DNA of 64,000 nucleotides from a virus. The position numbers were made by a program, and so were the translations under genes. How positions within the stretch are numbered: position 1 is the first letter of the stretch; every line of letters begins with the position of its first letter. Shown here piece by piece: positions 1-64,000 of this stretch. The DNA is taken from IMG/VR virus record IMGVR_UViG_3300018018_000001, positions 117,622 through 181,621 of that record; one strand, 5' to 3'. The notes beneath the pieces were generated by a model. The model was not told the DNA's origin and made no database searches. It saw nothing but the letters and a program-made list of their open reading frames with translations.

Positions 1-2
1 CA

Positions 3-266
3 TACCCTATAGAGTTTAAAAGAATAAGAGGATATATCAGGGAAAAGTTTAATTATGAGTGTGTTCTATGTGGAATAACTGAGGATAAAATTGGAAGGAA
101 ACATTCTTGTCATCATGTTGATTATGATAAGAGTAATATTTCTGAAGAAAACCTTACTTTATTATGCCAGGGGGATAATGCTAGAGTAAATACTGATAGA
201 GGCTTTTGGGAAACCCAATTCAAGATACTTAATGGGGTATTTGATCCTAAATTTTTAGGGCTATAA
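3..266 (+). CDS. HNH homing endonuclease, C-terminal part (family A), truncated by window edge
   Basis: Manual translation of frame 3: IREKFNYECVLCG...HHVDYDKSNISEENLTLLCQGDNARVN..WE; same motif as 2866, 5904 and 29353. Confidence 0.8.
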   Translation, partial: YPIEFKRIRGYIREKFNYECVLCGITEDKIGRKHSCHHVDYDKSNISEENLTLLCQGDNARVNTDRGFWETQFKILNGVFDPKFLGL

Positions 267-278
267 AAGGGGGGTAAG

Positions 279-470
279 GTGCTTATAAACCAGAAAAAAG
301 TAAAAGCCTACATTAAGGAACTGAACCCAGATACCCAAGTAGCCACTGACATTTGGCCTACAATCAATGAACAGGTTAAGACCCTTATCAGGTTAGCCCT
401 GAAGCGTAATGGGACCCACAAGAGGCTTACTACAGGGGAATTTGCGATTCTGGACCCATTAAAGTATTAG
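279..470 (+). CDS. Small basic protein, candidate bacterial-type histone fold
   Basis: 63 aa; LINQKKVKAYIKE...VATDIWPTINEQVKTLIRLALKR...HKRLTTGEF follows the alpha1-L1-alpha2-L2 pattern of minimal prokaryotic histones. Confidence 0.5.
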   Translation: MLINQKKVKAYIKELNPDTQVATDIWPTINEQVKTLIRLALKRNGTHKRLTTGEFAILDPLKY

Positions 471-479
471 GAGGATAAA

Positions 480-734
480 ATGATAATCCCGGAATATTTC
501 TATTATCGTGCATTGAATAATGGAGAGGTTCATGTCTTTTACAAAGAGACAAGAATCTTTATCATGAAGAAGAAATGGATAAAGGATGGATCAGGATTTA
601 CTATGGACTACTGGACTTGCAAATCCACCCTGTCCTATGTCCCTTCATTTAAAGAACCGGATTTTGATAAGGCTAAAGCAATGATTATGAAAGAACTGGA
701 AAAATTCCTTAACCTATTTTCGGAGGATAAATAA
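480..734 (+). CDS. Hypothetical protein
   Basis: ORF with GGAGG RBS. Confidence 0.7.
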   Translation: MIIPEYFYYRALNNGEVHVFYKETRIFIMKKKWIKDGSGFTMDYWTCKSTLSYVPSFKEPDFDKAKAMIMKELEKFLNLFSEDK

Positions 735-736
735 TC

Positions 737-994
737 ATGAGATTAAAAAACCATTTCGAGAAAATGTTTGACGGTATTTATTTAAGCTATAAATCCATAT
801 CCATAACCGATGATGGTAGACTGATTATGAAGACTGTCGGTTGCGGATGCTGCTCTGATGTGGAACCAGTGGATACGGATAACCTCCTGAAGGCGATTAC
901 TGAAACTGAGCACTACCTGAACCATCTTAAGGAATTAAAAAACAGGATTAAGAAAAATGCCCCTCTTCCGAAATTAAAGGAGAAATATAGTTAA
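737..994 (+). CDS. Hypothetical protein (GCGCC motif)
   Basis: ORF in operon context. Confidence 0.7.
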   Translation: MRLKNHFEKMFDGIYLSYKSISITDDGRLIMKTVGCGCCSDVEPVDTDNLLKAITETEHYLNHLKELKNRIKKNAPLPKLKEKYS

Positions 995-1019
995 ACTTTT
1001 TATATGTTCCCGCCGATAA
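992..1019 (+). promoter_or_regulatory. sigma28-like promoter P1
   Basis: TAAA-N16-GCCGATAA; TAA is the stop codon of the upstream gene. Confidence 0.8.
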
Positions 1020-1120
1020 GATAATTAAAGGGAGGAATATTATGAACTTAGTAGAATTCTTTGACCCAAGAAACCTGGACCATATTAAGGCTTACAAACA
1101 TCTTTGTGATAAAGGAAAAT

Positions 1121-1303
1121 ATGGAAAGAACAAAAGGAATAAAACATAAATGGAAAAAAGAAAGAAAAATAACTAATGAAATGATTTTAAAAATCACGGA
1201 GTTAAGAAAGAATGGTAAAAAATTAAAAGAAATAAAAAATGAAACAGGAATAAATACCTGTACTATCAGCTTAATTTGCAATAAAAAATATAGATTTAGT
1301 TAA
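1121..1303 (+). CDS. Small HTH DNA-binding protein
   Basis: LRKNGKKLKEIKNETGINTCTISLI helix-turn-helix pattern. Confidence 0.55.
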   Translation: MERTKGIKHKWKKERKITNEMILKITELRKNGKKLKEIKNETGINTCTISLICNKKYRFS

Positions 1304-1310
1304 AAAAGAC

Positions 1311-1338
1311 TAAACTATTTCTATATCCTTGCCGAAGA
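1311..1338 (+). promoter_or_regulatory. sigma28-like promoter P2
   Basis: TAAA-N16-GCCGAAGA upstream of the AAA ATPase. Confidence 0.8.
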
Positions 1339-1380
1339 GATATATAAAGAGGCACTAAAAACGCAAGGAGGAAAAGGAAA

Positions 1381-2856
1381 ATGGCTTCAAAATTCAATCA
1401 ATATCTTAAAGCGGGGTATCCGGCCATTTGGATTGAAACTCATGAAGAATTCAGGGCTATTGCCACCCTAGCTTTTGAGTCAAATGGATATTCGGTTTTC
1501 TCATGGGATGTAGTCACTGGCCAACGGGACCATGCCACTGATAAGTATACAAAGGAATCCCCTGAAACCCCGATGAAAGAGATTGGCCGAATTCTCCAGA
1601 TGAAACCCGGTAGTGTAGTATTTCTTAAGGATTTTCCCAAGTTTTTTAACAATATTGAAGTCCTTCGTTCAATTAAAAATCTCATTTCTGAGATTAAAGC
1701 TGATGACAGGCATATTATTTTTATCAGTCCTGCGGTAAATATCCCCATTGAATTGGAAAAGGATGTAACCGTATTGCCCTTTACCCTTCCTACCGTTGAT
1801 GAATTGGTCCAGGTAGCGGAGAAGATAGTAAAAGATAACAAGTTTGATTCAGATAAATTTGATAAGAATAATAAACTGATTTCTAAAAAAGTAGAAGTGG
1901 ACCGTAAAACCATTTCAGTGGCCAAAGGGTTAACCCTACAAGAGGCCGAAAATGCAATGGCCAGATCCATAGTGGAAGAAAAGGGATTTTCCCGAAAGAT
2001 CCTGGAAGAAGAAAAACTCCAGTGCATTAAGAAGTCAGGCATGATGGAACTCTTTGAACCCATGCCCGAAGCCGAATTGGTTATGGATGGATTGAAAATG
2101 TATATCCATAGGAGAGTCAAGGGTTTTGAGCCTGATTCTACTATGCCCACTCCTAAGGGAATTCTCTTGGTGGGTATTCCAGGTGGTGGGAAGTCATTGG
2201 CCTCTAAGGTTATCGCCAGTGTTCTGGGTTGCCCTCTGGTTCGTGTAGACATTGGGGCCTTAAAGGGTAGCAAGGTGGGGGAATCCGAAGCCCGTATGAG
2301 ACAGTGTTTAGCCCAAATTGATGCCTTAGGATTCTGTGTAGTGTGGATGGATGAGATTGAAAAAGTCCTGAGCGGTGTTCAATCCAGTGGCCAATCGGAT
2401 GCAGGGACAACCTCTACCATGTTTGGAACCCTGTTAACCTGGATGCAAGAATCAAAATTCCCCCATTACATTGTGGCCACCTGTAATGAAATTCAAGACT
2501 TACTGGCCATTTCCCAAGGTGCCTTGTTAAGACGGTTTGATGATATCTTTTTTGTAGATCTTCCTTCTAAAGAAGAACGTGAAGAAATTATTAAGATTAT
2601 GAATAAGAGATACAGCACTAAATTAAATGGAAATTTAGCGGAAAGAACTCAGGGATGGACTGGAGCAGAAATTGAAAAATATGTTATAGCCAGTATTTAT
2701 GATGGAGAAGAAGAAGCTTTCAATAATGTCCATCCAATTAGTGAACAGAACAAAGAGATCATTGAAAATGCCCGGAAATGGTCTTTACAAAATGCACGTA
2801 TCGCTAATTCAAGAAAAGTGGAAATTAAACCTGAAGGAAGAAAGATTAGAGTGTAG
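1381..2856 (+). CDS. AAA+ ATPase, Ycf46-like
   Basis: Walker A GIPGGGKS, Walker B VWMDEIEK, sensor/arginine finger LLRRFDDIFFVDLP, degenerate N-terminal AAA domain (YPAIWIETHEE..A). Confidence 0.9.
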   Translation: MASKFNQYLKAGYPAIWIETHEEFRAIATLAFESNGYSVFSWDVVTGQRDHATDKYTKESPETPMKEIGRILQMKPGSVVFLKDFPKFFNNIEVLRSIKNLISEIKADDRHIIFISPAVNIPIELEKDVTVLPFTLPTVDELVQVAEKIVKDNKFDSDKFDKNNKLISKKVEVDRKTISVAKGLTLQEAENAMARSIVEEKGFSRKILEEEKLQCIKKSGMMELFEPMPEAELVMDGLKMYIHRRVKGFEPDSTMPTPKGILLVGIPGGGKSLASKVIASVLGCPLVRVDIGALKGSKVGESEARMRQCLAQIDALGFCVVWMDEIEKVLSGVQSSGQSDAGTTSTMFGTLLTWMQESKFPHYIVATCNEIQDLLAISQGALLRRFDDIFFVDLPSKEEREEIIKIMNKRYSTKLNGNLAERTQGWTGAEIEKYVIASIYDGEEEAFNNVHPISEQNKEIIENARKWSLQNARIANSRKVEIKPEGRKIRV

Positions 2857-2865
2857 AGAATTAAT

Positions 2866-3495
2866 ATGATTATTTCTAAACTTTGTGAATGTAATTGTGG
2901 CCAATATGCTAAACCTGGAAATAGATTTATTCTTGGTCATAATACAAAAGGGAAAAAGAATCTTACTCTCTCTGAAAGAAATAAGAAACGAAATATGAAG
3001 GGTGAGAATAACCCTATGTTTGGAAATAAAAATCCAATTCGTTCCGAAATGAATAAACAAAATGTGGGTGAAAAGAATCCTTGTTTTAAGAGAAAACATA
3101 CTGAAGATGAATTAAGAAATCTTAGTAAGCTTAATAAAGGTAAAAAGAGACCTTATGTTTCCGAAAGAAATAAAAAATTGGTAGGTAACAAGAATCCAAT
3201 ATTTGGTAAGAAGGGTGAACTTAGTCCAAATTGGAAAGGAGGAATCTCTTTTGAACTTTATGGTCTTGGATTTAATAAAGAGTTAAAGAAATATATTAGA
3301 GAGAAATTTAATCATACTTGTGTTCTTTGCGGTGAGTTTGCAAAGATCCCCCATCATATAGATTATAATAAGAGGAATAATCAGGAAGATAATTTTGTCC
3401 TTTTATGTAATTCATGTAATTCCAAAGTTAATAAGAATAGAATCCAATGGGAAATTTATTTTAGATCATATATTCTAAGATTAAAGGAGGAATAA
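2866..3495 (+). CDS. HNH homing endonuclease with NUMOD3-like repeats (family A)
   Basis: CECNCG N-terminus, GENNPMFG repeats, CVLC..HHIDYNKRNNQEDNFVLLCNSCN. Confidence 0.85.
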   Translation: MIISKLCECNCGQYAKPGNRFILGHNTKGKKNLTLSERNKKRNMKGENNPMFGNKNPIRSEMNKQNVGEKNPCFKRKHTEDELRNLSKLNKGKKRPYVSERNKKLVGNKNPIFGKKGELSPNWKGGISFELYGLGFNKELKKYIREKFNHTCVLCGEFAKIPHHIDYNKRNNQEDNFVLLCNSCNSKVNKNRIQWEIYFRSYILRLKEE

Positions 3496-3496
3496 A

Positions 3497-3703
3497 ATGC
3501 CAAGGGAAGTATTAAGAGATGAAGTAGAACATGTGGAATTAGAGGTAAGTCAACTGGAGAAAGAGCGGAAAGAACTCAATGCCGAAGCTGAATTTGAACT
3601 TGAGGTTGATTCCTTGACTTTTGAAATAGCGTGGTCCACAAATTTACCTTATGAAGAAGCCAGAAAACAGGCTCTTAAAAAATTAATGAGTAAGGGGGTT
3701 TAA
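3497..3703 (+). CDS. Hypothetical protein
   Basis: ORF with AGGAGG RBS. Confidence 0.65.
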   Translation: MPREVLRDEVEHVELEVSQLEKERKELNAEAEFELEVDSLTFEIAWSTNLPYEEARKQALKKLMSKGV

Positions 3704-3714
3704 GAGGAAGTAAC

Positions 3715-3897
3715 ATGGAGGCAATATATATTTATGTAAGTACGTTGTTCTTTATTTTTGCCGGATTCGTGGTTAAGTGGTCTGCAGGATGGGGGAATAC
3801 GTTTGTAAGGTTTATCGCAATCCTGCTGGCTATCTCAGGGATAGTCTTATCCTTGGCTAAACTGGGGTTTATGCTTCCCCCTCTGATACATCCATAA
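3715..3897 (+). CDS. Small membrane protein (2 TM)
   Basis: Two hydrophobic stretches; GAGG RBS. Confidence 0.7.
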   Translation: MEAIYIYVSTLFFIFAGFVVKWSAGWGNTFVRFIAILLAISGIVLSLAKLGFMLPPLIHP

Positions 3898-3911
3898 GGA
3901 GAAAAATCACT

Positions 3912-4259
3912 ATGAAATTTGCAAGTCCAGAACAATACCTTACCGCAGGATGCCTTTTCTTGGTGGGAGAAAAAAAGAACCAAACAATATTCAATGGTCT
4001 TCATGAAAATACAAATGGAAGTATCTGTGAGACTGGTTGCGCCTACATTGATAAATGCCAGGCTTATAGGATTCTTTCCTCAAGGCTCACTGAAACCCCT
4101 GAGGAAAAGAAAATACCCATGCCTACCAATGCCCAGATAGCCGCTAAGCTGGGGGTAACAAAAAGGCAGGTGTCCAAGATGAGAATCAAAGGAACTCTTA
4201 AGGCTGAAATCCTTAAGAGGGGTTTGGAAAACGAATTTAGTAATCTATCACTGATTTAG
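3912..4259 (+). CDS. Cys-containing protein with C-terminal HTH
   Basis: PTNAQIAAKLGVTKRQVSKMR helix-turn-helix. Confidence 0.65.
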   Translation: MKFASPEQYLTAGCLFLVGEKKNQTIFNGLHENTNGSICETGCAYIDKCQAYRILSSRLTETPEEKKIPMPTNAQIAAKLGVTKRQVSKMRIKGTLKAEILKRGLENEFSNLSLI

Positions 4260-4389
4260 TGGATTCTCAGGAATACCTAGAAGGTGAGAAAACGGGATGG
4301 GAACCGGAGACCCAGAATAACTACTCGAAGGGCTGATTCCCGTATCTGTAGGTCCTTTATCCCTGTGATTTCCTATTAGAGGGTAGAAT

Positions 4390-4470
4390 GATAAGGTAGC
4401 CCAGTGGGGAAGGGCAGCAGACTGTAAATTTGTGGCTTCGGCTGTGTAGGTTCAAATCCTACCCTTATCA
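4390..4470 (+). tRNA. tRNA-Tyr (GTA), CCA not encoded
   Basis: Acceptor GATAAGG/CCTTATC; anticodon arm GCAGA-CTGTAAA-TTTGT; long variable arm; T-arm GTAGG-TTCAAAT-CCTAC; followed by TTC, not CCA. Confidence 0.9.
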
Positions 4471-4487
4471 TTCTGCTCTTTATTTAA

Positions 4488-4502
4488 TGACATTTTATGT
4501 CA
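4488..4502. promoter_or_regulatory. Palindromic operator candidate O1
   Basis: TGACAT-TTT-ATGTCA, 15 nt upstream of P3. Confidence 0.6.
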
Positions 4503-4517
4503 CCATTAAAAAATAAC

Positions 4518-4544
4518 TAAACTTTTTCCAGGAATAGCCGATAA
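4518..4544 (+). promoter_or_regulatory. sigma28-like promoter P3
   Basis: TAAA-N15-GCCGATAA. Confidence 0.85.
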
Positions 4545-4582
4545 GATATTTAGAGGCAAGAAAATAACAAGGAGGTAAGAGA

Positions 4583-4732
4583 GTGAAGATTGTTAAACCC
4601 ATCGGATACTTTGAGGACCATCGGCAGAAGAAGTTATTTCTGTTAGACAAAGCCACTTTAACCTTGACTCAGGTTCAGGAAACCATGTTTAAAAAGTGGA
4701 AGGCCATAATTGAGCAAAGGATGGAAAGGTAG
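4583..4732 (+). CDS. Small hypothetical protein (49 aa)
   Basis: AAGGAGGT RBS, GTG start, MKIVKPIGYFEDHRQKKLF...; below the ORF-track length cut-off. Confidence 0.6.
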   Translation: MKIVKPIGYFEDHRQKKLFLLDKATLTLTQVQETMFKKWKAIIEQRMER

Positions 4733-5249
4733 GAATTTGAAAGAGATTCCTCTAATCCCATTAGTCCCTGAAATGGGCAACCAAAAAGCGATTGTTGACG
4801 ATGAGGATTATGATCGTCTTATAAAATACAAGTGGTATTTGAATGCTCAGGGATACGCAGTCCGGTATATTGAGAAGGATGGGAAGCGGGTCTACATCCG
4901 TATGCACAGGGAAATCTTTAATACCCCTGAAGGTTTGGATACTGACCATAAAGAGAGGAATAATAGGACAGACAACAGGAAGGAAAATCTGAGGTCATGT
5001 ACCCGTGGGGATAATTCAAAAAATTCTAACCCTTGGAGTACTGACAGTAAATTTTGCTCTATTTATAAGGGAGTTACCTGGCATAATAGGAAAAAACATC
5101 CTTGGGTAGCAAGGATTAGGGTTAATAGGAAATATATTCATCTTGGGGTATTCAAAACAGAGATTGAGGCTGCTTTAGCCTATAATGAGGCAGCCAGGAA
5201 GTATTTTAAAGAGTTTGCCTACCAAAATGACATAAAATGTCAACCTTAA
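4710..5249 (+). CDS. HNH-AP2 homing endonuclease
   Basis: AIVDDEDY, MHREI..DTDHKERNNRTDNRKENLR (HNH), YKGVTW..WVARI..HLGVFKTEIEAALAYNEAA (AP2). Confidence 0.9.
   Translation: MSKGWKGRNLKEIPLIPLVPEMGNQKAIVDDEDYDRLIKYKWYLNAQGYAVRYIEKDGKRVYIRMHREIFNTPEGLDTDHKERNNRTDNRKENLRSCTRGDNSKNSNPWSTDSKFCSIYKGVTWHNRKKHPWVARIRVNRKYIHLGVFKTEIEAALAYNEAARKYFKEFAYQNDIKCQP
5228..5242. promoter_or_regulatory. Palindromic operator candidate O2
   Basis: TGACAT-AAA-ATGTCA, 14 nt upstream of P4. Confidence 0.6.
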
Positions 5250-5256
5250 AAATAAC

Positions 5257-5283
5257 TAAACTTTTTCTAACTTCTGTCGATAA
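5257..5283 (+). promoter_or_regulatory. sigma28-like promoter P4
   Basis: TAAA-N15-GTCGATAA. Confidence 0.75.
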
Positions 5284-5340
5284 GATCTATAGAAGTAAGC
5301 AAAATAAAAGACAAAGGAGGGTACTACAATTTCTCATACA

Positions 5341-5691
5341 ATGAACATCAGAACTGAGATAAGGGACCGGATAGCTCTTGAAGCTGCCTGTAAGGAATTG
5401 GGCATCAAGATCCTTGAAGGTAATAGCCACCATCTTTATGGTGGAACTGAATATGGAATTGGCCTTAAAATCCCTGGCTGGAATTACCCGGTAGTAGTCA
5501 AGGATAATGGGACCTTGGCCTTTGACGATTATAAAGGGTCTTGGGGTAACAAGCAGGACCTTACCAAACTTATGGCCTATTATGGCCTTGAGAAGTCTAA
5601 GGCTGAAGCTGAGGATCAGGGTTACACAGTAGAGGAAAGTTATAATTCCCAAACTCAAGAATTAGAACTTGAAATCACAGTGGAGGAATAA
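5341..5691 (+). CDS. DUF1257 (Ycf35-like) protein
   Basis: TEIRDRIALEAACKELG, GWNYPVVV, L..YYGLEK.KAEA..QGYTVEE, LELEI. Confidence 0.75.
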   Translation: MNIRTEIRDRIALEAACKELGIKILEGNSHHLYGGTEYGIGLKIPGWNYPVVVKDNGTLAFDDYKGSWGNKQDLTKLMAYYGLEKSKAEAEDQGYTVEESYNSQTQELELEITVEE

Positions 5692-5693
5692 TC

Positions 5694-5900
5694 ATGTCTA
5701 AAAAAATCAAAATGAGATTTGATCTGAGAACGGGAGAAATAAAGGTGGAAGCAGAAGGATTTATAGGCCCTTCTTGCCAAAAGGCCACTGAATTTCTTAA
5801 AAATACCCTTGGGGAAGTAACCGATTTTACCCAAAAATCGGAATGGTTCGAAGAAAACCTTCAGTTATCTGGCTGTATTGATACTGATCTTTGTGGGTAA
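5694..5900 (+). CDS. DUF2997 protein
   Basis: GEIKVEAEGFIGPSCQKATEFL...KSEWF. Confidence 0.8.
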   Translation: MSKKIKMRFDLRTGEIKVEAEGFIGPSCQKATEFLKNTLGEVTDFTQKSEWFEENLQLSGCIDTDLCG

Positions 5901-5903
5901 GAT

Positions 5904-6527
5904 ATGAATATTTGTGATCATGGTTGCGGACAAGAAGCTAAGTATTATTCTCAACAAACTAAAAAATGGCGTTGTAGTAAATGGCCTAGCTCTTGCCCAG
6001 AACTTAGAAGAAAAGATAGTGAGTCCCATAAAAAGCCTAAACCAGATCTTAAATTATGTGAATGTGGCTGTGGGAATTTTGCTAAGCCGGGTAAGAGATT
6101 TATACATTGGCATCATACAAGAGGAAAGAAAAGACTTGACTTGGCTGGCAAAAAAAGACCAGATCATTCTATCAAAATGACAGGTGAAGGAAATCCAAGG
6201 TTTGGCCAACCTGGTTATTGGAGAGATAAAAATAGGCCAGAATTTTCTGGTGAAAATCATCCTAATTGGCAAGGTGGCGTCTCTTTTGAACCTTATTCTC
6301 CTAAATTTAATAAACAATTTAAGACTATAATAAGAGAAAGAGATAATTACACTTGTCAACTATGTGGAGAATATGGAAACTTTGTTCACCACATAGATTA
6401 CAACAAGGAAAATACCAATCCTAATAATGCATTAACTTTATGCAATCCCGATAATTCTAAGGTAAATTTCAATAGGGACCAGTGGGAAACTTATTTTAGG
6501 CTTTATTTATTGATAAAAAAGAACTAA
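5904..6527 (+). CDS. HNH homing endonuclease (family A)
   Basis: CDHGCG/CECGCG zinc motifs, IRERDNYTCQLCG, HHIDYNKEN. Confidence 0.85.
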   Translation: MNICDHGCGQEAKYYSQQTKKWRCSKWPSSCPELRRKDSESHKKPKPDLKLCECGCGNFAKPGKRFIHWHHTRGKKRLDLAGKKRPDHSIKMTGEGNPRFGQPGYWRDKNRPEFSGENHPNWQGGVSFEPYSPKFNKQFKTIIRERDNYTCQLCGEYGNFVHHIDYNKENTNPNNALTLCNPDNSKVNFNRDQWETYFRLYLLIKKN

Positions 6528-6551
6528 AGTTTTTTAAAAAACTGACGATAA
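6525..6551 (+). promoter_or_regulatory. sigma28-like promoter P5
   Basis: TAAAGTTT-N11-GACGATAA; TAA is the stop codon of the upstream gene. Confidence 0.8.
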
Positions 6552-6578
6552 GATATATAAACAAAAGGAGGAAACAAA

Positions 6579-7439
6579 ATGGAAACTAACATGCAGGAAA
6601 GGGTACTTGTTGTAAGACTACATATTAGTAGATGGTGTCCCTGGGGTTACGATCAAAAAAAGGCTGCAGAGGTAGCTACCCAAGAGGGTTCCAAGAAGGA
6701 AGATACCCATGTTACCAAGCGGAAAATCAGCAAAGATGCCCTGAAGGATATCAATGATTTGCTGAATCAGGCTTATACCTATCATATCAGTGTCACGATG
6801 CCCTCAGGTGCTGATGGAGATCGGCTGATTACTACCGACCTCTACACCGAATATTGCACCAAGATGAATGAGTTTGAAACCAAGATACCGGCAGCTTTGG
6901 ATAAATTCCTTTCTGAATATCCCACGTGGAAAGAAGAAGCCAGGACCCGCCTCCAGGGATTATTCAAGGAAACCGATTATCCCTCAGTGGAAGAAGTCAA
7001 GAAGAAATTTTCTATCCGCTATTCTTTCCTGCCTCTCCCCTCAGTCAATAACATTGTGGTCAAGTTAGTCAACGGGGATTTGGCCAACGTCCGTAAGAAC
7101 GTGGAAGAGGAAATGTCTAAGATGTCCGAAATCGCCATGAAAAGCCTGTGGGACAAAACCTATGATGCAGTGGCTCACATGGCAGAGATCCTTGGTTCTG
7201 ATGCCCGTTTACACAAGTCCATGCTGGACAACATGAATGGTCTTTGTAATGTCCTGAAGTCCCTGAATTTCACCAACAACCCTGAATTGGAAGAGATGAG
7301 GTTAAAGATTTCAGTCCGTTTGGTTGGCCTTGACCCCAATGACCTTCGTAAATCCAGGAGTGTTAGAGAGGAGGTGGCCCGGGAAGCCAAGTCAATAGCT
7401 TTGGAAATATCACAGAAACGTATGATTCGCCTTGAGTAG
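6579..7439 (+). CDS. DUF3150-like helical protein
   Basis: VLVVRLHISRW N-terminus, DYPSVEEVKKKFS, LKSLNFTNNPELEE; recognised by overall pattern only. Confidence 0.5.
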   Translation: METNMQERVLVVRLHISRWCPWGYDQKKAAEVATQEGSKKEDTHVTKRKISKDALKDINDLLNQAYTYHISVTMPSGADGDRLITTDLYTEYCTKMNEFETKIPAALDKFLSEYPTWKEEARTRLQGLFKETDYPSVEEVKKKFSIRYSFLPLPSVNNIVVKLVNGDLANVRKNVEEEMSKMSEIAMKSLWDKTYDAVAHMAEILGSDARLHKSMLDNMNGLCNVLKSLNFTNNPELEEMRLKISVRLVGLDPNDLRKSRSVREEVAREAKSIALEISQKRMIRLE

Positions 7440-7746
7440 TTTACTGAGTATGGGGAGGGGCCTCCAGAGGTCTCTCAAGAGGGTATCCCCTTCAGTACCA
7501 AAGGATTTGCCCCTCCCCATTTTTTTAGACCAATTTAAAGATGCATTCGATAGGGAGGAACACCTTGTTTCGGCTATTAAGCAATACCTCAGGACAGAAG
7601 AACAGAGGAAATGGCTTTATGATCATGATCTTTCAATTGAGGATTGTTTGAATGGAAGGTATCCTGGGGATCTTGAAGAAGAAGTGGCTGAGGTTTTATA
7701 TAAACCCTGGAATGAGATTTTAGGATTTCGTGAGTTTGGATCTTAA
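7432..7746 (+). CDS. Hypothetical protein
   Basis: ORF; start uncertain. Confidence 0.55.
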   Translation: MSSLLSMGRGLQRSLKRVSPSVPKDLPLPIFLDQFKDAFDREEHLVSAIKQYLRTEEQRKWLYDHDLSIEDCLNGRYPGDLEEEVAEVLYKPWNEILGFREFGS

Positions 7747-7748
7747 CA

Positions 7749-7946
7749 ATGTTTTCTTATATTTTTTATATATCTCTTGGAATAATTCTTATACTGGGAG
7801 TAATAGTTATTCCGATTTATGTGAATTTGTCTGAGTCTATTAAAGAAGAGTTAGAAAAGTTAGTTAAAACATCAGAGAGGATTAAAAATATTCCAAAAGA
7901 GGTTACAAAAAATCCAAAGATAGATCGTAAGATCAGATTGGACTAA
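7749..7946 (+). CDS. Single-pass membrane protein ending RKIRLD
   Basis: N-terminal hydrophobic helix with charged tail. Confidence 0.65.
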   Translation: MFSYIFYISLGIILILGVIVIPIYVNLSESIKEELEKLVKTSERIKNIPKEVTKNPKIDRKIRLD

Positions 7947-7959
7947 AAAGGAGAATGAA

Positions 7960-8253
7960 ATGGCAAAGAGACCCACTTTGAAAGACAAAATTGAGGAAGT
8001 CAAGAAACTGAAGGAAATGAAACCTCATGTGCTCAGGCAGAGTATATTTGGGGATGACCATCATGCCGCTATTGACGCCCAGATTGAAGTCATAGATGAA
8101 TACATGGGACAGGATGACATTGAAGATAGATTCAGTGGTGAGCCAGAAAATGTTTACACAGCGGCTATGGATGCAGCCATATGGTTAGAGGGGGAAGAGA
8201 TAGACGATTTTACAACCCCATCCGAATCCTGGAAAGAACTGGTGAGGATATGA
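7960..8253 (+). CDS. Hypothetical protein
   Basis: AAGGAG RBS. Confidence 0.7.
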   Translation: MAKRPTLKDKIEEVKKLKEMKPHVLRQSIFGDDHHAAIDAQIEVIDEYMGQDDIEDRFSGEPENVYTAAMDAAIWLEGEEIDDFTTPSESWKELVRI

Positions 8254-8495
8254 TAACAAATGCATTTCGACTTCAACCGCAAGAAACACCAGGAGGGATT
8301 GAAGATGTTATTATATTTATTATCATGTGGTTTATTTTTGTTGCAATATATCTTCTCCCGACCATTGTTTCTGTCATAAGAAAACACAGGAACATGACCG
8401 CTATCTTTATCCTGAATGTCTTACTTGGTTGGACATTCTTTGGGTGGGTAGTTGCTCTTATTTGGTCAGTATTTAAAGAAAAACCAAAAGATTAA
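8250..8495 (+). CDS. imm: Superinfection immunity protein (T4 Imm family)
   Basis: IYLLPTIVSVIRKHRNMTAIFILNVLLGWTFFGWVVALIWS; ATG overlaps the upstream stop. Confidence 0.85.
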   Translation: MITNAFRLQPQETPGGIEDVIIFIIMWFIFVAIYLLPTIVSVIRKHRNMTAIFILNVLLGWTFFGWVVALIWSVFKEKPKD

Positions 8496-8863
8496 TGATA
8501 ACACTAAATGAAGCTATAAAGCTTTTGAATAAATATGCACCTTTGGGAACCCCGGAAGAGATTGAGAGGGCCATATACAAAGCGGAAGAGATTATAGGTG
8601 AATATAAATCTTTGTGATCTCCTGAGGAAATACAGGAAGCTTTGGAAGGGGCTAGTAATCTTCTTGAAAGATATAAGACTTTTGGAACCCCTGATGAGAT
8701 TGAAGAGGCTTTTGATTTGGCCAAACAAGCCCTTGGGGATTTAAAAAGCTTGGATGGATATTTAAAGAGTCAGGGGATACAGACCCCAAGAGATCCAGTT
8801 ATTCCCAAGACTGCCAAGGAAGTAATTGAAATGATTTCTAAAAGAAAGATCATTTTAGACTAA
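8495..8863 (+). pseudogene. Repeat protein (3x Y...G[TS]P[ED]EI) interrupted by in-frame TGA at 8615-8617
   Basis: ATG 8495 is in frame with track ORF 8642; TGA lies where the other two repeats have Gly (GGA). Confidence 0.7.
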
Positions 8864-8888
8864 ACTTTTTTTGTCTTTCTGCCGATAA
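8861..8888 (+). promoter_or_regulatory. sigma28-like promoter P6
   Basis: TAAA-N16-GCCGATAA; TAA is the stop codon of the upstream gene. Confidence 0.85.
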
Positions 8889-8907
8889 GATAGTTAGAGA
8901 GGGAATT

Positions 8908-9096
8908 ATGAAAATAAGATGGGGAATTCAAATTAGGGATAAGGGACAGGTGGTTAGTATAAATCAATTCTTTTTGGATATCCCTGATGAAGAATTAGCA
9001 GTTTGTGAGACTACAGAGGAAAAGACTTCTTTGATTGAGTATTATGTAAATAAAGAATTTGAATGTAATTCCAATACTTTTTGGGAAGAAGTATGA
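8908..9096 (+). CDS. Hypothetical protein
   Basis: First ORF after P6, GAGGG RBS. Confidence 0.65.
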   Translation: MKIRWGIQIRDKGQVVSINQFFLDIPDEELAVCETTEEKTSLIEYYVNKEFECNSNTFWEEV

Positions 9097-9211
9097 ATGT
9101 CATTAATACCATAAATGTCTATCCCCTTCTTGGATTATTGATACTGAGTGGTCTGTTAATCATCTATGGGATAGCCAAGATAATAACCTATTTCATTAAT
9201 AGGAGGTAACT

Positions 9212-9427
9212 GTGTCAAGAGCATTGGTCTACAATAATGCTTCGTGTCTTAAATGTGATTGCATAGAGAAAAGAATGGTCAAGATTGGTGCTTTCATCAT
9301 GTGTAACAAATGCTTTGCGGAGGAATTTATAACCTCTGATCCTGTCTGCCAAGAGCGTAAATTATATCTCAAATGGCTAGAGGTCTACAAAAATAAAATA
9401 GAGGAGGAAGAGAGGGGAAGGTCATGA
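9212..9427 (+). CDS. Small CxxC..CxxC zinc-finger protein
   Basis: CLKC, CNKC; AGGAGGT RBS. Confidence 0.65.
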   Translation: MSRALVYNNASCLKCDCIEKRMVKIGAFIMCNKCFAEEFITSDPVCQERKLYLKWLEVYKNKIEEEERGRS

Positions 9428-9843
9428 AAATCAACGGGAAGATTACTCTTTTGTGTGAAGGGGATAGTGTAAAACTTGAATTGCATGATGATGATTCCAG
9501 CATAACCTTTGTTAGGGTTGAGCTTACTACTAAACAGTTTACCCAAGCTTTGGGCAGACTGGCCCATACTCCATGTAAGTCAATGGAAGTTAGGGGCCTA
9601 GAGCGGGTAGGGACAAAAATGGAAAATAAGGAATTTATTTTTGAGGTTCCTGAGGAATTACCCTATGAGAGAGCAGAACGTAACAAGATCCTTATTCCCA
9701 TTTTGTATAAAATCATTCCTGAAAGTTGGATTGCTGATATGGGTTTCAATTCTCAGAATTCCTTCTTTATGAATAAGGGGAAAAATTTTGCCAGTACCAC
9801 AATTAGGAGATGGGTTAAGATCCCCCTACCTGAAAAGGAATAG
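9424..9843 (+). CDS. Hypothetical protein
   Basis: ORF with ATGA overlap. Confidence 0.7.
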   Translation: MKINGKITLLCEGDSVKLELHDDDSSITFVRVELTTKQFTQALGRLAHTPCKSMEVRGLERVGTKMENKEFIFEVPEELPYERAERNKILIPILYKIIPESWIADMGFNSQNSFFMNKGKNFASTTIRRWVKIPLPEKE

Positions 9844-9848
9844 GGTAA

Positions 9849-10256
9849 ATGATTTTTGAGAAAACTAAAAATTCCTGTTTGTTCCTGGGGGATTCTATAG
9901 AAGTCATGAGGGATAATTTCCCCTCTAATTCCATTGATGGGATAGTTTGTGATCCCCCCTATGGACTAAAATTTATGGGTAAAGGATGGGATTATGGGAT
10001 TCCGGGGATTCCCTATTGGACTGAAATACTTAGAGTGGCCAAGCCCGGGGCATACCTTTTAGCCTTTGGGGGAACCCGTAAGTATCATAGGCTTGCTTGT
10101 GCTATAGAGGATGCTGGTTTTGAGATAAGAGACTGTTTAATGTGGGTATATGGGTCTGGATTCCCCAAGTCCATGGACATAAGCAAGGCGATTAAAAAGG
10201 ATATAGAGGACCAATTAAGAACTCAGGGAGTAATAGGAGAAATTCAGTGGAAATAA
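9849..10256 (+). CDS. DNA N4-C/N6-A methyltransferase, N-terminal fragment (catalytic motif IV)
   Basis: GDSIEVM, IDGIVCDPPYGL, IEDAGFEIRDCLMWVYGSGFPKS. Confidence 0.9.
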   Translation: MIFEKTKNSCLFLGDSIEVMRDNFPSNSIDGIVCDPPYGLKFMGKGWDYGIPGIPYWTEILRVAKPGAYLLAFGGTRKYHRLACAIEDAGFEIRDCLMWVYGSGFPKSMDISKAIKKDIEDQLRTQGVIGEIQWK

Positions 10257-10699
10257 TCTGTGATAATAAGCTTTGCGGAAAAATTTTTAAATATAAATAT
10301 GGACTAGCACACTTTAAAAAAAGTTTATCTCATTGTTGCTCAAGAAAATGTCAAAATACTACTCATGGATTGACAGGAACTAAATATAAGGAAATTTGGG
10401 ATCGTACAAAGAGAAGAGCTAAAAAGAACGAAGTTATTTTTACTTTGACTATCTATGATATCCCCCCAATTCCAGAGAGATGCCCAATTTTAGGTATTAA
10501 AATTGTAGCAAATACGAAAGCGGGACCAATTGATTCCAGCCCTTCAATAGATAGAATTATACCTTCTTTTGGATATATTCCTGGAAATGTCAGAATCATA
10601 AGTAATAGAGCTAATAGAATACGTTCTGATGCTACTTCTAAAGAATTACATTTACTTGCAGAGGATCTTGAAAGGATAGAATGTCAATATTTAAAGTAA
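10247..10699 (+). mobile_element. Free-standing HNH-like endonuclease inserted in the methyltransferase gene
   Basis: CPILGI, SPSIDRIIPSFGYIPGNVRIISNRANRIRSD; own AGGAG RBS; overlaps both fragments. Confidence 0.8.
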
Positions 10700-11739
10700 C
10701 TATTTTTGGAAAAGATTATGAAATTAAGCAAGATTCAGATGGTAAGTTTATAATGCCTGAGGAATTAAGACAGGAAGGAAAAGGTACTGGGCTGAAGCCA
10801 GGATGGGAACCTATCATCCTTGCCCGTAAGCCTGTGGAAGGGACGGTAGCGGAGAATATCCTCAAGTGGGGAACAGGAGGATTGAATATTGATGCTTGTC
10901 GAATTTCGGGAGAAACACCCTCTGTAGAGAGAAGGAAAAATAAGGCACCAGGGGAAAGTATTGGATCAACTGGATGGATAACCCCAGCTAGACCAGAATC
11001 TTATAATGAACAAAGACCTGGAGAACAATTAGGACGTTTCCCTGCCAATTTACTTCTTGACTGTATTTGTAATGAGGTAATTGAGACTGAAGAGATAAGG
11101 GTAGAGGGTAGGACAATCAGGACTCACAATAAAATCTATGGGGGTGGGAAGGGAACAAATGTAGGGGATGACCCCGGCCACAAAATAAATAATAAGGTTT
11201 TGATTCATACCAATCCCGATTGCCCTTGTTATATGGTGGATAAACAAGGTTATGAAATGGGAGTCCATAATGCTGGCCATGAAAGACATGGTATGAGAGA
11301 TATAACAGGAGAAACTAAAGGAATATTTCCTGCCCATGGAAAGGGTGGTCATAGATTTGGGGATTCAGGTGGTGCCTCTAGGTTTTTCTACAGTTCCAAG
11401 TCCAGTAGGACAGAGAGGAATCAGGGAACAGAGGGTCTTTATTGGAAAAAGGCCGATAAATCGTTTATTAGGATTGAGGTAGGGGAATATGAGGGGTTAA
11501 GGGACGATTGTAGGGCCAGGGGCAACGTACACCCCACTGTTAAGCCAATTGGCCTCTGCCGATACCTCTGCCGATTGATTATCCCTCCTGGGGGCATTAT
11601 TTTGGACCCTTTCATGGGATCTGGGTCTACAGGGGTAGCCGCAGTCCAAGAAGGATTCAAGTTTGAGGGAATTGATAATGATCCTGTGAGTTTCGAGATT
11701 TCTAAGGCCCGTATGCATTTTTTTGAAGAAAAGGTGTAA
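10681..11739 (+). CDS. DNA N4-C/N6-A methyltransferase, C-terminal fragment (SAM-binding motif I)
   Basis: GTGLKPGWEPIILARKP, GGLNIDACRI, GRFPANLLL, HPTVKP, ILDPFMGSGSTG. Confidence 0.9.
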   Translation: MSIFKVTIFGKDYEIKQDSDGKFIMPEELRQEGKGTGLKPGWEPIILARKPVEGTVAENILKWGTGGLNIDACRISGETPSVERRKNKAPGESIGSTGWITPARPESYNEQRPGEQLGRFPANLLLDCICNEVIETEEIRVEGRTIRTHNKIYGGGKGTNVGDDPGHKINNKVLIHTNPDCPCYMVDKQGYEMGVHNAGHERHGMRDITGETKGIFPAHGKGGHRFGDSGGASRFFYSSKSSRTERNQGTEGLYWKKADKSFIRIEVGEYEGLRDDCRARGNVHPTVKPIGLCRYLCRLIIPPGGIILDPFMGSGSTGVAAVQEGFKFEGIDNDPVSFEISKARMHFFEEKV

Positions 11740-11769
11740 TAGTAAGACCACTTTGGTGTTATTATATAG
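11724..11769 (+). promoter_or_regulatory. 46-bp element B1, candidate middle/replication-class promoter
   Basis: 43 of 46 nt identical to 16221-16266; contains TG-N-TATTAT extended -10. Confidence 0.6.
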
Positions 11770-11797
11770 GGTAGACTAAAAAATTAAGGGAGGATTT

Positions 11798-11995
11798 ATG
11801 AAGACCATTTACAAAGTAGTGCCGATGGAAACAGATGGATCAGTTCTGGATACTGAGAAATTCTTTAATGAATTCGGTGCCACTGGGTGGGAATTGCAGC
11901 ATATAAAGACAGATCGGACAGATGAAAAGGGCAAGCCGATTGAGGATCTTTGCGTATTTATGAAACGTGTCAAAACAGAGGAAAAGAAAGCCTAA
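11798..11995 (+). CDS. DUF4177-like small protein
   Basis: YKVV...EKFFNEFGATGWELQHI. Confidence 0.6.
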   Translation: MKTIYKVVPMETDGSVLDTEKFFNEFGATGWELQHIKTDRTDEKGKPIEDLCVFMKRVKTEEKKA

Positions 11996-13008
11996 TGAAA
12001 ATACTTGCATATGCCGACCAACATTTCAGAGAGTTTGGTTCTTTTGCTCCTTGGAACCGGGTAGACTCCAACGGCCTAACTCCTGAACTTAATAACTTAA
12101 TCAAGGGTTGCCGTTTTGTGGCTAATATGATTGCCGAATTGCAACCAGACATGGTTGTAAACCTGGGAGATATAATTAATAACCAAGAAACTGTGAGCGT
12201 GAAAACTTTGCATGGTATTCATCTTGGCCTGAAAATGATTAATAAAGCATGCGGGAAAACTCCCCATTATTGTATTCCAGGCCAACACGATTGCCTTAGC
12301 GAAACTCAAGGCATATATTCAATTAGCCCTTTGGTAGGATACTTTACCGACATTTTTACTGAGGTCATGCATGTAATCATGAAGGATGGTAGGACAGTAG
12401 CTTTCATTCCTTACATGTCTGATCCAGAAAAGATGTATAAGACTTTAGTTTCTTTGCCCTCAGAAATCAAGCTTGTCTTTTGCCACCATGATTTTGCTGG
12501 AGCTAAATATGAAAATGGGCATGAATCAGAATCAGCAACCTCTTCTGATTTCCCATTTACGATAATCGCAGGGGATATTCATTTGCCCCAATCAGTGGGA
12601 TCTGTAATCTATGCAGGATCTTTAGTCCAAAACAAGTTTCAGCAGTACAAGCTTAATGATAATGGTGTTCTTCTTTATGATACTGAAACTAGGCTCTATA
12701 ATCGGTTCCAAAATACAATGAGCAAACACTACGTTGTGGTTAATGACCTGGAAAGCCTGGGAAACCTTGATCCTGATAAAGCCATTCTGAAGGTGGTTTC
12801 AGATATTCCCAAAGAGGAAATAGAAAAGATTCTCTCAAAGTATGAATATGTATATTTCCCTCACAAGACCAAAGAGGAAGGTGATGGTGAGCGGTCGTAT
12901 TCAGAATTGAATGTGGAGAATCCGGTAGAAGCCCTGCGGAATTTTATTTCTCAGGATAAACCTGAAGCCCTTGAAACATTTAATAAGATAGTAAGAAAGG
13001 AGAAGTAA
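11995..13008 (+). CDS. sbcD: SbcD/Mre11/gp47-like metallophosphoesterase nuclease
   Basis: AYADQH, VNLGDI, IPGQHD, FCHHDF, GDIHLPQ, YAGSL; start moved to the ATG after the upstream stop. Confidence 0.9.
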   Translation: MKILAYADQHFREFGSFAPWNRVDSNGLTPELNNLIKGCRFVANMIAELQPDMVVNLGDIINNQETVSVKTLHGIHLGLKMINKACGKTPHYCIPGQHDCLSETQGIYSISPLVGYFTDIFTEVMHVIMKDGRTVAFIPYMSDPEKMYKTLVSLPSEIKLVFCHHDFAGAKYENGHESESATSSDFPFTIIAGDIHLPQSVGSVIYAGSLVQNKFQQYKLNDNGVLLYDTETRLYNRFQNTMSKHYVVVNDLESLGNLDPDKAILKVVSDIPKEEIEKILSKYEYVYFPHKTKEEGDGERSYSELNVENPVEALRNFISQDKPEALETFNKIVRKEK

Positions 13009-13009
13009 T

Positions 13010-13339
13010 ATGATTCATAGAATGGATTTCATTAACCCTGAATTTTATCCAGGAATAGGTGTCTCTGTCAGAAGAGGGGATAAGTGGTACAATAAAGCCA
13101 GGGTTGGGGATACTGTAGAATTGACACTAAAGGGATGTGAAAATCCAGTAAATTCCGCTAAGATTGTGGGAATAGCCTATCTCCCCTTTATTTTGATTCC
13201 AGAACAATTCCTTTCCTATGAGCATGACTTGACTTGTGATAACTTTGTGGGCCTATTAGAGGCCATGAAGAAGGCTTATCCCGATTTCTCAGCAGAGGAA
13301 TTAGTGACAATAGTTATATTCATGATTGATTCTGAATGA
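13010..13339 (+). CDS. ASCH/PUA-like hypothetical protein
   Basis: SVRRGDKW..VGDTVEL. Confidence 0.5.
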   Translation: MIHRMDFINPEFYPGIGVSVRRGDKWYNKARVGDTVELTLKGCENPVNSAKIVGIAYLPFILIPEQFLSYEHDLTCDNFVGLLEAMKKAYPDFSAEELVTIVIFMIDSE

Positions 13340-13614
13340 TCTTGAAAGACGGGCTCTATCGGGTAGTAACCGATTATTTTGTAGCTGGATTCATTATCAA
13401 GAATGGGAGGGTAATAAAGTGGGCTCCTATTCTTAATAGGAAAATTGACTACTGGATCTTTCAAGCGGAATGGGTTTGTGATTAATGAATAAAGTTGATA
13501 AAGAAATATTTAGATTTAGTGGTTGGTGTTTTATTATTGGAGCCTTTGTTATAGGAATAATTTTATTTATTGTTAATTTCATAATTTTAGCTACCTAATA
13601 ATGGGGAGGAAAAA

Positions 13615-13899
13615 ATGATTATTGAAAACTCTTATGGAAATGGACCAAATAAAATGCACTCCTTAAAAACAGAGCACTCTTGTTGGAGAGCTATTTATGA
13701 TGGTATAAAATCATTTGAATATAGAAAGAATGATCGAAACTATAAAGTAGGGGATACACTCCTTCTTATGGATTACTACCCTGAAACAGAGAGCACTGGT
13801 GGAGAAATTCATGCTGATATAACATATATCCTTTACGGGGGAAAACTTGGAATACCAGAAGGGTATTGTATTATGCAACTAAAAATTATTGCTAAGTAA
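13615..13899 (+). CDS. DUF3850/ASCH-family protein
   Basis: HSLKT...AIYDGIKSFEYRKNDRNYKVGDTLLL. Confidence 0.8.
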   Translation: MIIENSYGNGPNKMHSLKTEHSCWRAIYDGIKSFEYRKNDRNYKVGDTLLLMDYYPETESTGGEIHADITYILYGGKLGIPEGYCIMQLKIIAK

Positions 13900-13917
13900 A
13901 GAGAGAAAATAATAAAA

Positions 13918-15696
13918 TTGATTAAGTTTCGTGAATTTGGGGGTAAGGATGTATTCCAGTATGAGAATTTTAATCTAAAAATTACTCCTGGGAAACATCT
14001 TATCATTGGTAAGAATCTATCTGAAGCTAACGCAAATTCCAATGGATCTGGAAAATCCTCTATTCCTGAAACCCTTGATTGGATTTTGTTTAAGAAATCT
14101 TCTGAAGGTGCAGGGAAAGATGGGATGGATATTTCCAGGAATTGGAAGGGAGGTTCTTCAGGTTCAGTAAAATTCTTTGCCAATGAGCATAACTATGAAA
14201 TTGATAGATATGGAAAGGCTAAAGGAAAAGACAAATGCTTGGACAATGCCGTTAAGCTTTTGGAAGATGGTGACGATATCTCCCAAAGGCTACCTACCCA
14301 AGTTGATGATGAGATAATTAAACTCATTGGAATGGATTATGATATCGCCTCTATGACCATTACTGTCCTGCAGGGTCTACCATCCAATTTCTCTACCCTT
14401 ATGCCTACTGTCCGTAAGGGATATATTGAAAACATGGTGGGGTTTTCTGTTTGGGATGATATTAAGAAACTCCTGGATAAATTCCTATCAGCCGAAAATG
14501 TTAAGATAGATGACAAGACAAGTAAATTCCAGGCTGAGCGTGAAAAAATGATCAACCTGAATTCGAGACTCCAAGCCTTGAAGGATGCCGGGAAAACCCA
14601 AAAAGATCAAATCATGGCCGATATAAAGAAGATCAAAGCGGATTTATTCCCTGTCCTTACGGCTTTAGAAGGAATTGCCAAGGATAGAGTTGAAATTTCC
14701 AAAAAGTTTTTGGGGGAACAGAAAACTGAAGAATTGAAAAAGACTAAGCTTTTCGGAATGACTATCCTAAACGAATCCAAATCTACAATATCTAATTTGG
14801 ATTCTACTATTATGTCTTTATCCAGTAGAGCAAATGATTTTCGTAAAATACTTAGCACTAAAATATGTCCAACTTGTAAACAAAATTTTCCTGAATCCAC
14901 AATTAAGGATGCAGAAGAATCAGTTATTGAACTTGATGCCAAAAATGAGAGGGTAAAGAGTACCAAACCTTTCTTTGTTGAAATCAGGGATAAGCTTGAG
15001 ATTATCGAGAGAGAGGATACCAAGCTGAGCACTACCAAGACCATGCTTGAAAACCAGATCCTTTCTTTGGTCAGTTCATTGGAAAAGGAGGATGAGACAG
15101 GGGAGATTTCTAAGCTGGAAACCGCTCTTACTGCTCTTACTGATACGGTTAACTTGATTAGCGTTAGCATGGCCGAAATCAACAAGGAAATTGGCTACCT
15201 CACTTACCTGAGTGACTTGCTCAAGCCTTCCTCCAAGTTTCGGAGTTCTACCCTGGAAAAATATTTAAAGTATATAAATTCAGATATTTTGGGCCGAATT
15301 TGCCCAATTATACTTGACAAAATAGGGGTTGATCTGGTAATATCAACTGATAAGCGTGGATCAGGGGTTGACCTCCAGATTACAAAAGATGGTAAGGTAA
15401 TCCCATATAAATCCAGGTCAGGGGGAGAGAAAAGGAGAATTGACGTTGCTCTTATCCTTGCCTTCCAAAGATTCCTTTTGGAAATCTACTCAGTATCTAC
15501 TAACCTACTTTTCTTCGATGAAATTATGGACCCTTTGGACAATAGAGGGGTTGAGACAGTTTTGAATTGCATCGACATTCTCTTTCCAGAAAACATGGCT
15601 ATCTATATCATAACCCATAAAGAGGCTTTCAAAGATCTTTTTGACGATGTGATAACGGTAGTTAAACAGAATGATATAAGCAAAATAGAGGGGTGA
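13918..15696 (+). CDS. sbcC: SbcC/Rad50/gp46-like ATPase
   Basis: Walker A NGSGKSS, coiled coil with CPTC hook, signature SGGEKRR, Walker B LFFDE. Confidence 0.95.
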   Translation: MIKFREFGGKDVFQYENFNLKITPGKHLIIGKNLSEANANSNGSGKSSIPETLDWILFKKSSEGAGKDGMDISRNWKGGSSGSVKFFANEHNYEIDRYGKAKGKDKCLDNAVKLLEDGDDISQRLPTQVDDEIIKLIGMDYDIASMTITVLQGLPSNFSTLMPTVRKGYIENMVGFSVWDDIKKLLDKFLSAENVKIDDKTSKFQAEREKMINLNSRLQALKDAGKTQKDQIMADIKKIKADLFPVLTALEGIAKDRVEISKKFLGEQKTEELKKTKLFGMTILNESKSTISNLDSTIMSLSSRANDFRKILSTKICPTCKQNFPESTIKDAEESVIELDAKNERVKSTKPFFVEIRDKLEIIEREDTKLSTTKTMLENQILSLVSSLEKEDETGEISKLETALTALTDTVNLISVSMAEINKEIGYLTYLSDLLKPSSKFRSSTLEKYLKYINSDILGRICPIILDKIGVDLVISTDKRGSGVDLQITKDGKVIPYKSRSGGEKRRIDVALILAFQRFLLEIYSVSTNLLFFDEIMDPLDNRGVETVLNCIDILFPENMAIYIITHKEAFKDLFDDVITVVKQNDISKIEG

Positions 15697-15699
15697 GGT

Positions 15700-16236
15700 A
15701 TGCCAAAAAAAGGGGCTCAGACAGGAAATCAGTTTGAAAGGGATATTGCCAGAAAATTGGGGGAGGCAATCTATAAGGATAAGGATGCTATTTGGAGGAC
15801 ACACGGTAGCGGTGGTTGGAAGAGGGCAAAAGATAATAAGAGTGGGATTCATCCAGGAGATCTTTATCCAGTAAAACAGGTTCCCTTCCCCTTCGAGTTT
15901 GTGGTAGAATGCAAAGACCGAAGAGGGTGGTCCCTGGATGACTTCATGAATCTTAACAAAAAGAATAAGATTCTTTCATGGTGGGAAAAGCTGCTAAATG
16001 ATATTCAACTTGCCGGGGAACAATACCTATCCCATTATCCAGTGATCATTATAACCAAGCCCTATTTTGCTGAATTAGCTATCCTTTCTCTGAATGAACA
16101 CCAGTATCCGTTTGATAATTTAAGTTTTCATCATATGCGCTTTGATCGTTTTATTATTATGTTTTTCAATGACTTTTGCAATTTCTTAGAAAAAAGATAC
16201 AAAGAAAAATTTACTCCAACTGAAGAAAAGGTGTAA
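15700..16236 (+). CDS. Holliday junction resolvase (Hjc-like)
   Basis: GNQFERDIARKL, RTHGSGG, GDLY, VVECKD. Confidence 0.8.
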   Translation: MPKKGAQTGNQFERDIARKLGEAIYKDKDAIWRTHGSGGWKRAKDNKSGIHPGDLYPVKQVPFPFEFVVECKDRRGWSLDDFMNLNKKNKILSWWEKLLNDIQLAGEQYLSHYPVIIITKPYFAELAILSLNEHQYPFDNLSFHHMRFDRFIIMFFNDFCNFLEKRYKEKFTPTEEKV

Positions 16237-16266
16237 TAGTAAAGGCACTTTGGTGTTATTATATAG
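16221..16266 (+). promoter_or_regulatory. 46-bp element B2
   Basis: Second copy of 11724-11769. Confidence 0.6.
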
Positions 16267-16292
16267 TATGGAAAAAATAAAGGGAGGTAGAT

Positions 16293-16832
16293 ATGGACAC
16301 AGATAGGTATGAGGAAGTGCAACCAGCGGATTATACTCTGTTAACAAAAGTCAGGGAAGAGAAATTTGCATTCTTGAATGATGCCAATATCAAGATTCTC
16401 CTTGACACAAAGAAAAAGATTTCCGAAAAGAAGCTTGTCCTGGCCAAAATTCACAAGCCCAATGAATTGGTTAAACATTTTGTTGAGGAAGGGGTTAACT
16501 ACATTATCATAGCGGATAAGGTAGTTTGGGATGTAGCCCCTGAAATGGATAAGATAAGGCTCTTTCGACATGAGCTTAGACATGCTTACATTTCGGCTAC
16601 TGGCGGCTTCGATTTAGTAGGACATGACTTTGAGGATTTCTATGAGGAAGCCAAACTGAATTCCGATGATCCCGATTGGAAACGAAGAATTGCCACCCTT
16701 GCGGAAGATATTTATACCCAAAGGGAAGAGCAAGCAAAGGCAGCTAAAAAGTCAGGAAGGAAACCTGGAAGGCCCCGAAAAGAGGAATCTAAGAGTGCTG
16801 AACAGAGTGCTCAGGAAAAGATGTTCACGTAG
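16293..16832 (+). CDS. Putative phage metallopeptidase
   Basis: RLFRHELRH (HExxH) followed by GHDFEDF. Confidence 0.7.
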   Translation: MDTDRYEEVQPADYTLLTKVREEKFAFLNDANIKILLDTKKKISEKKLVLAKIHKPNELVKHFVEEGVNYIIIADKVVWDVAPEMDKIRLFRHELRHAYISATGGFDLVGHDFEDFYEEAKLNSDDPDWKRRIATLAEDIYTQREEQAKAAKKSGRKPGRPRKEESKSAEQSAQEKMFT

Positions 16833-16841
16833 GGGGTCTAT

Positions 16842-17108
16842 TTGGAATACAACCTAAAGGGGGTTATAGATTTAATTCCCCTGGAAATTAGAAAGAAAAC
16901 TCCAGGAATTGGAAAGGTGGTATCTCTCATTCTCTCTTTGATTGTTAGTTTAAAGGATGGAGATAGGATTTCAATTCCTGGGATTACCATGGAAAAGTAT
17001 TTGGATAACTTACTGGTTATTGATTCAAAAGTAAGTCCAATGGACATGCTAAAAACCTTTGAGGAAAACAATCTTCTGGGCGGGAATGATAAGAGGTTAA
17101 TGTCATGA
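16842..17108 (+). CDS. Hypothetical protein
   Basis: TTG start, operon context. Confidence 0.5.
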   Translation: MEYNLKGVIDLIPLEIRKKTPGIGKVVSLILSLIVSLKDGDRISIPGITMEKYLDNLLVIDSKVSPMDMLKTFEENNLLGGNDKRLMS

Positions 17109-17320
17109 AAATATTAATTGCATTATTTTTTAGTCTTTTAATTATTTATTCCTGTTCTGGTGGGGTAACAAAAGATGGGATAGACAAAGCTGAAAAGCTT
17201 TGTAAAGATCATGGTGGCATTAATAATTTAGAATCATTTCTATTAACTGACTCAGACAATTCGATTGTCTATTGTAAGGATGGGGTTGTATTCAAGGCTT
17301 GGTATAATTATAAAAAATAA
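17105..17320 (+). CDS. Small lipoprotein
   Basis: Signal peptide ending IIYSC. Confidence 0.65.
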   Translation: MKILIALFFSLLIIYSCSGGVTKDGIDKAEKLCKDHGGINNLESFLLTDSDNSIVYCKDGVVFKAWYNYKK

Positions 17321-17336
17321 AGGGAGGGTGTAAAAG

Positions 17337-18356
17337 ATGGACATTGAAAAAGCAAGACAGCAGTTAGCCGAAAGGCAAAAGAGACAGAAGGAAGAGGGCA
17401 GGGGTAGAACTTTCTATACTCTCCCAAAACAGGGAAGGGCTGTAGTCCGTTATTTGCCTCAACCCGATGGTGGTCTGGGTGTGGTTACGGGAGCACACTT
17501 TAACATTCCTGGAGTTGATAGGGGGTTGGCGCAATGCCTTAAAGAGCATTGGGGTAATCCTTGTCCTATCCATCAAGTTTGTGCTAACTTTGAGAAATTC
17601 ATCGACCTGAAGGAATACCTTGTTAATGCTCAAGGATATGCCGCAGTCTTGGTTCTGGAAGATTCTGAAAATCCTCAAGCAGTAAATCCCAAGGTTCCCA
17701 AAATCATGAGACAGTCTTCTTTTGGGTATGAAACAATCTTGTCTTGGGTTTTGGATAAGTCAGTAAATGATATTACTGATCCAAGAACTGGTTGTGCTGT
17801 AACTTATTCAAGGGAGAAAAAGAGTGATAAATGGGATAGGAAATATAATCGTGGTTCTTTTCCTATTGCTGCTACAGAGGAAGAGATTCAGGAAATTCTC
17901 AAGAAGGTTCCCGACCTGAGTAAAGTTATCAAGCCTCCTACAGATAAGGAAATTGAGACTTGTAAGAAGGGTGCGGAAGCCCTCTATGACTTATTGATGA
18001 AAAAAATGGGGGAAGCTAAAACTCAAGATGCCGCTAAATTTTCTCCCCCTCCTGCCCAGCCCGTAAAGGCCCCTGAACAAGAAAAACCTGTAGCTGAAGT
18101 CCCAAAGCCTGTGGAAGCGGCTAAGCCCCCAGAGCCAGTAAAGCCTGTGGAGGTTACTCAACCTGTTCAAGAAGTGGCTAAAGCCTCTGAGGTTCCCCCT
18201 GTGGCCCCTACTGTATCCAAACCTGGGGTTGAGAAACCCAAAGGTGCTCCTGAGTGCTTTGGGAATAAAGTGGTTCATGATGCTCCTGAGAATGCTAAGA
18301 AGTGTCTCTGTTGCATGAATGAGTTTCATTGCCAATTGGCTATTAAGCAAGCTTAA
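17337..18356 (+). CDS. Single-stranded DNA-binding protein (gp32-like)
   Basis: FYTLP..GRAVVRYLP, C....GNPCPI, DITDPRTG; located upstream of recA. Confidence 0.7.
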   Translation: MDIEKARQQLAERQKRQKEEGRGRTFYTLPKQGRAVVRYLPQPDGGLGVVTGAHFNIPGVDRGLAQCLKEHWGNPCPIHQVCANFEKFIDLKEYLVNAQGYAAVLVLEDSENPQAVNPKVPKIMRQSSFGYETILSWVLDKSVNDITDPRTGCAVTYSREKKSDKWDRKYNRGSFPIAATEEEIQEILKKVPDLSKVIKPPTDKEIETCKKGAEALYDLLMKKMGEAKTQDAAKFSPPPAQPVKAPEQEKPVAEVPKPVEAAKPPEPVKPVEVTQPVQEVAKASEVPPVAPTVSKPGVEKPKGAPECFGNKVVHDAPENAKKCLCCMNEFHCQLAIKQA

Positions 18357-18363
18357 TGATAAG

Positions 18364-18486
18364 GGAGAGGGATTCATAAGTCATTTTACACTATCAGAAG
18401 ACCAAGCTACATGGTGGAGGACGTTTAGCAACTGCCAATACCAAAAAGCAATGGAATCCTGGAAGCATAGTGCAGAATCCCTCTCC
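18364..18486 (+). ncRNA. Rod-like structured RNA candidate
   Basis: Perfect 12-bp closing helix GGAGAGGGATTC/GAATCCCTCTCC; inner CACTAT/ATAGTG helix. Confidence 0.4.
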
Positions 18487-18783
18487 TGATTTAGGTGTAT
18501 TTTATGAGTTGATGGTCTAAATTATGTTTTAGTTGGTGTGGAATATTCTTTATTCAAATATTCCTTGTTATACTAGGAGTTATTCCACTATCTAATACAT
18601 GGTTTTTTATTAATTGGATAGGTTTTATGATAGTTTCTATTTCTTTATTGATACATAGATTAACTTTTGGTAAATATGTGCGGTGATAAGATGGATTTAT
18701 TCTTTATGTTTATACTCCCATCAATAGGACTATTATCATGGGCTATCACTGCTTGTATTTTAGATTTTTATTAAGGAGACAAC

Positions 18784-20094
18784 ATGATTCCTGAAACAAT
18801 GTTTGAGGATAAAGATAAGAAATTGGGGGTCAAAACAGCAGAGGATGATTTATTCTCTGACGTTGCACGTATAATTCCTTTTAACGTGCCTACTTTGGAT
18901 ATTGTCTTGGGTGGCGGATTATACACAGGAAAAATCTATGAGGTTATGGGGTGGGAGTCAAGTGGTAAATCCACCCTTGCCCTGGAAGCTACCAAAGCCT
19001 TTTCCAAGTATTGGATTAGCCAGAAGGACAATAATTATCTAATCCTATGGATTGAAACCGAATCTGCAGTGGATAAGGCAAGAGCATTATTTATGGGTTG
19101 TGATTTGACCAATTTTCTCTTTCGTGAAGCTGAAACAGTAGAAGTTGGATTTGAAATTATGGATTATTATTTAAAGAAATGCCAGCTTAACGGATTCCAT
19201 TTACTTATTATTTGGGACACAATTGCCGCTGCTCCTACCAATGCTGAAATAGCAGAACCTACTAAAAAGAAATCCAAGGATGAGGATGGGGAAGAGAAAG
19301 AAACATCAGGACAGTATCAAGGTGGGTTAGCAGAAAAAGCAAGAATTATTCGATACAATTTGAGAAAGCTTACTCAACCTTTAGCCCAAACAGATTCCAT
19401 AATGTTTATTGTAAATCAACTCTATCATGTCCCTCAGAAGAGCAGATTCAAAGGGGCAGAGACAGAGAGATCCCCGGGTGGGGAAGGATTCCATTTCCAT
19501 GCATCAGCCCGGTTGAAAACTACCAAGAAAGAGGATTTGACTAAGGTAGCCCCTGATGGTCAGACTTATTCTGAGGGAATCCTTACAGAAGTATTTACTC
19601 ATAAAAATAAATTGACTTTACCCAAGCAAAGGGCTATATTGGTTATGAAAGGGGAAACTGGAATTGACAAATTTGAAACTCTGGTACGGTATCTCAGGAC
19701 TGCTAAACTAATAGATATGTCTAAATCTCCTTGGGCTACTTTAAATTTCCCTACAGTAATCAAACATGAGGAAAAAATAGGAATAGAGGTAAAAGAAATC
19801 AAATTCCAGAATGCCAAGCAATTACAAGAAGTGGCCAATGAAACTCCTGGTTTGGAAGATTATATGGATTACTTGGTTTACCGCTCTTACTCCTATATCA
19901 GTCCACTGATTAAGGTAAAGATTATCAGAAAGCTGTGGGGATATGAGGAAAGATTTTTGGGTAAACGGGAAACCCTTCTTACCGACAGAGAAAAAGAAGT
20001 GGCCATAATGCTGGATAAAATGAACCAAGAGGATTTTGGCCCTCAAATTGAGGAAGAGAAAACTAAGAAAAGGCGCAAAGGAAATGAAACTTAA
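18784..20094 (+). CDS. recA: RecA/UvsX recombinase
   Basis: LDIVLGGG, Walker A GWESSGKST, IETESAVD, Walker B IIWDTIA, FIVNQL, PGGEGFHFHASARL. Confidence 0.95.
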   Translation: MIPETMFEDKDKKLGVKTAEDDLFSDVARIIPFNVPTLDIVLGGGLYTGKIYEVMGWESSGKSTLALEATKAFSKYWISQKDNNYLILWIETESAVDKARALFMGCDLTNFLFREAETVEVGFEIMDYYLKKCQLNGFHLLIIWDTIAAAPTNAEIAEPTKKKSKDEDGEEKETSGQYQGGLAEKARIIRYNLRKLTQPLAQTDSIMFIVNQLYHVPQKSRFKGAETERSPGGEGFHFHASARLKTTKKEDLTKVAPDGQTYSEGILTEVFTHKNKLTLPKQRAILVMKGETGIDKFETLVRYLRTAKLIDMSKSPWATLNFPTVIKHEEKIGIEVKEIKFQNAKQLQEVANETPGLEDYMDYLVYRSYSYISPLIKVKIIRKLWGYEERFLGKRETLLTDREKEVAIMLDKMNQEDFGPQIEEEKTKKRRKGNET

Positions 20095-20560
20095 AAATTA
20101 TACTTCGGGGGTTTCGGCGGATAAATCAGTTGCCTCTATTGAAAAGATTCTAGTTCAACATGGGGCTATTAATATTATGAAAGAGTATGGACCCACTGGT
20201 GAGTTATCCGCTATTGCTTTCATGATTAAGGATGTAAAAATGAGATCCCTGGATAATCGGGAAGGTTTAATGTCTTTCAAACTCTATGCCCGGGCTGATG
20301 TAGTGGAAAAACTTTTGCGGGAGGAATATGTTAGACCAAGAAAAGGGACATTCAAAAAGATAGAGGAACAGGCAAGCAAGACTGCTTGGAAGATTCTTTA
20401 TGATGCTGTTGCTGCTCAAATGGCTTTGGTAGATTTAGGACAAAGGGAGGTGTTAGCTGTTTTCCTTGCTGATTCCTATGATACCAAGAAACGAATGACA
20501 TTTTTTGAAAAGATACAAAGTGGCCAATTAAAACAACTCATGACAGGTACTGGGGAATAG
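20084..20560 (+). CDS. Conserved phage hypothetical protein
   Basis: KNYTSGVSADKSVASIEKIL, AWKILYD..AQMA; start moved to the ATG after AAGGA. Confidence 0.65.
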   Translation: MKLKNYTSGVSADKSVASIEKILVQHGAINIMKEYGPTGELSAIAFMIKDVKMRSLDNREGLMSFKLYARADVVEKLLREEYVRPRKGTFKKIEEQASKTAWKILYDAVAAQMALVDLGQREVLAVFLADSYDTKKRMTFFEKIQSGQLKQLMTGTGE

Positions 20561-20563
20561 AAT

Positions 20564-21055
20564 GTGCCTAAAAGTAAATATTATCAAAAAAATAAAAAGA
20601 AGAATTTAGATTATAGTAGAGAATGGAGAAAAAATAATCCAGGAAGAATGAGTGAATTATATAAAATATGGGCAGAAAAGAATCCAAATAAAATTAAAAA
20701 CTATAAAGGAAAGTTCTATGAAAAAAATAAAGATTATGTAAATGAACGTCAGAAAGAAAATAATAAAATATTGTTTGAAAAGGTGTTAGATCATTATGGA
20801 CACCAATGTTCTATACCAGAGTGTAGTAATACTGAAGATCTTTGTATAGATCATATTAATGGAGAAAATGTCGATTACAAATACAGATATGGTAGTAAGC
20901 TTTGGAGATGGATTATAAAAAATAATTTTCCTTCAGGATTTAGAATTCTTTGCCATTATTGTAATATTTTAGATGGTTATCTTCGTAAACACCCTAAACT
21001 TAAAATTAATGGGATTGATGACTTAATAAAAAGGTGCTTTAAAAATGAGAGGTAG
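20564..21055 (+). CDS. HNH endonuclease, family B
   Basis: HYGHQC..C...DHING..LWRW..NNFP.GFRILCHYCN..INGIDDLIK. Confidence 0.8.
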   Translation: MPKSKYYQKNKKKNLDYSREWRKNNPGRMSELYKIWAEKNPNKIKNYKGKFYEKNKDYVNERQKENNKILFEKVLDHYGHQCSIPECSNTEDLCIDHINGENVDYKYRYGSKLWRWIIKNNFPSGFRILCHYCNILDGYLRKHPKLKINGIDDLIKRCFKNER

Positions 21056-22523
21056 AATTGATGGAAAAAGATTGATATTTACTAATTTTAGTTCTGATGA
21101 GATAGATAAAGTAAGATCTCTTCTTACATGGCCAGGAGATGAATATTCTGAAACCGAAACTATATTATTTGAGGAAAATGGTACATTTTTTACTTTCTGG
21201 GGTCTTTATAATATCTTAAAAAATAAAGTAAAGCTGGAAGTCTTTGGGATTCCCGATTTAGACGTTGGAGAGTTTGGAGAAGTTCCCGAAGATATTCTCA
21301 AAGGAATTAAGCTTTATGATTTCCAAAGAGCGGCTATACGGAAGGGTCTTATCCTCAAAAGAGGGATAGAGGTAATCCCCACCTCAGGTGGTAAGACTGA
21401 AATAATTCTGGCCACTATTTCTATACTCTTTAATAGCAACAAAATAAGCAAGGTTTTAATTATCGTCCCTACAGTGTCACTTGTGGAACAGTTCTATTCC
21501 AGAGCCCTTCTGCGGGGGTTCCCCCAAGGATCAGTGGGCAGGGTGCATGGAACCAACCAAGAATTGGACTGCCCAGTAATTGTAGGGACGATAAACTCTT
21601 TAGTAAAAGGGTACAGAGAGGGTGGCAGGATAAAGGATTTTATAGAGAAAGCTGATGCTGCTTTCTTTGATGAATGTCAGCATATTCAGGCCCCAACCTG
21701 GATTGAGCTTGCTTTTGGTATAACCAATGCTCAATACACTCTTTGCTTTTCGGGATCTCCATTCCAGAATGATGACGATATTCTGGAACTATCTAGTGAT
21801 ACTCAGGTTTATGGAATTGCTGGTGCTCCTATATTTTCTATCCCTTTAAGCTACCTTGTCAGTCTGGGATTGGTGGCTGAACCTTTTGTATTTTTCAAAT
21901 CCCTTCCTGGAAGGATTAGCAAGTTCCCTGGAAACTACCGAAAGATTTATAATCAAGGGATTAGTGAAAATAGCCAAAGAAATATACTGGTCCATGGGGC
22001 ATCCCAAGTATTTAAGGAATATGGATTCCCTACTCTTATCCCTGTCCAGTTAAAGGAACATGCTCTTGAGTTGCTTTATCGTCTGAAAGATCCAAGGGCA
22101 ATTTATGTTTCAGGTGGTGCTCATGCTGTTACCTTTGATGACAATGCCAATGAGAATGAATTTATCATAGACTATAGTGCATTCAGAGAATCTTTTGAAG
22201 CCGGCCAGTATGATACCTTAATTGCCACAAAGGTATTCGGAGAGGGCATTGATCTTCCTGCTATCCAGGGAATGATTATGGCCGGGGGTGGCGGTGGCAA
22301 ACGTGGAAAGATTTCTTTACGTCAGTGGATAGGAAGGATAATCCGAAAGAAAAAAGACAAGGTTAACAGGGTCTATTGTTATGATTTTATTGACCGATAT
22401 CATGTCTACCTCTATTCCCAATATCTGAGAAGGCGAAAGCTTTATGACGAATTAGGAATTAAGATAGTGGATGACGAATTGACTTTCAACCGATTGTTGG
22501 CCAGTCATGCCGAAAAAAGATAA
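21045..22523 (+). CDS. SF2 DNA helicase (UvsW-like)
   Basis: LYDFQ, IPTSGGKT, FDECQH, CFSGSP, EGIDLP, QWIGRIIR. Confidence 0.9.
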   Translation: MRGRIDGKRLIFTNFSSDEIDKVRSLLTWPGDEYSETETILFEENGTFFTFWGLYNILKNKVKLEVFGIPDLDVGEFGEVPEDILKGIKLYDFQRAAIRKGLILKRGIEVIPTSGGKTEIILATISILFNSNKISKVLIIVPTVSLVEQFYSRALLRGFPQGSVGRVHGTNQELDCPVIVGTINSLVKGYREGGRIKDFIEKADAAFFDECQHIQAPTWIELAFGITNAQYTLCFSGSPFQNDDDILELSSDTQVYGIAGAPIFSIPLSYLVSLGLVAEPFVFFKSLPGRISKFPGNYRKIYNQGISENSQRNILVHGASQVFKEYGFPTLIPVQLKEHALELLYRLKDPRAIYVSGGAHAVTFDDNANENEFIIDYSAFRESFEAGQYDTLIATKVFGEGIDLPAIQGMIMAGGGGGKRGKISLRQWIGRIIRKKKDKVNRVYCYDFIDRYHVYLYSQYLRRRKLYDELGIKIVDDELTFNRLLASHAEKR

Positions 22524-22525
22524 AT

Positions 22526-22741
22526 ATGAATCCATTGGATTTGTGGTTTAATAAAATGCCAAAAGGAAAGAGAGTAAGAATTAAAGGTCAATCTTATGTT
22601 AAATTAACTATGAAGTCACTATTAGGACATTTGGAAAATGATTTAAGGATAGGTATAAACGAGCATGTAATAGAGACTAAAATAACTAAGAAAGGTCATT
22701 ACTTTGTTATTCGACCTTTATGCCAGTTAGAAATAAAATAA
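22526..22741 (+). CDS. Hypothetical protein
   Basis: ORF. Confidence 0.5.
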   Translation: MNPLDLWFNKMPKGKRVRIKGQSYVKLTMKSLLGHLENDLRIGINEHVIETKITKKGHYFVIRPLCQLEIK

Positions 22742-22888
22742 AAGTTAGTTGGGGAAAAAGGTTATTATGGTATGCTCCTTGTAAAAGATGCAAGCTTAAA
22801 GGAAAGTATAAAGATTGCACTTGTGGGGTTAGTCTTCGTGTTGATTGGATGCAAAGTCAAAAGTTACATTCAATAACTTGGAGGGGGA

Positions 22889-23053
22889 TTGGACATAATA
22901 AAATTAAGAAATCATGTAAAATTATGCAAAAGGAATCTAAAATCAGATAAGGTTAAATGCTGCGCCACTTGCCCTTTTGAAGAAGATATACTACTTATTT
23001 ACCCTGAATTAAAATCACTTTTTGAAAGAAAAAGAAAGTTTCTTAAAAAATGA
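22889..23053 (+). CDS. Small Cys-containing protein (54 aa)
   Basis: GGAGGGG RBS, TTG start, KCCATCPFEED. Confidence 0.5.
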   Translation: MDIIKLRNHVKLCKRNLKSDKVKCCATCPFEEDILLIYPELKSLFERKRKFLKK

Positions 23054-23254
23054 AATCAGGTTTTTTGTTTAAATAGCCGAAAGTGGGTTGATTTCATTTG
23101 GATACTTCCTAAATCATGCCCACACTTAGAGGAGAAATGGTGTCAAGATGAAAAATGTGCATACTATGAGAATAGGGAAATGTCCAAATATGCAAAAAGG
23201 AAACTTAAAATATTAAAGAGTTTTGGGAGGGAAAATGAATCAGAGCAGGGCTAA
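23050..23254 (+). pseudogene. Cys-rich small gene frameshifted at T6 run (23061-23066)
   Basis: ATG overlaps the upstream TGA; removing one T gives MKSGFCLNSRKWVDF...CPH...C...C. Confidence 0.45.
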
Positions 23255-23414
23255 GAAAATAAGGAAAATGGTTTACAGGGGGAAGACCAAGGAGGAGAAA
23301 GTTACTGAGTATAAGGCTATTCAAAAAAATAAAGGGGTTCAGCTACTTTGTACTGGACTTAGAGAAATTTATAAAAAGCTAAAGAAGAGCACAAGGAGAA
23401 ACTATGGAAGATGA
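23235..23414 (+). CDS. Small basic protein
   Basis: GGGAGG RBS. Confidence 0.6.
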   Translation: MNQSRAKKIRKMVYRGKTKEEKVTEYKAIQKNKGVQLLCTGLREIYKKLKKSTRRNYGR

Positions 23415-23727
23415 CAAAATCACCGATCTGTTGTTAAAGGTAACTGGAGTTTCTTTTCCCAATCTTGATGGTTCTTCCAGGCAGGAAATCCTGGGCAATA
23501 TGTCTGACAATGCCTCCATATCTCTTGTACGTGAACCTGAGAATGAATATGACCCAAACGCCATTATGGTCATGGCTGATAAGAAACAAGTGGGATACGT
23601 GAGCAAGGAAGAGAATATAATGATTGCCCCTTTGATGGATTCTGGTGCTTTATTTGAGGCAGAGGTTTGGGAAAAATCCCAGTATAAAGGGACATGGTAT
23701 CTTCATATCATAATTCGTGAGGTTTAA
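23404..23727 (+). CDS. HIRAN domain protein
   Basis: VTGVSF, LVREPENEYDPNAIMV, VGYV. Confidence 0.9.
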   Translation: MEDDKITDLLLKVTGVSFPNLDGSSRQEILGNMSDNASISLVREPENEYDPNAIMVMADKKQVGYVSKEENIMIAPLMDSGALFEAEVWEKSQYKGTWYLHIIIREV

Positions 23728-23728
23728 A

Positions 23729-23911
23729 ATGGCTACTATAATTACAAAATCTCCACTTGTCAGCAAATGCTGCAAAGCTTTGGTGTCCATTAAGCCAGAT
23801 AAAGAATTTTATCATAGTGAGCAAGAAGCCCAAATTACAATGTGGCATGAATGTACCGCTTGCGGGAAACCCTGTGATGTGGAAGAGGTAGAAGATGAGA
23901 AAATCAGATAG
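23729..23911 (+). CDS. Small zinc-ribbon protein
   Basis: SKCCKA...CTACGKPCD. Confidence 0.65.
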   Translation: MATIITKSPLVSKCCKALVSIKPDKEFYHSEQEAQITMWHECTACGKPCDVEEVEDEKIR

Positions 23912-24083
23912 AAAAATGTTTTGGTCAATGTTCTCTTTTATTGTAAATCTTTTGTGGGATATAAGAGATTATATATCTGTGATTCCCCCCCATCAAGACA
24001 ATGGATGGCCAGTAAATCATTATTCCAAAAAAGAATATGATAAACTTGAATCAAAGTCCAGGGAATGGATTGAGGAGGAATAG
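23895..24083 (+). CDS. Hypothetical protein
   Basis: ORF. Confidence 0.55.
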   Translation: MRKSDRKMFWSMFSFIVNLLWDIRDYISVIPPHQDNGWPVNHYSKKEYDKLESKSREWIEEE

Positions 24084-24721
24084 TGATTTTTGGTAGAATT
24101 TATATAGTTACAAATAAAATAAATGGTAAGAATTATGTTGGTAAAACAACCAAAGAATTAAGATTTAGAAAGGCTGAACACTTTAGTTTCTCCAGAAATA
24201 GTAGTATGATTTTCCATAAAGCACTTAGAAAATATGGTAAGGAAAATTTTGAATGGGAAGAAATTTCTTGGGCAGGATCTATTGAGGAACTTAATAAATA
24301 TGAAATAATAATGATTGATTTTTATAAAACTAAAGTACCTAATGGATATAATGTTACTGATGGTGGAGAAGGTGGTGGCTCAAATCCTTCAGAAGAAGTA
24401 AGAAAGAAAAGGGGCAGTGGGTGGAGAGGAAAAAAGAATCCAGATCAATCTATAAGAATGAGAGGAAATAAATTTTCCAAAGGAAAAAAGTTCCTTCATA
24501 CTTCAGAAAGAAACAAAAAGCAAATTGGAGATAAGAATCCTTTTTATGGGAAATTTCATACTGAAGAAACCAAAGCAATAAATAGAGATAAACATAAAGG
24601 TAAACACTCAAAAACAGAATTTAAGGGAGGTAGTGATCATCCATTTTTTGGAAAGAAAAGGCCAGAACATGCAGAAATAATGAAAGAATATCATCGGAGG
24701 AGAAATGAAATTAATTCCTAG
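24083..24721 (+). CDS. GIY-YIG homing endonuclease with NUMOD3 repeats
   Basis: GRIYIVTNKINGKNYVGKT, NGYNVTDGG, NPFYGKFHTEETK. Confidence 0.9.
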   Translation: MIFGRIYIVTNKINGKNYVGKTTKELRFRKAEHFSFSRNSSMIFHKALRKYGKENFEWEEISWAGSIEELNKYEIIMIDFYKTKVPNGYNVTDGGEGGGSNPSEEVRKKRGSGWRGKKNPDQSIRMRGNKFSKGKKFLHTSERNKKQIGDKNPFYGKFHTEETKAINRDKHKGKHSKTEFKGGSDHPFFGKKRPEHAEIMKEYHRRRNEINS

Positions 24722-25328
24722 CAAATTTTTATTGGATTCTATTAATATTATCCAAAAAGAATTGTTTAATAAAGATATTAAATTTATTATAAAGATATTT
24801 CCTTCTGATTCTTGGGGGTGTCCTAACAAAGTTCCTATTATTGGAGTTCACTATTCTTTTTATTATCCAATATTTAAAGCATTTGAAGAAGATGGAATTA
24901 TCACTCAAAAAGAACCAATTCTAAAGATCATTCGTCATGAGGTTGGACATTGTATTAACTATGCTTATAAATTTTATGAGATGAAAGATTGGTCTGAAAT
25001 TTTTGGAAATTTTAACAAGCCTTATAAACACCCTAATAGTCATTCTAATGAATTCAAACCTAATCTTAATTCTAGGGATTTTGTTAAGAACTTAAGTGAT
25101 TATAATTCCTGCTACTCTCAGATTCACCCTGATGAGGACTTTGCAGAAACTTTTGCTATTTGGTTGTCTAATACTGAAAACTCATGGACTTGTAAGTATG
25201 CAGATTGGAAAGGGGCATTACATAAGCTTAACTACGTAAATTGTCTTATTAATAGTTGGAAAAATGCTAAACCCAAAGTTAAGAGCGGGAAGAAAGATAA
25301 ACCCTATCGGTTTGTAAAACTGAGTTGA
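24705..25328 (+). CDS. Putative zinc-binding metallopeptidase (Peptidase_Mx-like)
   Basis: RHEVGH (HExxH), IFGNFNKPY, HPDEDFAETFAIWL. Confidence 0.75.
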   Translation: MKLIPSKFLLDSINIIQKELFNKDIKFIIKIFPSDSWGCPNKVPIIGVHYSFYYPIFKAFEEDGIITQKEPILKIIRHEVGHCINYAYKFYEMKDWSEIFGNFNKPYKHPNSHSNEFKPNLNSRDFVKNLSDYNSCYSQIHPDEDFAETFAIWLSNTENSWTCKYADWKGALHKLNYVNCLINSWKNAKPKVKSGKKDKPYRFVKLS

Positions 25329-25337
25329 GTGGAGAGC

Positions 25338-25412
25338 CAGGGTATAGCCTAAGCTGGCCGTAGGTCCTGGGTTTGGAACCCAGTTACGGAGGTTCAATTC
25401 CTCCTGCCCTGA
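25338..25412 (+). tRNA. tRNA-Pro (TGG), CCA not encoded
   Basis: Acceptor CAGGGTA/TGCCCTG; anticodon arm CTGGG-TTTGGAA-CCCAG; T-arm GGAGG-TTCAATT-CCTCC. Confidence 0.92.
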
Positions 25413-25438
25413 CTGTCCACTTAAAAAGGAAACAGAAA

Positions 25439-26344
25439 ATGGCTTACCAATATTCTTTAGTAGATGCAAATTATTTAGCCCATAGGTCAGTCTATAAGGG
25501 TTCTCATTTACAAACCTCTCAAGGGATTCCTACAGGGGGGATTTTTATTTTTCTGAAGTCTCTTTGGTATCTGAGGGAATTAGGTAATGAAATGATCCTT
25601 GTCTTTGACGGAGGGCATAGTCCCTACCGAAAAGTCCTTTACCTTGAGTACAAGGTAAGGGACGAAAAGGAACTCAAGATTCAAAAGATTCTCAAGTTTA
25701 CCTTTGACACTCTCATGGATATTACCCCTAAATTGGGTTTCCCTACCCTCAGAATGGAACAAACAGAGGCGGATGACGTTCTCTACCTCTTAGCCAAGCA
25801 TATGCGAACCTGGGGCATTATAGCCTTGTCTGGGGATGATGATTTCCTACAATTGACCAAATTGGACATTGACGTTTATAATCCCCGTACTGATGAGCAC
25901 TGGAATAGGGAAAAATTCACCAAAGAGTGGGGATTTGCCCCTGAGTATTTCTCCCTTTGGAAATCTTTGGTGGGGGATGATTCCGACAAAATTTTGGGAG
26001 TCCCAAGGTTAGGAATGGGTAAGAAATTTCCTGAGTTAGGTGATAAGTGGAAGGCTGCTCCATATATTATCAAACAGTTAAAAGAACCCTCCCTTTCGGG
26101 ATTATATGACTGGGCTGTAGCCAATCCAGATCCCCTTGGTAACAAAATCATTAATCATTTCCAGATAGTAAAGAGAAACTACCTCTTAATGGACTTGGAT
26201 CATTGTGAGGTTTCCCTTGATTCAGTCCTGGAAGAACTTAAGATTTCTACCCAAAAAGCCGAAAAGAACCTTGGTTATATTACAAAAATCTTTAAGGATC
26301 TTGAGTTCAAGGAGTTAGCCATGTGGTTAACTTACCTATCCTAA
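25439..26344 (+). CDS. 5'-3' exonuclease / flap endonuclease (RNase H of T4 type)
   Basis: LVDANYLAHR, FDGG, EADDV, SGDDDFLQL, LVGDDSDKILGV; the track start lies inside the tRNA, so the true ATG is 25439. Confidence 0.92.
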   Translation: MAYQYSLVDANYLAHRSVYKGSHLQTSQGIPTGGIFIFLKSLWYLRELGNEMILVFDGGHSPYRKVLYLEYKVRDEKELKIQKILKFTFDTLMDITPKLGFPTLRMEQTEADDVLYLLAKHMRTWGIIALSGDDDFLQLTKLDIDVYNPRTDEHWNREKFTKEWGFAPEYFSLWKSLVGDDSDKILGVPRLGMGKKFPELGDKWKAAPYIIKQLKEPSLSGLYDWAVANPDPLGNKIINHFQIVKRNYLLMDLDHCEVSLDSVLEELKISTQKAEKNLGYITKIFKDLEFKELAMWLTYLS

Positions 26345-26351
26345 AGGGGGA

Positions 26352-26918
26352 ATGGTGAAAAAATATCAGGTAATGGTTATTGATCCTCCGTGGAATATCA
26401 AGAAGTTAACCCGAAAAGTAAGGCCAAATCAAGTCAAGATGGACTATTCCACCATGACTGTTGATGAAATAGCCGCCTTGCCCCTTGCAGCAATTTCTGA
26501 TGATTCATGTTGGTGCTTTCTCTGGACTATCCAAAAATTCCTATTCAATGCCAAACCCATCCTTGAGGGGTGGGGATTCAATCACCTTTTGACCATGACA
26601 TGGGAAAAAACCTATGGCCGATCTGCAGGGATGCCCTTATATGGATTCCTATGGAATGTAGAATTTATCCTTGTTGGTTACAAGAAGAAACCCGACCTCT
26701 GGCCAATCAGAAAATTAATACCCGCCGCTTTCAATGCAGAAAATATTAAGCATTCACAAAAGCCAGATAGATTTTATGAATTAATTAATCCTTTGGGAGA
26801 AAATAGGATTGATATTTTTGCCAGAAAGAAACGTCCTGGGTGGGATACTATTGGGGATGGAATTAGCGGAAAAGATATTCGACAAGAGATAGCCGAATTA
26901 TCAGGAGAGGTAAAATGA
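26352..26918 (+). CDS. MT-A70 family adenine methyltransferase
   Basis: VIDPPW, FLWT, HSQKPDRFY, RIDIFARKKRPGWD. Confidence 0.9.
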   Translation: MVKKYQVMVIDPPWNIKKLTRKVRPNQVKMDYSTMTVDEIAALPLAAISDDSCWCFLWTIQKFLFNAKPILEGWGFNHLLTMTWEKTYGRSAGMPLYGFLWNVEFILVGYKKKPDLWPIRKLIPAAFNAENIKHSQKPDRFYELINPLGENRIDIFARKKRPGWDTIGDGISGKDIRQEIAELSGEVK

Positions 26919-26922
26919 GGGG

Positions 26923-27140
26923 TGTAATGGAGCATTACACGTTACCTTTTTTAAACCCAAATCAGGTGTGTAATGGAGCATTACACACTACCTTTTTTGA
27001 CAAAATCAAGAGTGTAATGGAGCATTACAGTGTCTTTTTTGCAACAAAAATGAATGTAATGGAGCATTACATACCCAAATTCAGGGGATTAAAAATGGAC
27101 TGCGTAATAGCATTACACGAAGTTGTAATGCAGCATTACG
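26923..27140. repeat. Array of palindromic 17-mers (iteron-like)
   Basis: TGTAATGGAGCATTACA exact at 26923, 26969, 27013 and 27055; degenerate at 27103 and 27124. Confidence 0.9.
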
Positions 27141-27209
27141 TAATGATTTTTAAAAATCAAAACTATATTAAAGAGTTAGAGAGTTCAGAAGCGTGTAATG
27201 AAATGAGTG

Positions 27210-27330
27210 CTTAATAGTATTATTATTAATAGTATATATTATTATATATACTCTCTAGTAATTACTAGTAACTACTATTATATAGGTAGGTAGGATGGTA
27301 GGTATGGTAGTAGGTAGCTTCTATATATTA
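27210..27330. other. AT-rich segment, palindrome and GGTA(G) repeats: candidate origin unwinding region
   Basis: Near-pure A/T run 27211-27250; CTAGTAATTACTAG palindrome 27255-27268; strand-biased GGTAG repeats before the primase-helicase. Confidence 0.5.
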
Positions 27331-27346
27331 GCTGAAAGGGGATTGA

Positions 27347-29353
27347 GTGTATACAATAAAACCAAATTTTGAGAATATAGAATTAATATTCAAAGATGAC
27401 TTGGATAAACCTATTTGGATTTGTTGGCAAGAGATTCCTCCCTCTGAGGCTGAAATTAAAAAGGCTGAAGTCCTAATGAGAGAAGCCAAGCCTGTTAAGA
27501 TGCCGATTGATCCCAATACTGGATTCCAGGCAAAGACCAATGACGAAAAGACATGGGGAACATACTGGGTAGCGAAAGCATATTACCAATCTAACCCTGA
27601 TAAAATGTCCGGTTTAGGTCTAAATTATTATGGTAAGGGGGATAAGGATAAAAATTCTCATATCCTTTCTTTTGACCTGGATGACATTAAGAATGAATCA
27701 GGAGAGATTAAGGCTACCGTGATTAGGATTATTACTAAACTCTTGTCCTGGACTGAATTAACCCCTTCAGGAAAGGGGTGTAGGATCTATGTGAGAGAAA
27801 ATTGGATGAAAGGAGGGAGAAAAGCAGGGATATTCAAAGATTTTAATGAAAAGGGGGAACCAGAAGAGCAGAAAATAGAATTTTTTGGTGAGGGGAATCA
27901 CTATGTAACAATTACGGGTGTTCCTATTCCTAAAATAAATGGATTTGATAACAATAAAATAGAAAAAAGACCAAAAGATTTGACAGAGATGATTTATCAA
28001 AAAGTGTTCCCCCCTATTGTTAAATCCAATGAAGTTAAAGAGAAAGATGTAGAGATAACAGAATCCTATTTGGCCGAAGAACTTAGCTCTATTGGTTTTG
28101 AATATAAGCAAGAGTGGGGTATGGATCAGGGTGGAAAATCGGGATTCAAATTTAAGATTACTTGCCCTTGGGGATCAGAGGAGGGAACAGAACATGAAAG
28201 CGGTGTAAATAACTTAGGAGATGCTTTTATTTTTGTACCTGAAGACCATCGAAGGCCATGGTTTCATTGTTCCCACGCCACTTGTAAAGATAAATATTCA
28301 TGGGAAGACTTTTGTAGAAAAGTATTTGGCTATATTCTTTCCGATGGATCTTTGAATAGGAACATAATGTCCTGGATTAATGATCATCCAGGGGAAATGT
28401 TTGACCATCGTTTTCTTCAAAATGAATTTCATATTTTTTCTGAAAGTGAAAAAAATAATTTACGTGTTACTTTGTTTAGAGCTAAGAAAGATAATATAAT
28501 TGAACAACTTTCAAAATCCGGTAATTATCGGGTTATTTCAACAAAGGTGGTGGAAATGCCATTAGCTAAAAATGAGAAAAAGTCTTTTAAGATAGCTTTG
28601 CCATTGAATATTAATCTCTTAGGGACGTTTAAGCCTGAGAGGATTATTCTGGTACAAGGGGAAGTTAATGCAGGAAAAACTGCTTTTAACTTTAGCCTTA
28701 TTAAACCCAATTATAGGATAACTCCTATTCATTATTTTAGTAATTCCGAAATTGATGCAGAGGATATTGAAAGCAGAATGGCTTATCTGTTTTGTGAGAA
28801 ACCAATGGAATACTGGCAAGATAAAAATAATCTTAGTTTCCATAGAATAGAAATTGAAACTGAATTTGCTGATGTAGTTAGGTTGTATAAAGATTCCATT
28901 ATTATTTGCGATTACTTTGATGCCTCAAAGGATTATACTCAAGCCGCTCATCAAATGGCCAGAATCCATGATAAGTTACAAGGAACAGGGAATATGGCAA
29001 TAGTGTCAGTCCAGATTAATATTAACAAAGAAGTCAAGGATAATTTTGCATTGAGGGCATATGGAGGACCAAGTTTGACAACAAGACCTTCTACTGTCTT
29101 TAACTTAGTTAAAAGTAGTGGATACAATGTTCTTTATGTCCAAAAATTTAAACAAGTAGATCCTGTAGTCTACAAATTATTCTATGACAACCGATGGTGC
29201 CGGCCGTATAGAGTTTATGCCGAAGGTGGATTTATTGAAAAGACAACAGAGTATTGGGAACACCGTGGAGATAAAGAAGATGAGATCCCATTTAAACTAT
29301 CTGACGATAAGGAGAATTGGGGAAAGACTCCACCCCAAGTTACGGGGGGATAA
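27347..29353 (+). CDS. Primase-polymerase fused to RecA/DnaB-like helicase
   Basis: SFDLDD and TELTPSGKG (prim-pol), CPW..H..CSHATC zinc motif, Walker A GEVNAGKT, Walker B IICDY. Confidence 0.75.
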   Translation: MYTIKPNFENIELIFKDDLDKPIWICWQEIPPSEAEIKKAEVLMREAKPVKMPIDPNTGFQAKTNDEKTWGTYWVAKAYYQSNPDKMSGLGLNYYGKGDKDKNSHILSFDLDDIKNESGEIKATVIRIITKLLSWTELTPSGKGCRIYVRENWMKGGRKAGIFKDFNEKGEPEEQKIEFFGEGNHYVTITGVPIPKINGFDNNKIEKRPKDLTEMIYQKVFPPIVKSNEVKEKDVEITESYLAEELSSIGFEYKQEWGMDQGGKSGFKFKITCPWGSEEGTEHESGVNNLGDAFIFVPEDHRRPWFHCSHATCKDKYSWEDFCRKVFGYILSDGSLNRNIMSWINDHPGEMFDHRFLQNEFHIFSESEKNNLRVTLFRAKKDNIIEQLSKSGNYRVISTKVVEMPLAKNEKKSFKIALPLNINLLGTFKPERIILVQGEVNAGKTAFNFSLIKPNYRITPIHYFSNSEIDAEDIESRMAYLFCEKPMEYWQDKNNLSFHRIEIETEFADVVRLYKDSIIICDYFDASKDYTQAAHQMARIHDKLQGTGNMAIVSVQININKEVKDNFALRAYGGPSLTTRPSTVFNLVKSSGYNVLYVQKFKQVDPVVYKLFYDNRWCRPYRVYAEGGFIEKTTEYWEHRGDKEDEIPFKLSDDKENWGKTPPQVTGG

Positions 29354-30090
29354 TGAAAACCAAAGAGTTTAAATTATGTGAATGCAATTGTGGTAATTAT
29401 GCCAAACCAGGAAATAGATTTATTAATGGGCATAATAGAATAGGGAAGAAAAATATTGAAGCTGCTTCTAGGATAGGTAATAAAAATCCAATGTTTGGTA
29501 GAACTGGTAAAAATAGTCCTATATTTAATAGGAAACATACTAAAGATGAATTGAGAGAGATGAGTGAATCTCAAAAAGGTGAGAAAGGTTATTGGTTTGG
29601 AAAGAAAAATTTTGATCATTCTGTTAGAATGTTAGGAGAGAAGAGTCCAAGATTTGGTAAACCTGGCTATTGGGCAGGAAAGAAAAGACCAGATATTTCA
29701 GCTAAACCTAGTCCTATGCTTGGAAAGAAAAATCCTATTGTTTCTATTTTAATGAAAGAAAAAACAGGTGATAAGAATAATAATTGGAATGGAGGGTCCT
29801 CTTTTGAACCTTATAGTTTAGAGTGGACTAATGAATTAAAAAATAAAATTAGAGAAAGGGATCATTATATTTGTCAACTTTGTAAAAAATATGGAAATAC
29901 TATTCATCATATTGATTATAATAAGAAGCATTGTGATTTTAGTAATTTAATTAATTTATGTAGAAGTTGCAATGTTAAAGTAAATAAGAATAGAATTCAA
30001 TGGGAAATTTATTTTAGACTATATATGGTTATAAATCAGAAAGGAGAGAGAAATGAAAGTGGAACTCGAAGCACCAAAGAAAATTCTTGA
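29353..30090 (+). CDS. HNH homing endonuclease (family A)
   Basis: CECNCGNYAKPGNRF, IRERDHYICQLC, HHIDYNKKHCDFSNLINLCRSCN. Confidence 0.85.
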   Translation: MKTKEFKLCECNCGNYAKPGNRFINGHNRIGKKNIEAASRIGNKNPMFGRTGKNSPIFNRKHTKDELREMSESQKGEKGYWFGKKNFDHSVRMLGEKSPRFGKPGYWAGKKRPDISAKPSPMLGKKNPIVSILMKEKTGDKNNNWNGGSSFEPYSLEWTNELKNKIRERDHYICQLCKKYGNTIHHIDYNKKHCDFSNLINLCRSCNVKVNKNRIQWEIYFRLYMVINQKGERNESGTRSTKENS

Positions 30091-30399
30091 GACAACGATT
30101 CCTGAATCCAGGCCCCATGGTGGTGTGGCTCCTATGTCTGGATGCCCTGTTTGTGAGGCGTTGGAAAAAATTTATCGCAAGGATAAGAAGAGAAAACCTT
30201 TTATGCCTGATAAGGATAGGGAGTAAATTTTGATTGTAAGAAACTCTATAGGAAATTTGGTTTGCCCAATGAAAAAGATTCCATGCACCTACAAGAAGGG
30301 GAATGGTAGGTGTAAGAAATATTCCGTTAGGGTAAAAGAGATATTAGGGAAACAGGTTTGCCTCAATGTCAGAAAAAGATCGATTAAGGAGTGTTCAAT

Positions 30400-30930
30400 A
30401 TGGGATCTGGAATAGGTGGTCATCAAAGAACGTATCAAGGTAGAACCAATGAATGGTTTACCCCGAAATGGATTATAGACAAGCTTGGGCAATTTGATTT
30501 GGACCCCTGCTCCTCTGATAGAAGGCCATTTGATATTGCGCCTAGATGGTTTACAAAAGAGGATAATGGGTTGAGTAAGGAATGGCTTGGTATGGTATTT
30601 GTTAATCCACCTTATGGCCCTGAGACTAAGCTGTGGCTTAAAAAGCTTAAAGAGTATGGGAATGGGATAGCTCTTGTCTTTGCCCTGACTGAAACCAAAA
30701 TGTTCTTTGACCATGTTTGGAATGACTGTTCTGCAATCCTGTTTATCAAAAAGAGGGTTTCCTTTACCGATTGCACAGGGGATGAAGGGCAGAGTTCCAA
30801 TGGTGGCCCCTCTGTTTTGATTGCTTATGGAGAGCAAGCGGCTGAAAGATTGGAGAAATCAGGGATTGAGGGAAAGTTTATTAATATGAAAAGAAAAGGA
30901 TTATTTGAATTTAAGGTTAAGTTTCTATGA
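30400..30930 (+). CDS. Phage N6-adenine methyltransferase (Dam-like)
   Basis: NEWFTP, FDLDPC, NGLSKEW, VFVNPPYG. Confidence 0.9.
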   Translation: MGSGIGGHQRTYQGRTNEWFTPKWIIDKLGQFDLDPCSSDRRPFDIAPRWFTKEDNGLSKEWLGMVFVNPPYGPETKLWLKKLKEYGNGIALVFALTETKMFFDHVWNDCSAILFIKKRVSFTDCTGDEGQSSNGGPSVLIAYGEQAAERLEKSGIEGKFINMKRKGLFEFKVKFL

Positions 30931-31535
30931 TTGATAAAAATTATCGTTTAAATGTAGGTAGGGCAGGTGAATTTTTAGTTGCTGCTGATTTAATTTTAAA
31001 GGGATTTAGGGCTTTCCCTACTTCTGAGGGTCTTTCTTATGATATTATTTTAGAAACTAAAAATCATATTTTTTTAAAAATTCAAGTAAAGTCAACAATT
31101 GGAAAAAGAAAAAGAAGTAAACAGAATGGACAAAAGGGTGAATCTCCTTTTAGATATATTTTTCATGGAAAAAGAAGTGGAAAGCATGGAAAAAATTGTT
31201 ATACAGATAAGGAAGTAGATATTTTTGCTTTTATTGCTCTTGATAGCAAAGAAATTGGTTATATTCCTATTGATTTTATTCAAGATCAAATGCCTTTCCT
31301 TCCTGAGGGTTCAAAAGTTTCTAGGTCTGTTGATGATATAAAAATTAAAATATTTGAACTAAAGAGTAAAGGACTTACACTAACTGAAATTTCTAAAAGA
31401 TTGGGTAAACATATAAGCTGGGTTTGCAGGGTTTCTCAGGGTAAAGAAAATAATTCTATTAAGGAGAGACATTTATCTGATTTTCCAATAGATAAAGCTG
31501 TTGAATATATCTTATCAAAGAAAGAGCATAAATAA
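30927..31535 (+). CDS. PD-(D/E)XK homing endonuclease with C-terminal HTH
   Basis: GRAGEFLV, YDIIL, KIQVKST; LTLTEISKRLGKHISWV. Confidence 0.75.
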   Translation: MIDKNYRLNVGRAGEFLVAADLILKGFRAFPTSEGLSYDIILETKNHIFLKIQVKSTIGKRKRSKQNGQKGESPFRYIFHGKRSGKHGKNCYTDKEVDIFAFIALDSKEIGYIPIDFIQDQMPFLPEGSKVSRSVDDIKIKIFELKSKGLTLTEISKRLGKHISWVCRVSQGKENNSIKERHLSDFPIDKAVEYILSKKEHK

Positions 31536-32050
31536 TGACTGCTAATGATATTATTAAGGAATTACCACGTTTAGGAAGTTATAGGTCTATTCTAATTCCT
31601 GAATTTACTTGGGGAGATCTTAGAATAGATGCTTTACTAATAAATTTTGATAAACGATTAATAAGAGGTTTTGAAATTAAAGTCAATAGGGGGGATTTTA
31701 TTAAAGACGAAAAATGGGCTTTGTATTCTCAGTTCTGTTCATCCCTCATTATTGCTTGCCCCGCTGAATTGATAAAACCTGAAGAGGTTGAAAAGCCATT
31801 TGGATTACTTTGGGTTTATGAGAATATAGGACCCAGAGGAGTGGAATTTGATTGGATAAAGAGGCCAAAGAACTTTCAAAAAAGAAACTCCCTTGCATGG
31901 TTGTGGACTTATCTTAAAGTCATGGAGGAAGAGTTTCCAAGAATGTCTGAAGAGTTGGAAAGAGTAAAGAGGGATAATAAATATTTACAGAATGCACTAA
32001 ACAAATTAGAGGATTTTGCCAATAAAAGAGAGGAGGAATCATGCCTATAA
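31535..32050 (+). CDS. MmcB-like PD-(D/E)XK nuclease
   Basis: PEF...RIDAL..GFEIKVNRGDF..DEKW..Y..FC. Confidence 0.75.
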   Translation: MTANDIIKELPRLGSYRSILIPEFTWGDLRIDALLINFDKRLIRGFEIKVNRGDFIKDEKWALYSQFCSSLIIACPAELIKPEEVEKPFGLLWVYENIGPRGVEFDWIKRPKNFQKRNSLAWLWTYLKVMEEEFPRMSEELERVKRDNKYLQNALNKLEDFANKREEESCL

Positions 32051-32349
32051 AATATAAAAGAATTGAAACTTTTATTTTAGAACCAGAGGAAAAGAAATGT
32101 AACCGATGTAAGAGAGCGTTTAAATATAATTCAGATAACATGATTGAATGGCAGGAATTTTTTCATGTTGAGTTTGAAGGTGGTTATGGTTCCATTTTTG
32201 GAGATGAAGCCAAAGTTACACTTGATCTTTGTCAAACTTGTGTTAGAGTGGTTTTAGGAGAATACCTTGAGGTTAGTTCTGATTGGATGGATCAAGTTAA
32301 TCAAGATAGGGAACAAGAAGAAATAAAATTTAGAAGGGAAAATGGATGA
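32041..32349 (+). CDS. Zinc-finger hypothetical protein
   Basis: CNRC...GGYGSIFGD...LDLCQTC. Confidence 0.65.
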   Translation: MPIKYKRIETFILEPEEKKCNRCKRAFKYNSDNMIEWQEFFHVEFEGGYGSIFGDEAKVTLDLCQTCVRVVLGEYLEVSSDWMDQVNQDREQEEIKFRRENG

Positions 32350-32620
32350 TATTTATATTGGTCGTTGGAATCCAAGAATTCCTATTGATAGTAAATATCG
32401 AAACCCTTTTAAGATAGGGATTGACGGTGATAGGTTGGAATGTCTTAAGAAGTTCAAGGAATATTTCTATTCCAATTCTGCTCTTATGATTGATGCAGTA
32501 CAGGAACTTAAGGGAAAAATATTGGGTTGCTGGTGCAAAGAAGAGGGTAAGTCTGAAATGGAAACTCTTTGTCATGGGGATATTCTTGCCGCTTATGTGG
32601 ATAACTTTACGGAGGGTTAA
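32342..32620 (+). CDS. DUF4326 protein
   Basis: IYIGR, NPFKIG, LKGKILGCWC, CHGDIL. Confidence 0.85.
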   Translation: MDDIYIGRWNPRIPIDSKYRNPFKIGIDGDRLECLKKFKEYFYSNSALMIDAVQELKGKILGCWCKEEGKSEMETLCHGDILAAYVDNFTEG

Positions 32621-35600
32621 TGGGGAATTCACCTGCTATTTGTGATGATTGTGAAAAGTGTTTACTCTGTTATCAGGATATAAAGCATCCAGGTCTTGGT
32701 GGCCGTGGAAACTTAAATGATCCTATCCTTGTTGGGATTGGGGAGGCCCCTGGACCTGATGAGGATATAGAAGGAACAATTTTCATTGGTAAAGCAGGGA
32801 AAGAGTTGGAATTGCTTTTGGGTGATAAACTTCCTCTGATATATCTTACTAATGCCTTAAAGTGTTTGCCCCTCAAGAGGTTTGATGATCCTTCACAAGG
32901 TTTCCGTACTCCTGAGGCTTTGGAAATCTTTTCTTGCCGCTCACTTTTATTCAAAGAGCTTAAGGCTTTTGATCCCAATAAAGTTATCTTGATGCCAATG
33001 GGAGCAATAGCATATCAATCCATATTTGGTTTCCCTCCTGATCCTGGAATTCTGTCAGTAGCCGGGATGCCTATGAGAGTAAAAATAAATAACACAGAAT
33101 TTTTGGTAGTACCTAATGTTCATCCCTCTTGGGTTGCCAGAGCCCCTAAAGAAAGAGAGGGAAAATTTAGAGGTATTTTGAACAGGGCTTGGGGCCTTGC
33201 TAAAGAAGGAAATTTATCAACTGTGAGTATCGAGAGTAAGGGAGCAGACTATGAAATTCTAAACCCTAATAGAGCTATCCAGGAACTTGAATTTATCCTG
33301 GCAAATAAAGAAAATCTTCCATACATAATAGTGGATTTGGAAACTACTTCTTTGGATTATTGGAAAGCCAAAATCCTTATGATTAACTTTGCTCATTCTC
33401 TTAATCCCAAGGGGTTTTCAATACCGCTCAGAGTTACTAATGAAAATCATCATCCTGATAAATATCCATACCAGGTTCCAATAATTCCTTGGGATATTAC
33501 TCCTGAACAGGTTTCTAAGATAATAGGGTTGTTTATAAAGATTCTTGAAAGTGTTCCTCTTGTCGGCCATAATCTCAAATATGATTTGTTGATTCTGCTT
33601 TGGAATAAATGGATAGCAAATTTAGATAATGTTGTTGTGTTTGATGATACTATGATTCTTCTCCATTTGATTTACAATCAGAAATTAGGCAATTTGAAAC
33701 TCAAGGATTGCTGTAAAAAATTGTTTAATATAGTAGATGATTGGGATAAGAAAGTTACAAGCTACCTGGAGTTGTTCCGATTAAAGGAGGATAAAACTAA
33801 CTATGCCCTTTTGCCTACGTCCATTCTTGGGGAATATGGGGCTTTGGATGCTTATTACAATCGGAAGTTACATGACCATCTTCTTGAGGACTTCCCTAAG
33901 GATTTGACAGAGCTAAGAGAATTTATTACTTATCTAACAATTGTCTTGACCGAATCTGAGATTTCGGGAATAGCCTTGGATGAGGATGTTCATAAATTCC
34001 TTGCGAACACCTATGGAGATATGCTGGATAAGATGTTTGACAAGGCTTTATCCTTTCCTATGGTTAAGAAATATATTGAGGCTAACATAGGTTCTGTGAG
34101 AGAGGCAAATGAAAAGCCTAGAAAGAAAAAGAAGCTATCCGAAGAGGAAATGGTAGCTGAAGTATTTACGATGACAAAACGGTTGGCCCTTGTGGATGTA
34201 ATGTATGACAAAGAATATTTGGGTATGCCTGTACTCAAGAAAACCAAGGGGGGAAAGGATAGGTCTGCCAAAGCCCCTTCCACTGACCAAGAAGCCGTGG
34301 AATTACTCCATCTTTATCCTAAGCTGAATGAGGACCAGAGAATCTTTATTGATAACCTGGCTGATTACCGAACCATAGACAAATTGAAATCCACCTATGT
34401 AGATCCTGTCATGAACCAGTTTGTGGATAATCTTTACCGTCAAGAGTTCATGATTCCAGGGACCATAACTGGTAGACTTTGTTTAGTTGGTAGTACAAAA
34501 ATTTCATTACTAAATGGTGAAGAAATAGAAATTGATAAATTACCAATAAATGAAAAAATATATTTATATGGTTGTCTTCAAGATGGTGGCATAATTCCTG
34601 TTGAAGCTATATCAATTGGGGAAACTAAGAAAGTTACTATTATTGCAGAAGTTATATTAGATAATGGTTGTATTGAAAGATGCACTCTTGACCATTCTTG
34701 GATGTTAAGAGATGGGTCTTATAAAGAAGCCCAGTATCTTAATCCTGGTGATTCTTTAATGCCTTTATACAGAGAAACTAAAAAAATAGGAGAATATAAA
34801 GATTATGAAGTTATTATAAATAATAAAAATGGTAAAAAAATTCTTACTCATAAATTAGTAGCTAATTATTTTAATAGAGATCAAAAATTGGAGGTTAGGA
34901 AAAATACCAAAGATAAATACTTGGTTATTCATCATGACGATTTTAATAGAAAAAATAATTACCCTAAAAATTTAATTTGGATGGGGGAACATGATCATTG
35001 GATACTTCACGCCTCTCTTGGTAAGGCGGACTTACTTCTAAAATATGTTTGTTCTGATGAGGGTAGAAAAAAATCTAGTGAAAGATTATTGAAAAGATGG
35101 TCTGACCTAGAATATAGAGAAAAACAAATAAAGATTCTTAGAAATAATGGTCTTAAAAGTTGGGAGTCAGAAGATAGAAGAAACAAGCAAGTCCAGATTG
35201 GTAGAAATAATGCCCATTTTATGCTTACCCCTAAATTTAGGGAAAAGTCTTTAAAATTATCTATTCCTATAAATTCTAAAAGATGGAAAGAGTTGTGGGG
35301 CATTGATGAAAAGTGGAGACAAGATTGTATTAATAGAATTAAAGAAATATGGAATAATGAAGAATATAGAGAAAAAATGTCTTCCATTGCTAAAGATACA
35401 ATTAGGAAGCAACTTCAAGATCCTATATTTGTAGAAAAATCAAGATTAGCTGCTATAAAATGTGGTACTGAAGTGTTTAATAGAGTAATAAATAAACTAT
35501 GTCCTAAATGTGGTAAGATATTTGTTAAACAAGCAGCTTTAAATGGGCATCTTGGCTACTGTGGTAAAGGATTAAATAATAAGAAAGATTATTTAAATGA

Positions 35601-36801
35601 CGTTGTTAATCAGTCTTGCCCTAAATGTGGGAAAACTTTTTTAATTAAAGGCAGCTATATTGGGCATGTGAACAGTTGTAAACACAACCATAGAGTAGTG
35701 TCTGTCAAAATAATAAAATTAGAAAATCCCATCTCTGTTTATGAAATTGCTTATTCTAAAACAAATAATTTTGCACTTTCATCCGGAGTTTTTGTCCACA
35801 ATTCTTCGGGATTCCATACTCTCCCCCGTGAGTCAGATATTAAGAGAATGTATACAAGTCGATGGAGGGAAAAAGGTGGCTTGATTTTGGGATTCGATTT
35901 TTCACAATTGGAACTGAGAGTTTTGGCCTGTCTATCCCAAGAGCCTAAAATGATTGAAGCTTTTATCAATCATGTGGACATTCATGCCAAGACAGGGGGG
36001 GAGATTGCGGGTAAGTCTTGGGATAAGATAACTCCTGATGAGCGTTCTATCGGAAAGACCACAAATTTTGCAATTGTGTACGGAAAAACTGCTGATACCC
36101 TGAAAGATGACTTGCATGTGTCCAGGGAAAGAGCGCAGCAGATTATTGACAGTGTGCTAGGGGGTTATGATAAAGTAGCGTCCTGGATGGAAGCAAGGCA
36201 CAAGGAACTGGAAAATATAGGGGGAATCAAGACGATTTTTGGTAGGGAGATTCCCATTCCAGAGTTCTACCTTCAGGGCAGAACCTTTGAGTTAGAGGCC
36301 CAGAGAAAGTCTGTAAATTATCCAATACAATCAACGGCTTCCGATTTGGCTAATAGTGGCTTAGTGAGATTATATAAGAAATTCAAGATGTTACATTTAC
36401 AGAGTATAATTCTTGCCGCTATCCATGATGCTGCTTATTCCGATCTTAAGCCTGGAGAATTATTCGTTTCTATAGCCATGATGAAGAAAATTCTTGAGGC
36501 TGAGACTATGAGGATGTATCCTTGGATTATTTGTCCTATTGAAATAGACATTTCTATGGGTACATCATTGGGAAGTTCTATAAAATTAGAGGTAGAAGAA
36601 CTTGAGGAAAATCGAGCACTTCTAAAGGGAAAGGGACTTAGGAAGGATTTTAATATGCTTATGAATGTGGGACAAGAGGCTTATAACATGAAATTCTACC
36701 TGGAAAAGGAAAAGCCTGTAGATTCAGATTACTTCACTTTAGATCGTGTCTTGGGGGATACTGTTGAGTGGAAAGGAAGGCTAGAAGTATCCAATAAATG
36801 A
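32620..36801 (+). CDS. polA: Family A DNA polymerase with N-terminal family-4 uracil-DNA glycosylase domain and intein
   Basis: UDG: GEAPG.DED..G..FIGKAG, NALKC, HPSW; exonuclease: VDLETT, GHNLKYD, YGALDA; polymerase: TGRL, DFSQLELR, K..NF..YG, IHD. Confidence 0.95.
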   Translation: MGNSPAICDDCEKCLLCYQDIKHPGLGGRGNLNDPILVGIGEAPGPDEDIEGTIFIGKAGKELELLLGDKLPLIYLTNALKCLPLKRFDDPSQGFRTPEALEIFSCRSLLFKELKAFDPNKVILMPMGAIAYQSIFGFPPDPGILSVAGMPMRVKINNTEFLVVPNVHPSWVARAPKEREGKFRGILNRAWGLAKEGNLSTVSIESKGADYEILNPNRAIQELEFILANKENLPYIIVDLETTSLDYWKAKILMINFAHSLNPKGFSIPLRVTNENHHPDKYPYQVPIIPWDITPEQVSKIIGLFIKILESVPLVGHNLKYDLLILLWNKWIANLDNVVVFDDTMILLHLIYNQKLGNLKLKDCCKKLFNIVDDWDKKVTSYLELFRLKEDKTNYALLPTSILGEYGALDAYYNRKLHDHLLEDFPKDLTELREFITYLTIVLTESEISGIALDEDVHKFLANTYGDMLDKMFDKALSFPMVKKYIEANIGSVREANEKPRKKKKLSEEEMVAEVFTMTKRLALVDVMYDKEYLGMPVLKKTKGGKDRSAKAPSTDQEAVELLHLYPKLNEDQRIFIDNLADYRTIDKLKSTYVDPVMNQFVDNLYRQEFMIPGTITGRLCLVGSTKISLLNGEEIEIDKLPINEKIYLYGCLQDGGIIPVEAISIGETKKVTIIAEVILDNGCIERCTLDHSWMLRDGSYKEAQYLNPGDSLMPLYRETKKIGEYKDYEVIINNKNGKKILTHKLVANYFNRDQKLEVRKNTKDKYLVIHHDDFNRKNNYPKNLIWMGEHDHWILHASLGKADLLLKYVCSDEGRKKSSERLLKRWSDLEYREKQIKILRNNGLKSWESEDRRNKQVQIGRNNAHFMLTPKFREKSLKLSIPINSKRWKELWGIDEKWRQDCINRIKEIWNNEEYREKMSSIAKDTIRKQLQDPIFVEKSRLAAIKCGTEVFNRVINKLCPKCGKIFVKQAALNGHLGYCGKGLNNKKDYLNDVVNQSCPKCGKTFLIKGSYIGHVNSCKHNHRVVSVKIIKLENPISVYEIAYSKTNNFALSSGVFVHNSSGFHTLPRESDIKRMYTSRWREKGGLILGFDFSQLELRVLACLSQEPKMIEAFINHVDIHAKTGGEIAGKSWDKITPDERSIGKTTNFAIVYGKTADTLKDDLHVSRERAQQIIDSVLGGYDKVASWMEARHKELENIGGIKTIFGREIPIPEFYLQGRTFELEAQRKSVNYPIQSTASDLANSGLVRLYKKFKMLHLQSIILAAIHDAAYSDLKPGELFVSIAMMKKILEAETMRMYPWIICPIEIDISMGTSLGSSIKLEVEELEENRALLKGKGLRKDFNMLMNVGQEAYNMKFYLEKEKPVDSDYFTLDRVLGDTVEWKGRLEVSNK
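34480..35802 (+). mobile_element. Intein (441 aa) with HNH endonuclease and two zinc fingers
   Basis: Begins CLVGSTKI after TGRL, block B TLDH, ends GVFVHN before Ser; removal restores TGRLSS. Confidence 0.92.
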
Positions 36802-36802
36802 C

Positions 36803-36830
36803 TAAACTTTCCCCCTTATTATGCCGAAGA
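36803..36830 (+). promoter_or_regulatory. sigma28-like promoter P7
   Basis: TAAA-N16-GCCGAAGA. Confidence 0.8.
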
Positions 36831-36851
36831 GATAATCAAAGGGAGGGACCA

Positions 36852-37076
36852 ATGGCAAACTCAAACAAAATGAATATCGAATGGCATAAGGCGTGTTTGT
36901 ATAATTCCATGATTACCGAAAATAATCTTGTAAAGGAAATTGAGAGAAGGCAAGCAGAGTTAAAAAGAACACATGAGAGTAATTTGTTTTATGCCCACCA
37001 GATTGCAACTGCTGAGGCAGAGAAAAGGGATTCTTTTGATCGTGACAGATTCATGGTAAAAAGGGGAACCAAATGA
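36852..37076 (+). CDS. Hypothetical coiled-coil protein
   Basis: GGGAGGG RBS; first gene after P7. Confidence 0.65.
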   Translation: MANSNKMNIEWHKACLYNSMITENNLVKEIERRQAELKRTHESNLFYAHQIATAEAEKRDSFDRDRFMVKRGTK

Positions 37077-37378
37077 GTAGCAATATTGTTGGTTTTATAC
37101 TTTTTGTCTTGAATTTTTTTGACGGTATTGCAACCTATGGTATGGTAAAGCAATTTGGTTTAATGACAGAAATGAATCCTTTAATGAGATCTCTGATGGT
37201 TATTTTATCTCCTGAGGGGTGGTTACCACTTAAAATTATGGTGGGTTTCTTGTTGTGGTGTTACTTGTCTTTTAGGTGTAATAGATTATCTTTTATTCCT
37301 ACAGTAGGCTTTGGTATTGCTGCACTAGCTCTTTCTGTTGTTGATTCTATCCATGTTTTAAATTTTCTTTTTCCTTGA
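37073..37378 (+). CDS. DUF5658-like membrane protein
   Basis: LNFFDGIATY...EMNPLM, three hydrophobic helices. Confidence 0.7.
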   Translation: MSSNIVGFILFVLNFFDGIATYGMVKQFGLMTEMNPLMRSLMVILSPEGWLPLKIMVGFLLWCYLSFRCNRLSFIPTVGFGIAALALSVVDSIHVLNFLFP

Positions 37379-37384
37379 GGAAAT

Positions 37385-37888
37385 ATGCTAACCTTAGAAG
37401 AAAGAAGAAAATGGAGATTGGAAAATTTGGAAAAAGAAAGACTACGTGGTAGAAAATCATATTATAAGCATAAAAATAAAAGATCAGCCCAGAGTATTAA
37501 ATGGAAGAAAGATAACCCAGGTAAAGTAAAAAGTTATCATTATAAGTATTATCAGGCGCATAAGGAAAAAAGAAAAATTATAGTACAGGAAAAAAATAAA
37601 GAATTGTTTAATGAAATATTAAATTATTATGGTCATCAATGTTCTATAATTGATTGCGGGGGTATAGAAAATCTCCGTGTAGATCATATTGGTGGGAAGG
37701 ATAATGGAGATGGATATTTGAAGGGGCATAAACTTTGGAGATGGTTGAAGAAAAACAATTTCCCTCCTGGATTTCGTATCCTTTGTCAACGTTGTAATGC
37801 TTTAGATGGGTATCTTCGTAACTCACCATTTGGAATTAATGGGATTGATAAACTTATTGAATTGGTAAAAAACAATGAAAATAAATAA
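37385..37888 (+). CDS. HNH endonuclease, family B
   Basis: YYGHQC, VDHIGG, LWRWLKKNNFPPGFRILCQRCN, INGIDKLI. Confidence 0.8.
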   Translation: MLTLEERRKWRLENLEKERLRGRKSYYKHKNKRSAQSIKWKKDNPGKVKSYHYKYYQAHKEKRKIIVQEKNKELFNEILNYYGHQCSIIDCGGIENLRVDHIGGKDNGDGYLKGHKLWRWLKKNNFPPGFRILCQRCNALDGYLRNSPFGINGIDKLIELVKNNENK

Positions 37889-39239
37889 TCTTAGTCCATC
37901 AGCACTTAAAATTTTTGAAGTTCTTCATAAAAAAGGTTATGAAGCTTTTGTTGTTGGCGGTTTTGTTAGAGATTCTATTTTAAGAATTCCTTCCACTGAT
38001 ATAGATATTGTTACTTCAGCTTTACCAGATCAAATTATAGAATTATTCCCTAATGATAAAGTTGACTTGGTGGGTAAATCTTTTGGAGTAGTATTAGTTA
38101 ATGGTATTGAAGTGGCTTCCTATCGTAATGATAAATATTTTGGCTTATCTGATAAAAATTCAATTATAGAATTTGGTACTCTTGATACTGATGCTGCAAG
38201 GCGTGATTTTACAATTAATTCAATATTTTTTGATCCAATTAGTGGAGTTATTTTTGATCCTAATAAGGGGATGAGAGATATTAGAAATAAAATAATCAAG
38301 TTTGTGGGAAATCCAAAAGATAGAATATTTGAGGACCCAAACCGCATGATAAGAGCCTGTCGATTTAGATCACAAATTGGTGGAATTTTTCATCCTGATA
38401 CTTTTAATGCCCTAAGGGAGTTTGCTCACTTCTTAGATGCTCATGTGGCAGTAGAAAGGATTAGAATGGAAATTATAAAAGCTATGAAAACTAAAAAGTC
38501 AAGTGATTTCTTTAACGCTCTCAGAGAGATTGATGCCCTCCGGTATATATTTCCATCTCTTAATTCTTGTGTAGAAGTGGGAGGGGGAATTCATCATGGT
38601 GAAGATGTTTATACCCACAATTTAATTTCTGGTAATGACATTTCTCCTAAGTTCCCCCTTATTAAACTATCTGGATTTCTTCATGACGTAGGGAAGCCTA
38701 TTTCCAAGCGATTAAACCCCAATACCGGGAATGTTTGGTTTGAAGGCCATGCTGACACAGGGGTTGAAATACTGGAACAGGAATTGAGAGACTTGACTTT
38801 TTCCAATGAGGAAATTGCCACGATTACTGGATTGGTGAAGCTTCATATGAGGATTTCTTTTGGTATGGGTCCTAAGGCTATCCGTAAACTCCTCCGAAAT
38901 TTGTGTGAGTCTGGATTGTCTTATAGGGATCTTCTTAGGCTTAGACATGCAGATATGGTGGCCAACCTTAGGAAATCTTTTAATCCCAAAAGCTTTAAGG
39001 ACGCTGTGAGAAAGTTTAGGAGAGAGATTGTTGGAAACAAGAATGAACCCTTTAACTTAAAGTCCCTTAAGGTTAATGGAAAGGATGTAATGGATACTCT
39101 GAGTATCCAGCCCGGGCCAAATGTAGGAAAGATTCTCAATACCCTTTTTGAAGAAGTCCTGGAAGATCCTTCCAGGGATGAAAAGGACTTCCTTATTGAG
39201 CGGATAAAGATTATTTGGGAAGAGTGGTGGAGAAAGTAA
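37875..39239 (+). CDS. cca: Class II tRNA nucleotidyltransferase (CCA-adding) with HD domain
   Basis: VVGGFVRD, DIDIVTS, RRDFTINS, EDPNRMIRACRF, ERIRME, LHDVGKP. Confidence 0.92.
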   Translation: MKINNLSPSALKIFEVLHKKGYEAFVVGGFVRDSILRIPSTDIDIVTSALPDQIIELFPNDKVDLVGKSFGVVLVNGIEVASYRNDKYFGLSDKNSIIEFGTLDTDAARRDFTINSIFFDPISGVIFDPNKGMRDIRNKIIKFVGNPKDRIFEDPNRMIRACRFRSQIGGIFHPDTFNALREFAHFLDAHVAVERIRMEIIKAMKTKKSSDFFNALREIDALRYIFPSLNSCVEVGGGIHHGEDVYTHNLISGNDISPKFPLIKLSGFLHDVGKPISKRLNPNTGNVWFEGHADTGVEILEQELRDLTFSNEEIATITGLVKLHMRISFGMGPKAIRKLLRNLCESGLSYRDLLRLRHADMVANLRKSFNPKSFKDAVRKFRREIVGNKNEPFNLKSLKVNGKDVMDTLSIQPGPNVGKILNTLFEEVLEDPSRDEKDFLIERIKIIWEEWWRK

Positions 39240-39481
39240 TGGAAACTGATGGATACGGGAATGTGAAATGTCCCAAATGTAAAAAATTTTATGCAGAGTC
39301 ATTTGAAGAATGCCCTAATTGTTGCTCTCATGATGAATTAGAATTAGATGAAGAGTGGCAGGGGGATGATGATACTGGTGGGTGGGGGGTTAGTTTTGTG
39401 TGCTCTAGGTGTGGTAAAAATTATGATTGGGATAGGGATTATATAATTAATCACTATAAATTAGTCCGTAAGGAGAAATAA
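39239..39481 (+). CDS. Small zinc-finger protein
   Basis: CPKC, CPNC, CSRC. Confidence 0.6.
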   Translation: METDGYGNVKCPKCKKFYAESFEECPNCCSHDELELDEEWQGDDDTGGWGVSFVCSRCGKNYDWDRDYIINHYKLVRKEK

Positions 39482-40089
39482 TGAATAGAGATGTGGTAAA
39501 GGAGTATCAGGGGGAAGTGGAATTTTTTTGTAAGAATATTAGGGGAGTTATTAATCACCTGGATTCTGTCTATTCCATGAAAGATATTGAGAATGACTTA
39601 TGGGTATTAGTTTTTGAAACTGTCAGGGATTATGGGGATGCTGTGAATATATTCCTCATTAGAAAACGGTTCCGTAACCATTTGATTAGACTTCTTAGGG
39701 GGCGTGCAGTCAGAATAAATGTCCTTCCCAAAATACAAGATAATGGAGAGATGGTAGACATTATTGAAAATTCAATTGAGGCTTTATACTCTCATTTTAT
39801 CCATACCCCTGATGATATTTTTGATGGTAATGAACTCTTGAGGTTGGTTGACTCCTGGGTTTCGGAACAGGATGATAATACAAAGAGGGTTATAAGGGAA
39901 CTCCTTACCCCCTCCCCTGAAGTTCTGGAGAAGTGGGAAGAGATAGCAAAAAAGACTAAGATGTATAGAAATTGTAAGAGAATTCCCGCTTCTGTAGTAT
40001 CTAGGATTCTTGGAATAAAATTCAGGGAACATGTTAGAATAATGAGAAATATGAAAAACTATTTGAGAATGAAGGGTTATGAGGTATGA
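39481..40089 (+). CDS. Candidate phage sigma70-family (ECF-size) sigma factor
   Basis: Region 2-like DIENDLWVLVFETVRDY...RKRFRNHLIRLLR; region 4 HTH-like ASVVSRILGIKFREHVRIMRNMKNYLR. Confidence 0.5.
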   Translation: MNRDVVKEYQGEVEFFCKNIRGVINHLDSVYSMKDIENDLWVLVFETVRDYGDAVNIFLIRKRFRNHLIRLLRGRAVRINVLPKIQDNGEMVDIIENSIEALYSHFIHTPDDIFDGNELLRLVDSWVSEQDDNTKRVIRELLTPSPEVLEKWEEIAKKTKMYRNCKRIPASVVSRILGIKFREHVRIMRNMKNYLRMKGYEV

Positions 40090-40090
40090 A

Positions 40091-40837
40091 ATGATTGAAA
40101 AAATGAAACATGATAGTCTTGGGAATCGGATGAAGATGTATGAAAATACTTATCGCTATCATCTTCTCCGAAAAGTGCCTGTAATTGTTCGTGTAGATGG
40201 TAGAGCTTTTCATTCTCTTACCCGACATATGAGTAAACCTTTTGATCCTGGATTTATGGATTCAATGATTTCTGCTGCTATCCATACTGCTGAGGGTATG
40301 CAGGGATTCAAGCTTGGTTACGTTCAATCTGATGAGTCTTCATTTCTTCTCCATGATTTTGACCATGATGAAACTGAGGCTTGGTTTGATTACAATATTA
40401 ATAAGGTTGTTAGCATTTCAGCTTCTACAATGTCTGTTTATTTTAATTTAGCTTTGAGCCGTTATACCCAAGATTTTGGGAGTCTGGGGGTTTTTGACGG
40501 TCGATCTCATAATATTCCTAATGAAGATACTCCCAATTATTTCTTCTGGAGGTATCAGGATTGCAAGAGGAATAGCCTTCAGATGTATTGTCAGTCATTC
40601 TTTTCTCACAAGCAATTGCATGGTAAGGGGTGGTCAGATCAACATGTAATGCTTCATGGGATTGGAAAGAATTGGACTACTGGCCTCTCTTGGAGAGAGA
40701 AAAATGGGACGTTCATTTTTCCAGGTGGGAAAACTTCAAATGACTTTGTAAATCCAAATTATTATGATATTGATTACATGCAAATAGATAAATGGATTAA
40801 TAAAAATCCTTTTAAGGTGGAGGCCAGTAATGGGTGA
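40091..40837 (+). CDS. thg1: tRNA(His) guanylyltransferase Thg1-like 3'-5' polymerase
   Basis: RMKMYE, VRVDGRAFHSLT, YVQSDESSF, FDGR, WRYQDCKRNS. Confidence 0.92.
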   Translation: MIEKMKHDSLGNRMKMYENTYRYHLLRKVPVIVRVDGRAFHSLTRHMSKPFDPGFMDSMISAAIHTAEGMQGFKLGYVQSDESSFLLHDFDHDETEAWFDYNINKVVSISASTMSVYFNLALSRYTQDFGSLGVFDGRSHNIPNEDTPNYFFWRYQDCKRNSLQMYCQSFFSHKQLHGKGWSDQHVMLHGIGKNWTTGLSWREKNGTFIFPGGKTSNDFVNPNYYDIDYMQIDKWINKNPFKVEASNG

Positions 40838-41054
40838 TGGTGCTGATGATGCAATGGAAAGGGATTTTGATTCCTATTGGGAAGAGGGTTTTCGTGATCC
40901 AGATGATTGCCCTGAATATGTTCCTTCCCAACCCCGTTATGCTGGTGATCCATGTCCCAAAGGTTGTGATGGTACTTTGGTATTGAGAAAGAATAGGACC
41001 ACTGGGGTTGAATTTTTAGGATGTTCTTCATTCCCTAAGTGTAAGGGATATTAA
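40830..41054 (+). CDS. Topoisomerase-type C4 zinc ribbon protein
   Basis: CPKGCDGTLVLRKNR..GVEFLGCSSFPKC. Confidence 0.8.
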   Translation: MGDGADDAMERDFDSYWEEGFRDPDDCPEYVPSQPRYAGDPCPKGCDGTLVLRKNRTTGVEFLGCSSFPKCKGY

Positions 41055-41070
41055 TAAAAAGGAGGAAAGT

Positions 41071-41286
41071 ATGGAAGGTATGAAAAGAATTAAATTAGGA
41101 ATGCTATGTGTTCTGTTGCTGGCCATGATGTTTATGGCTAACTCTTGTGGAAGCTGTTCAAGAGGAATAGCTAACCTTACAGGCTATGATAAAATTTGTA
41201 TAGATGGGGTGGAGTATCTTCAGTTTCCCTCTGGAGTTACCCCGGCATATTTCCCTGATGGAAGAATAAAGACTTGTGGTAAATGA
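41071..41286 (+). CDS. Small lipoprotein
   Basis: Signal peptide ending MANSC. Confidence 0.6.
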   Translation: MEGMKRIKLGMLCVLLLAMMFMANSCGSCSRGIANLTGYDKICIDGVEYLQFPSGVTPAYFPDGRIKTCGK

Positions 41287-41669
41287 GAGTGGACTTACAA
41301 ACTCTAAAAAATAAAGCCATAGAGATTTCTAAGGAATCTCCTCATCGAATAAAGATGGGAGCAGCTATCTTTAAGGGGAAGAGGTTAATATCCTTGGGGT
41401 ATAATCATCCCTTGAAATCGGCTAAGCATCTTCATCCCCGATACCAGAGATGGAAGGGAAGTATTCACGCTGAGGTGGATGCAATACTTAAAGCCAAGAC
41501 TGATTTGACCCGTTGCAGTATTATAGTGGTTAGGGTTAATCGGTTTGGGATATTTAGGACTGCTAAGCCTTGTGAACGATGCCTTTCATATATTGAGGCA
41601 GTGGGCATAAAGAAAGTTTATTACACAAGTAACTATTGTGAATTCTTTTTGGAAGAAATATCCTTATAG
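41283..41669 (+). CDS. Cytidine/deoxycytidylate deaminase family protein
   Basis: MGAAIF, HAEVDAI, KPCERC. Confidence 0.85.
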   Translation: MRVDLQTLKNKAIEISKESPHRIKMGAAIFKGKRLISLGYNHPLKSAKHLHPRYQRWKGSIHAEVDAILKAKTDLTRCSIIVVRVNRFGIFRTAKPCERCLSYIEAVGIKKVYYTSNYCEFFLEEISL

Positions 41670-41678
41670 GAGGGCAGA

Positions 41679-41921
41679 ATGAGATTTCAGGAAGCTAAAG
41701 AAAAATTGGAGTCCATGATTGGGGAAAGATATAGCCATATATCTTATAAGCTAACCTTTTGTAATAAATATAATCCCCCACTTGTTGAATCTCAATGTGA
41801 GGTTTACGTGGAAGGTTTTGGGATAATTTTTGCACCTACTTGGGAAAAGGTTTTTGACCAATTGAATTCCGTTATGGAGGGAAGGAAACCACCCAAGACA
41901 GAAGAGATACCTGAAATATGA
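41679..41921 (+). CDS. Hypothetical protein
   Basis: GGAGG RBS. Confidence 0.6.
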   Translation: MRFQEAKEKLESMIGERYSHISYKLTFCNKYNPPLVESQCEVYVEGFGIIFAPTWEKVFDQLNSVMEGRKPPKTEEIPEI

Positions 41922-42268
41922 TTACCCAAATAACAAGATATAGGGGGGATAAAAGATTCCTCTCTAACTTTTATGAGATTGGGATTTATTATAAGGGGGT
42001 TACTTATAAGACCCTTGAACATGCGTTCCAAGCACAAAAGACTTTGAGCCTATCCGAAAAGGCTTGGGTAGCAATAGCGGAAAAGCCTGGGGATGCCAAG
42101 TATAGAGGTAGCCAGGTTCATGTAAGAGAGGATTGGGATCAGGTTAAGGATGGGATCATGCTTGACCTCTTGAAAATAAAATTCTCTAATTCTGAATTGC
42201 TGAGGAAGCTTAAAGAGACAGGTAATTCCGAATTGATTGAGGGTAACTATTGGCATGATAATTGGTAA
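41918..42268 (+). CDS. NADAR (YbiA-like) protein, C-terminally truncated
   Basis: FLSNFY, EHAFQAQK, REDWDQVK..IM, LKETG..ELIEGN.WHD, then stop. Confidence 0.8.
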   Translation: MITQITRYRGDKRFLSNFYEIGIYYKGVTYKTLEHAFQAQKTLSLSEKAWVAIAEKPGDAKYRGSQVHVREDWDQVKDGIMLDLLKIKFSNSELLRKLKETGNSELIEGNYWHDNW

Positions 42269-42517
42269 ATTGTTTGAGGTTCGTTCAAAAAGTTTAATAA
42301 AAAATCCTCATTATGATATTTTAAATTACCAAGGGTATAGTGAGGAGGAAGCTGTGGCTACTTTTATGGAAAGTGAGGATACATGAAAAGACTTACAGGG
42401 GGAATTGATATAGTTCCTTTTATCACCGTGTTTCTTTATGGCCTTTTCGTACTTGTTTTAATGGTGGCAATCTATTCTGCTATTTCCAAGTTAAAAAGAA
42501 AAAGATAGGAATTTTTA

Positions 42518-43948
42518 ATGGAATTACGATATAACTTTCCCGAAATGGAAAATCGGATTTCAACTGCATATGCTTGCTTTTGTTTCGAGCATGGTAAGGG
42601 CCAAGCTAGTGAGGGTACTAAAACTGAACTGTATGAGGCAATAAAAGTCCTTACAGATGTCATTCTGCAGGATAGAAACCTGAATACGAAGAGGATGAAT
42701 AAAGAGGAAATCGCTTATGAGTACACGGTGGATTTGTATGAAAGGTTAGTGACTGGGGCTCTCAAGCCCAAAAGAAGAGATGGTTTGTTGTGGGGTCCTC
42801 TTGATCGCTTTGCCTGGAATGAATACATAAGACAGAATATAAAACGGACGATAGATAATATGGGAAAGAATACTCTATGGTCTGACATAATAATAGAGCT
42901 TGATGCTGTCCCCAGTGAAGAGGATTTAAAGGACCGTACTCAAGATGTTTGGTTTGAAAAGGAAGATTCATTAAACACAAATATTGACAAGGATAAATTA
43001 TCGGTTAAGATTTATAAATATCTTCAGGGTTTTTATGTGGATGAGGAAATAAACAGGCTTTGGCCTTTGGCATCGGAATTATATTTCAGAGATGGGGATA
43101 AAGCTATTCCTGATAATCTTCCTGATTACATAACCAATTTCATGAGAATTGGTTTAGGGGGAGCACGTAGGTTGGCTAAGCAATACAATATAAGATTCCC
43201 CCTGGATGAGGTTTCAGTCAAGGCCCTTAAACAGGCCGAAAAGTCCATGGCTTTCTCTACCCTGTTCCTTTCCGAAGTAATTGATGAGAAACAGATTGAC
43301 AGAAATTTATTACTGGCTTGTGATATCAATACCCTTTATACTTTGTCCCATTTATCAGGGGGGAGAAAGGTTGAGATCCCTACCATTAGGAAACTGGAGA
43401 GCGTTCAAGCGGCTGTTAAAATAGTTTCCAGAATGATAATAGATGGTAAGAATTTCCCGGATCTTAGGTATGAGAAGGGCAAGGAAAAACTGGATGGATT
43501 GATAGATTTAACGGTAGGGGAGTTTAATCTCATATTTGCGAATAAAAAGGATACACGCTATATTGCCTCAAAAATGATTGAAACCTATAACTTACATCCT
43601 TATGATACTAAAGGAGATCCTACAATTGACCTCCTGATTGTGGCAAGCAAGGCCCTTAACACGGTAGCGGCCCGATTACCTGATGCAGTGGATAAAAGTG
43701 TCCCTCTTAAGGATAGAATCAGGATGTTTAATGCTCTGGGTAGTATGCAGAGCAAGCTTTTGACAAGAACATCCAAGGCTTACAAATCTATACCTGAAAA
43801 GATGTTTTCTGATGATTTGAATAAGTCAAAAAACATTAATGTTATTGAGAAGTTAAAAGAGAATATCCAGAAGGGAATTGAGTCTGGAGCACCATCTTTT
43901 TTGATAAAAAAAGAGGAAGCAATGATAATTTTAAGGCTTTTGGACTAA
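42518..43948 (+). CDS. Large hypothetical protein, possible transcription regulator
   Basis: N-terminal sigma2-like pattern (EEIAYEYTVDLYERL...WNEYIRQNIKRTI) and Mor-like LSGGRKVEIPT; weak. Confidence 0.35.
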   Translation: MELRYNFPEMENRISTAYACFCFEHGKGQASEGTKTELYEAIKVLTDVILQDRNLNTKRMNKEEIAYEYTVDLYERLVTGALKPKRRDGLLWGPLDRFAWNEYIRQNIKRTIDNMGKNTLWSDIIIELDAVPSEEDLKDRTQDVWFEKEDSLNTNIDKDKLSVKIYKYLQGFYVDEEINRLWPLASELYFRDGDKAIPDNLPDYITNFMRIGLGGARRLAKQYNIRFPLDEVSVKALKQAEKSMAFSTLFLSEVIDEKQIDRNLLLACDINTLYTLSHLSGGRKVEIPTIRKLESVQAAVKIVSRMIIDGKNFPDLRYEKGKEKLDGLIDLTVGEFNLIFANKKDTRYIASKMIETYNLHPYDTKGDPTIDLLIVASKALNTVAARLPDAVDKSVPLKDRIRMFNALGSMQSKLLTRTSKAYKSIPEKMFSDDLNKSKNINVIEKLKENIQKGIESGAPSFLIKKEEAMIILRLLD

Positions 43949-43973
43949 ACTTTTCCCTAGAAAGTGCCGAAGA
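43946..43973 (+). promoter_or_regulatory. sigma28-like promoter P8
   Basis: TAAA-N16-GCCGAAGA; TAA is the stop codon of the upstream gene. Confidence 0.8.
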
Positions 43974-43994
43974 GACATTCAAAGGGAGGATAAA

Positions 43995-44138
43995 ATGACC
44001 CCCAACAGAATTCATGAGTGGATTGACAAGTTAATCAAAAAAGAGATAGATTCAAGGGAAATTATTGAGGCAGAAATAGTGGAAGTGTGTGAATTTAAGC
44101 TATTAACTGCTCCTAAAAGGATTGACATTTACGTTTAG
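43995..44138 (+). CDS. Small protein (47 aa)
   Basis: GGGAGGA RBS after P8. Confidence 0.6.
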   Translation: MTPNRIHEWIDKLIKKEIDSREIIEAEIVEVCEFKLLTAPKRIDIYV

Positions 44139-44149
44139 GGAGGGATATT

Positions 44150-44236
44150 ATGAGCAAGATTTGGTGTTATTTATTAATTAATATTGCTGCGTTTTTGTAC
44201 GGATTTTATATTCTCTATCCACTCTGTAGTCATTAA
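44150..44236 (+). CDS. Membrane microprotein (28 aa)
   Basis: GGGAGGG RBS; MSKIWCYLLINIAAFLYGFYILYPLCSH. Confidence 0.55.
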   Translation: MSKIWCYLLINIAAFLYGFYILYPLCSH

Positions 44237-44246
44237 GGAGGGTACA

Positions 44247-44348
44247 ATGAATGGCACATTGACTGGCAATTTTGTTACAGGAATATTTGTAGGTTTAGGA
44301 CTCGCAGGAATAGCTTTAGGTGTGCTGAGGCTATTTGGTATTATTTAA
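44247..44348 (+). CDS. Membrane microprotein (33 aa)
   Basis: AAGGAGG RBS; Gly-rich TM helix GIFVGLGLAGIALGV. Confidence 0.6.
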   Translation: MNGTLTGNFVTGIFVGLGLAGIALGVLRLFGII

Positions 44349-44359
44349 GGAGAATGATC

Positions 44360-44443
44360 ATGATATTCGATATTTTCCTATATGGCTTTGCCGTTAACTG
44401 TGTGTTTTTCCTAATCGGGGGAAGAGTAAGTGGTTTGTTTTAA
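44360..44443 (+). CDS. Membrane microprotein (27 aa)
   Basis: AAGGAG RBS; MIFDIFLYGFAVNCVFFLIGGRVSGLF. Confidence 0.5.
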   Translation: MIFDIFLYGFAVNCVFFLIGGRVSGLF

Positions 44444-44738
44444 TTGTAACTTTGATATTCCCATAACTGCCGAAAATTATGCAGAGGTTGTGGAATGTCC
44501 CTCTTGCCATGCCCTCTACTCAGAGATGGTTTCTTTTAAAGACTCTCTTGCCTTTGTCCTTCTCGAATACCGTGAAGGAAAAATTCTCTATGAAGATGTT
44601 AGGGCCTTTTATTTTACTGTTTTGATTTCCAAGGAGGATAATCTCTACCTGGATTCCCGTAAAGGGTGGTTTGATCCAGTGACAAAGAAGATGGTTCATC
44701 GTGAGGATATAGAGGGGTTGGAGGAAAATTTAGAATGA
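44430..44738 (+). CDS. Zinc-ribbon hypothetical protein
   Basis: CFNC...CPSC. Confidence 0.6.
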   Translation: MVCFNCNFDIPITAENYAEVVECPSCHALYSEMVSFKDSLAFVLLEYREGKILYEDVRAFYFTVLISKEDNLYLDSRKGWFDPVTKKMVHREDIEGLEENLE

Positions 44739-45178
44739 CTTATGACACTGTTCAAAGAAGAGAATATCATTTGAAAAATAAAGAAAAAGAAAATTCCTAT
44801 AGTAAAAAATATTATTGGGATAATACAGAAAGGGAAAAATCTCAATCTATTAAAAGATATAAGGATTTATATGAGGGGGTATTGAATCATTATGGACACC
44901 AATGCCCAATATGTGGGAGCATGGAAAAACTTGGAGTAGATCATATTGGTGGATGGAATGGTAATGGTAAGTATTTAGATGGTCATCAGCTTTGGTTTTG
45001 GCTTAAGAAAAATAATTACCCAAAAGAATTTCGTATTCTTTGCCGGAAATGTAATTTATTAGATGGTTATCTGAGGAAACATAAAAGACTTGGGATTAAT
45101 GGAATTGATGCATTGATAAAATTAAAAAATAAGGAAGATTTTTCTCTTGAAGAGGAAATAAAAGTAAAAAAAGAGTAA
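44735..45178 (+). CDS. HNH endonuclease, family B
   Basis: HYGHQCPICG, VDHIGG, NNYPKEFRILCRKCN, INGIDALIKL. Confidence 0.8.
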   Translation: MTYDTVQRREYHLKNKEKENSYSKKYYWDNTEREKSQSIKRYKDLYEGVLNHYGHQCPICGSMEKLGVDHIGGWNGNGKYLDGHQLWFWLKKNNYPKEFRILCRKCNLLDGYLRKHKRLGINGIDALIKLKNKEDFSLEEEIKVKKE

Positions 45179-45185
45179 AAAGTGC

Positions 45186-45213
45186 TAAACTTTTTCTGCA
45201 GACTTGACGAAAA
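45186..45213 (+). promoter_or_regulatory. sigma28-like promoter P9
   Basis: TAAA-N16-GACGAAAA. Confidence 0.65.
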
Positions 45214-45225
45214 GACTGACAGAAA

Positions 45226-45358
45226 GGCTCACATATTAGTTACCTGATTCATTACTACTTAAATTAAGCCAGGAAGGAGGTGGTGATGAAATGGTTGGTA
45301 AAGTGGTAATGAGGATAGTGACTAATGAAAGTGGCCAAAATAAACGCTCTTCGGAGCG
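45226..45358 (+). ncRNA. Structured leader or small RNA: 110-nt rod plus UUCG hairpin
   Basis: Helices 45235-45243/45318-45326 (9 bp), 45249-45260/45301-45312 (12 bp), 45267-45271/45292-45296; CGCTC-TTCG-GAGCG at 45345-45358. Confidence 0.6.
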
Positions 45359-45384
45359 AAAAAACCAAAAAAGGAGATAGTACA

Positions 45385-46056
45385 ATGAAGAAGATGTTTG
45401 CTTTGATTTTAGCGTTGGTGATGGTGGCCTTTGCGGGTTCCGCTATGGCTTGTGGATTTGGCCAGGATTGTGGCCTTGATTACAGTGGTATTACTATTAC
45501 TGGAAACGCCAGCCAGTCAAGTCTGGGGCAGATTTCCAAGAGTATTGGTACTGGTGCCAACGGAGCGGGTGCTGGTGCAAGTTTTGACCAGACTAGCACT
45601 GGAACCTATACCGCCACCTTCAGCGGGAAAGACAAGCTGAATGCTGATGGACAGGCTGCTGCTGATGGTTTTGCCAAAATTACGAGTGACCTGGATAAAA
45701 TCTCTAACGGTTATCAGGCCAGTGTGAATGGAACCCTTAATAATTCCGCTGAGGCTCTTGTTACCTCTAATGGAACGTGCAAAGATATGAACGCTATTGC
45801 ACAGGGTACTGGAACCCTTAACACCGCCACGGTTGCTGGTATCGGCCTTGACACCCCCAATTATGTGTTAGGTACAACCTCAACTATAGGGACTTTCAAT
45901 TACGTAATTGATCCTACCAAGAGTGTTCAGGGATCTGGATATTTGAATGGTTCTGGAATGACCACGGTTCAAACGGTGGGCCGTGATGATGGTGGAATGC
46001 AGGTTTCTACTCATGCACAATCTAACGCAGGTGCAAGTGTAAAGCTGCTGAAGTAA
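45385..46056 (+). CDS. Secreted G/A/S/T/N-rich protein
   Basis: Sec signal MKKMFALILALVMVAFAGSAMA; low-complexity beta-prone mature region. Confidence 0.8.
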   Translation: MKKMFALILALVMVAFAGSAMACGFGQDCGLDYSGITITGNASQSSLGQISKSIGTGANGAGAGASFDQTSTGTYTATFSGKDKLNADGQAAADGFAKITSDLDKISNGYQASVNGTLNNSAEALVTSNGTCKDMNAIAQGTGTLNTATVAGIGLDTPNYVLGTTSTIGTFNYVIDPTKSVQGSGYLNGSGMTTVQTVGRDDGGMQVSTHAQSNAGASVKLLK

Positions 46057-46075
46057 TTCCTTCATCAATTTGTTT

Positions 46076-46101
46076 TTGAGGGTGAGATATCTCACCCTCA
46101 A
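46076..46101 (+). terminator. Perfect 26-bp palindrome, terminator or stabilising hairpin
   Basis: TTGAGGGTGAGAT/ATCTCACCCTCAA followed by TTTT. Confidence 0.65.
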
Positions 46102-46125
46102 TTTTACAAAAGGAGAACGTGAAGT

Positions 46126-46962
46126 ATGAAAAGAATTGCTGTATTTTTTATTTTGATAATGCTGGTATTTGCACCGTCAGCTTTTTCTCAAACTGTTAGC
46201 GCAACAAATTCTGCACAGTCTCAGATTGGGATAGTTTCCAATCCAAGTATTACACAGAATTATCCTGCTGCTAATGAGGGACAAGGCCGATGGTTCGTAT
46301 CTCCAGTGCAACCCTACAATGCCCCTGTTCTTCCATATCTTGGCCCCTGGAGTTCTGGGTCCAATATCATTGAGGACTTGAGGGTATTGCCTGAAGTGAT
46401 TACAAGGGAACAGGCTTTGAAGATGTATAAGGGTGGGGTAGAGGCCAGAATTAGTAAAATGGCCGACTTTTCCTACCAGTTTGAAACCTGTAAACTGATG
46501 AATCAGTTACCCATGAAAGAGCTTCTAGCCAATGATGGGAAGCCTGTTGTTCAATTATTCCCAGTTTTGGACCAGAATGGGAAAGCCATTCTTGATAAGG
46601 ATGGTAAGCCCTTGATGCAGCAGAAGTCTGTCATGGTTCCCGATGAATCAAAATTCAAGAGGGTGGCCTTTATTTTCCTACAGGGAGATGCAAATGCTAC
46701 TACTGTTGACGTAATTGCTAAAGCCATTATCGAAGCTACCAATGATAATATGGGTGCTACTGGCATCTACCTAGTTAAGAAAGTAACTTCTACCGCTACC
46801 AGATCCACAGGATGGGGGGTAGGATTTAGTGGTGTTGCCGGACAACTTGGTGGCCAGGGTGCAACCAATTCTCAAGCTGGTGCCTTTGGTACAGGCTATA
46901 ACAGAGCCACTGCTGAACCTCTTTACAAAGAGGGGATGGTGGTATTAGCCGTTCAAGAGTAA
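46126..46962 (+). CDS. Secreted hypothetical protein
   Basis: Sec signal ending SAFS; C-terminal Gly-rich beta segment TGWGVGFSG...GAFGTGYN. Confidence 0.75.
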   Translation: MKRIAVFFILIMLVFAPSAFSQTVSATNSAQSQIGIVSNPSITQNYPAANEGQGRWFVSPVQPYNAPVLPYLGPWSSGSNIIEDLRVLPEVITREQALKMYKGGVEARISKMADFSYQFETCKLMNQLPMKELLANDGKPVVQLFPVLDQNGKAILDKDGKPLMQQKSVMVPDESKFKRVAFIFLQGDANATTVDVIAKAIIEATNDNMGATGIYLVKKVTSTATRSTGWGVGFSGVAGQLGGQGATNSQAGAFGTGYNRATAEPLYKEGMVVLAVQE

Positions 46963-46969
46963 TTTAACA

Positions 46970-47251
46970 ATGAAAACACTATCTTGGGCCTTCATATTGG
47001 TAATTCTTTTAACCCCATCATTGGCCTTAGCGATAGACCAATGCTCTGATAACAGGGAAGTTAGAATACTGATGAGGGAAGTAAAGAATTGTCAGGATCT
47101 ATTATCCTCAGATAAAAGCCTTACGGCTAAAGCTAGGATGGACTTACAAAGTCATATATCCAAGACTACCAAGAAGGCCCAAGAGTTGTGTGCTGAAGAG
47201 AAAAGGATTAAGCTTGAAATACTGAAATCTAATATTATGGGTAAAAAATGA
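46970..47251 (+). CDS. Small secreted protein
   Basis: Signal ending ALA; three Cys. Confidence 0.65.
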   Translation: MKTLSWAFILVILLTPSLALAIDQCSDNREVRILMREVKNCQDLLSSDKSLTAKARMDLQSHISKTTKKAQELCAEEKRIKLEILKSNIMGKK

Positions 47252-47388
47252 TTCTTAATTTTTTCCATGTTTATTATGTTCCTCTTAAGATGGTGTCTGA
47301 TTTGGTGGTAACTATTGTTGCCATATTAGGATTTTTCTACCTTAGGGGTGTCTATAAAATCCTAAAAAATCTTAACAAGAAAAAATTC

Positions 47389-47416
47389 TAAACTTTCCCT
47401 GTTATCCTGCCGATAA
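47389..47416 (+). promoter_or_regulatory. sigma28-like promoter P10
   Basis: TAAA-N16-GCCGATAA; TAA ends the small ORF 47248-47391. Confidence 0.85.
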
Positions 47417-47477
47417 GAATATTAGAGAGTTAAATAATTAAAATGACTGAAATTCAAAGAATTAAAAGGAGATAACT

Positions 47478-47807
47478 ATGGGAATTAGATGTTATCAAGA
47501 GATTGGTTTAAAACCTGAAGCAAGGAAGTTTCTCCATGAGAATTGTAAAATGCTTCCTAATTTAGTTTGTCCTGATTGTGGTAAAGTGATTTCTATGAAA
47601 ATGGATTGTGAGGTTTATGAGCAGAGAGAGGATTTTTATGAGAATGGACCAAATCTAAAAAAGTATGCCCTGAAGGATGGGACAGTGGCTTTTGAGGTAG
47701 TCCAGGCTGAACCTTGGAGCAGTGGTCCTGTTGCCTTTTTCTATCTTGAGATTGATGGAAAAAAAATGTTTACCTGGAGTGAATCCGAAATAAGTGACAA
47801 TTTATGA
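47478..47807 (+). CDS. Hypothetical protein
   Basis: AAGGAG RBS; CPDC; QAEPWSSGP. Confidence 0.7.
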   Translation: MGIRCYQEIGLKPEARKFLHENCKMLPNLVCPDCGKVISMKMDCEVYEQREDFYENGPNLKKYALKDGTVAFEVVQAEPWSSGPVAFFYLEIDGKKMFTWSESEISDNL

Positions 47808-48013
47808 TTGGTGAGTGTATGATTTGCCATATGGTTCAAGAGGTAAGGCACCTTCCCCTGTATGTCCGGGGGAGTGAGGGATTAGACGTATGCCATTTTT
47901 GTGAGATGGTCTTGGTGGAAGCGATTAGGGAAATGATAAATATTGCTAACAGATCCAGGTTGGTTGTCCATAAGAGAATTCATGAAGTGGCCAAAGAGGA
48001 TAAAAAATTATGA
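47804..48013 (+). CDS. Small zinc-finger protein
   Basis: CMIC...GSEGL.VCHFC. Confidence 0.65.
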   Translation: MIGECMICHMVQEVRHLPLYVRGSEGLDVCHFCEMVLVEAIREMINIANRSRLVVHKRIHEVAKEDKKL

Positions 48014-48906
48014 GTATGCTTCTTAAAAGACTTCAGGATAAAAATCTAATATCTCCACCGTCCTTTCTAGTCTCTAGTACCCAGTATCTTGTCCTGATGG
48101 GATCTGAGGCATACGGAGTGGCGATTGATAAGTCTGACCGGGACGTTTATGGGTTCTGCATACCAAATAAGGACATTATTTTCCCTCATTTGGCTGGGGA
48201 AATTTTAGGGTTTGGGAAGCAAATAAATAGATTTGAGCAGTTTCAGCAGCATCATGTTGAGGATAAAGAGACTAAGAATATGTATGACCTGTCAATTTAT
48301 AATATTGTTAGGTATTTTCATCTTGTGATGGAGGGGAATCCTAATATGCAAGACTCTCTCTGGGTTCCTCAAAGATGCACTCTTCATATTACTAGGGTTG
48401 GGCAAATGGTAAGGGATAGTAGAAAGATGTTTCTGAGTAAAGCTTGCTACCATAAATTCCGGGGATATGCATTTTCTCAGCTTCATAAGGCTGATACAAA
48501 GGTTCCAATTGGAAAGAGAAAAGAGACTATCGCTGAATTTGGAACGGACACGAAGTTCCTCTATCATGTAATAAGATTGCTTCTGGAATGTGAGCAAATA
48601 TTGGAAACTGGTGAACTTAATTTGGAGAGAGATAGAGAGATGTTAAAAGAAATTCGTAGAGGAGGATGGACTCTTGAACAAATAAAGGATTATTTTACTG
48701 CTAAAGAGAGATCCTTAGAGGAATTATATAATAAAAGTACATTACCTTGGGGTCCAGATGAAGATAAGATTAAGGACTTACTTTTGGCTTGTTTAGAGGA
48801 ATATTTTGGTTCGTTAGATAAAACTATTGTAAGACCTGATTCTTATAAGAAGTTAGTACAAGAACTTGGATCTTTGTTTGAAAAGCATAAAGGTGCATTA
48901 CAATGA
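48010..48906 (+). CDS. Predicted nucleotidyltransferase (PF10127/RlaP-like)
   Basis: GSEAYG...SDRDVYG, EGNPNMQDSL, KFLYHVIRLL. Confidence 0.85.
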   Translation: MSMLLKRLQDKNLISPPSFLVSSTQYLVLMGSEAYGVAIDKSDRDVYGFCIPNKDIIFPHLAGEILGFGKQINRFEQFQQHHVEDKETKNMYDLSIYNIVRYFHLVMEGNPNMQDSLWVPQRCTLHITRVGQMVRDSRKMFLSKACYHKFRGYAFSQLHKADTKVPIGKRKETIAEFGTDTKFLYHVIRLLLECEQILETGELNLERDREMLKEIRRGGWTLEQIKDYFTAKERSLEELYNKSTLPWGPDEDKIKDLLLACLEEYFGSLDKTIVRPDSYKKLVQELGSLFEKHKGALQ

Positions 48907-48940
48907 GAGAAATTCCTATTGTAAATATTCAAAGAATAGC

Positions 48941-48968
48941 TAAAGTTTTTCCCCTTTCTGGCCGATAA
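48941..48968 (+). promoter_or_regulatory. sigma28-like promoter P11
   Basis: TAAAGTTT-N12-GCCGATAA. Confidence 0.85.
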
Positions 48969-49000
48969 GATAGGTAGAGGATAAACAAAGGAGATTAAAA

Positions 49001-49189
49001 ATGGAAAAAATGTTTTTGCATAGTAAATGTTGTGGTGGGCACTGGGAGTTAGCTAGGAATGAGGATGGTAGCTATGACTTAGAGTACCTAGAATGTGGTA
49101 AACCAGTTGGACCAAGTGTGAAAGTTACTGGCCCAGAATTGGGAGATTGCGAATGTGAGGAGTGTAAAAAAACAAGGAAATATAACTAA
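49001..49189 (+). CDS. Small Cys-rich protein
   Basis: AAGGAG RBS; HSKCC, CECEEC. Confidence 0.65.
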   Translation: MEKMFLHSKCCGGHWELARNEDGSYDLEYLECGKPVGPSVKVTGPELGDCECEECKKTRKYN

Positions 49190-49203
49190 ATGGGAGTAAG
49201 AAA

Positions 49204-49596
49204 ATGACAAAAGATGAACAAGTAGTAATGCTAAAGAAAGTTCAAGATTGGTTAATGAAAGATCTTGAAGTTGATGCTGAAGAACTTGATTTTCAAGTGG
49301 AGGAAGATTTTGTTTTCCTTTATAGTACATGGATGTTTAATATTTCTATCCATGAGGATGAACTATTAGTTTCTTTTGACTTGGATGTTCAACCTGATAC
49401 TTCTGCTATTGTTATTAGATCTTTGTTGAAGGGTGGATTTGATCCTACAATTTGTGAGTGCTACTGGATTTGCCCAAATTGTAATGATACCCATTGGGGT
49501 GATGAAGCATATGAGAATAGAGAAAGACTAAGATATATTGAATATGGGTCAAACACAGAAACGGGAGAAGAGAAAGAGCAAGAATTTCACTGCTGA
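49204..49596 (+). CDS. Acidic hypothetical protein
   Basis: ORF; CPNC. Confidence 0.65.
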   Translation: MTKDEQVVMLKKVQDWLMKDLEVDAEELDFQVEEDFVFLYSTWMFNISIHEDELLVSFDLDVQPDTSAIVIRSLLKGGFDPTICECYWICPNCNDTHWGDEAYENRERLRYIEYGSNTETGEEKEQEFHC

Positions 49597-49606
49597 GAAA
49601 GTTAAA

Positions 49607-49861
49607 ATGGAAGAAAAAGTAATTTTCAATAGGGAATATTTCTTGGATCAGGTGGTTCACTTCAGGGAAATGATGGGAACCAAAACCTTCTGGGCTGATT
49701 TGGAAAGGGCATCCAGAGGCATGTATGCAATGATTCATTTGTATGCCAACTATTCCAGGGATAAGAGTTATGAGGCTGAGGACGAAACAACAATGAGGGC
49801 TTTGACTATTGAATATGATCGAAGATTGGCTTTGGTCATGCTAAGAGAAATATTATGTTAA
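49607..49861 (+). CDS. Hypothetical protein
   Basis: ORF; start adjusted. Confidence 0.55.
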   Translation: MEEKVIFNREYFLDQVVHFREMMGTKTFWADLERASRGMYAMIHLYANYSRDKSYEAEDETTMRALTIEYDRRLALVMLREILC

Positions 49862-50115
49862 ATAGAGAACAAAGAAAGAGGATAATAGAATATTTAATTG
49901 AAAATTATGGAAGAGACTTTGATAAGTGGAAGCCTGTAGCAGTACAAAAAGTAAGTGAAACTGAGTATAATGAAATTAGTTTTAATCTTTTTATTTGTGA
50001 GGAAAAAATATCTAAATATACAGTTTTTGAAGATGGACCATTTAGAGATAAAAGGGAAGCAGAAAGAATTCTCAAAAAAATGAAAGTTGGAGAAATAAAA
50101 TTGATTTTGTTATGA
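49855..50115 (+). CDS. Hypothetical protein
   Basis: ORF. Confidence 0.55.
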   Translation: MLNREQRKRIIEYLIENYGRDFDKWKPVAVQKVSETEYNEISFNLFICEEKISKYTVFEDGPFRDKREAERILKKMKVGEIKLILL

Positions 50116-50879
50116 AAAAGAAATTAAAAAGACCATCCTGTTCTAAATGTGGGGAAAAACCTCAGAGTTGTGGACAGATCTGGTATTGTCCAAGATGTAG
50201 AAAATCTTGGAAAAAAATATATCATCCTAAGAAAATAATTCCTTCACCTTCTTGTAAGTATTGTGGTAGTGAACACACTCAGAGCCATGGAAGACACTGG
50301 CGTTGTTATAAGTGTAGGAAGTCCTGGTCTAAAAATCCAAAACCTAGAAAAAGGAAGTATGGTCCACCTTGTTTTCATTGTAAAAGTAGAGATACACAGA
50401 GTAAAGGACCAGAGAGTTGGTTGTGTTTGACTTGTAAAAGAACCTTTCCAAAAAACCCCCGGCCAGACCCAATAATTGGTCCTCCTTGCTCTTGTGGATC
50501 TAAAAGAGTTCATCTTATTCATTCTTCTACTGGAGAAAGGTGGCACTGTTTAGATTGTAGGAAATCTCAGTATGTAAATCTAAAACCAAAAAAAATAATA
50601 CCCGCTCCCTCTTGTAAATGTGGATCTTCTGATACACATTCAAAAGGTGATTCTTGGGTATGTTATACATGCCATAAAACATGGAAAAAAGAGTATAAAC
50701 TAAAAATATATGCTATAAAAAAAGGTCCTGTATTGTGTAAGTGTGGGTCTTCTCATACAGGATCAGCAGGTAATTGTCAATGGAGATGCCATGATTGTGG
50801 GATAAGTTGGATGAAATATCCTATTAGATACATTCCCCCAACTCTTGAAGAAACTATTAAACCTATAATTTGGAGGTAG
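50112..50879 (+). CDS. Six-repeat C4 zinc-ribbon protein
   Basis: Six units of Cx1-2CGS..T.S.G..W.Cx2C.K[ST]W joined by basic, Pro-rich linkers. Confidence 0.8.
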   Translation: MKKKLKRPSCSKCGEKPQSCGQIWYCPRCRKSWKKIYHPKKIIPSPSCKYCGSEHTQSHGRHWRCYKCRKSWSKNPKPRKRKYGPPCFHCKSRDTQSKGPESWLCLTCKRTFPKNPRPDPIIGPPCSCGSKRVHLIHSSTGERWHCLDCRKSQYVNLKPKKIIPAPSCKCGSSDTHSKGDSWVCYTCHKTWKKEYKLKIYAIKKGPVLCKCGSSHTGSAGNCQWRCHDCGISWMKYPIRYIPPTLEETIKPIIWR

Positions 50880-50881
50880 TT

Positions 50882-51694
50882 ATGAGTTACAAAGTTAAGG
50901 AATTTAAAAAGAAATATGTCAGGAGATTTGCCGGAGTTGCCGATTTGCATGTTGGATCAGGTTACGCAATTCTTCCCAAAATGGTGAGTTTAAGAGAGGG
51001 AGGAAGTCTCTATCCAAGTCCAGAGGAAGAATTAATTTGGTCCTATTGGAAAGATTTTAATGATCAATGTAATGAACTTGAGGTTGATACTGCCATTATT
51101 AATGGAGATATTATTCATGGAACTAATCACAAAGATGATGGCCGGAGTGTTATTTTTGGTAAGATAAATCTTCAAATTGAAGTGGCTGTAGAAATATTAA
51201 GACCATTTTGTAATGGAAGGCAATCGTGGTTTTTTCAAGGTTCTGAATATCATTCAGGAAGTCCTAATAATGATTTTGAAGAAAACATTTGTAAAGAACT
51301 CAAGGGAGAATGGTTTGGTCAATCGGCAACAATAGGAATTAAGCCAATTAATAAGGTTATTCAAATTACTCATGCTACTAGTACATCTCCTAAAGAAGAA
51401 ATTAAGACTGTAGATGCAAATAAAGGCGTTGAGAAAGGCCCCAAAATAGATTTGCTTATCAAAGCGCATAAACATGGCTATTTTTGTTTCCAAACTGATT
51501 CGGCAACAGTAGTTCAACTACCTTGTTGGACTGGATTTGAGCCTTCAAGAATTACAAGAAAAAGAGAAAATGAATATCTATATACTCATACTATTGGTGG
51601 GGTATTATTCCTCTTTGACGAAAAAGGAAATCTGGAAGTTAAACCTATTCTGAAAACAAGAAAAGGTGAGCCTTATAGGGTGGTAAAGAAATAG
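50882..51694 (+). CDS. Calcineurin-like metallophosphoesterase
   Basis: VADLHVG, NGDIIHG, QGSEYH, ITHA, AHKH. Confidence 0.8.
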   Translation: MSYKVKEFKKKYVRRFAGVADLHVGSGYAILPKMVSLREGGSLYPSPEEELIWSYWKDFNDQCNELEVDTAIINGDIIHGTNHKDDGRSVIFGKINLQIEVAVEILRPFCNGRQSWFFQGSEYHSGSPNNDFEENICKELKGEWFGQSATIGIKPINKVIQITHATSTSPKEEIKTVDANKGVEKGPKIDLLIKAHKHGYFCFQTDSATVVQLPCWTGFEPSRITRKRENEYLYTHTIGGVLFLFDEKGNLEVKPILKTRKGEPYRVVKK

Positions 51695-51695
51695 C

Positions 51696-51723
51696 TAAAC
51701 TTTCTTATTAATTATTCCGATAA
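51696..51723 (+). promoter_or_regulatory. sigma28-like promoter P12
   Basis: TAAA-N16-TCCGATAA. Confidence 0.75.
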
Positions 51724-51745
51724 GACATATAGAGGGAGGCAGAAA

Positions 51746-51913
51746 ATGAAAAGAATGATTGGTTTAGTTTTAGTAACTTTGATACTGTCAGGATGTGCTA
51801 TAGCCATTAATGCCCCGGCAAGTATCCATGTATTCAACCATGACTTATGTGATAGTCAAAACCATGGCTCTAAAATGGAGACAGGTAAAATTAAAAAAGG
51901 AGATACAAAGTGA
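51746..51913 (+). CDS. Small lipoprotein (55 aa)
   Basis: GGGAGG RBS; lipobox LSGC. Confidence 0.7.
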   Translation: MKRMIGLVLVTLILSGCAIAINAPASIHVFNHDLCDSQNHGSKMETGKIKKGDTK

Positions 51914-52419
51914 AAAAATGGTTTGGAATTTGTTTGGTGATGGGAGCATTTTTAATGTCAGGGTGTTCTACTTATGTAGGAAGAGTAGCGGGAACACTAC
52001 CTAAAATAAATTCTGGTGATGATTATGTAACCATACATATTCTCCGAAAGTCTGGTCATATGGGATGTGAGTATGGAGAATCTATAAGAATAAATGGACA
52101 GGTGATTTATATCCTTGGCTGCGGAGAACGAATTGTTTTTCGTGTTCCTGTTGGACAAGATTTAGGGATGTCAATATCCGGGAAGTTAATTATAGCAAGC
52201 AAAAACCAGACAGATAAGGTCGCCCGAAATTACAATGTCAATATTAAGCACCCACAAAAAGATCAGCACTATTTCTTTGGATGCGATTGTCACCCGGGAG
52301 CATGTTGGTTTGGTAAAGTTACTCAAGAAGAATATGAAAAAGCAGACTTTTTGGAACTTGATGAACCTTCTGATATTTCTGAGGAAAGGAATTTAAGTGG
52401 AGAGAAGGAAATAAAATGA
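51910..52419 (+). CDS. Lipoprotein
   Basis: Lipobox MSGC. Confidence 0.75.
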   Translation: MKKWFGICLVMGAFLMSGCSTYVGRVAGTLPKINSGDDYVTIHILRKSGHMGCEYGESIRINGQVIYILGCGERIVFRVPVGQDLGMSISGKLIIASKNQTDKVARNYNVNIKHPQKDQHYFFGCDCHPGACWFGKVTQEEYEKADFLELDEPSDISEERNLSGEKEIK

Positions 52420-52874
52420 AGAAAATGATTATGATAGTAATGGTATTGACAATGCTCATTGGTGGATGTGCTACCAGTGGATTAAGATTTAGTGAAACAA
52501 ATATTGGAAAAGTGCCTGAAGATCCTGAACAAGGAAGAGTATTCTTTTATCGTCCTTCATCTTTTGGGTCAGCAATACAACCAGAAGTTATGCTTAATAA
52601 TGAAGGAGTGGGTGAAGCAATATCTTGGGGGTTTTTCTATGTTGATCGGCCAGCAGGAGATTATACTGTGTTAATTCAAACAGAAGTAGTCAAAAAGTGT
52701 AAATTTGTATTGGAAAAAGGTCATACGATTTATATTAAAATTTCTTCAGGATTAGGGTTTATTATGGCAAGAATAAGTCCAGAAATAGTTGATGAAGTAA
52801 CTGCTCTTGATGAATTAAAAAGTTTAAGATATATAGGTGATCAAGAAATTAAATCTAAGGAGGGATTAAAATGA
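52416..52874 (+). CDS. DUF2846-like lipoprotein
   Basis: Lipobox IGGC; GRVFFYRPSSFGSAIQPEV..GFFYVDRPAGDY. Confidence 0.8.
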   Translation: MKKMIMIVMVLTMLIGGCATSGLRFSETNIGKVPEDPEQGRVFFYRPSSFGSAIQPEVMLNNEGVGEAISWGFFYVDRPAGDYTVLIQTEVVKKCKFVLEKGHTIYIKISSGLGFIMARISPEIVDEVTALDELKSLRYIGDQEIKSKEGLK

Positions 52875-53071
52875 TTGGAGGAATTATTGGTGGAATTGTT
52901 TGTATATGTGGTGGAATTTATCTTGCCAGTATAAAGGCAGCAGCAGTGAATAGCATAATTGAATCTCTTGCGAATGGTATAGGTTGGTATTGTATGGGAA
53001 AAGGAATTTGTCTTATTTCCCAAGCAATACAGTTATCCAGGATTGGAAATCTTCTTGAAAACAAAAAATAA
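52871..53071 (+). CDS. Small membrane protein
   Basis: Two hydrophobic segments. Confidence 0.6.
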   Translation: MIGGIIGGIVCICGGIYLASIKAAAVNSIIESLANGIGWYCMGKGICLISQAIQLSRIGNLLENKK

Positions 53072-53089
53072 ATAAGGAGAATAAAAACA

Positions 53090-53977
53090 ATGAGTTACAT
53101 GGACATGGATCAGCTTTACAAAAACAGGGACATAATGCTATTTCGGGAAGCCTATGCCCTTGAAAAAATTCATGGGACCAGTGCTCATATCATTTGGAAA
53201 TCCCCCATTGTGGAAGGATGGAAAGAAGGAAAGGTTTCTTTATTCCCTGGAGGTTCTGATTATCCATCTTTCTCTGCTCTATTCAATCTTGAGGATCTTA
53301 AGGCCAAGTTTACTGAGCGTTTCCTTGATCGGGATGTTGTTATATATGGAGAGGTGTACGGTGGAAAGATGATGGACATGAGTGACACCTATGGACCCAA
53401 ATTGAAATTCATTGTCTTTGAAGTCAAGATAGGGGAGCATAGCTTTCTTAATGTTCCTCATGCAGAAAAGGTGGCCCTGGAATTCGGCCTTGAGTTTGTT
53501 CCCTATGAAAAGATTTCTACTGACATAGCCTCCCTGGATGCCGAAAGGGATGCTCCTTCTATCCAAGCTATTAGAAATGGTATGGGTTATGATAAGAAGA
53601 GGGAGGGAATAGTCCTGAGGCCCCTGATTGAGGTTAGAAAGAACAATGGCCAGCGGGTAATCTCAAAGCACAAGGCAGAAGATTTCAAGGAAACCAAGAC
53701 CCCACGTAAGCTTGATGCTGAGAAGCTTGCTATCCTGTCTAAGGCAGAGGATATAGCCGAAGAGTGGGCTACCCCAATGCGCCTTGTTCATGTCCTGGAT
53801 AAATTCCCCATAACTGCTGGCATGGAGCAGCTTGGGGAAATCATAGTGGCTATGATAAAGGACATTGAAAAGGAAGCTGGTGGAGAGGTAGAGAATTTCA
53901 AGGAAGCCAGGAAGGCTATTGGAAAGAAAACTGCAGAAATGTTTAAGGAAAGGTTTAAAAGTGGATTGCAGCCATGA
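53090..53977 (+). CDS. ATP-dependent RNA ligase (Rnl2 family)
   Basis: Motif I EKIHGT, III YGEVYG, IIIa FIVFEV, IV REGIVLRP, V ISKHK. Confidence 0.85.
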   Translation: MSYMDMDQLYKNRDIMLFREAYALEKIHGTSAHIIWKSPIVEGWKEGKVSLFPGGSDYPSFSALFNLEDLKAKFTERFLDRDVVIYGEVYGGKMMDMSDTYGPKLKFIVFEVKIGEHSFLNVPHAEKVALEFGLEFVPYEKISTDIASLDAERDAPSIQAIRNGMGYDKKREGIVLRPLIEVRKNNGQRVISKHKAEDFKETKTPRKLDAEKLAILSKAEDIAEEWATPMRLVHVLDKFPITAGMEQLGEIIVAMIKDIEKEAGGEVENFKEARKAIGKKTAEMFKERFKSGLQP

Positions 53978-54207
53978 AAGAATTGAACTTTGATTCTGAA
54001 CTCTGCAGGGTTTGTCAAGAGCACATGGTTTGTGATGCCCAGTCAGAAGAGGTAGTGGAGGAAATGGCTGAGCTTACATTCTTTAATGAATTTTGTTCTC
54101 CTTGCTTTGACCGATGCCCTTGTTGCGGATGTGAGGTTTCTGATGAAACACGGGAGGACAAAGATTATGAATTAAGGGCAATTAACTATATGAGGGAGGA
54201 TGACTAA
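53974..54207 (+). CDS. Small Cys-rich protein
   Basis: CRVC, CSPC, CPCCGC. Confidence 0.6.
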   Translation: MKELNFDSELCRVCQEHMVCDAQSEEVVEEMAELTFFNEFCSPCFDRCPCCGCEVSDETREDKDYELRAINYMREDD

Positions 54208-54446
54208 TGCCTGAGTTAAAGAATTTTGAGAAAGTACCAATTTCCCAAAGGCTTTTAAATTCATTGAAAGGTTTTGGTGGGATGTTTTCCAGGAATGAAG
54301 AAGTCAATCCGATGAAACCTATAACTTCTAAGGAGAGGAAAAAGAGAAACAAGATGCAGAGAATGAAAGCAGAATCCCGAAGGGCAAATAGGCCGGTAAA
54401 GAAAAACAGGCCCGTACCAAAGCCTGGAAAGAAGAGATATTTATAA
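54207..54446 (+). CDS. Small basic protein
   Basis: Lys/Arg-rich C-terminus. Confidence 0.6.
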   Translation: MPELKNFEKVPISQRLLNSLKGFGGMFSRNEEVNPMKPITSKERKKRNKMQRMKAESRRANRPVKKNRPVPKPGKKRYL

Positions 54447-54637
54447 TGGATTGGGAAATGATTGATGGATTCCATTTTAGGTTAAAGGTTCCAGGGGGGT
54501 GGATATTTAAAGTCCTGGAGGAGGTAGTCCATAATCATCCCAATCATGGATTTACTCCTGGATGGGATTGGAGAGTGGCAATATGTTTCATTCCAGATCC
54601 CGATCATCTTTGGATAGTGGAAAAGAAAGTGACATAA
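54446..54637 (+). CDS. Hypothetical protein
   Basis: RLKVPGGW..FIPDPDH.W. Confidence 0.65.
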   Translation: MDWEMIDGFHFRLKVPGGWIFKVLEEVVHNHPNHGFTPGWDWRVAICFIPDPDHLWIVEKKVT

Positions 54638-54644
54638 AATGTCA
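54630..54644. promoter_or_regulatory. Palindromic operator candidate O3
   Basis: (G)TGACAT-AAA-ATGTCA(C), 15 nt upstream of P13. Confidence 0.6.
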
Positions 54645-54659
54645 CTATTAAAATATTCC

Positions 54660-54687
54660 TAAACTATTTCTATCCTCTTGCCGAAGA
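54660..54687 (+). promoter_or_regulatory. sigma28-like promoter P13
   Basis: TAAA-N16-GCCGAAGA; nearly identical to P2. Confidence 0.8.
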
Positions 54688-54708
54688 GATATATAAAGGG
54701 AGGGAAAA

Positions 54709-54918
54709 ATGACTGAGAAACAATTAATAAGTATGACTTTTGAGGAATTGGTGGATAATGTATCCAGGGACCTTCACTCTGCATTGTTAGAGGGTGGTGG
54801 TAAAGAGTTTAAGGCAAGAGTCCATCTATGGCTTGGTCAGGCCATTTACTGGAGTAAGGAATCTAAGGAGGCTCAAAGTGGCAAAGGGAAAAAAGACTGT
54901 AAAGGTAGCAGAAATTAG
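54709..54918 (+). CDS. Hypothetical protein
   Basis: GGGAGGG RBS after P13. Confidence 0.65.
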   Translation: MTEKQLISMTFEELVDNVSRDLHSALLEGGGKEFKARVHLWLGQAIYWSKESKEAQSGKGKKDCKGSRN

Positions 54919-55153
54919 GTCCAGGGTTAATAATCTCTTAGCAAGGGAGAATCTCTCTCAGGAAACCAAATCTGTTCTTTGCAGCATTCTTGAATCAATC
55001 CTGATGGATACCAATAATTACCATGGATTCAATCATATCTACTGGTGTAATAAGGGTTGTAAAGAATGGGAAGATGCTGGTAAGCCTGAGGATGAAACCA
55101 AGAATCAGTTCATCATTGGAAACCTTGGAGAGTATGCCCGAAGCTATTATTAG
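54878..55153 (+). CDS. Hypothetical protein
   Basis: AAGGAGG RBS, GTG start; LESILMDTNNYHGF. Confidence 0.65.
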   Translation: MAKGKKTVKVAEIRSRVNNLLARENLSQETKSVLCSILESILMDTNNYHGFNHIYWCNKGCKEWEDAGKPEDETKNQFIIGNLGEYARSYY

Positions 55154-55161
55154 GAGGTAAC

Positions 55162-55440
55162 ATGGATAGCAGATGTAAATATGTCATGTTCGATGATTTT
55201 AATCCTCAGCTTTTTCATGAGGGTCTTACCCATGAGCATATTGCCAATATATTCCAATATACTTATCATAAACCGACTTCAGCGGAGTTTGTCCAGATAT
55301 ACCTTAAGAGAAATGAGGATGGTTCTACTGAGATTGACATTTGCACTTATGGGGAATCCGTATTCCTGAAGCTTAAATCCAAGCCAGAAGACGCTGATAT
55401 AATCAAAAGGATGTTTGGGTTAAAGGAGATAGAATTCTAA
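55162..55440 (+). CDS. Hypothetical protein
   Basis: AGGAGGT RBS; KYVMFD, CTYGESVFLKLKS. Confidence 0.7.
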   Translation: MDSRCKYVMFDDFNPQLFHEGLTHEHIANIFQYTYHKPTSAEFVQIYLKRNEDGSTEIDICTYGESVFLKLKSKPEDADIIKRMFGLKEIEF

Positions 55441-56012
55441 TGCCTAAGATTCTTGATTTAATGAGAAAAAGATTTGGAAAGTTAGTTGTTATTGATAGGG
55501 GGAAAAGAAGAACTCCTAACGGGGCTATGTATTGGTTATGTAAATGCGATTGTGGAAAAGAGAAAGAAATTCCAAGTAGATGCTTGGTTACTGGAGATAG
55601 CAAGAGTTGTGGTTGTGCATACAAGCTTCCAGATGGTGAATCAATGTTTCGTGTTTATCTAGGTAGGATAAAGAGAAATGCTAAAATTCGTAATCTTTCT
55701 TTTCTCCTTTCTGACGAAGAGGTTAGGTCTCTTAGTAAACAAAACTGTCATTATTGCGGTTTAGAACCAAAACAAAAGGCTCATCAGAAATATTCTAATG
55801 GTGATTATATTTATAATGGTATTGATAGGATTAATAACTCCAAGGGATATGAAATTGAAAACGTGGTTCCATGTTGTGTAACATGCAATTATGCTAAAAA
55901 AGGAATGTCTTATGATGAATTTATTTTGTGGATAGATAGGGTGCATAATAATCTATCTAAAGTATTTGGGAAAAGAATGTCTGTAATTTCTTTTTTAAAG
56001 GAAAATAAGTGA
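55440..56012 (+). CDS. HNH-like homing endonuclease
   Basis: KRFGKLVVI, WLCKCDCG, CHYCG, GIDRINNSKGYEIENVVPCCVTCN. Confidence 0.85.
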   Translation: MPKILDLMRKRFGKLVVIDRGKRRTPNGAMYWLCKCDCGKEKEIPSRCLVTGDSKSCGCAYKLPDGESMFRVYLGRIKRNAKIRNLSFLLSDEEVRSLSKQNCHYCGLEPKQKAHQKYSNGDYIYNGIDRINNSKGYEIENVVPCCVTCNYAKKGMSYDEFILWIDRVHNNLSKVFGKRMSVISFLKENK

Positions 56013-56548
56013 TCCCTACTAGAATATTCTTTACCAAGGGTGTTGGATTCCATAAGGATCAGCTGATCTCTTTTGAAGCTGCCCTGAGGGATGCTAAGAT
56101 TGCTCCTTATAATTTGGTTAAGGTATCCAGTATCCTTCCCCCTAAGTGTGAGATAGTCAAGAGAGAGATAGGGATAGGTCTTCTTGCTCCAGGTCAAATT
56201 GTTAATGTAGTCTTGGCCAGGAATGAGGTTAAAGAGAATAGGAGGCTTATCTCTGCGGCTATTGGTGTGGCTATTCCAAAGGATAATCAGGTGCATGGAT
56301 ATTTATCGGAGCTTCATTCTGAGGGGTTAAATGAAAGAGAGTCCCGGGATTGGGCTGAAGATAGAGCTGCAGAATTGTTGGCTTCTACCCTTGGAATTCA
56401 GTTTAATTCGGATAAGGCTTGGGATGTTGATAAGGATATTTTCAGGATAGGCAAGAGGGTGGTTAAGACCAAAAGCATATGCCAGTCTGCGATTTGTAAA
56501 AAGAATTTGTGGACAACCGTAGTGGCAGCGGCTGTATTTGTTCCCTAA
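56009..56548 (+). CDS. pdaD: Pyruvoyl-dependent arginine decarboxylase
   Basis: FFTKGVG, SFEAALRDA.IAPYNLVKVSSILP (Ser-Ser self-cleavage site), HGYLSE, WTTVVAAAVF. Confidence 0.93.
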   Translation: MIPTRIFFTKGVGFHKDQLISFEAALRDAKIAPYNLVKVSSILPPKCEIVKREIGIGLLAPGQIVNVVLARNEVKENRRLISAAIGVAIPKDNQVHGYLSELHSEGLNERESRDWAEDRAAELLASTLGIQFNSDKAWDVDKDIFRIGKRVVKTKSICQSAICKKNLWTTVVAAAVFVP

Positions 56549-56573
56549 ACTTTTTATCTGTTTCTGCCGATAA
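56546..56573 (+). promoter_or_regulatory. sigma28-like promoter P14
   Basis: TAAA-N16-GCCGATAA; TAA is the stop codon of pdaD. Confidence 0.85.
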
Positions 56574-56593
56574 GATAATTAAGGGAAGGAATT

Positions 56594-56989
56594 ATGAATA
56601 GACAGGAAATGATTGACAATCTCATGTGGAATAGCGGGGGAACAGGATATGGAATTTGTTCTTTTTCCATTGCAGGGGCTATGATTTGGAATGACATGAG
56701 ACCCAAGACTCCAGAGGATGATTTGAAATCAGTGGTTGCCATTATGGAACCTAAGGATCTTTACACTGATGAGGAATTAGAGAAATTGGTAGCTTTTTCC
56801 AAGGAGAAAACAGCCCGGTATGATGAAATGTATAGGTGGCGAATGGGTTGTAATCTTATATTTATTGGGAAAAGTGAAAGGGTTGAGAAGGGTGAATTTT
56901 ATTGGCTCAGGAAAAGGCAATCCTGGAATATGGGACCTATGCATTCCAATACACTTGATGAAGCTTTAGAAGTAATGGGTAAAAATTAA
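56594..56989 (+). CDS. Hypothetical protein
   Basis: First gene after P14. Confidence 0.7.
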   Translation: MNRQEMIDNLMWNSGGTGYGICSFSIAGAMIWNDMRPKTPEDDLKSVVAIMEPKDLYTDEELEKLVAFSKEKTARYDEMYRWRMGCNLIFIGKSERVEKGEFYWLRKRQSWNMGPMHSNTLDEALEVMGKN

Positions 56990-57558
56990 TGGTAAAATTA
57001 TATAATCTATCATCCATTCCCTCTGAGGTTTTGATGCCTGTCCTCCAAATAGCCAAGAGAGCGGCTAAGTGCAGGGGAAATATCATTGTTAAAGTTACTA
57101 AAGGTGGGAGATACACTACATCCAAGGCTATTATGTGTAGTTGGGTTGCTAAATTTTTCTTATCCAAAAGGAGTTATACTAAATCAAGTGATAAAACCAA
57201 ACTTAAAAAGGGTAGAGTCTACACTGATGGGGGTTGCGTCATTATGTCTCCCCGGAGCAAGTCCGACCCACTGGAATTTGCTCTTAGTATATTTGAGACT
57301 GCTATTCATGAGTTTGCCCATATTCGTGACCGTCAAGATGGTAAAAGTTTTACGGATTATAACAAGATGTGGAAGAACAGGCCCCATGAGAGAAGAGCAG
57401 TGGCGGCTACTCAGGATGCTCTAAATGAAATTGAGAAACAAAAAATAAGAAAAGAGAAAAAAGATGAGGCGATATTGAATTTAGCTGTTGCATTGGAGGC
57501 AATGAAAAAAAAGAGAATCCAGGTAAAAATGAATCCTATTGTCATAATTCATATTTGA
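56989..57558 (+). CDS. HExxH metallopeptidase-like protein
   Basis: AIHEFAH followed by RPHERRA. Confidence 0.6.
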   Translation: MVKLYNLSSIPSEVLMPVLQIAKRAAKCRGNIIVKVTKGGRYTTSKAIMCSWVAKFFLSKRSYTKSSDKTKLKKGRVYTDGGCVIMSPRSKSDPLEFALSIFETAIHEFAHIRDRQDGKSFTDYNKMWKNRPHERRAVAATQDALNEIEKQKIRKEKKDEAILNLAVALEAMKKKRIQVKMNPIVIIHI

Positions 57559-57884
57559 AAAATAAAAAGAAAAGAATTGATCAACAACGTAAAAATGATA
57601 AAATACTATTTAGTGAAATATTAGACCATTATGGTCATAAGTGTATTTGTGGAAGTATTGAACACTTAGTAGTAGATCATATTGGAGGTAAAAATAAAAT
57701 TCCATGTAAACGTCAAACAGGAGATACCCTTTGGAGATATCTTAAGAAAAATAATTTTCCACCAGGATTTAGAATTCTTTGTCATTCATGTAATATTATA
57801 GATGGATTTCTACGAAAGAATAAAAATCTTAGAATAAATGGAATTGATGATTTGATTAAATTAAGAGATATTGTAAGGAGGTAG
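57555..57884 (+). CDS. HNH endonuclease, family B (short)
   Basis: HYGHKC, VDHIGG, NNFPPGFRILCHSCN, INGIDDLIKL. Confidence 0.75.
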   Translation: MKNKKKRIDQQRKNDKILFSEILDHYGHKCICGSIEHLVVDHIGGKNKIPCKRQTGDTLWRYLKKNNFPPGFRILCHSCNIIDGFLRKNKNLRINGIDDLIKLRDIVRR

Positions 57885-57888
57885 AAAA

Positions 57889-58083
57889 ATGGGTAATCCA
57901 CAATTCAAGATAACAATGATAATGGAAACCACTAAGGAACCTTTTAACAGGCAGGTGGAATATCTTACTAGAATGGATATGGCTATGATACTTTCAGACT
58001 TAATCAAAAGGCAAAAAGACATAAAGAAAGTTACAGTTATCGACTTTGAAAAGCTAGAGGTTAGGGATGAAAAAAAGGGTTAA
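57889..58083 (+). CDS. Hypothetical protein
   Basis: AGGAGGT RBS. Confidence 0.6.
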   Translation: MGNPQFKITMIMETTKEPFNRQVEYLTRMDMAMILSDLIKRQKDIKKVTVIDFEKLEVRDEKKG

Positions 58084-58474
58084 CCGAAGCCGGGTCAGGG
58101 TCTTACTGGAGGAATTCAATAGGTATCCTGAGATTATTATTCAATACCTGGAATCCTCTGTCTGTTTTACCTTCCCTGAATTGATAGATCCTATTGATAA
58201 AGGTGAATTTCACTGTATGTTTTCTTATGAAGGACTTTCTGAGGCTGAAGGAGACTTTAGATCTTTTATAATCAGAGCGGGTAATAAGTTAGGGGATTGT
58301 GATTTGGAAGAGGTGGCACATAAGTTTTTGATGAGTAGAAATGGAATCCCTGGATTCTGGAATCATTATCCCAAGGTGTTGGCTGATAAACTGGATAGGA
58401 TCTGCAGACGATTTCCTAAAGTATCTGTAAAAAGAAACACGGAGGGATTATTCTATTATGTCCAGACTAGATGA
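58067..58474 (+). CDS. Hypothetical protein
   Basis: FLMSRNG.PGFW motif. Confidence 0.65.
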   Translation: MKKRVNRSRVRVLLEEFNRYPEIIIQYLESSVCFTFPELIDPIDKGEFHCMFSYEGLSEAEGDFRSFIIRAGNKLGDCDLEEVAHKFLMSRNGIPGFWNHYPKVLADKLDRICRRFPKVSVKRNTEGLFYYVQTR

Positions 58475-58948
58475 AGAATTTGATATTGTGAGAGAGACAG
58501 ATTTCTTCCTGGCCATTACCACTTTAAAGGTTGGCCTAATAGATGCTATCTTTGGTCCTCAGGGTGGTATCTTTATTTTGGATGATCGTGAATGTCTTGT
58601 CTATCATAGACCTCATTCAAAATATAGAGGAATCTATCTATCAGTTGATAACATTATGAGCTTCCATTGGAAATGGCTCATAGACCGATTTAAAAGAGCC
58701 GTGGACGTTACCCCCCTAAAGAAACTCCTAAACCTTCTCAGGATTCTGCCGATAAGACAAGTAAGAGTAAAAGCCTGGATGATCAGATTTCAGATCTTTG
58801 TGACCATTGTACTCTTGGTAGGTGTTCAGGCCCATGTGATGAATATTCAAGATTACTTGATGAGGATAGTAAAAAGAAAAAGACACCTAAAGAAAGATTT
58901 GGAACAATGGAGTTTGATTCAGATGGTAAATCCCATATGAATGACTAA
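58458..58948 (+). pseudogene. Hypothetical gene with probable frameshift at C6 run (58711-58716)
   Basis: The alternative frame has no start codon near its beginning and is open from 58694 to TAA 58948, just before the next RBS; it reads KETPKPSQDS...CDHC. Confidence 0.45.
58729..58755 (+). promoter_or_regulatory. sigma28-like promoter P15 (intragenic)
   Basis: TAAA-N15-GCCGATAA. Confidence 0.7.
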
Positions 58949-58965
58949 GTAGGAGGCCAGGTCAA

Positions 58966-59163
58966 ATGGATAAGGGAGTTTGTCCATATTGTGGTAAAGA
59001 ATTTGAGGTTGGCAAGGGGGATTATGGTTATGGAATGCTATGTCCTCATTGCAAGAGAAAGATAGATGTATTTCCTGACCCAGTTTGGATTGAAACCAGT
59101 TGGGGAACTTTAGGAGTATCAAAACATTTTCTTTCAGATGTAATTGGAGGATTAAACAAATGA
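58966..59163 (+). CDS. Small zinc-ribbon protein
   Basis: CPYCG...CPHC; AGGAGG RBS. Confidence 0.65.
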   Translation: MDKGVCPYCGKEFEVGKGDYGYGMLCPHCKRKIDVFPDPVWIETSWGTLGVSKHFLSDVIGGLNK

Positions 59164-59471
59164 AGATTGATGCAAGTGATTTTCTGCCTATTGTTCCCCA
59201 GTGCATGGGTTGTTCTAAGGTTGACCCTCAAGATTTGCCCGATACCAAACCTGTTGAGATTATTGAGGTTCCCATGAATGTATCCCCGGAAATGCCTAAG
59301 CCTGTTTTGGAAGTGCCTGAGACAAGAAGGTGCATGACTTTTCTCAGCCCGGAATCTAAATGGATGAATGGCCGAAAATGCCCTGTGGCTACCCATCTTG
59401 CGAAAGAGGAAAAGAAAGAAGTTAAATACGTGGACCCGATTAAGAAATCCAAGAGAAGTATGGGGAAATAA
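59160..59471 (+). CDS. PxxKW-family cysteine-rich protein
   Basis: IVPQCMGC...C.TF.SPESKW..G.KCPVATH...VDPIKKSKR. Confidence 0.7.
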   Translation: MKIDASDFLPIVPQCMGCSKVDPQDLPDTKPVEIIEVPMNVSPEMPKPVLEVPETRRCMTFLSPESKWMNGRKCPVATHLAKEEKKEVKYVDPIKKSKRSMGK

Positions 59472-59933
59472 TTGGATAGTAGAATAAAGAAATATAGAAA
59501 TAATCATCCAGAAAAGGTTAAAAAGTGGAAAAAAGACCACTATAAAAATAATAAAGAAAAAATTCTCAAGAGAATGAAGGAGTGGTATTGGAAACTATGG
59601 TTAGATACAATAGATCATTATGGGGGTAAGTGTTCTTGTTGTGGGGAAAGTAACCCAATGTTTCTAACTATGGATCATATTAATAATGATGGATACATTT
59701 GGAGAAGAAATATTTATAAGGAAAGAGGGTATAATAATAAAAGAGGAACACGTGGAGTAAGCACTACAGTACATTTAATTTGGATTAGAAAGAATAATTA
59801 TCCTAAAGATTTACAGTTATTATGCTTTAATTGTAATTGTGGTAAAAATAGAAATAAGGGGGTTTGCCCTCATTATGGGATAATAGAATATTTGGAACAG
59901 ATTAGGAGAGAAAATGAAAAAGCAAAAGATTGA
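59472..59933 (+). CDS. HNH endonuclease, family B-related
   Basis: HYGGKCSCCGE, LTMDHINN, NNYPKDLQLLCFNCN. Confidence 0.8.
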   Translation: MDSRIKKYRNNHPEKVKKWKKDHYKNNKEKILKRMKEWYWKLWLDTIDHYGGKCSCCGESNPMFLTMDHINNDGYIWRRNIYKERGYNNKRGTRGVSTTVHLIWIRKNNYPKDLQLLCFNCNCGKNRNKGVCPHYGIIEYLEQIRRENEKAKD

Positions 59934-60320
59934 TGGACCCCACAAGTGCCTTGGTTGTGATAAGCGTATTCCCAGAAGATATGCTGAAAGCCATAAGAAA
60001 GATTGCCCTCATACCAATTTGACTGAGACTGTAAAGAGATTGCAAGAGAAAGGTTTTAGAGGGAGGGGAGAATGATTTATTTATTAATTTCTATGACTAT
60101 CATTGGTTTGGGTCTTTATTTTATCCTGATTGCAAGGTCTGGATCTGATGAACATGTACCCCATCCTGAGGAGAAAAGATCATGAATAGGAAAGATAAAA
60201 ATCTAAAAAGGGCAAGACTGTCTGAGGGTAAAGTTTATGCTACAGCAGTTGATCCCAAGAGGAATCGAAGGAAACGGAAAACTAAAAAAGGAAAAATAAT
60301 ACTATTTAGAGATTTCTGAT

Positions 60321-60703
60321 ATGTCTATAAAAATAGAAAAAGTTTGTGAGGATTGTAATTCTTTATATACTCCTACAAGTAATCATCAAAAGAGATGTAT
60401 TTCTTGCAGAAGAAAAAGAAAGAATTATAATAGAAAATGTTACTATCAAAAAAATAGAAAGAAATTATTAGCTAATGTGCTGCTACTGAAAATCTTGGGG
60501 TAGACCACATTGGTGGGTATGATGGTAAAAGTCCAAGAGGTAAAACAAAACTCTGGATATGGCTTAAGAAAAATAATTTTCCTCCTGGGTTCCGAATTCT
60601 TTGTGATAGATGTAACTTTTTAGATGGGCAACTTCGTAATCATCCTGCTTTAGGGGTTAATGGAATTGATGACTTAATTAGATTAAAGAAGTTGGATAAG
60701 TGA
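60321..60703 (+). pseudogene. Frameshifted family B HNH endonuclease
   Basis: First frame stops at 60503; second frame reads ENLGVDHIGG...NNFPPGFRILCDRCN...VNGIDDLIRL; the HYGH.C segment is missing. Confidence 0.8.
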
Positions 60704-60715
60704 CAGAAAATGTCA
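60701..60715. promoter_or_regulatory. Palindromic operator candidate O4
   Basis: (G)TGACA-GAAAA-TGTCA(C), 13 nt upstream of P16. Confidence 0.6.
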
Positions 60716-60728
60716 CTAAAGAAATAGC

Positions 60729-60756
60729 TAAACTTTCTCCTTGGATATGCCGAAGA
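60729..60756 (+). promoter_or_regulatory. sigma28-like promoter P16
   Basis: TAAA-N16-GCCGAAGA. Confidence 0.8.
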
Positions 60757-60777
60757 GATATATAAAGGGAGAGGAAA

Positions 60778-61152
60778 ATGAAACTGGATTTTAATGATAT
60801 TCTAATCGGAATCAAATCAGGAAGATATACAAATCAGAGAGTTCTACCTTTGAAAGTGTATGATAAATCAAAGTATTCTGATTATAATCAGGACGAAAAG
60901 TTATTTTTCCTGGAGCAGGAAAGAGTAGATAGCTTATTCTTTTTTGACTGCCGGAAAGCTTTTGAAGGGTATATTCAACATTTGACTAATGACCAATGGA
61001 AATTGGTTTTAGATTATATCCTATCAGGAATTACAGGAGTTACCCGTGAAGGTCTTCTTACCAAGTTATCTGAATTTGCACCATTGGCCGAACAATTCTT
61101 ATTTATGAATCGGACAAGGAGAGTTCATCGAAGTAGAGAATTGAGTTTATGA
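60778..61152 (+). CDS. Hypothetical protein
   Basis: First gene after P16. Confidence 0.65.
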   Translation: MKLDFNDILIGIKSGRYTNQRVLPLKVYDKSKYSDYNQDEKLFFLEQERVDSLFFFDCRKAFEGYIQHLTNDQWKLVLDYILSGITGVTREGLLTKLSEFAPLAEQFLFMNRTRRVHRSRELSL

Positions 61153-61290
61153 CTTGGAGAGAATCCGGAGTAGTACTTGGAAAAAGGTGGGAAAATGAGA
61201 TGAGGGAATTCCGGACCAAAAAATTACCTCCCGAAAGACTGCCTCTCATTGCTGCAGGTCTTTCATTACTTCGGATTCTCAGAGGGAAAT

Positions 61291-61554
61291 ATGAAAACTG
61301 TAGATGAAATTATTTCCTCTTGGTCTGCCAGTGAGAGGGAGAAATTTTCTGACTTGATTAAGGAATGTAAGGAAAGAGAGAAAAATATTAATGAGTGCTC
61401 TAGCGGTATGAGAATTTTTCTAGCAGATCTTGACGATGAGATCAAGCATTTTTTAGAGGTTAATGAAACTTTGAAAAAAGAGTCCCAAAATCTTTTGGAA
61501 ACATGCCTTGAGACTCTTTTAAAAATTTCTCCAGCGGGAAAGGTTCCTAATTGA
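61291..61554 (+). CDS. Coiled-coil hypothetical protein
   Basis: GAGGG RBS; start adjusted. Confidence 0.6.
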   Translation: MKTVDEIISSWSASEREKFSDLIKECKEREKNINECSSGMRIFLADLDDEIKHFLEVNETLKKESQNLLETCLETLLKISPAGKVPN

Positions 61555-61555
61555 A

Positions 61556-61924
61556 ATGAGAACAATTATTTTTCTTATGGGAATATTTCTTATGACAAGC
61601 ATATGCCAAGCGGCAGATCCCTGGAGTGAGCGGGATAAATACCTGGAGGCCACTTACTTTGTATTCCATCTTACAGATTGGGCGCAGACAAGAGATATAG
61701 AATCCCGCTCAAATGAGGGGTATTATGAAACTAATAAAGTATTGGGTAAACACCCCTCACTGGATCAAGTGAATGGATATTTTATTGCAACTGGTCTTCT
61801 TCACCTGGGGATTGTTCATTTATTGCCGAAAGAATATCGTCCATGGTTCCAGATCATTACTATTGGGGTTGAGGTTGGTTGTGATGTTCATAATTATTCT
61901 GCTGGAGTAAGACTTAAGTTTTAA
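61556..61924 (+). CDS. Secreted or membrane hypothetical protein
   Basis: Signal peptide; DWAQT...ETNKVLG; terminal Phe. Confidence 0.65.
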   Translation: MRTIIFLMGIFLMTSICQAADPWSERDKYLEATYFVFHLTDWAQTRDIESRSNEGYYETNKVLGKHPSLDQVNGYFIATGLLHLGIVHLLPKEYRPWFQIITIGVEVGCDVHNYSAGVRLKF

Positions 61925-61949
61925 AATAAAAATAAGAAAGGAGAAGAGT

Positions 61950-62309
61950 ATGAAGAAATTAGCATTACTGTTGGTGGTGGTTTTGATTTTAGCTTTTGGG
62001 TATACGAAAGCGGAAGCGGCCCGATACAAGATTATGGACAATAAGGGTGGTGTCAGTTTCTACTTGGATGGAAGCAGTATCATGAATGAGAAAAATGAAT
62101 TTGTTAGCAATACTGGGGTGGTTATGACCCATTCTAATAAATTCATGATGTCTCAATCGCAACCGGGATGGCTACCTGTTATTTGGATAATGATTCCTTA
62201 TCAGAATGATGTTATTTTCTTAAGGGCTATGATTGACAATGATAAGGGAACCTATAGGTTATACACTGTAGGGAATAGAATTTGGGGGAAGCTTGTGAGG
62301 GTCCAGTGA
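61950..62309 (+). CDS. Secreted hypothetical protein
   Basis: Signal ending AEA. Confidence 0.7.
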   Translation: MKKLALLLVVVLILAFGYTKAEAARYKIMDNKGGVSFYLDGSSIMNEKNEFVSNTGVVMTHSNKFMMSQSQPGWLPVIWIMIPYQNDVIFLRAMIDNDKGTYRLYTVGNRIWGKLVRVQ

Positions 62310-62461
62310 TAAGATTTATCCTTTTGGTCATAATATTTTGCTTGACTTTTTCTTGTGCAAGCGTTAAGATGATCAAAGATTGTCCAGATGCATATTTGAT
62401 TGACCGAAATGGAATGGAAAGACAGGAATTAAAGATCATATGCTGGTAAGGAGGTAGAGAG

Positions 62462-62965
62462 ATGAAAAGACTATTGTTTGTGGTTTTGGTTTTGGCTTTT
62501 GTGTTGCCGGGGTGCCGTGGAGCGTTTCCATTTCTTTTTGGTGCTGCGGCTGGTTCCTTGATTACTTATGAAGCCACAAGGCCCCGTACTGTGGTAGTGG
62601 CTCCTGCACAATCTGTTCCCCCTTGTCCTCCAGATACTCCCCCTGAGGAATGCCTAAATGCGAATGCTGGTGTTCCTCCTGAAGGGTATATCCTTTATCC
62701 AGGGACTTCATATTATTACTATCCTTATAGTCCGTATCCTCTGTTCTGGTATGGAGGGTATTTTTATGGATTCTGGGGGGGATATTGGCATGGAAGATAT
62801 GGTTATCATGGATATTGGGGTGCTCCTCATTATATGCCCAGAGGTATGAGTGGATTCCATAGAGGCTATACTCCAAGAGGAGGGGGATATAGAGGAGGTG
62901 GGGGTGGTAGAGGGTACGGTGGTGGACATGGAGGTGGCCATGGTGGTCATGGAGGACACCGTTAA
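62462..62965 (+). CDS. Lipoprotein with Pro-, Tyr- and Gly/His-rich low-complexity tail
   Basis: Lipobox LPGC; YYYYPYSPY, GGGGGRGYGGGHGGGHGGHGGHR. Confidence 0.75.
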   Translation: MKRLLFVVLVLAFVLPGCRGAFPFLFGAAAGSLITYEATRPRTVVVAPAQSVPPCPPDTPPEECLNANAGVPPEGYILYPGTSYYYYPYSPYPLFWYGGYFYGFWGGYWHGRYGYHGYWGAPHYMPRGMSGFHRGYTPRGGGYRGGGGGRGYGGGHGGGHGGHGGHR

Positions 62966-63183
62966 TGCTTGAAATTTGGGAAAAAGCTATTTTTTTAGAG
63001 AGATTCATGCGAAAGTATGTTCCCAAAGGATGGGTTGTGCCTATTAGTAATGTTTGTTTTATTCCTTATATTTCTGATAAAGAGTATGAGGATATAGAGA
63101 AGGGAGTCATACCTAAATCATTGGATCAACCTTATTATCGAGAAGCGATTGCTGAATTTTTAAAAGAGGTAGAAAATGAATGA
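62965..63183 (+). CDS. Hypothetical protein
   Basis: ORF with TAATG overlap. Confidence 0.55.
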   Translation: MLEIWEKAIFLERFMRKYVPKGWVVPISNVCFIPYISDKEYEDIEKGVIPKSLDQPYYREAIAEFLKEVENE

Positions 63184-63460
63184 TGGAACAGGGGGGAAAA
63201 TAAAATCTCCTATGACCGGCCTCTTGGTTGCCTCCCAAGAGGTGGGAGAGCCTCCTTGCAATAAGCCCTCCTGTTCCCCTCCTACTGAAGAAGAAAGAGC
63301 AAGGATGACTCTTAAGGCTATGATGGATACTTGTAGCCTTGCTACTTCCGATATGCCGGAGGGTTTCTTTAGGTATGTTAAATTTGGAGAGATGATTTGG
63401 AAAGCCTTTGAGTTGGGAAGGATTTATGAAAAGAACAGGATCAAAGATGAAAATGAATAG
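63176..63460 (+). CDS. Hypothetical protein
   Basis: GAGGT RBS. Confidence 0.6.
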   Translation: MNDGTGGKIKSPMTGLLVASQEVGEPPCNKPSCSPPTEEERARMTLKAMMDTCSLATSDMPEGFFRYVKFGEMIWKAFELGRIYEKNRIKDENE

Positions 63461-63656
63461 AGTCAAGATCCGAATACCCGTTTCACTGAGGCCCTCCAAA
63501 GTCATAGTGCCGAAGAATGTTTACAAAAGGAAAGAGGGGAAGAGAGTTGAAATCGAATAATTTTAAAGAGTTACTTGAGAAGTTTAGGAAAGCTATAGAC
63601 AAAAGAATAAAGGAATTACAAAAACTAAAAGAGGATATTAAGAAGGTGAGGGAATC

Positions 63657-63878
63657 ATGAATCAGAGACATTCTTTTTTTCATATTGAAGCGGGAAGGAC
63701 TGGTGACATTTGGGTAGATGATTGCTACTACAGTTTCTTGCAATTTAGAAGAGATTTTTCCAAATTGCTTGAGATAAAGAAAGAGTTCAGAGTTGTCAAA
63801 GCTTGTTCCCTTGTAACAGATGGTCAAGTAAATAAGATCAAGATCCTGATTAAGGATAACGGAGGGACTCTGGTATGA
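63657..63878 (+). CDS. Hypothetical protein
   Basis: GAGGG RBS. Confidence 0.55.
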   Translation: MNQRHSFFHIEAGRTGDIWVDDCYYSFLQFRRDFSKLLEIKKEFRVVKACSLVTDGQVNKIKILIKDNGGTLV

Positions 63879-64000
63879 AAGGTTTCTGCGGTTACTGCAT
63901 GAGACCTAATGCCCCTAATTTAAAGGATGTTCAGATTAGAAAATTCTTTGGGCATTGTCATTCTCATTTACGATGGTATTCTTCAATGCCTATGTGTTCT

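Follow-up and report, generated by a model that had tools for sequence, protein, structure and literature searches.

The 182-kb genome of an uncultured peat phage carries 21 near-identical candidate promoters of flagellar type, together with its own FliA-like sigma gene. We propose that these promoters are read by the host core RNA polymerase associated with the phage FliA/WhiG-like sigma, a reading to which we give a probability of about two in three. Such a holoenzyme would transcribe early-type, non-structural units from the 21 sigma-28-type promoters, and a separate second promoter class would drive the DNA replication genes.

The window, i.e. the whole stretch of 64,000 nt that was analysed, had been described in an earlier note as bearing 16 sigma-28-type sites on the coding strand, and all 16 positions indeed carry the motif on the + strand. 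The pattern TAAA-N14-18-CGAWRAGA matched the + strand of the window 16 times, at these same positions, and the - strand not once. With the generic sigma-28 pattern TAAA-N16-18-CCGAWRA, 13 matches were observed in the window versus 0.55 expected, and none of 100 dinucleotide shuffles reached this number. Matches to sigma-70-like promoters showed no enrichment in the window (51 vs 56.5 and 57 vs 61.2 in shuffles). The same note had counted seven exact GCCGATAA and five GCCGAAGA elements, 15-16 nt from the -35 box, and no site between 8.9 and 36.8 kb; the counts are correct, TAAA and GCCGA are separated by 16 nt at 12 sites of the window and by 15 nt at the other 4, and both the pattern and the weight-matrix scans left that interval empty. 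The whole-genome scan that it had called for, run over 181.6 kb with a weight matrix and a reporting floor of 14 bits, gave 21 discrete sites scoring 30.5-42.2 bits, with no further site from the floor up to 30.5 bits. Five lie beyond the window's 16: two just to its left and three on the minus strand, of which two fall within a minus-strand gene block and are co-oriented with the local genes. Co-orientation holds for 20/21 sites, the exception being the site at genome 57677. The predicted sigma-28-type promoters of the window are the following.

991..1027, + strand, 34.1 bits: predicted promoter, TTAAACTTT-N12-GCCGATAAGA, predicted +1 A at 1027; overlapping with the 85-aa ORF 737-994 at its stop; a 35-aa ORF begins 15 nt past the predicted +1.
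1310..1346, + strand, 37.9 bits: predicted promoter; the AAA+ ATPase gene (1381-2856) follows after a predicted leader of 35 nt that includes AAGGAGG.
4517..4552, + strand, 39.2 bits: predicted promoter, N11 spacer, just 3' of tRNA-Tyr (4390-4470); palindrome TGACATTTTATGTCA at 4488-4502, 30 nt upstream.
5256..5291, + strand, 34.1 bits: predicted promoter, N11, GTCGATAAGA; 116-aa ORF 5341-5691 downstream; palindrome at 5228-5242.
6524..6559, + strand, 34.9 bits: predicted promoter, CTAAAGTTT, N11, GACGATAAGA; 286-aa ORF 6579-7439 after a predicted leader of 20 nt.
8860..8896, + strand, 41.3 bits: predicted promoter heading the methylase/replication block (62-aa ORF 8908-9096); predicted leader of 12 nt.
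36802..36838, + strand, 39.7 bits: predicted promoter directly 3' of the UDG-PolA fusion gene (32620-36801); downstream genes are DUF5658, CCA-adding enzyme, Thg1, dCMP deaminase and NADAR.
43945..43981, + strand, 39.5 bits: predicted promoter, overlapping with the 476-aa ORF 42518-43948 at its stop; a 47-aa ORF begins 14 nt past the predicted +1.
45185..45221, + strand, 32.9 bits: predicted promoter, GACGAAAAGA, the window's weakest -10 element; 243-aa ORF 45325-46056 downstream.
47388..47424, + strand, 36.6 bits: predicted promoter; downstream are the 109-aa ORF 47478-47807 and the gene for RlaP.
48940..48976, + strand, 33.9 bits: predicted promoter, CTAAAGTTT, upstream of the 62-aa ORF 49001-49189.
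51695..51731, + strand, 36.9 bits: predicted promoter, TCCGATAAGA; a lipoprotein cluster and the gene for RNA ligase (53090-53977) lie downstream.
54659..54695, + strand, 37.9 bits: predicted promoter upstream of the 69-aa ORF 54709-54918; palindrome GTGACATAAAATGTCAC at 54629-54645.
56545..56581, + strand, 42.2 bits (joint best): predicted promoter upstream of the 131-aa ORF 56594-56989; overlaps the stop of the PvlArgDC gene.
58728..58763, + strand, 37.6 bits: predicted promoter within the 160-aa ORF 58458-58940, N11, CTAAACCTT; the next gene begins about 200 nt downstream.
60728..60764, + strand, 40.5 bits: predicted promoter upstream of the 124-aa ORF 60778-61152; palindrome GTGACAGAAAATGTCAC at 60700-60716.

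Each cassette spans about 60 nt and comprises an A-rich tract (about -50 to -40), a -35 element CTAAACTTT, a spacer of 11-12 nt and a -10 element GCCGA(T/A)(A/G), directly followed on its 3' side by an invariant GA. As TAAA and the CGA core were fixed by the search pattern, they are present in all 21 sites; at unconstrained positions, C precedes TAAA in 20/21 and C/G plus TTT follows it in most, while the neighbours of the -10 core are G in 20/21 and C in 18/21. Over the genome, the distance from TAAA to GCCGATAA is 16 nt at 17/21 sites and 15 nt at 4/21. The -35 TAAA, the -10 GCCGATAA and the 15-nt spacing, i.e. N11 after TAAAGTTT, of a sigma-28 (FliA/SigD)-type promoter are thus all found. 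The -35 TAAA occurs as TAAAGTTT in the enteric form and as CTAAA in Bacillus, and N11-12 spacers are tolerated by the Chlamydia and E. coli sigma-28. The Pseudomonas -35 consensus is TCTAAAG (PMC12784957). When GCCGATAA is numbered -15 to -8, as in the P. aeruginosa sigma-28 open complex (PMC12784957), the predicted +1, 8 nt beyond the -10 octamer and outside the search pattern, is an A in 21/21 sites. Often, a ribosome-binding site of the GGAGG type starts at +3 or +4. Of the window's 16 sites, 15 are located in short gaps or overlap with the final codons of the preceding gene. That a ribosome-binding site and a gene start would follow most sites holds, with the exception of 58729, which is inside an ORF with no ribosome-binding site nearby.

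In a related phage fragment, L128, the AAA+ ATPase is 67% identical and syntenic, and the syntenic region, which is part of the contig, contains five sites TTAAAGTTT-N11-[GA]CCGATAAG within 21 kb; the bases that come next are GA or GAC in four and GT in the fifth. Two other relatives were searched as well: L012, whose sigma is 68% identical, has one perfect sigma-28-type site, and L013 (sigma 57% identical) has none in the 19 kb searched, which counts against the reading that we prefer. The motif, its statistics and its conservation in relatives support the sigma-28-type regulon suggested by the earlier note, and the motifs are most likely promoters of the sigma-28 (FliA/SigD) class, with predicted start sites.

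The repeats might instead be recombinase or homing-enzyme sites, RNA elements or recently duplicated intergenic cassettes, given that the cassettes are long, that several adjoin repeated HNH-like genes and that an upstream palindrome is conserved at five of them. However, two conserved blocks separated by an unconserved spacer of fixed length are the signature of a promoter, not of a duplication. Moreover, all sites but genome 57677 follow the orientation of their genes and most end at a ribosome-binding site, an Rfam search of the window yielded two tRNAs and nothing else, and both boxes recur in L128 at other positions and with other flanks. We consider a non-promoter origin very improbable.

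The complete phage genome has exactly one Sigma70_r2 match, in a gene for a 247-aa protein that lies outside the window, some 88 kb upstream, at genome 28570-29313; its presence directly supports the phage sigma of FliA-like specificity that had been put forward as the second alternative in the note. The protein's best family is TIGR02479 FliA_WhiG (E 3.4e-51, compared with 1e-20 for SigB/F/G, the next unrelated family), although the score of 174.1 bits is just below the curated NCBIfam cut-off of 189.6, a point against our assignment. The protein has the group 3 architecture, with Pfam Sigma70_r2, r3 and r4 and no region 1.1. It aligns over its full length to the FliA structures 6pmi, 1rp3 and 9wsf, and its best matches among solved structures are WhiG and FliA. 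Outside phages, the closest homologues are 38% identical; they are true fliA genes located in fliL...flhA-flhF-flhG-fliA-cheY operons. The phage gene lies in the virion module and not in the flagellar gene context that, with control by the anti-sigma FlgM, marks the family.

In P. aeruginosa sigma-28, the residues that touch the -10, extended -10 and -35 elements are Y76, R80, R82, D87, D93, R97 and Q228 (PMC12784957). The phage sigma keeps the aligned Y77, R81, R83, D88, D94, R98 and Q213, five of which are invariant in an alignment of 18 sequences, and it departs from the P. aeruginosa protein at R32, H36, R40, S72, L86, H100, R101 and S224. Two of these changes, R32 to T33 and H36 to S37, concern residues contacting the -7 base. 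The phage promoters conserve a -7 G, a -6 A and the C before TAAA, which bacterial sigma-28 promoters do not. The additional conserved positions together with the changed -7-contact residues fit a dedicated sigma-promoter pair.

It could also be the host's own FliA that reads these promoters, so that early expression would be tied to a host state rich in sigma-28 and the phage sigma would be a back-up or have another role. The sites fit the canonical TAAA-N15/16-GCCGATAA, and the cellular FliA of a motile host would probably recognise them, which weighs on our preferred reading too. Further, if the phage sigma were made only after infection, another holoenzyme would have to transcribe the first genes, the sites precede typical early-looking genes, and in Bdellovibrio the entire attack-phase programme is under sigma-28 (PMC3627812), a precedent for this reading. 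On the other side, a FliA-family sigma of the phage's own, with intact contact residues and kept in two relatives, would be difficult to account for if the host factor were enough, and the promoters share invariant positions beyond the bacterial consensus. We therefore regard reading by the host FliA as unlikely, and nothing in the analysis supports the flagellotropic lifestyle, or coupling to motility, that had been suggested.

The position of the sigma gene is a further difficulty for transcription by the phage-sigma holoenzyme, as the gene lies among virion genes and has no sigma-28-type promoter nearby in this genome. The two-gene unit to which it belongs is closely preceded by a strong hairpin with a T-rich tail. 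At the head of the sigma-gene operon, this genome and L013 present the second promoter class, and in L012 a sigma-28-type promoter heads the operon holding the sigma gene and leader proteins.

The phage sigma begins with MDKSQNILKLLEE, a leader that, under the strict pattern M-x(0-2)-[KR]-[AS]-...-hydrophobic-...-[EDQ], is common to 22 ORFs; every one is on the + strand in the 6.6-66 kb interval of the genome, with none elsewhere. Diverse proteins of T4 are brought into the head by an N-terminal capsid-targeting sequence of 10 residues with a final Glu; the prohead protease removes it and the cargo goes into the next cell (PMC9026906, PMC3012670, PMC10229621). The apparent likeness of the phage leader to this sequence was judged from published descriptions and the IPIII peptide. 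The phage encodes a gp23-type capsid protein (PF07068 Gp23, 52 bits, E 4e-15) adjoined by a head maturation protease (phrog_207, E 3.8e-24), the pair expected of T4-type targeting. As a variant of the phage-sigma reading, the sigma might be made late, enter the capsid through its T4-like leader, be trimmed by the head protease and be injected with the DNA, and the sigma-28-type promoters would then be immediate-early.

Besides the T4 precedent, the capsid and protease genes and a sigma gene lying in the virion module with the shared leader, this variant is favoured by the retention of the leader in both sigma orthologues, by an alignment in which sigma region 2 would stay whole if the cut fell after E12 or E13, and by cognate promoters that head early-type and not virion genes. 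Against it, PF03420, the Pfam model of the T4 gp21 protease, has no match in the phage, the sigma-28-type promoter on the L012 sigma operon suggests that the sigma can also drive the module to which it belongs, as in an ordinary cascade, and the searchable literature yielded no earlier report of a sigma factor being packaged. Packaging is, for us, possible but doubtful. If true, the phage would bring its own promoter-recognition subunit, giving an immediate-early class independent of host sigma factors, and it would be the first case of a sigma factor delivered by the virion.

Returning to the promoter set as a whole, the recognisable downstream genes encode an AAA+ ATPase, an AP2-like protein, a superinfection-immunity-like protein, tRNA repair enzymes, RNA ligase, dCMP deaminase and lipoproteins, and two of the 21 promoter units lie in the minus-strand glycan/ribonucleotide-reductase block. 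Most genes downstream of the sites are small ORFs without Pfam matches. The "host-takeover" role assigned to the downstream genes earlier is, for the majority, a guess only. The whole-genome scan gave no co-oriented sigma-28-type site in the virion module. On the best reading, the 21 cassettes head transcription units of the non-structural arm, of early type as judged from gene content. The second promoter class, which is conserved and absent from the earlier note, is a repeat (D16) with five genome copies, two of them in the window. It appears to serve the replication module, and its presence there would in part account for the lack of sigma-28-type sites in that module. The window copies are:

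11733..11770, + strand: predicted second-class promoter, GGTGTAATAGTAAG-N-TTTGGTGT-TATTAT, extended -10 type; upstream of a 65-aa ORF and an SbcD-like gene, within the sigma-28-free replication module.
16230..16267, + strand: predicted second-class promoter, second window copy; upstream of the PhageMetallopep gene and a RecA/helicase block.

Compared with class 3 flagellar promoters (E. coli/Salmonella FliA, B. subtilis SigD, P. aeruginosa FliA), the phage sites have the same -35 TAAA(G/C)TTT and -10 GCCGATAA, the same N11 spacing at 4 phage sites and in L128, the flipped -11 A and -12 G and the same predicted start, 8 nt beyond the octamer. They differ in sitting in a phage genome at the head of non-flagellar genes, in a spacer one base longer (N12) at 17/21 sites, in C instead of G at position 5 of the -35 box, in the invariant -7 G, -6 A and +1 A, and in the GCCGAAGA of 5/16 window sites.

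Phage sigma factors that redirect the host core polymerase to phage-specific promoters include SPO1 gp28 and gp33/34, phiEco32 gp36 and that of phage 7-11. Sigma-70-family proteins with their own promoter and gene class are found in other phages, and complete sigma factors occur in the gp23-type "group 2" jumbo phages (PMC4331800; PMC7824862). The present system resembles these in its proposed pairing of a phage sigma-70-family protein with a promoter class that defines a gene class, but its sigma is of the FliA/WhiG lineage and its promoters keep the cellular sigma-28 consensus, not a private one. The sigma gene lies among virion genes and the promoters on early-type genes, the reverse of the usual early sigma acting on later genes. 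Virion-borne proteins include the phiKZ/AR9 virion RNA polymerase and the T4 capsid-targeted ejection proteins IPI-III and Alt. The N4 virion RNA polymerase is likewise delivered with the virion (PMC4496689). Unlike the N4, phiKZ and T4 cargo, the putative cargo would be a sigma subunit and not a polymerase or modifying enzyme. It bears an N-terminal leader common to many head-module proteins, which may correspond to the T4 capsid-targeting sequence, and, as for the N4 and phiKZ/AR9 polymerases, its gene is in the late/virion module and its predicted targets are early genes.

The virus record is complete (181,621 bp, 36.5% G+C), the window being its last 64 kb, and all 16 positions at which the earlier note had placed a flagellar sigma-28 (FliA/SigD) promoter bear the motif on the + strand. 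The pattern TAAA-N14-18-CGAWRAGA occurs in the window exactly 16 times on this strand and never on the minus strand. With the generic sigma-28 pattern TAAA-N16-18-CCGAWRA, 13 matches were observed in the window for 0.55 expected, a number reached in none of 100 dinucleotide-preserving shuffles. The whole genome contains 21 sigma-28-type sites: two of the additional ones lie just left of the window and three are on the minus strand, two of these inside the minus-strand gene block and thus facing their own genes. A weight matrix made from the sites scored the 21 at 30.5-42.2 bits, and the genome scan with it gave nothing else above the 14-bit reporting floor; a weak candidate at window 26237 fell below this value and was rejected. 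Therefore, the set is discrete and not the tail of a distribution, and we consider it real and clean.

The aligned sites present an A-rich tract followed by C-TAAA-C-TTT, then a spacer that is not conserved in sequence, 12 nt long at 17 sites and 11 nt at four, and, on the -10 side, t-GCCGA-(T/A)-(A/G) followed by G-A. The latter dinucleotide holds at the 13 window sites that were retrieved without any constraint on those two bases. Three to four loosely conserved bases and then T-A come after it, and the A of this terminal T-A is found in 21 of 21 sites, 8 nt past the octamer and outside every search pattern. The numbering follows the P. aeruginosa open complex with sigma-28 (PMC12784957), where GCCGATAA spans -15 to -8 and the flipped A is at -11; it puts the invariant A exactly at the predicted +1. 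Nine of the 21 sites, eight of which are in the window, have a predicted leader of only 12-15 nt, with a GGAGG-type ribosome-binding site starting at +3 or +4. Of the 16 window sites, 15 fall in short gaps between genes or run over the final codons of the gene before them; site 58729 is within an ORF. Together, the two conserved boxes, the fixed-length unconserved spacer, the gene-facing orientation and the +1 purine describe a predicted promoter; a duplicated repeat was rejected on these features, and so was an RNA element, the Rfam matches in the window being two tRNAs only.

Four of the sigma-28-type sites have a palindrome, (G)TGACA-N5-TGTCA(C), 28-31 nt upstream of the TAAA box:

Window 4488-4502, 5228-5242, 54629-54645 and 60700-60716: palindrome, four sites

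A fifth copy (genome 116830s) has one mismatch and is farther upstream of its sigma-28-type site, and the palindrome is absent elsewhere in the phage genome. The same palindrome is present beside the -35 box in L128, a related 40-kb metagenomic contig, at about 3590, 9900 and 11728. It could be the operator of a dimeric regulator or an RNA hairpin.

A Sigma70_r2 search of the complete genome returned one match, a 247-aa ORF (genome 28570-29313) located 88 kb upstream of the window. Among NCBIfam families, FliA_WhiG fits it best (E 3.4e-51); the score of 174 bits is just below the curated cut-off of 189.6, and the SigB/F/G match is far behind (1e-20). The protein presents regions 2, 3 and 4 only, and the closest solved structures are WhiG and FliA. 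Contact residues were transferred from the P. aeruginosa structure paper via a HMMER alignment. Y77 and R81 of the phage protein align with the residues stacking on the -11 A and contacting the -12 G, respectively, and both are kept, as are R83, D88, D94 and R98 (extended -10) and Q213 (-35); R83, D88, R91, D94, R98, R210 and Q213 are invariant in the alignment with 15 cellular FliAs. The residues touching the -7 base differ (R32 to T33, H36 to S37), and the -7 position is invariant in the phage promoters, unlike the bacterial ones. Regions 3 and 4 are joined by a linker shorter by about 20 residues. The helix of region 4.2 reads GRISQI in this phage and in P0002, and GRASQI in P0003. Outside the phage clade, the nearest homologues, at 38% identity, are fliA genes proper, which lie in fliL...flhA-flhF-flhG-fliA-cheY operons.

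The earlier note had proposed as reader of the sites either the host flagellar sigma or a phage sigma of FliA-like specificity, and a candidate gene for the latter is present. The simplest interpretation is that the phage sigma would join the host core polymerase, which would then read the 21 cassettes. The sites fit the cellular sigma-28 consensus, so that the host's own FliA stays a real rival, although we regard it as unlikely to be the reader. Nothing in the analysis speaks for the flagellotropic lifestyle that had been suggested.

Upstream of the sigma gene, genome 28150-28215 (L001 about 1015-1080) contains a 13-bp perfect hairpin followed by TTAATTTT. The hairpin is immediately upstream of a two-gene unit whose last gene is the sigma, with no space for a promoter before the start codon of the unit. 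The sigma gene is followed directly by a small conserved ORF, for which an anti-sigma role was rejected, as it resembles a 52-aa membrane protein.

The record is a circular assembly, with terminal repeats flagged in IMG/VR and an ENA copy 24 bp shorter, and the genome is organized in three arms:

116.6 kb to about 6.4 kb, across the record end, + strand: non-structural arm, 18 sites
6.6 to 93.4 kb, + strand: virion module with terminase, head maturation protease, gp23-type capsid protein and tail genes
Minus strand: glycan, lysis and ribonucleotide-reductase block, two sites

No co-oriented sigma-28-type site was found in the virion module (6.6-93.4 kb). A sigma-28-type site at genome 57631-57816 (41.1 bits) reads leftward, against the virion genes; arranged back-to-back with it is a near-consensus promoter of the sigma-70 type (TTGATT-17-TATAAT) directed towards the genes of the head protease and the capsid. 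The genes that follow the sites are mainly small ORFs with no match in Pfam; those that could be recognised encode an AAA+ ATPase, an AP2-like and a superinfection-immunity-like protein, CCA-adding enzyme, Thg1, dCMP deaminase, NADAR, RlaP, RNA ligase, arginine decarboxylase and several lipoproteins. The CCA-adding enzyme, the Thg1-like guanylyltransferase, RlaP and the RNA ligase constitute a tRNA/RNA repair set, which, with the tRNAs, suggests a counter to host anticodon nucleases. Small cysteine-rich genes that are likely HNH or homing-endonuclease-like form two repeated families; they are dispersed in the non-structural arm as well as elsewhere in the genome, and several directly precede sigma-28-type promoters.

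Window 37875-39239, 40079-40837, 48010-48906 and 53090-53977: tRNA/RNA repair genes
Window 4390-4470 and 25338-25412: tRNA-Tyr and tRNA-Pro
Window 20564-21055, 37385-37888, 44735-45178, 57555-57884 and about 60440-60700: small cysteine-rich repeat genes
Also 2866-3495, 5904-6527 and 29317-30090: small cysteine-rich repeat genes

The replication module had been noted as free of sigma-28-type sites, which their positions confirm. It carries two copies of a second conserved element, which is about 40 nt long and occurs five times in nearly identical form (GGTGTAATAGTAAAG..CTTTGGTGT-TATTAT-ATAG); an extended -10 (TGT-TATTAT) is combined in it with an upstream box that is conserved:

Window 11733-11770 and 16230-16267: second element
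Genome 22017 (+), 87098 (+) and 116540 (-): second element

This element stands at the head of the replication genes, of the ribonucleotide-reductase unit and of two units in the virion module. Its architecture recalls the T4 middle promoters, with a good -10 plus an activator box. Neither generic sigma-70-like matches nor intrinsic terminators were enriched in the window, and a T4-like late promoter (TATAAATA) was rejected, being not enriched, with 12 on + and 18 on -. Two TTGACA boxes occur at window 44023-44151, where ORFs are sparse. One belongs to a sigma-70-type promoter close to consensus (TTGACA-18-TATTAT), and no other sigma-70-like match in the window's right half is better. Two other features of the window are a 1393-aa ORF (32620-36801), in which a UDG-like domain is fused to a DNA polymerase of family A that has a 3'-5' exonuclease domain, and four tandem 42-46 nt units (26895-27068), each with the hairpin GTGTAATGGAGCATTACAC, just upstream of a 668-aa replication-module gene, which may be iterons or a replication origin.

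Two metagenomic fragments, L012 and L013, contain sigma orthologues (68% and 57% identity) and are syntenic with genome 17.6-35.5 kb. The second element is conserved in both, and L012 has one perfect sigma-28-type site. The samples behind the relatives are ERZ27247709, SRR20140033 and JGI 3300033061. L128, whose AAA+ ATPase is 67% identical to that of the window, is laid out in the same way: ribonucleotide reductase is on the minus strand, and an arm of small genes then diverges from it on the plus strand. Over the 21 kb examined, it presents five sites TTAAAGTTT-N11-[GA]CCGATAAG, with the enteric form of the -35 and the canonical spacer, and a decayed motif copy at the counterpart of window site 1311. 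The motif is therefore conserved in diverged phages while its exact positions have turned over, as promoters do. At one orthologous intergenic position (L012:1132-1173, L013:5350-5403, genome 21988-22060), a sigma-28-type site is found in L012 and the second class in L013 and this genome, which is, at the sequence level, a swap of promoter class at the head of the sigma-containing operon.

Megablast of 12 kb gave no close relatives among isolated phages, and tblastn with the phage sigma gave only matches of at most 35% identity, mostly in unannotated gut contigs. Related-locus searches gave no relatives either, whether with the AAA+ ATPase or the sigma in IMG/VR or with the RNA ligase in genome contigs. 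P0151 was set aside, as it comes from a phage that is more distant, encodes an RNA polymerase beta-like protein of its own and lacks the motif. The exact promoter pattern had one unrelated match across IMG/VR and 105 loci across metagenome contigs, nearly all single, in DNA of 28-66% GC. The genes after the latter are mixed, the chemotaxis-type ones among 78 being response regulator (6), HDOD (3), MCP (2) and CheW (2), a result that serves as a weak control only and is no evidence on the phage. Part of the phage was found among the peat virome contigs (JAFMOA01) of SPRUCE, the project of PMC8626947, which indicates that it is particle-forming; a 'GCA' record with part of the phage was rejected as a bacterial host genome, as it is the peat virome contig set.

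The sigma gene sits among the virion genes and its protein begins MDKSQNILKLLEE. At least 22 otherwise unrelated ORFs, including the sigma, share the N-terminal leader M-x-K-A-x-x-L-I-x-L-x-E-E; the strict pattern gives 22, all at genome 6.6-66 kb in the virion module, and none in the other 115 kb. Both sigma orthologues keep it. This leader resembles the capsid-targeting sequence of T4, 10 N-terminal residues ending in Glu that bring unrelated proteins into the prohead, where the prohead protease cuts the sequence off before the cargo enters the next host (PMC9026906, PMC3012670, PMC10229621). By analogy, the sigma might be packaged in the virion, trimmed after E12 or E13 and injected, a possibility that we hold tentatively. 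If T4-like targeting were true here, the cassettes would be immediate-early promoters read by an injected sigma. However, the sigma-gene operon of L012 is headed by a sigma-28-type promoter, and an ordinary cascade with autoregulation fits equally well. The literature search brought up no packaged sigma factor; to inject such a subunit would be a so-far undescribed strategy, for which this phage offers a concrete candidate.

The 21 near-identical cassettes and the 247-aa factor form a clean, directly testable sigma-promoter pair and a natural experiment in the tuning of sigma-28 specificity, with GA at -7/-6, an N12 spacer and altered residues touching -7. The compact promoter-RBS cassettes could also be used as orthogonal expression parts.

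Phage-encoded sigma factors are a classic means of timing gene expression, and those studied so far use, to our knowledge, private promoter sequences and are themselves located upstream of the genes they switch on. In comparative work, large gp23-type phages are noted to have no polymerase of their own and to encode sigma factors, some of them close to cellular ones (PMC7824862), and a survey of phage sigma factors is centred on sporulation types, the flagellar ones being unmentioned (PMC9429907). In comparison with the studied phage sigmas, the sigma of this gp23-type phage belongs to the cellular flagellar lineage with a promoter grammar almost unchanged, and it is encoded among virion genes while its grammar is applied to early-type genes.
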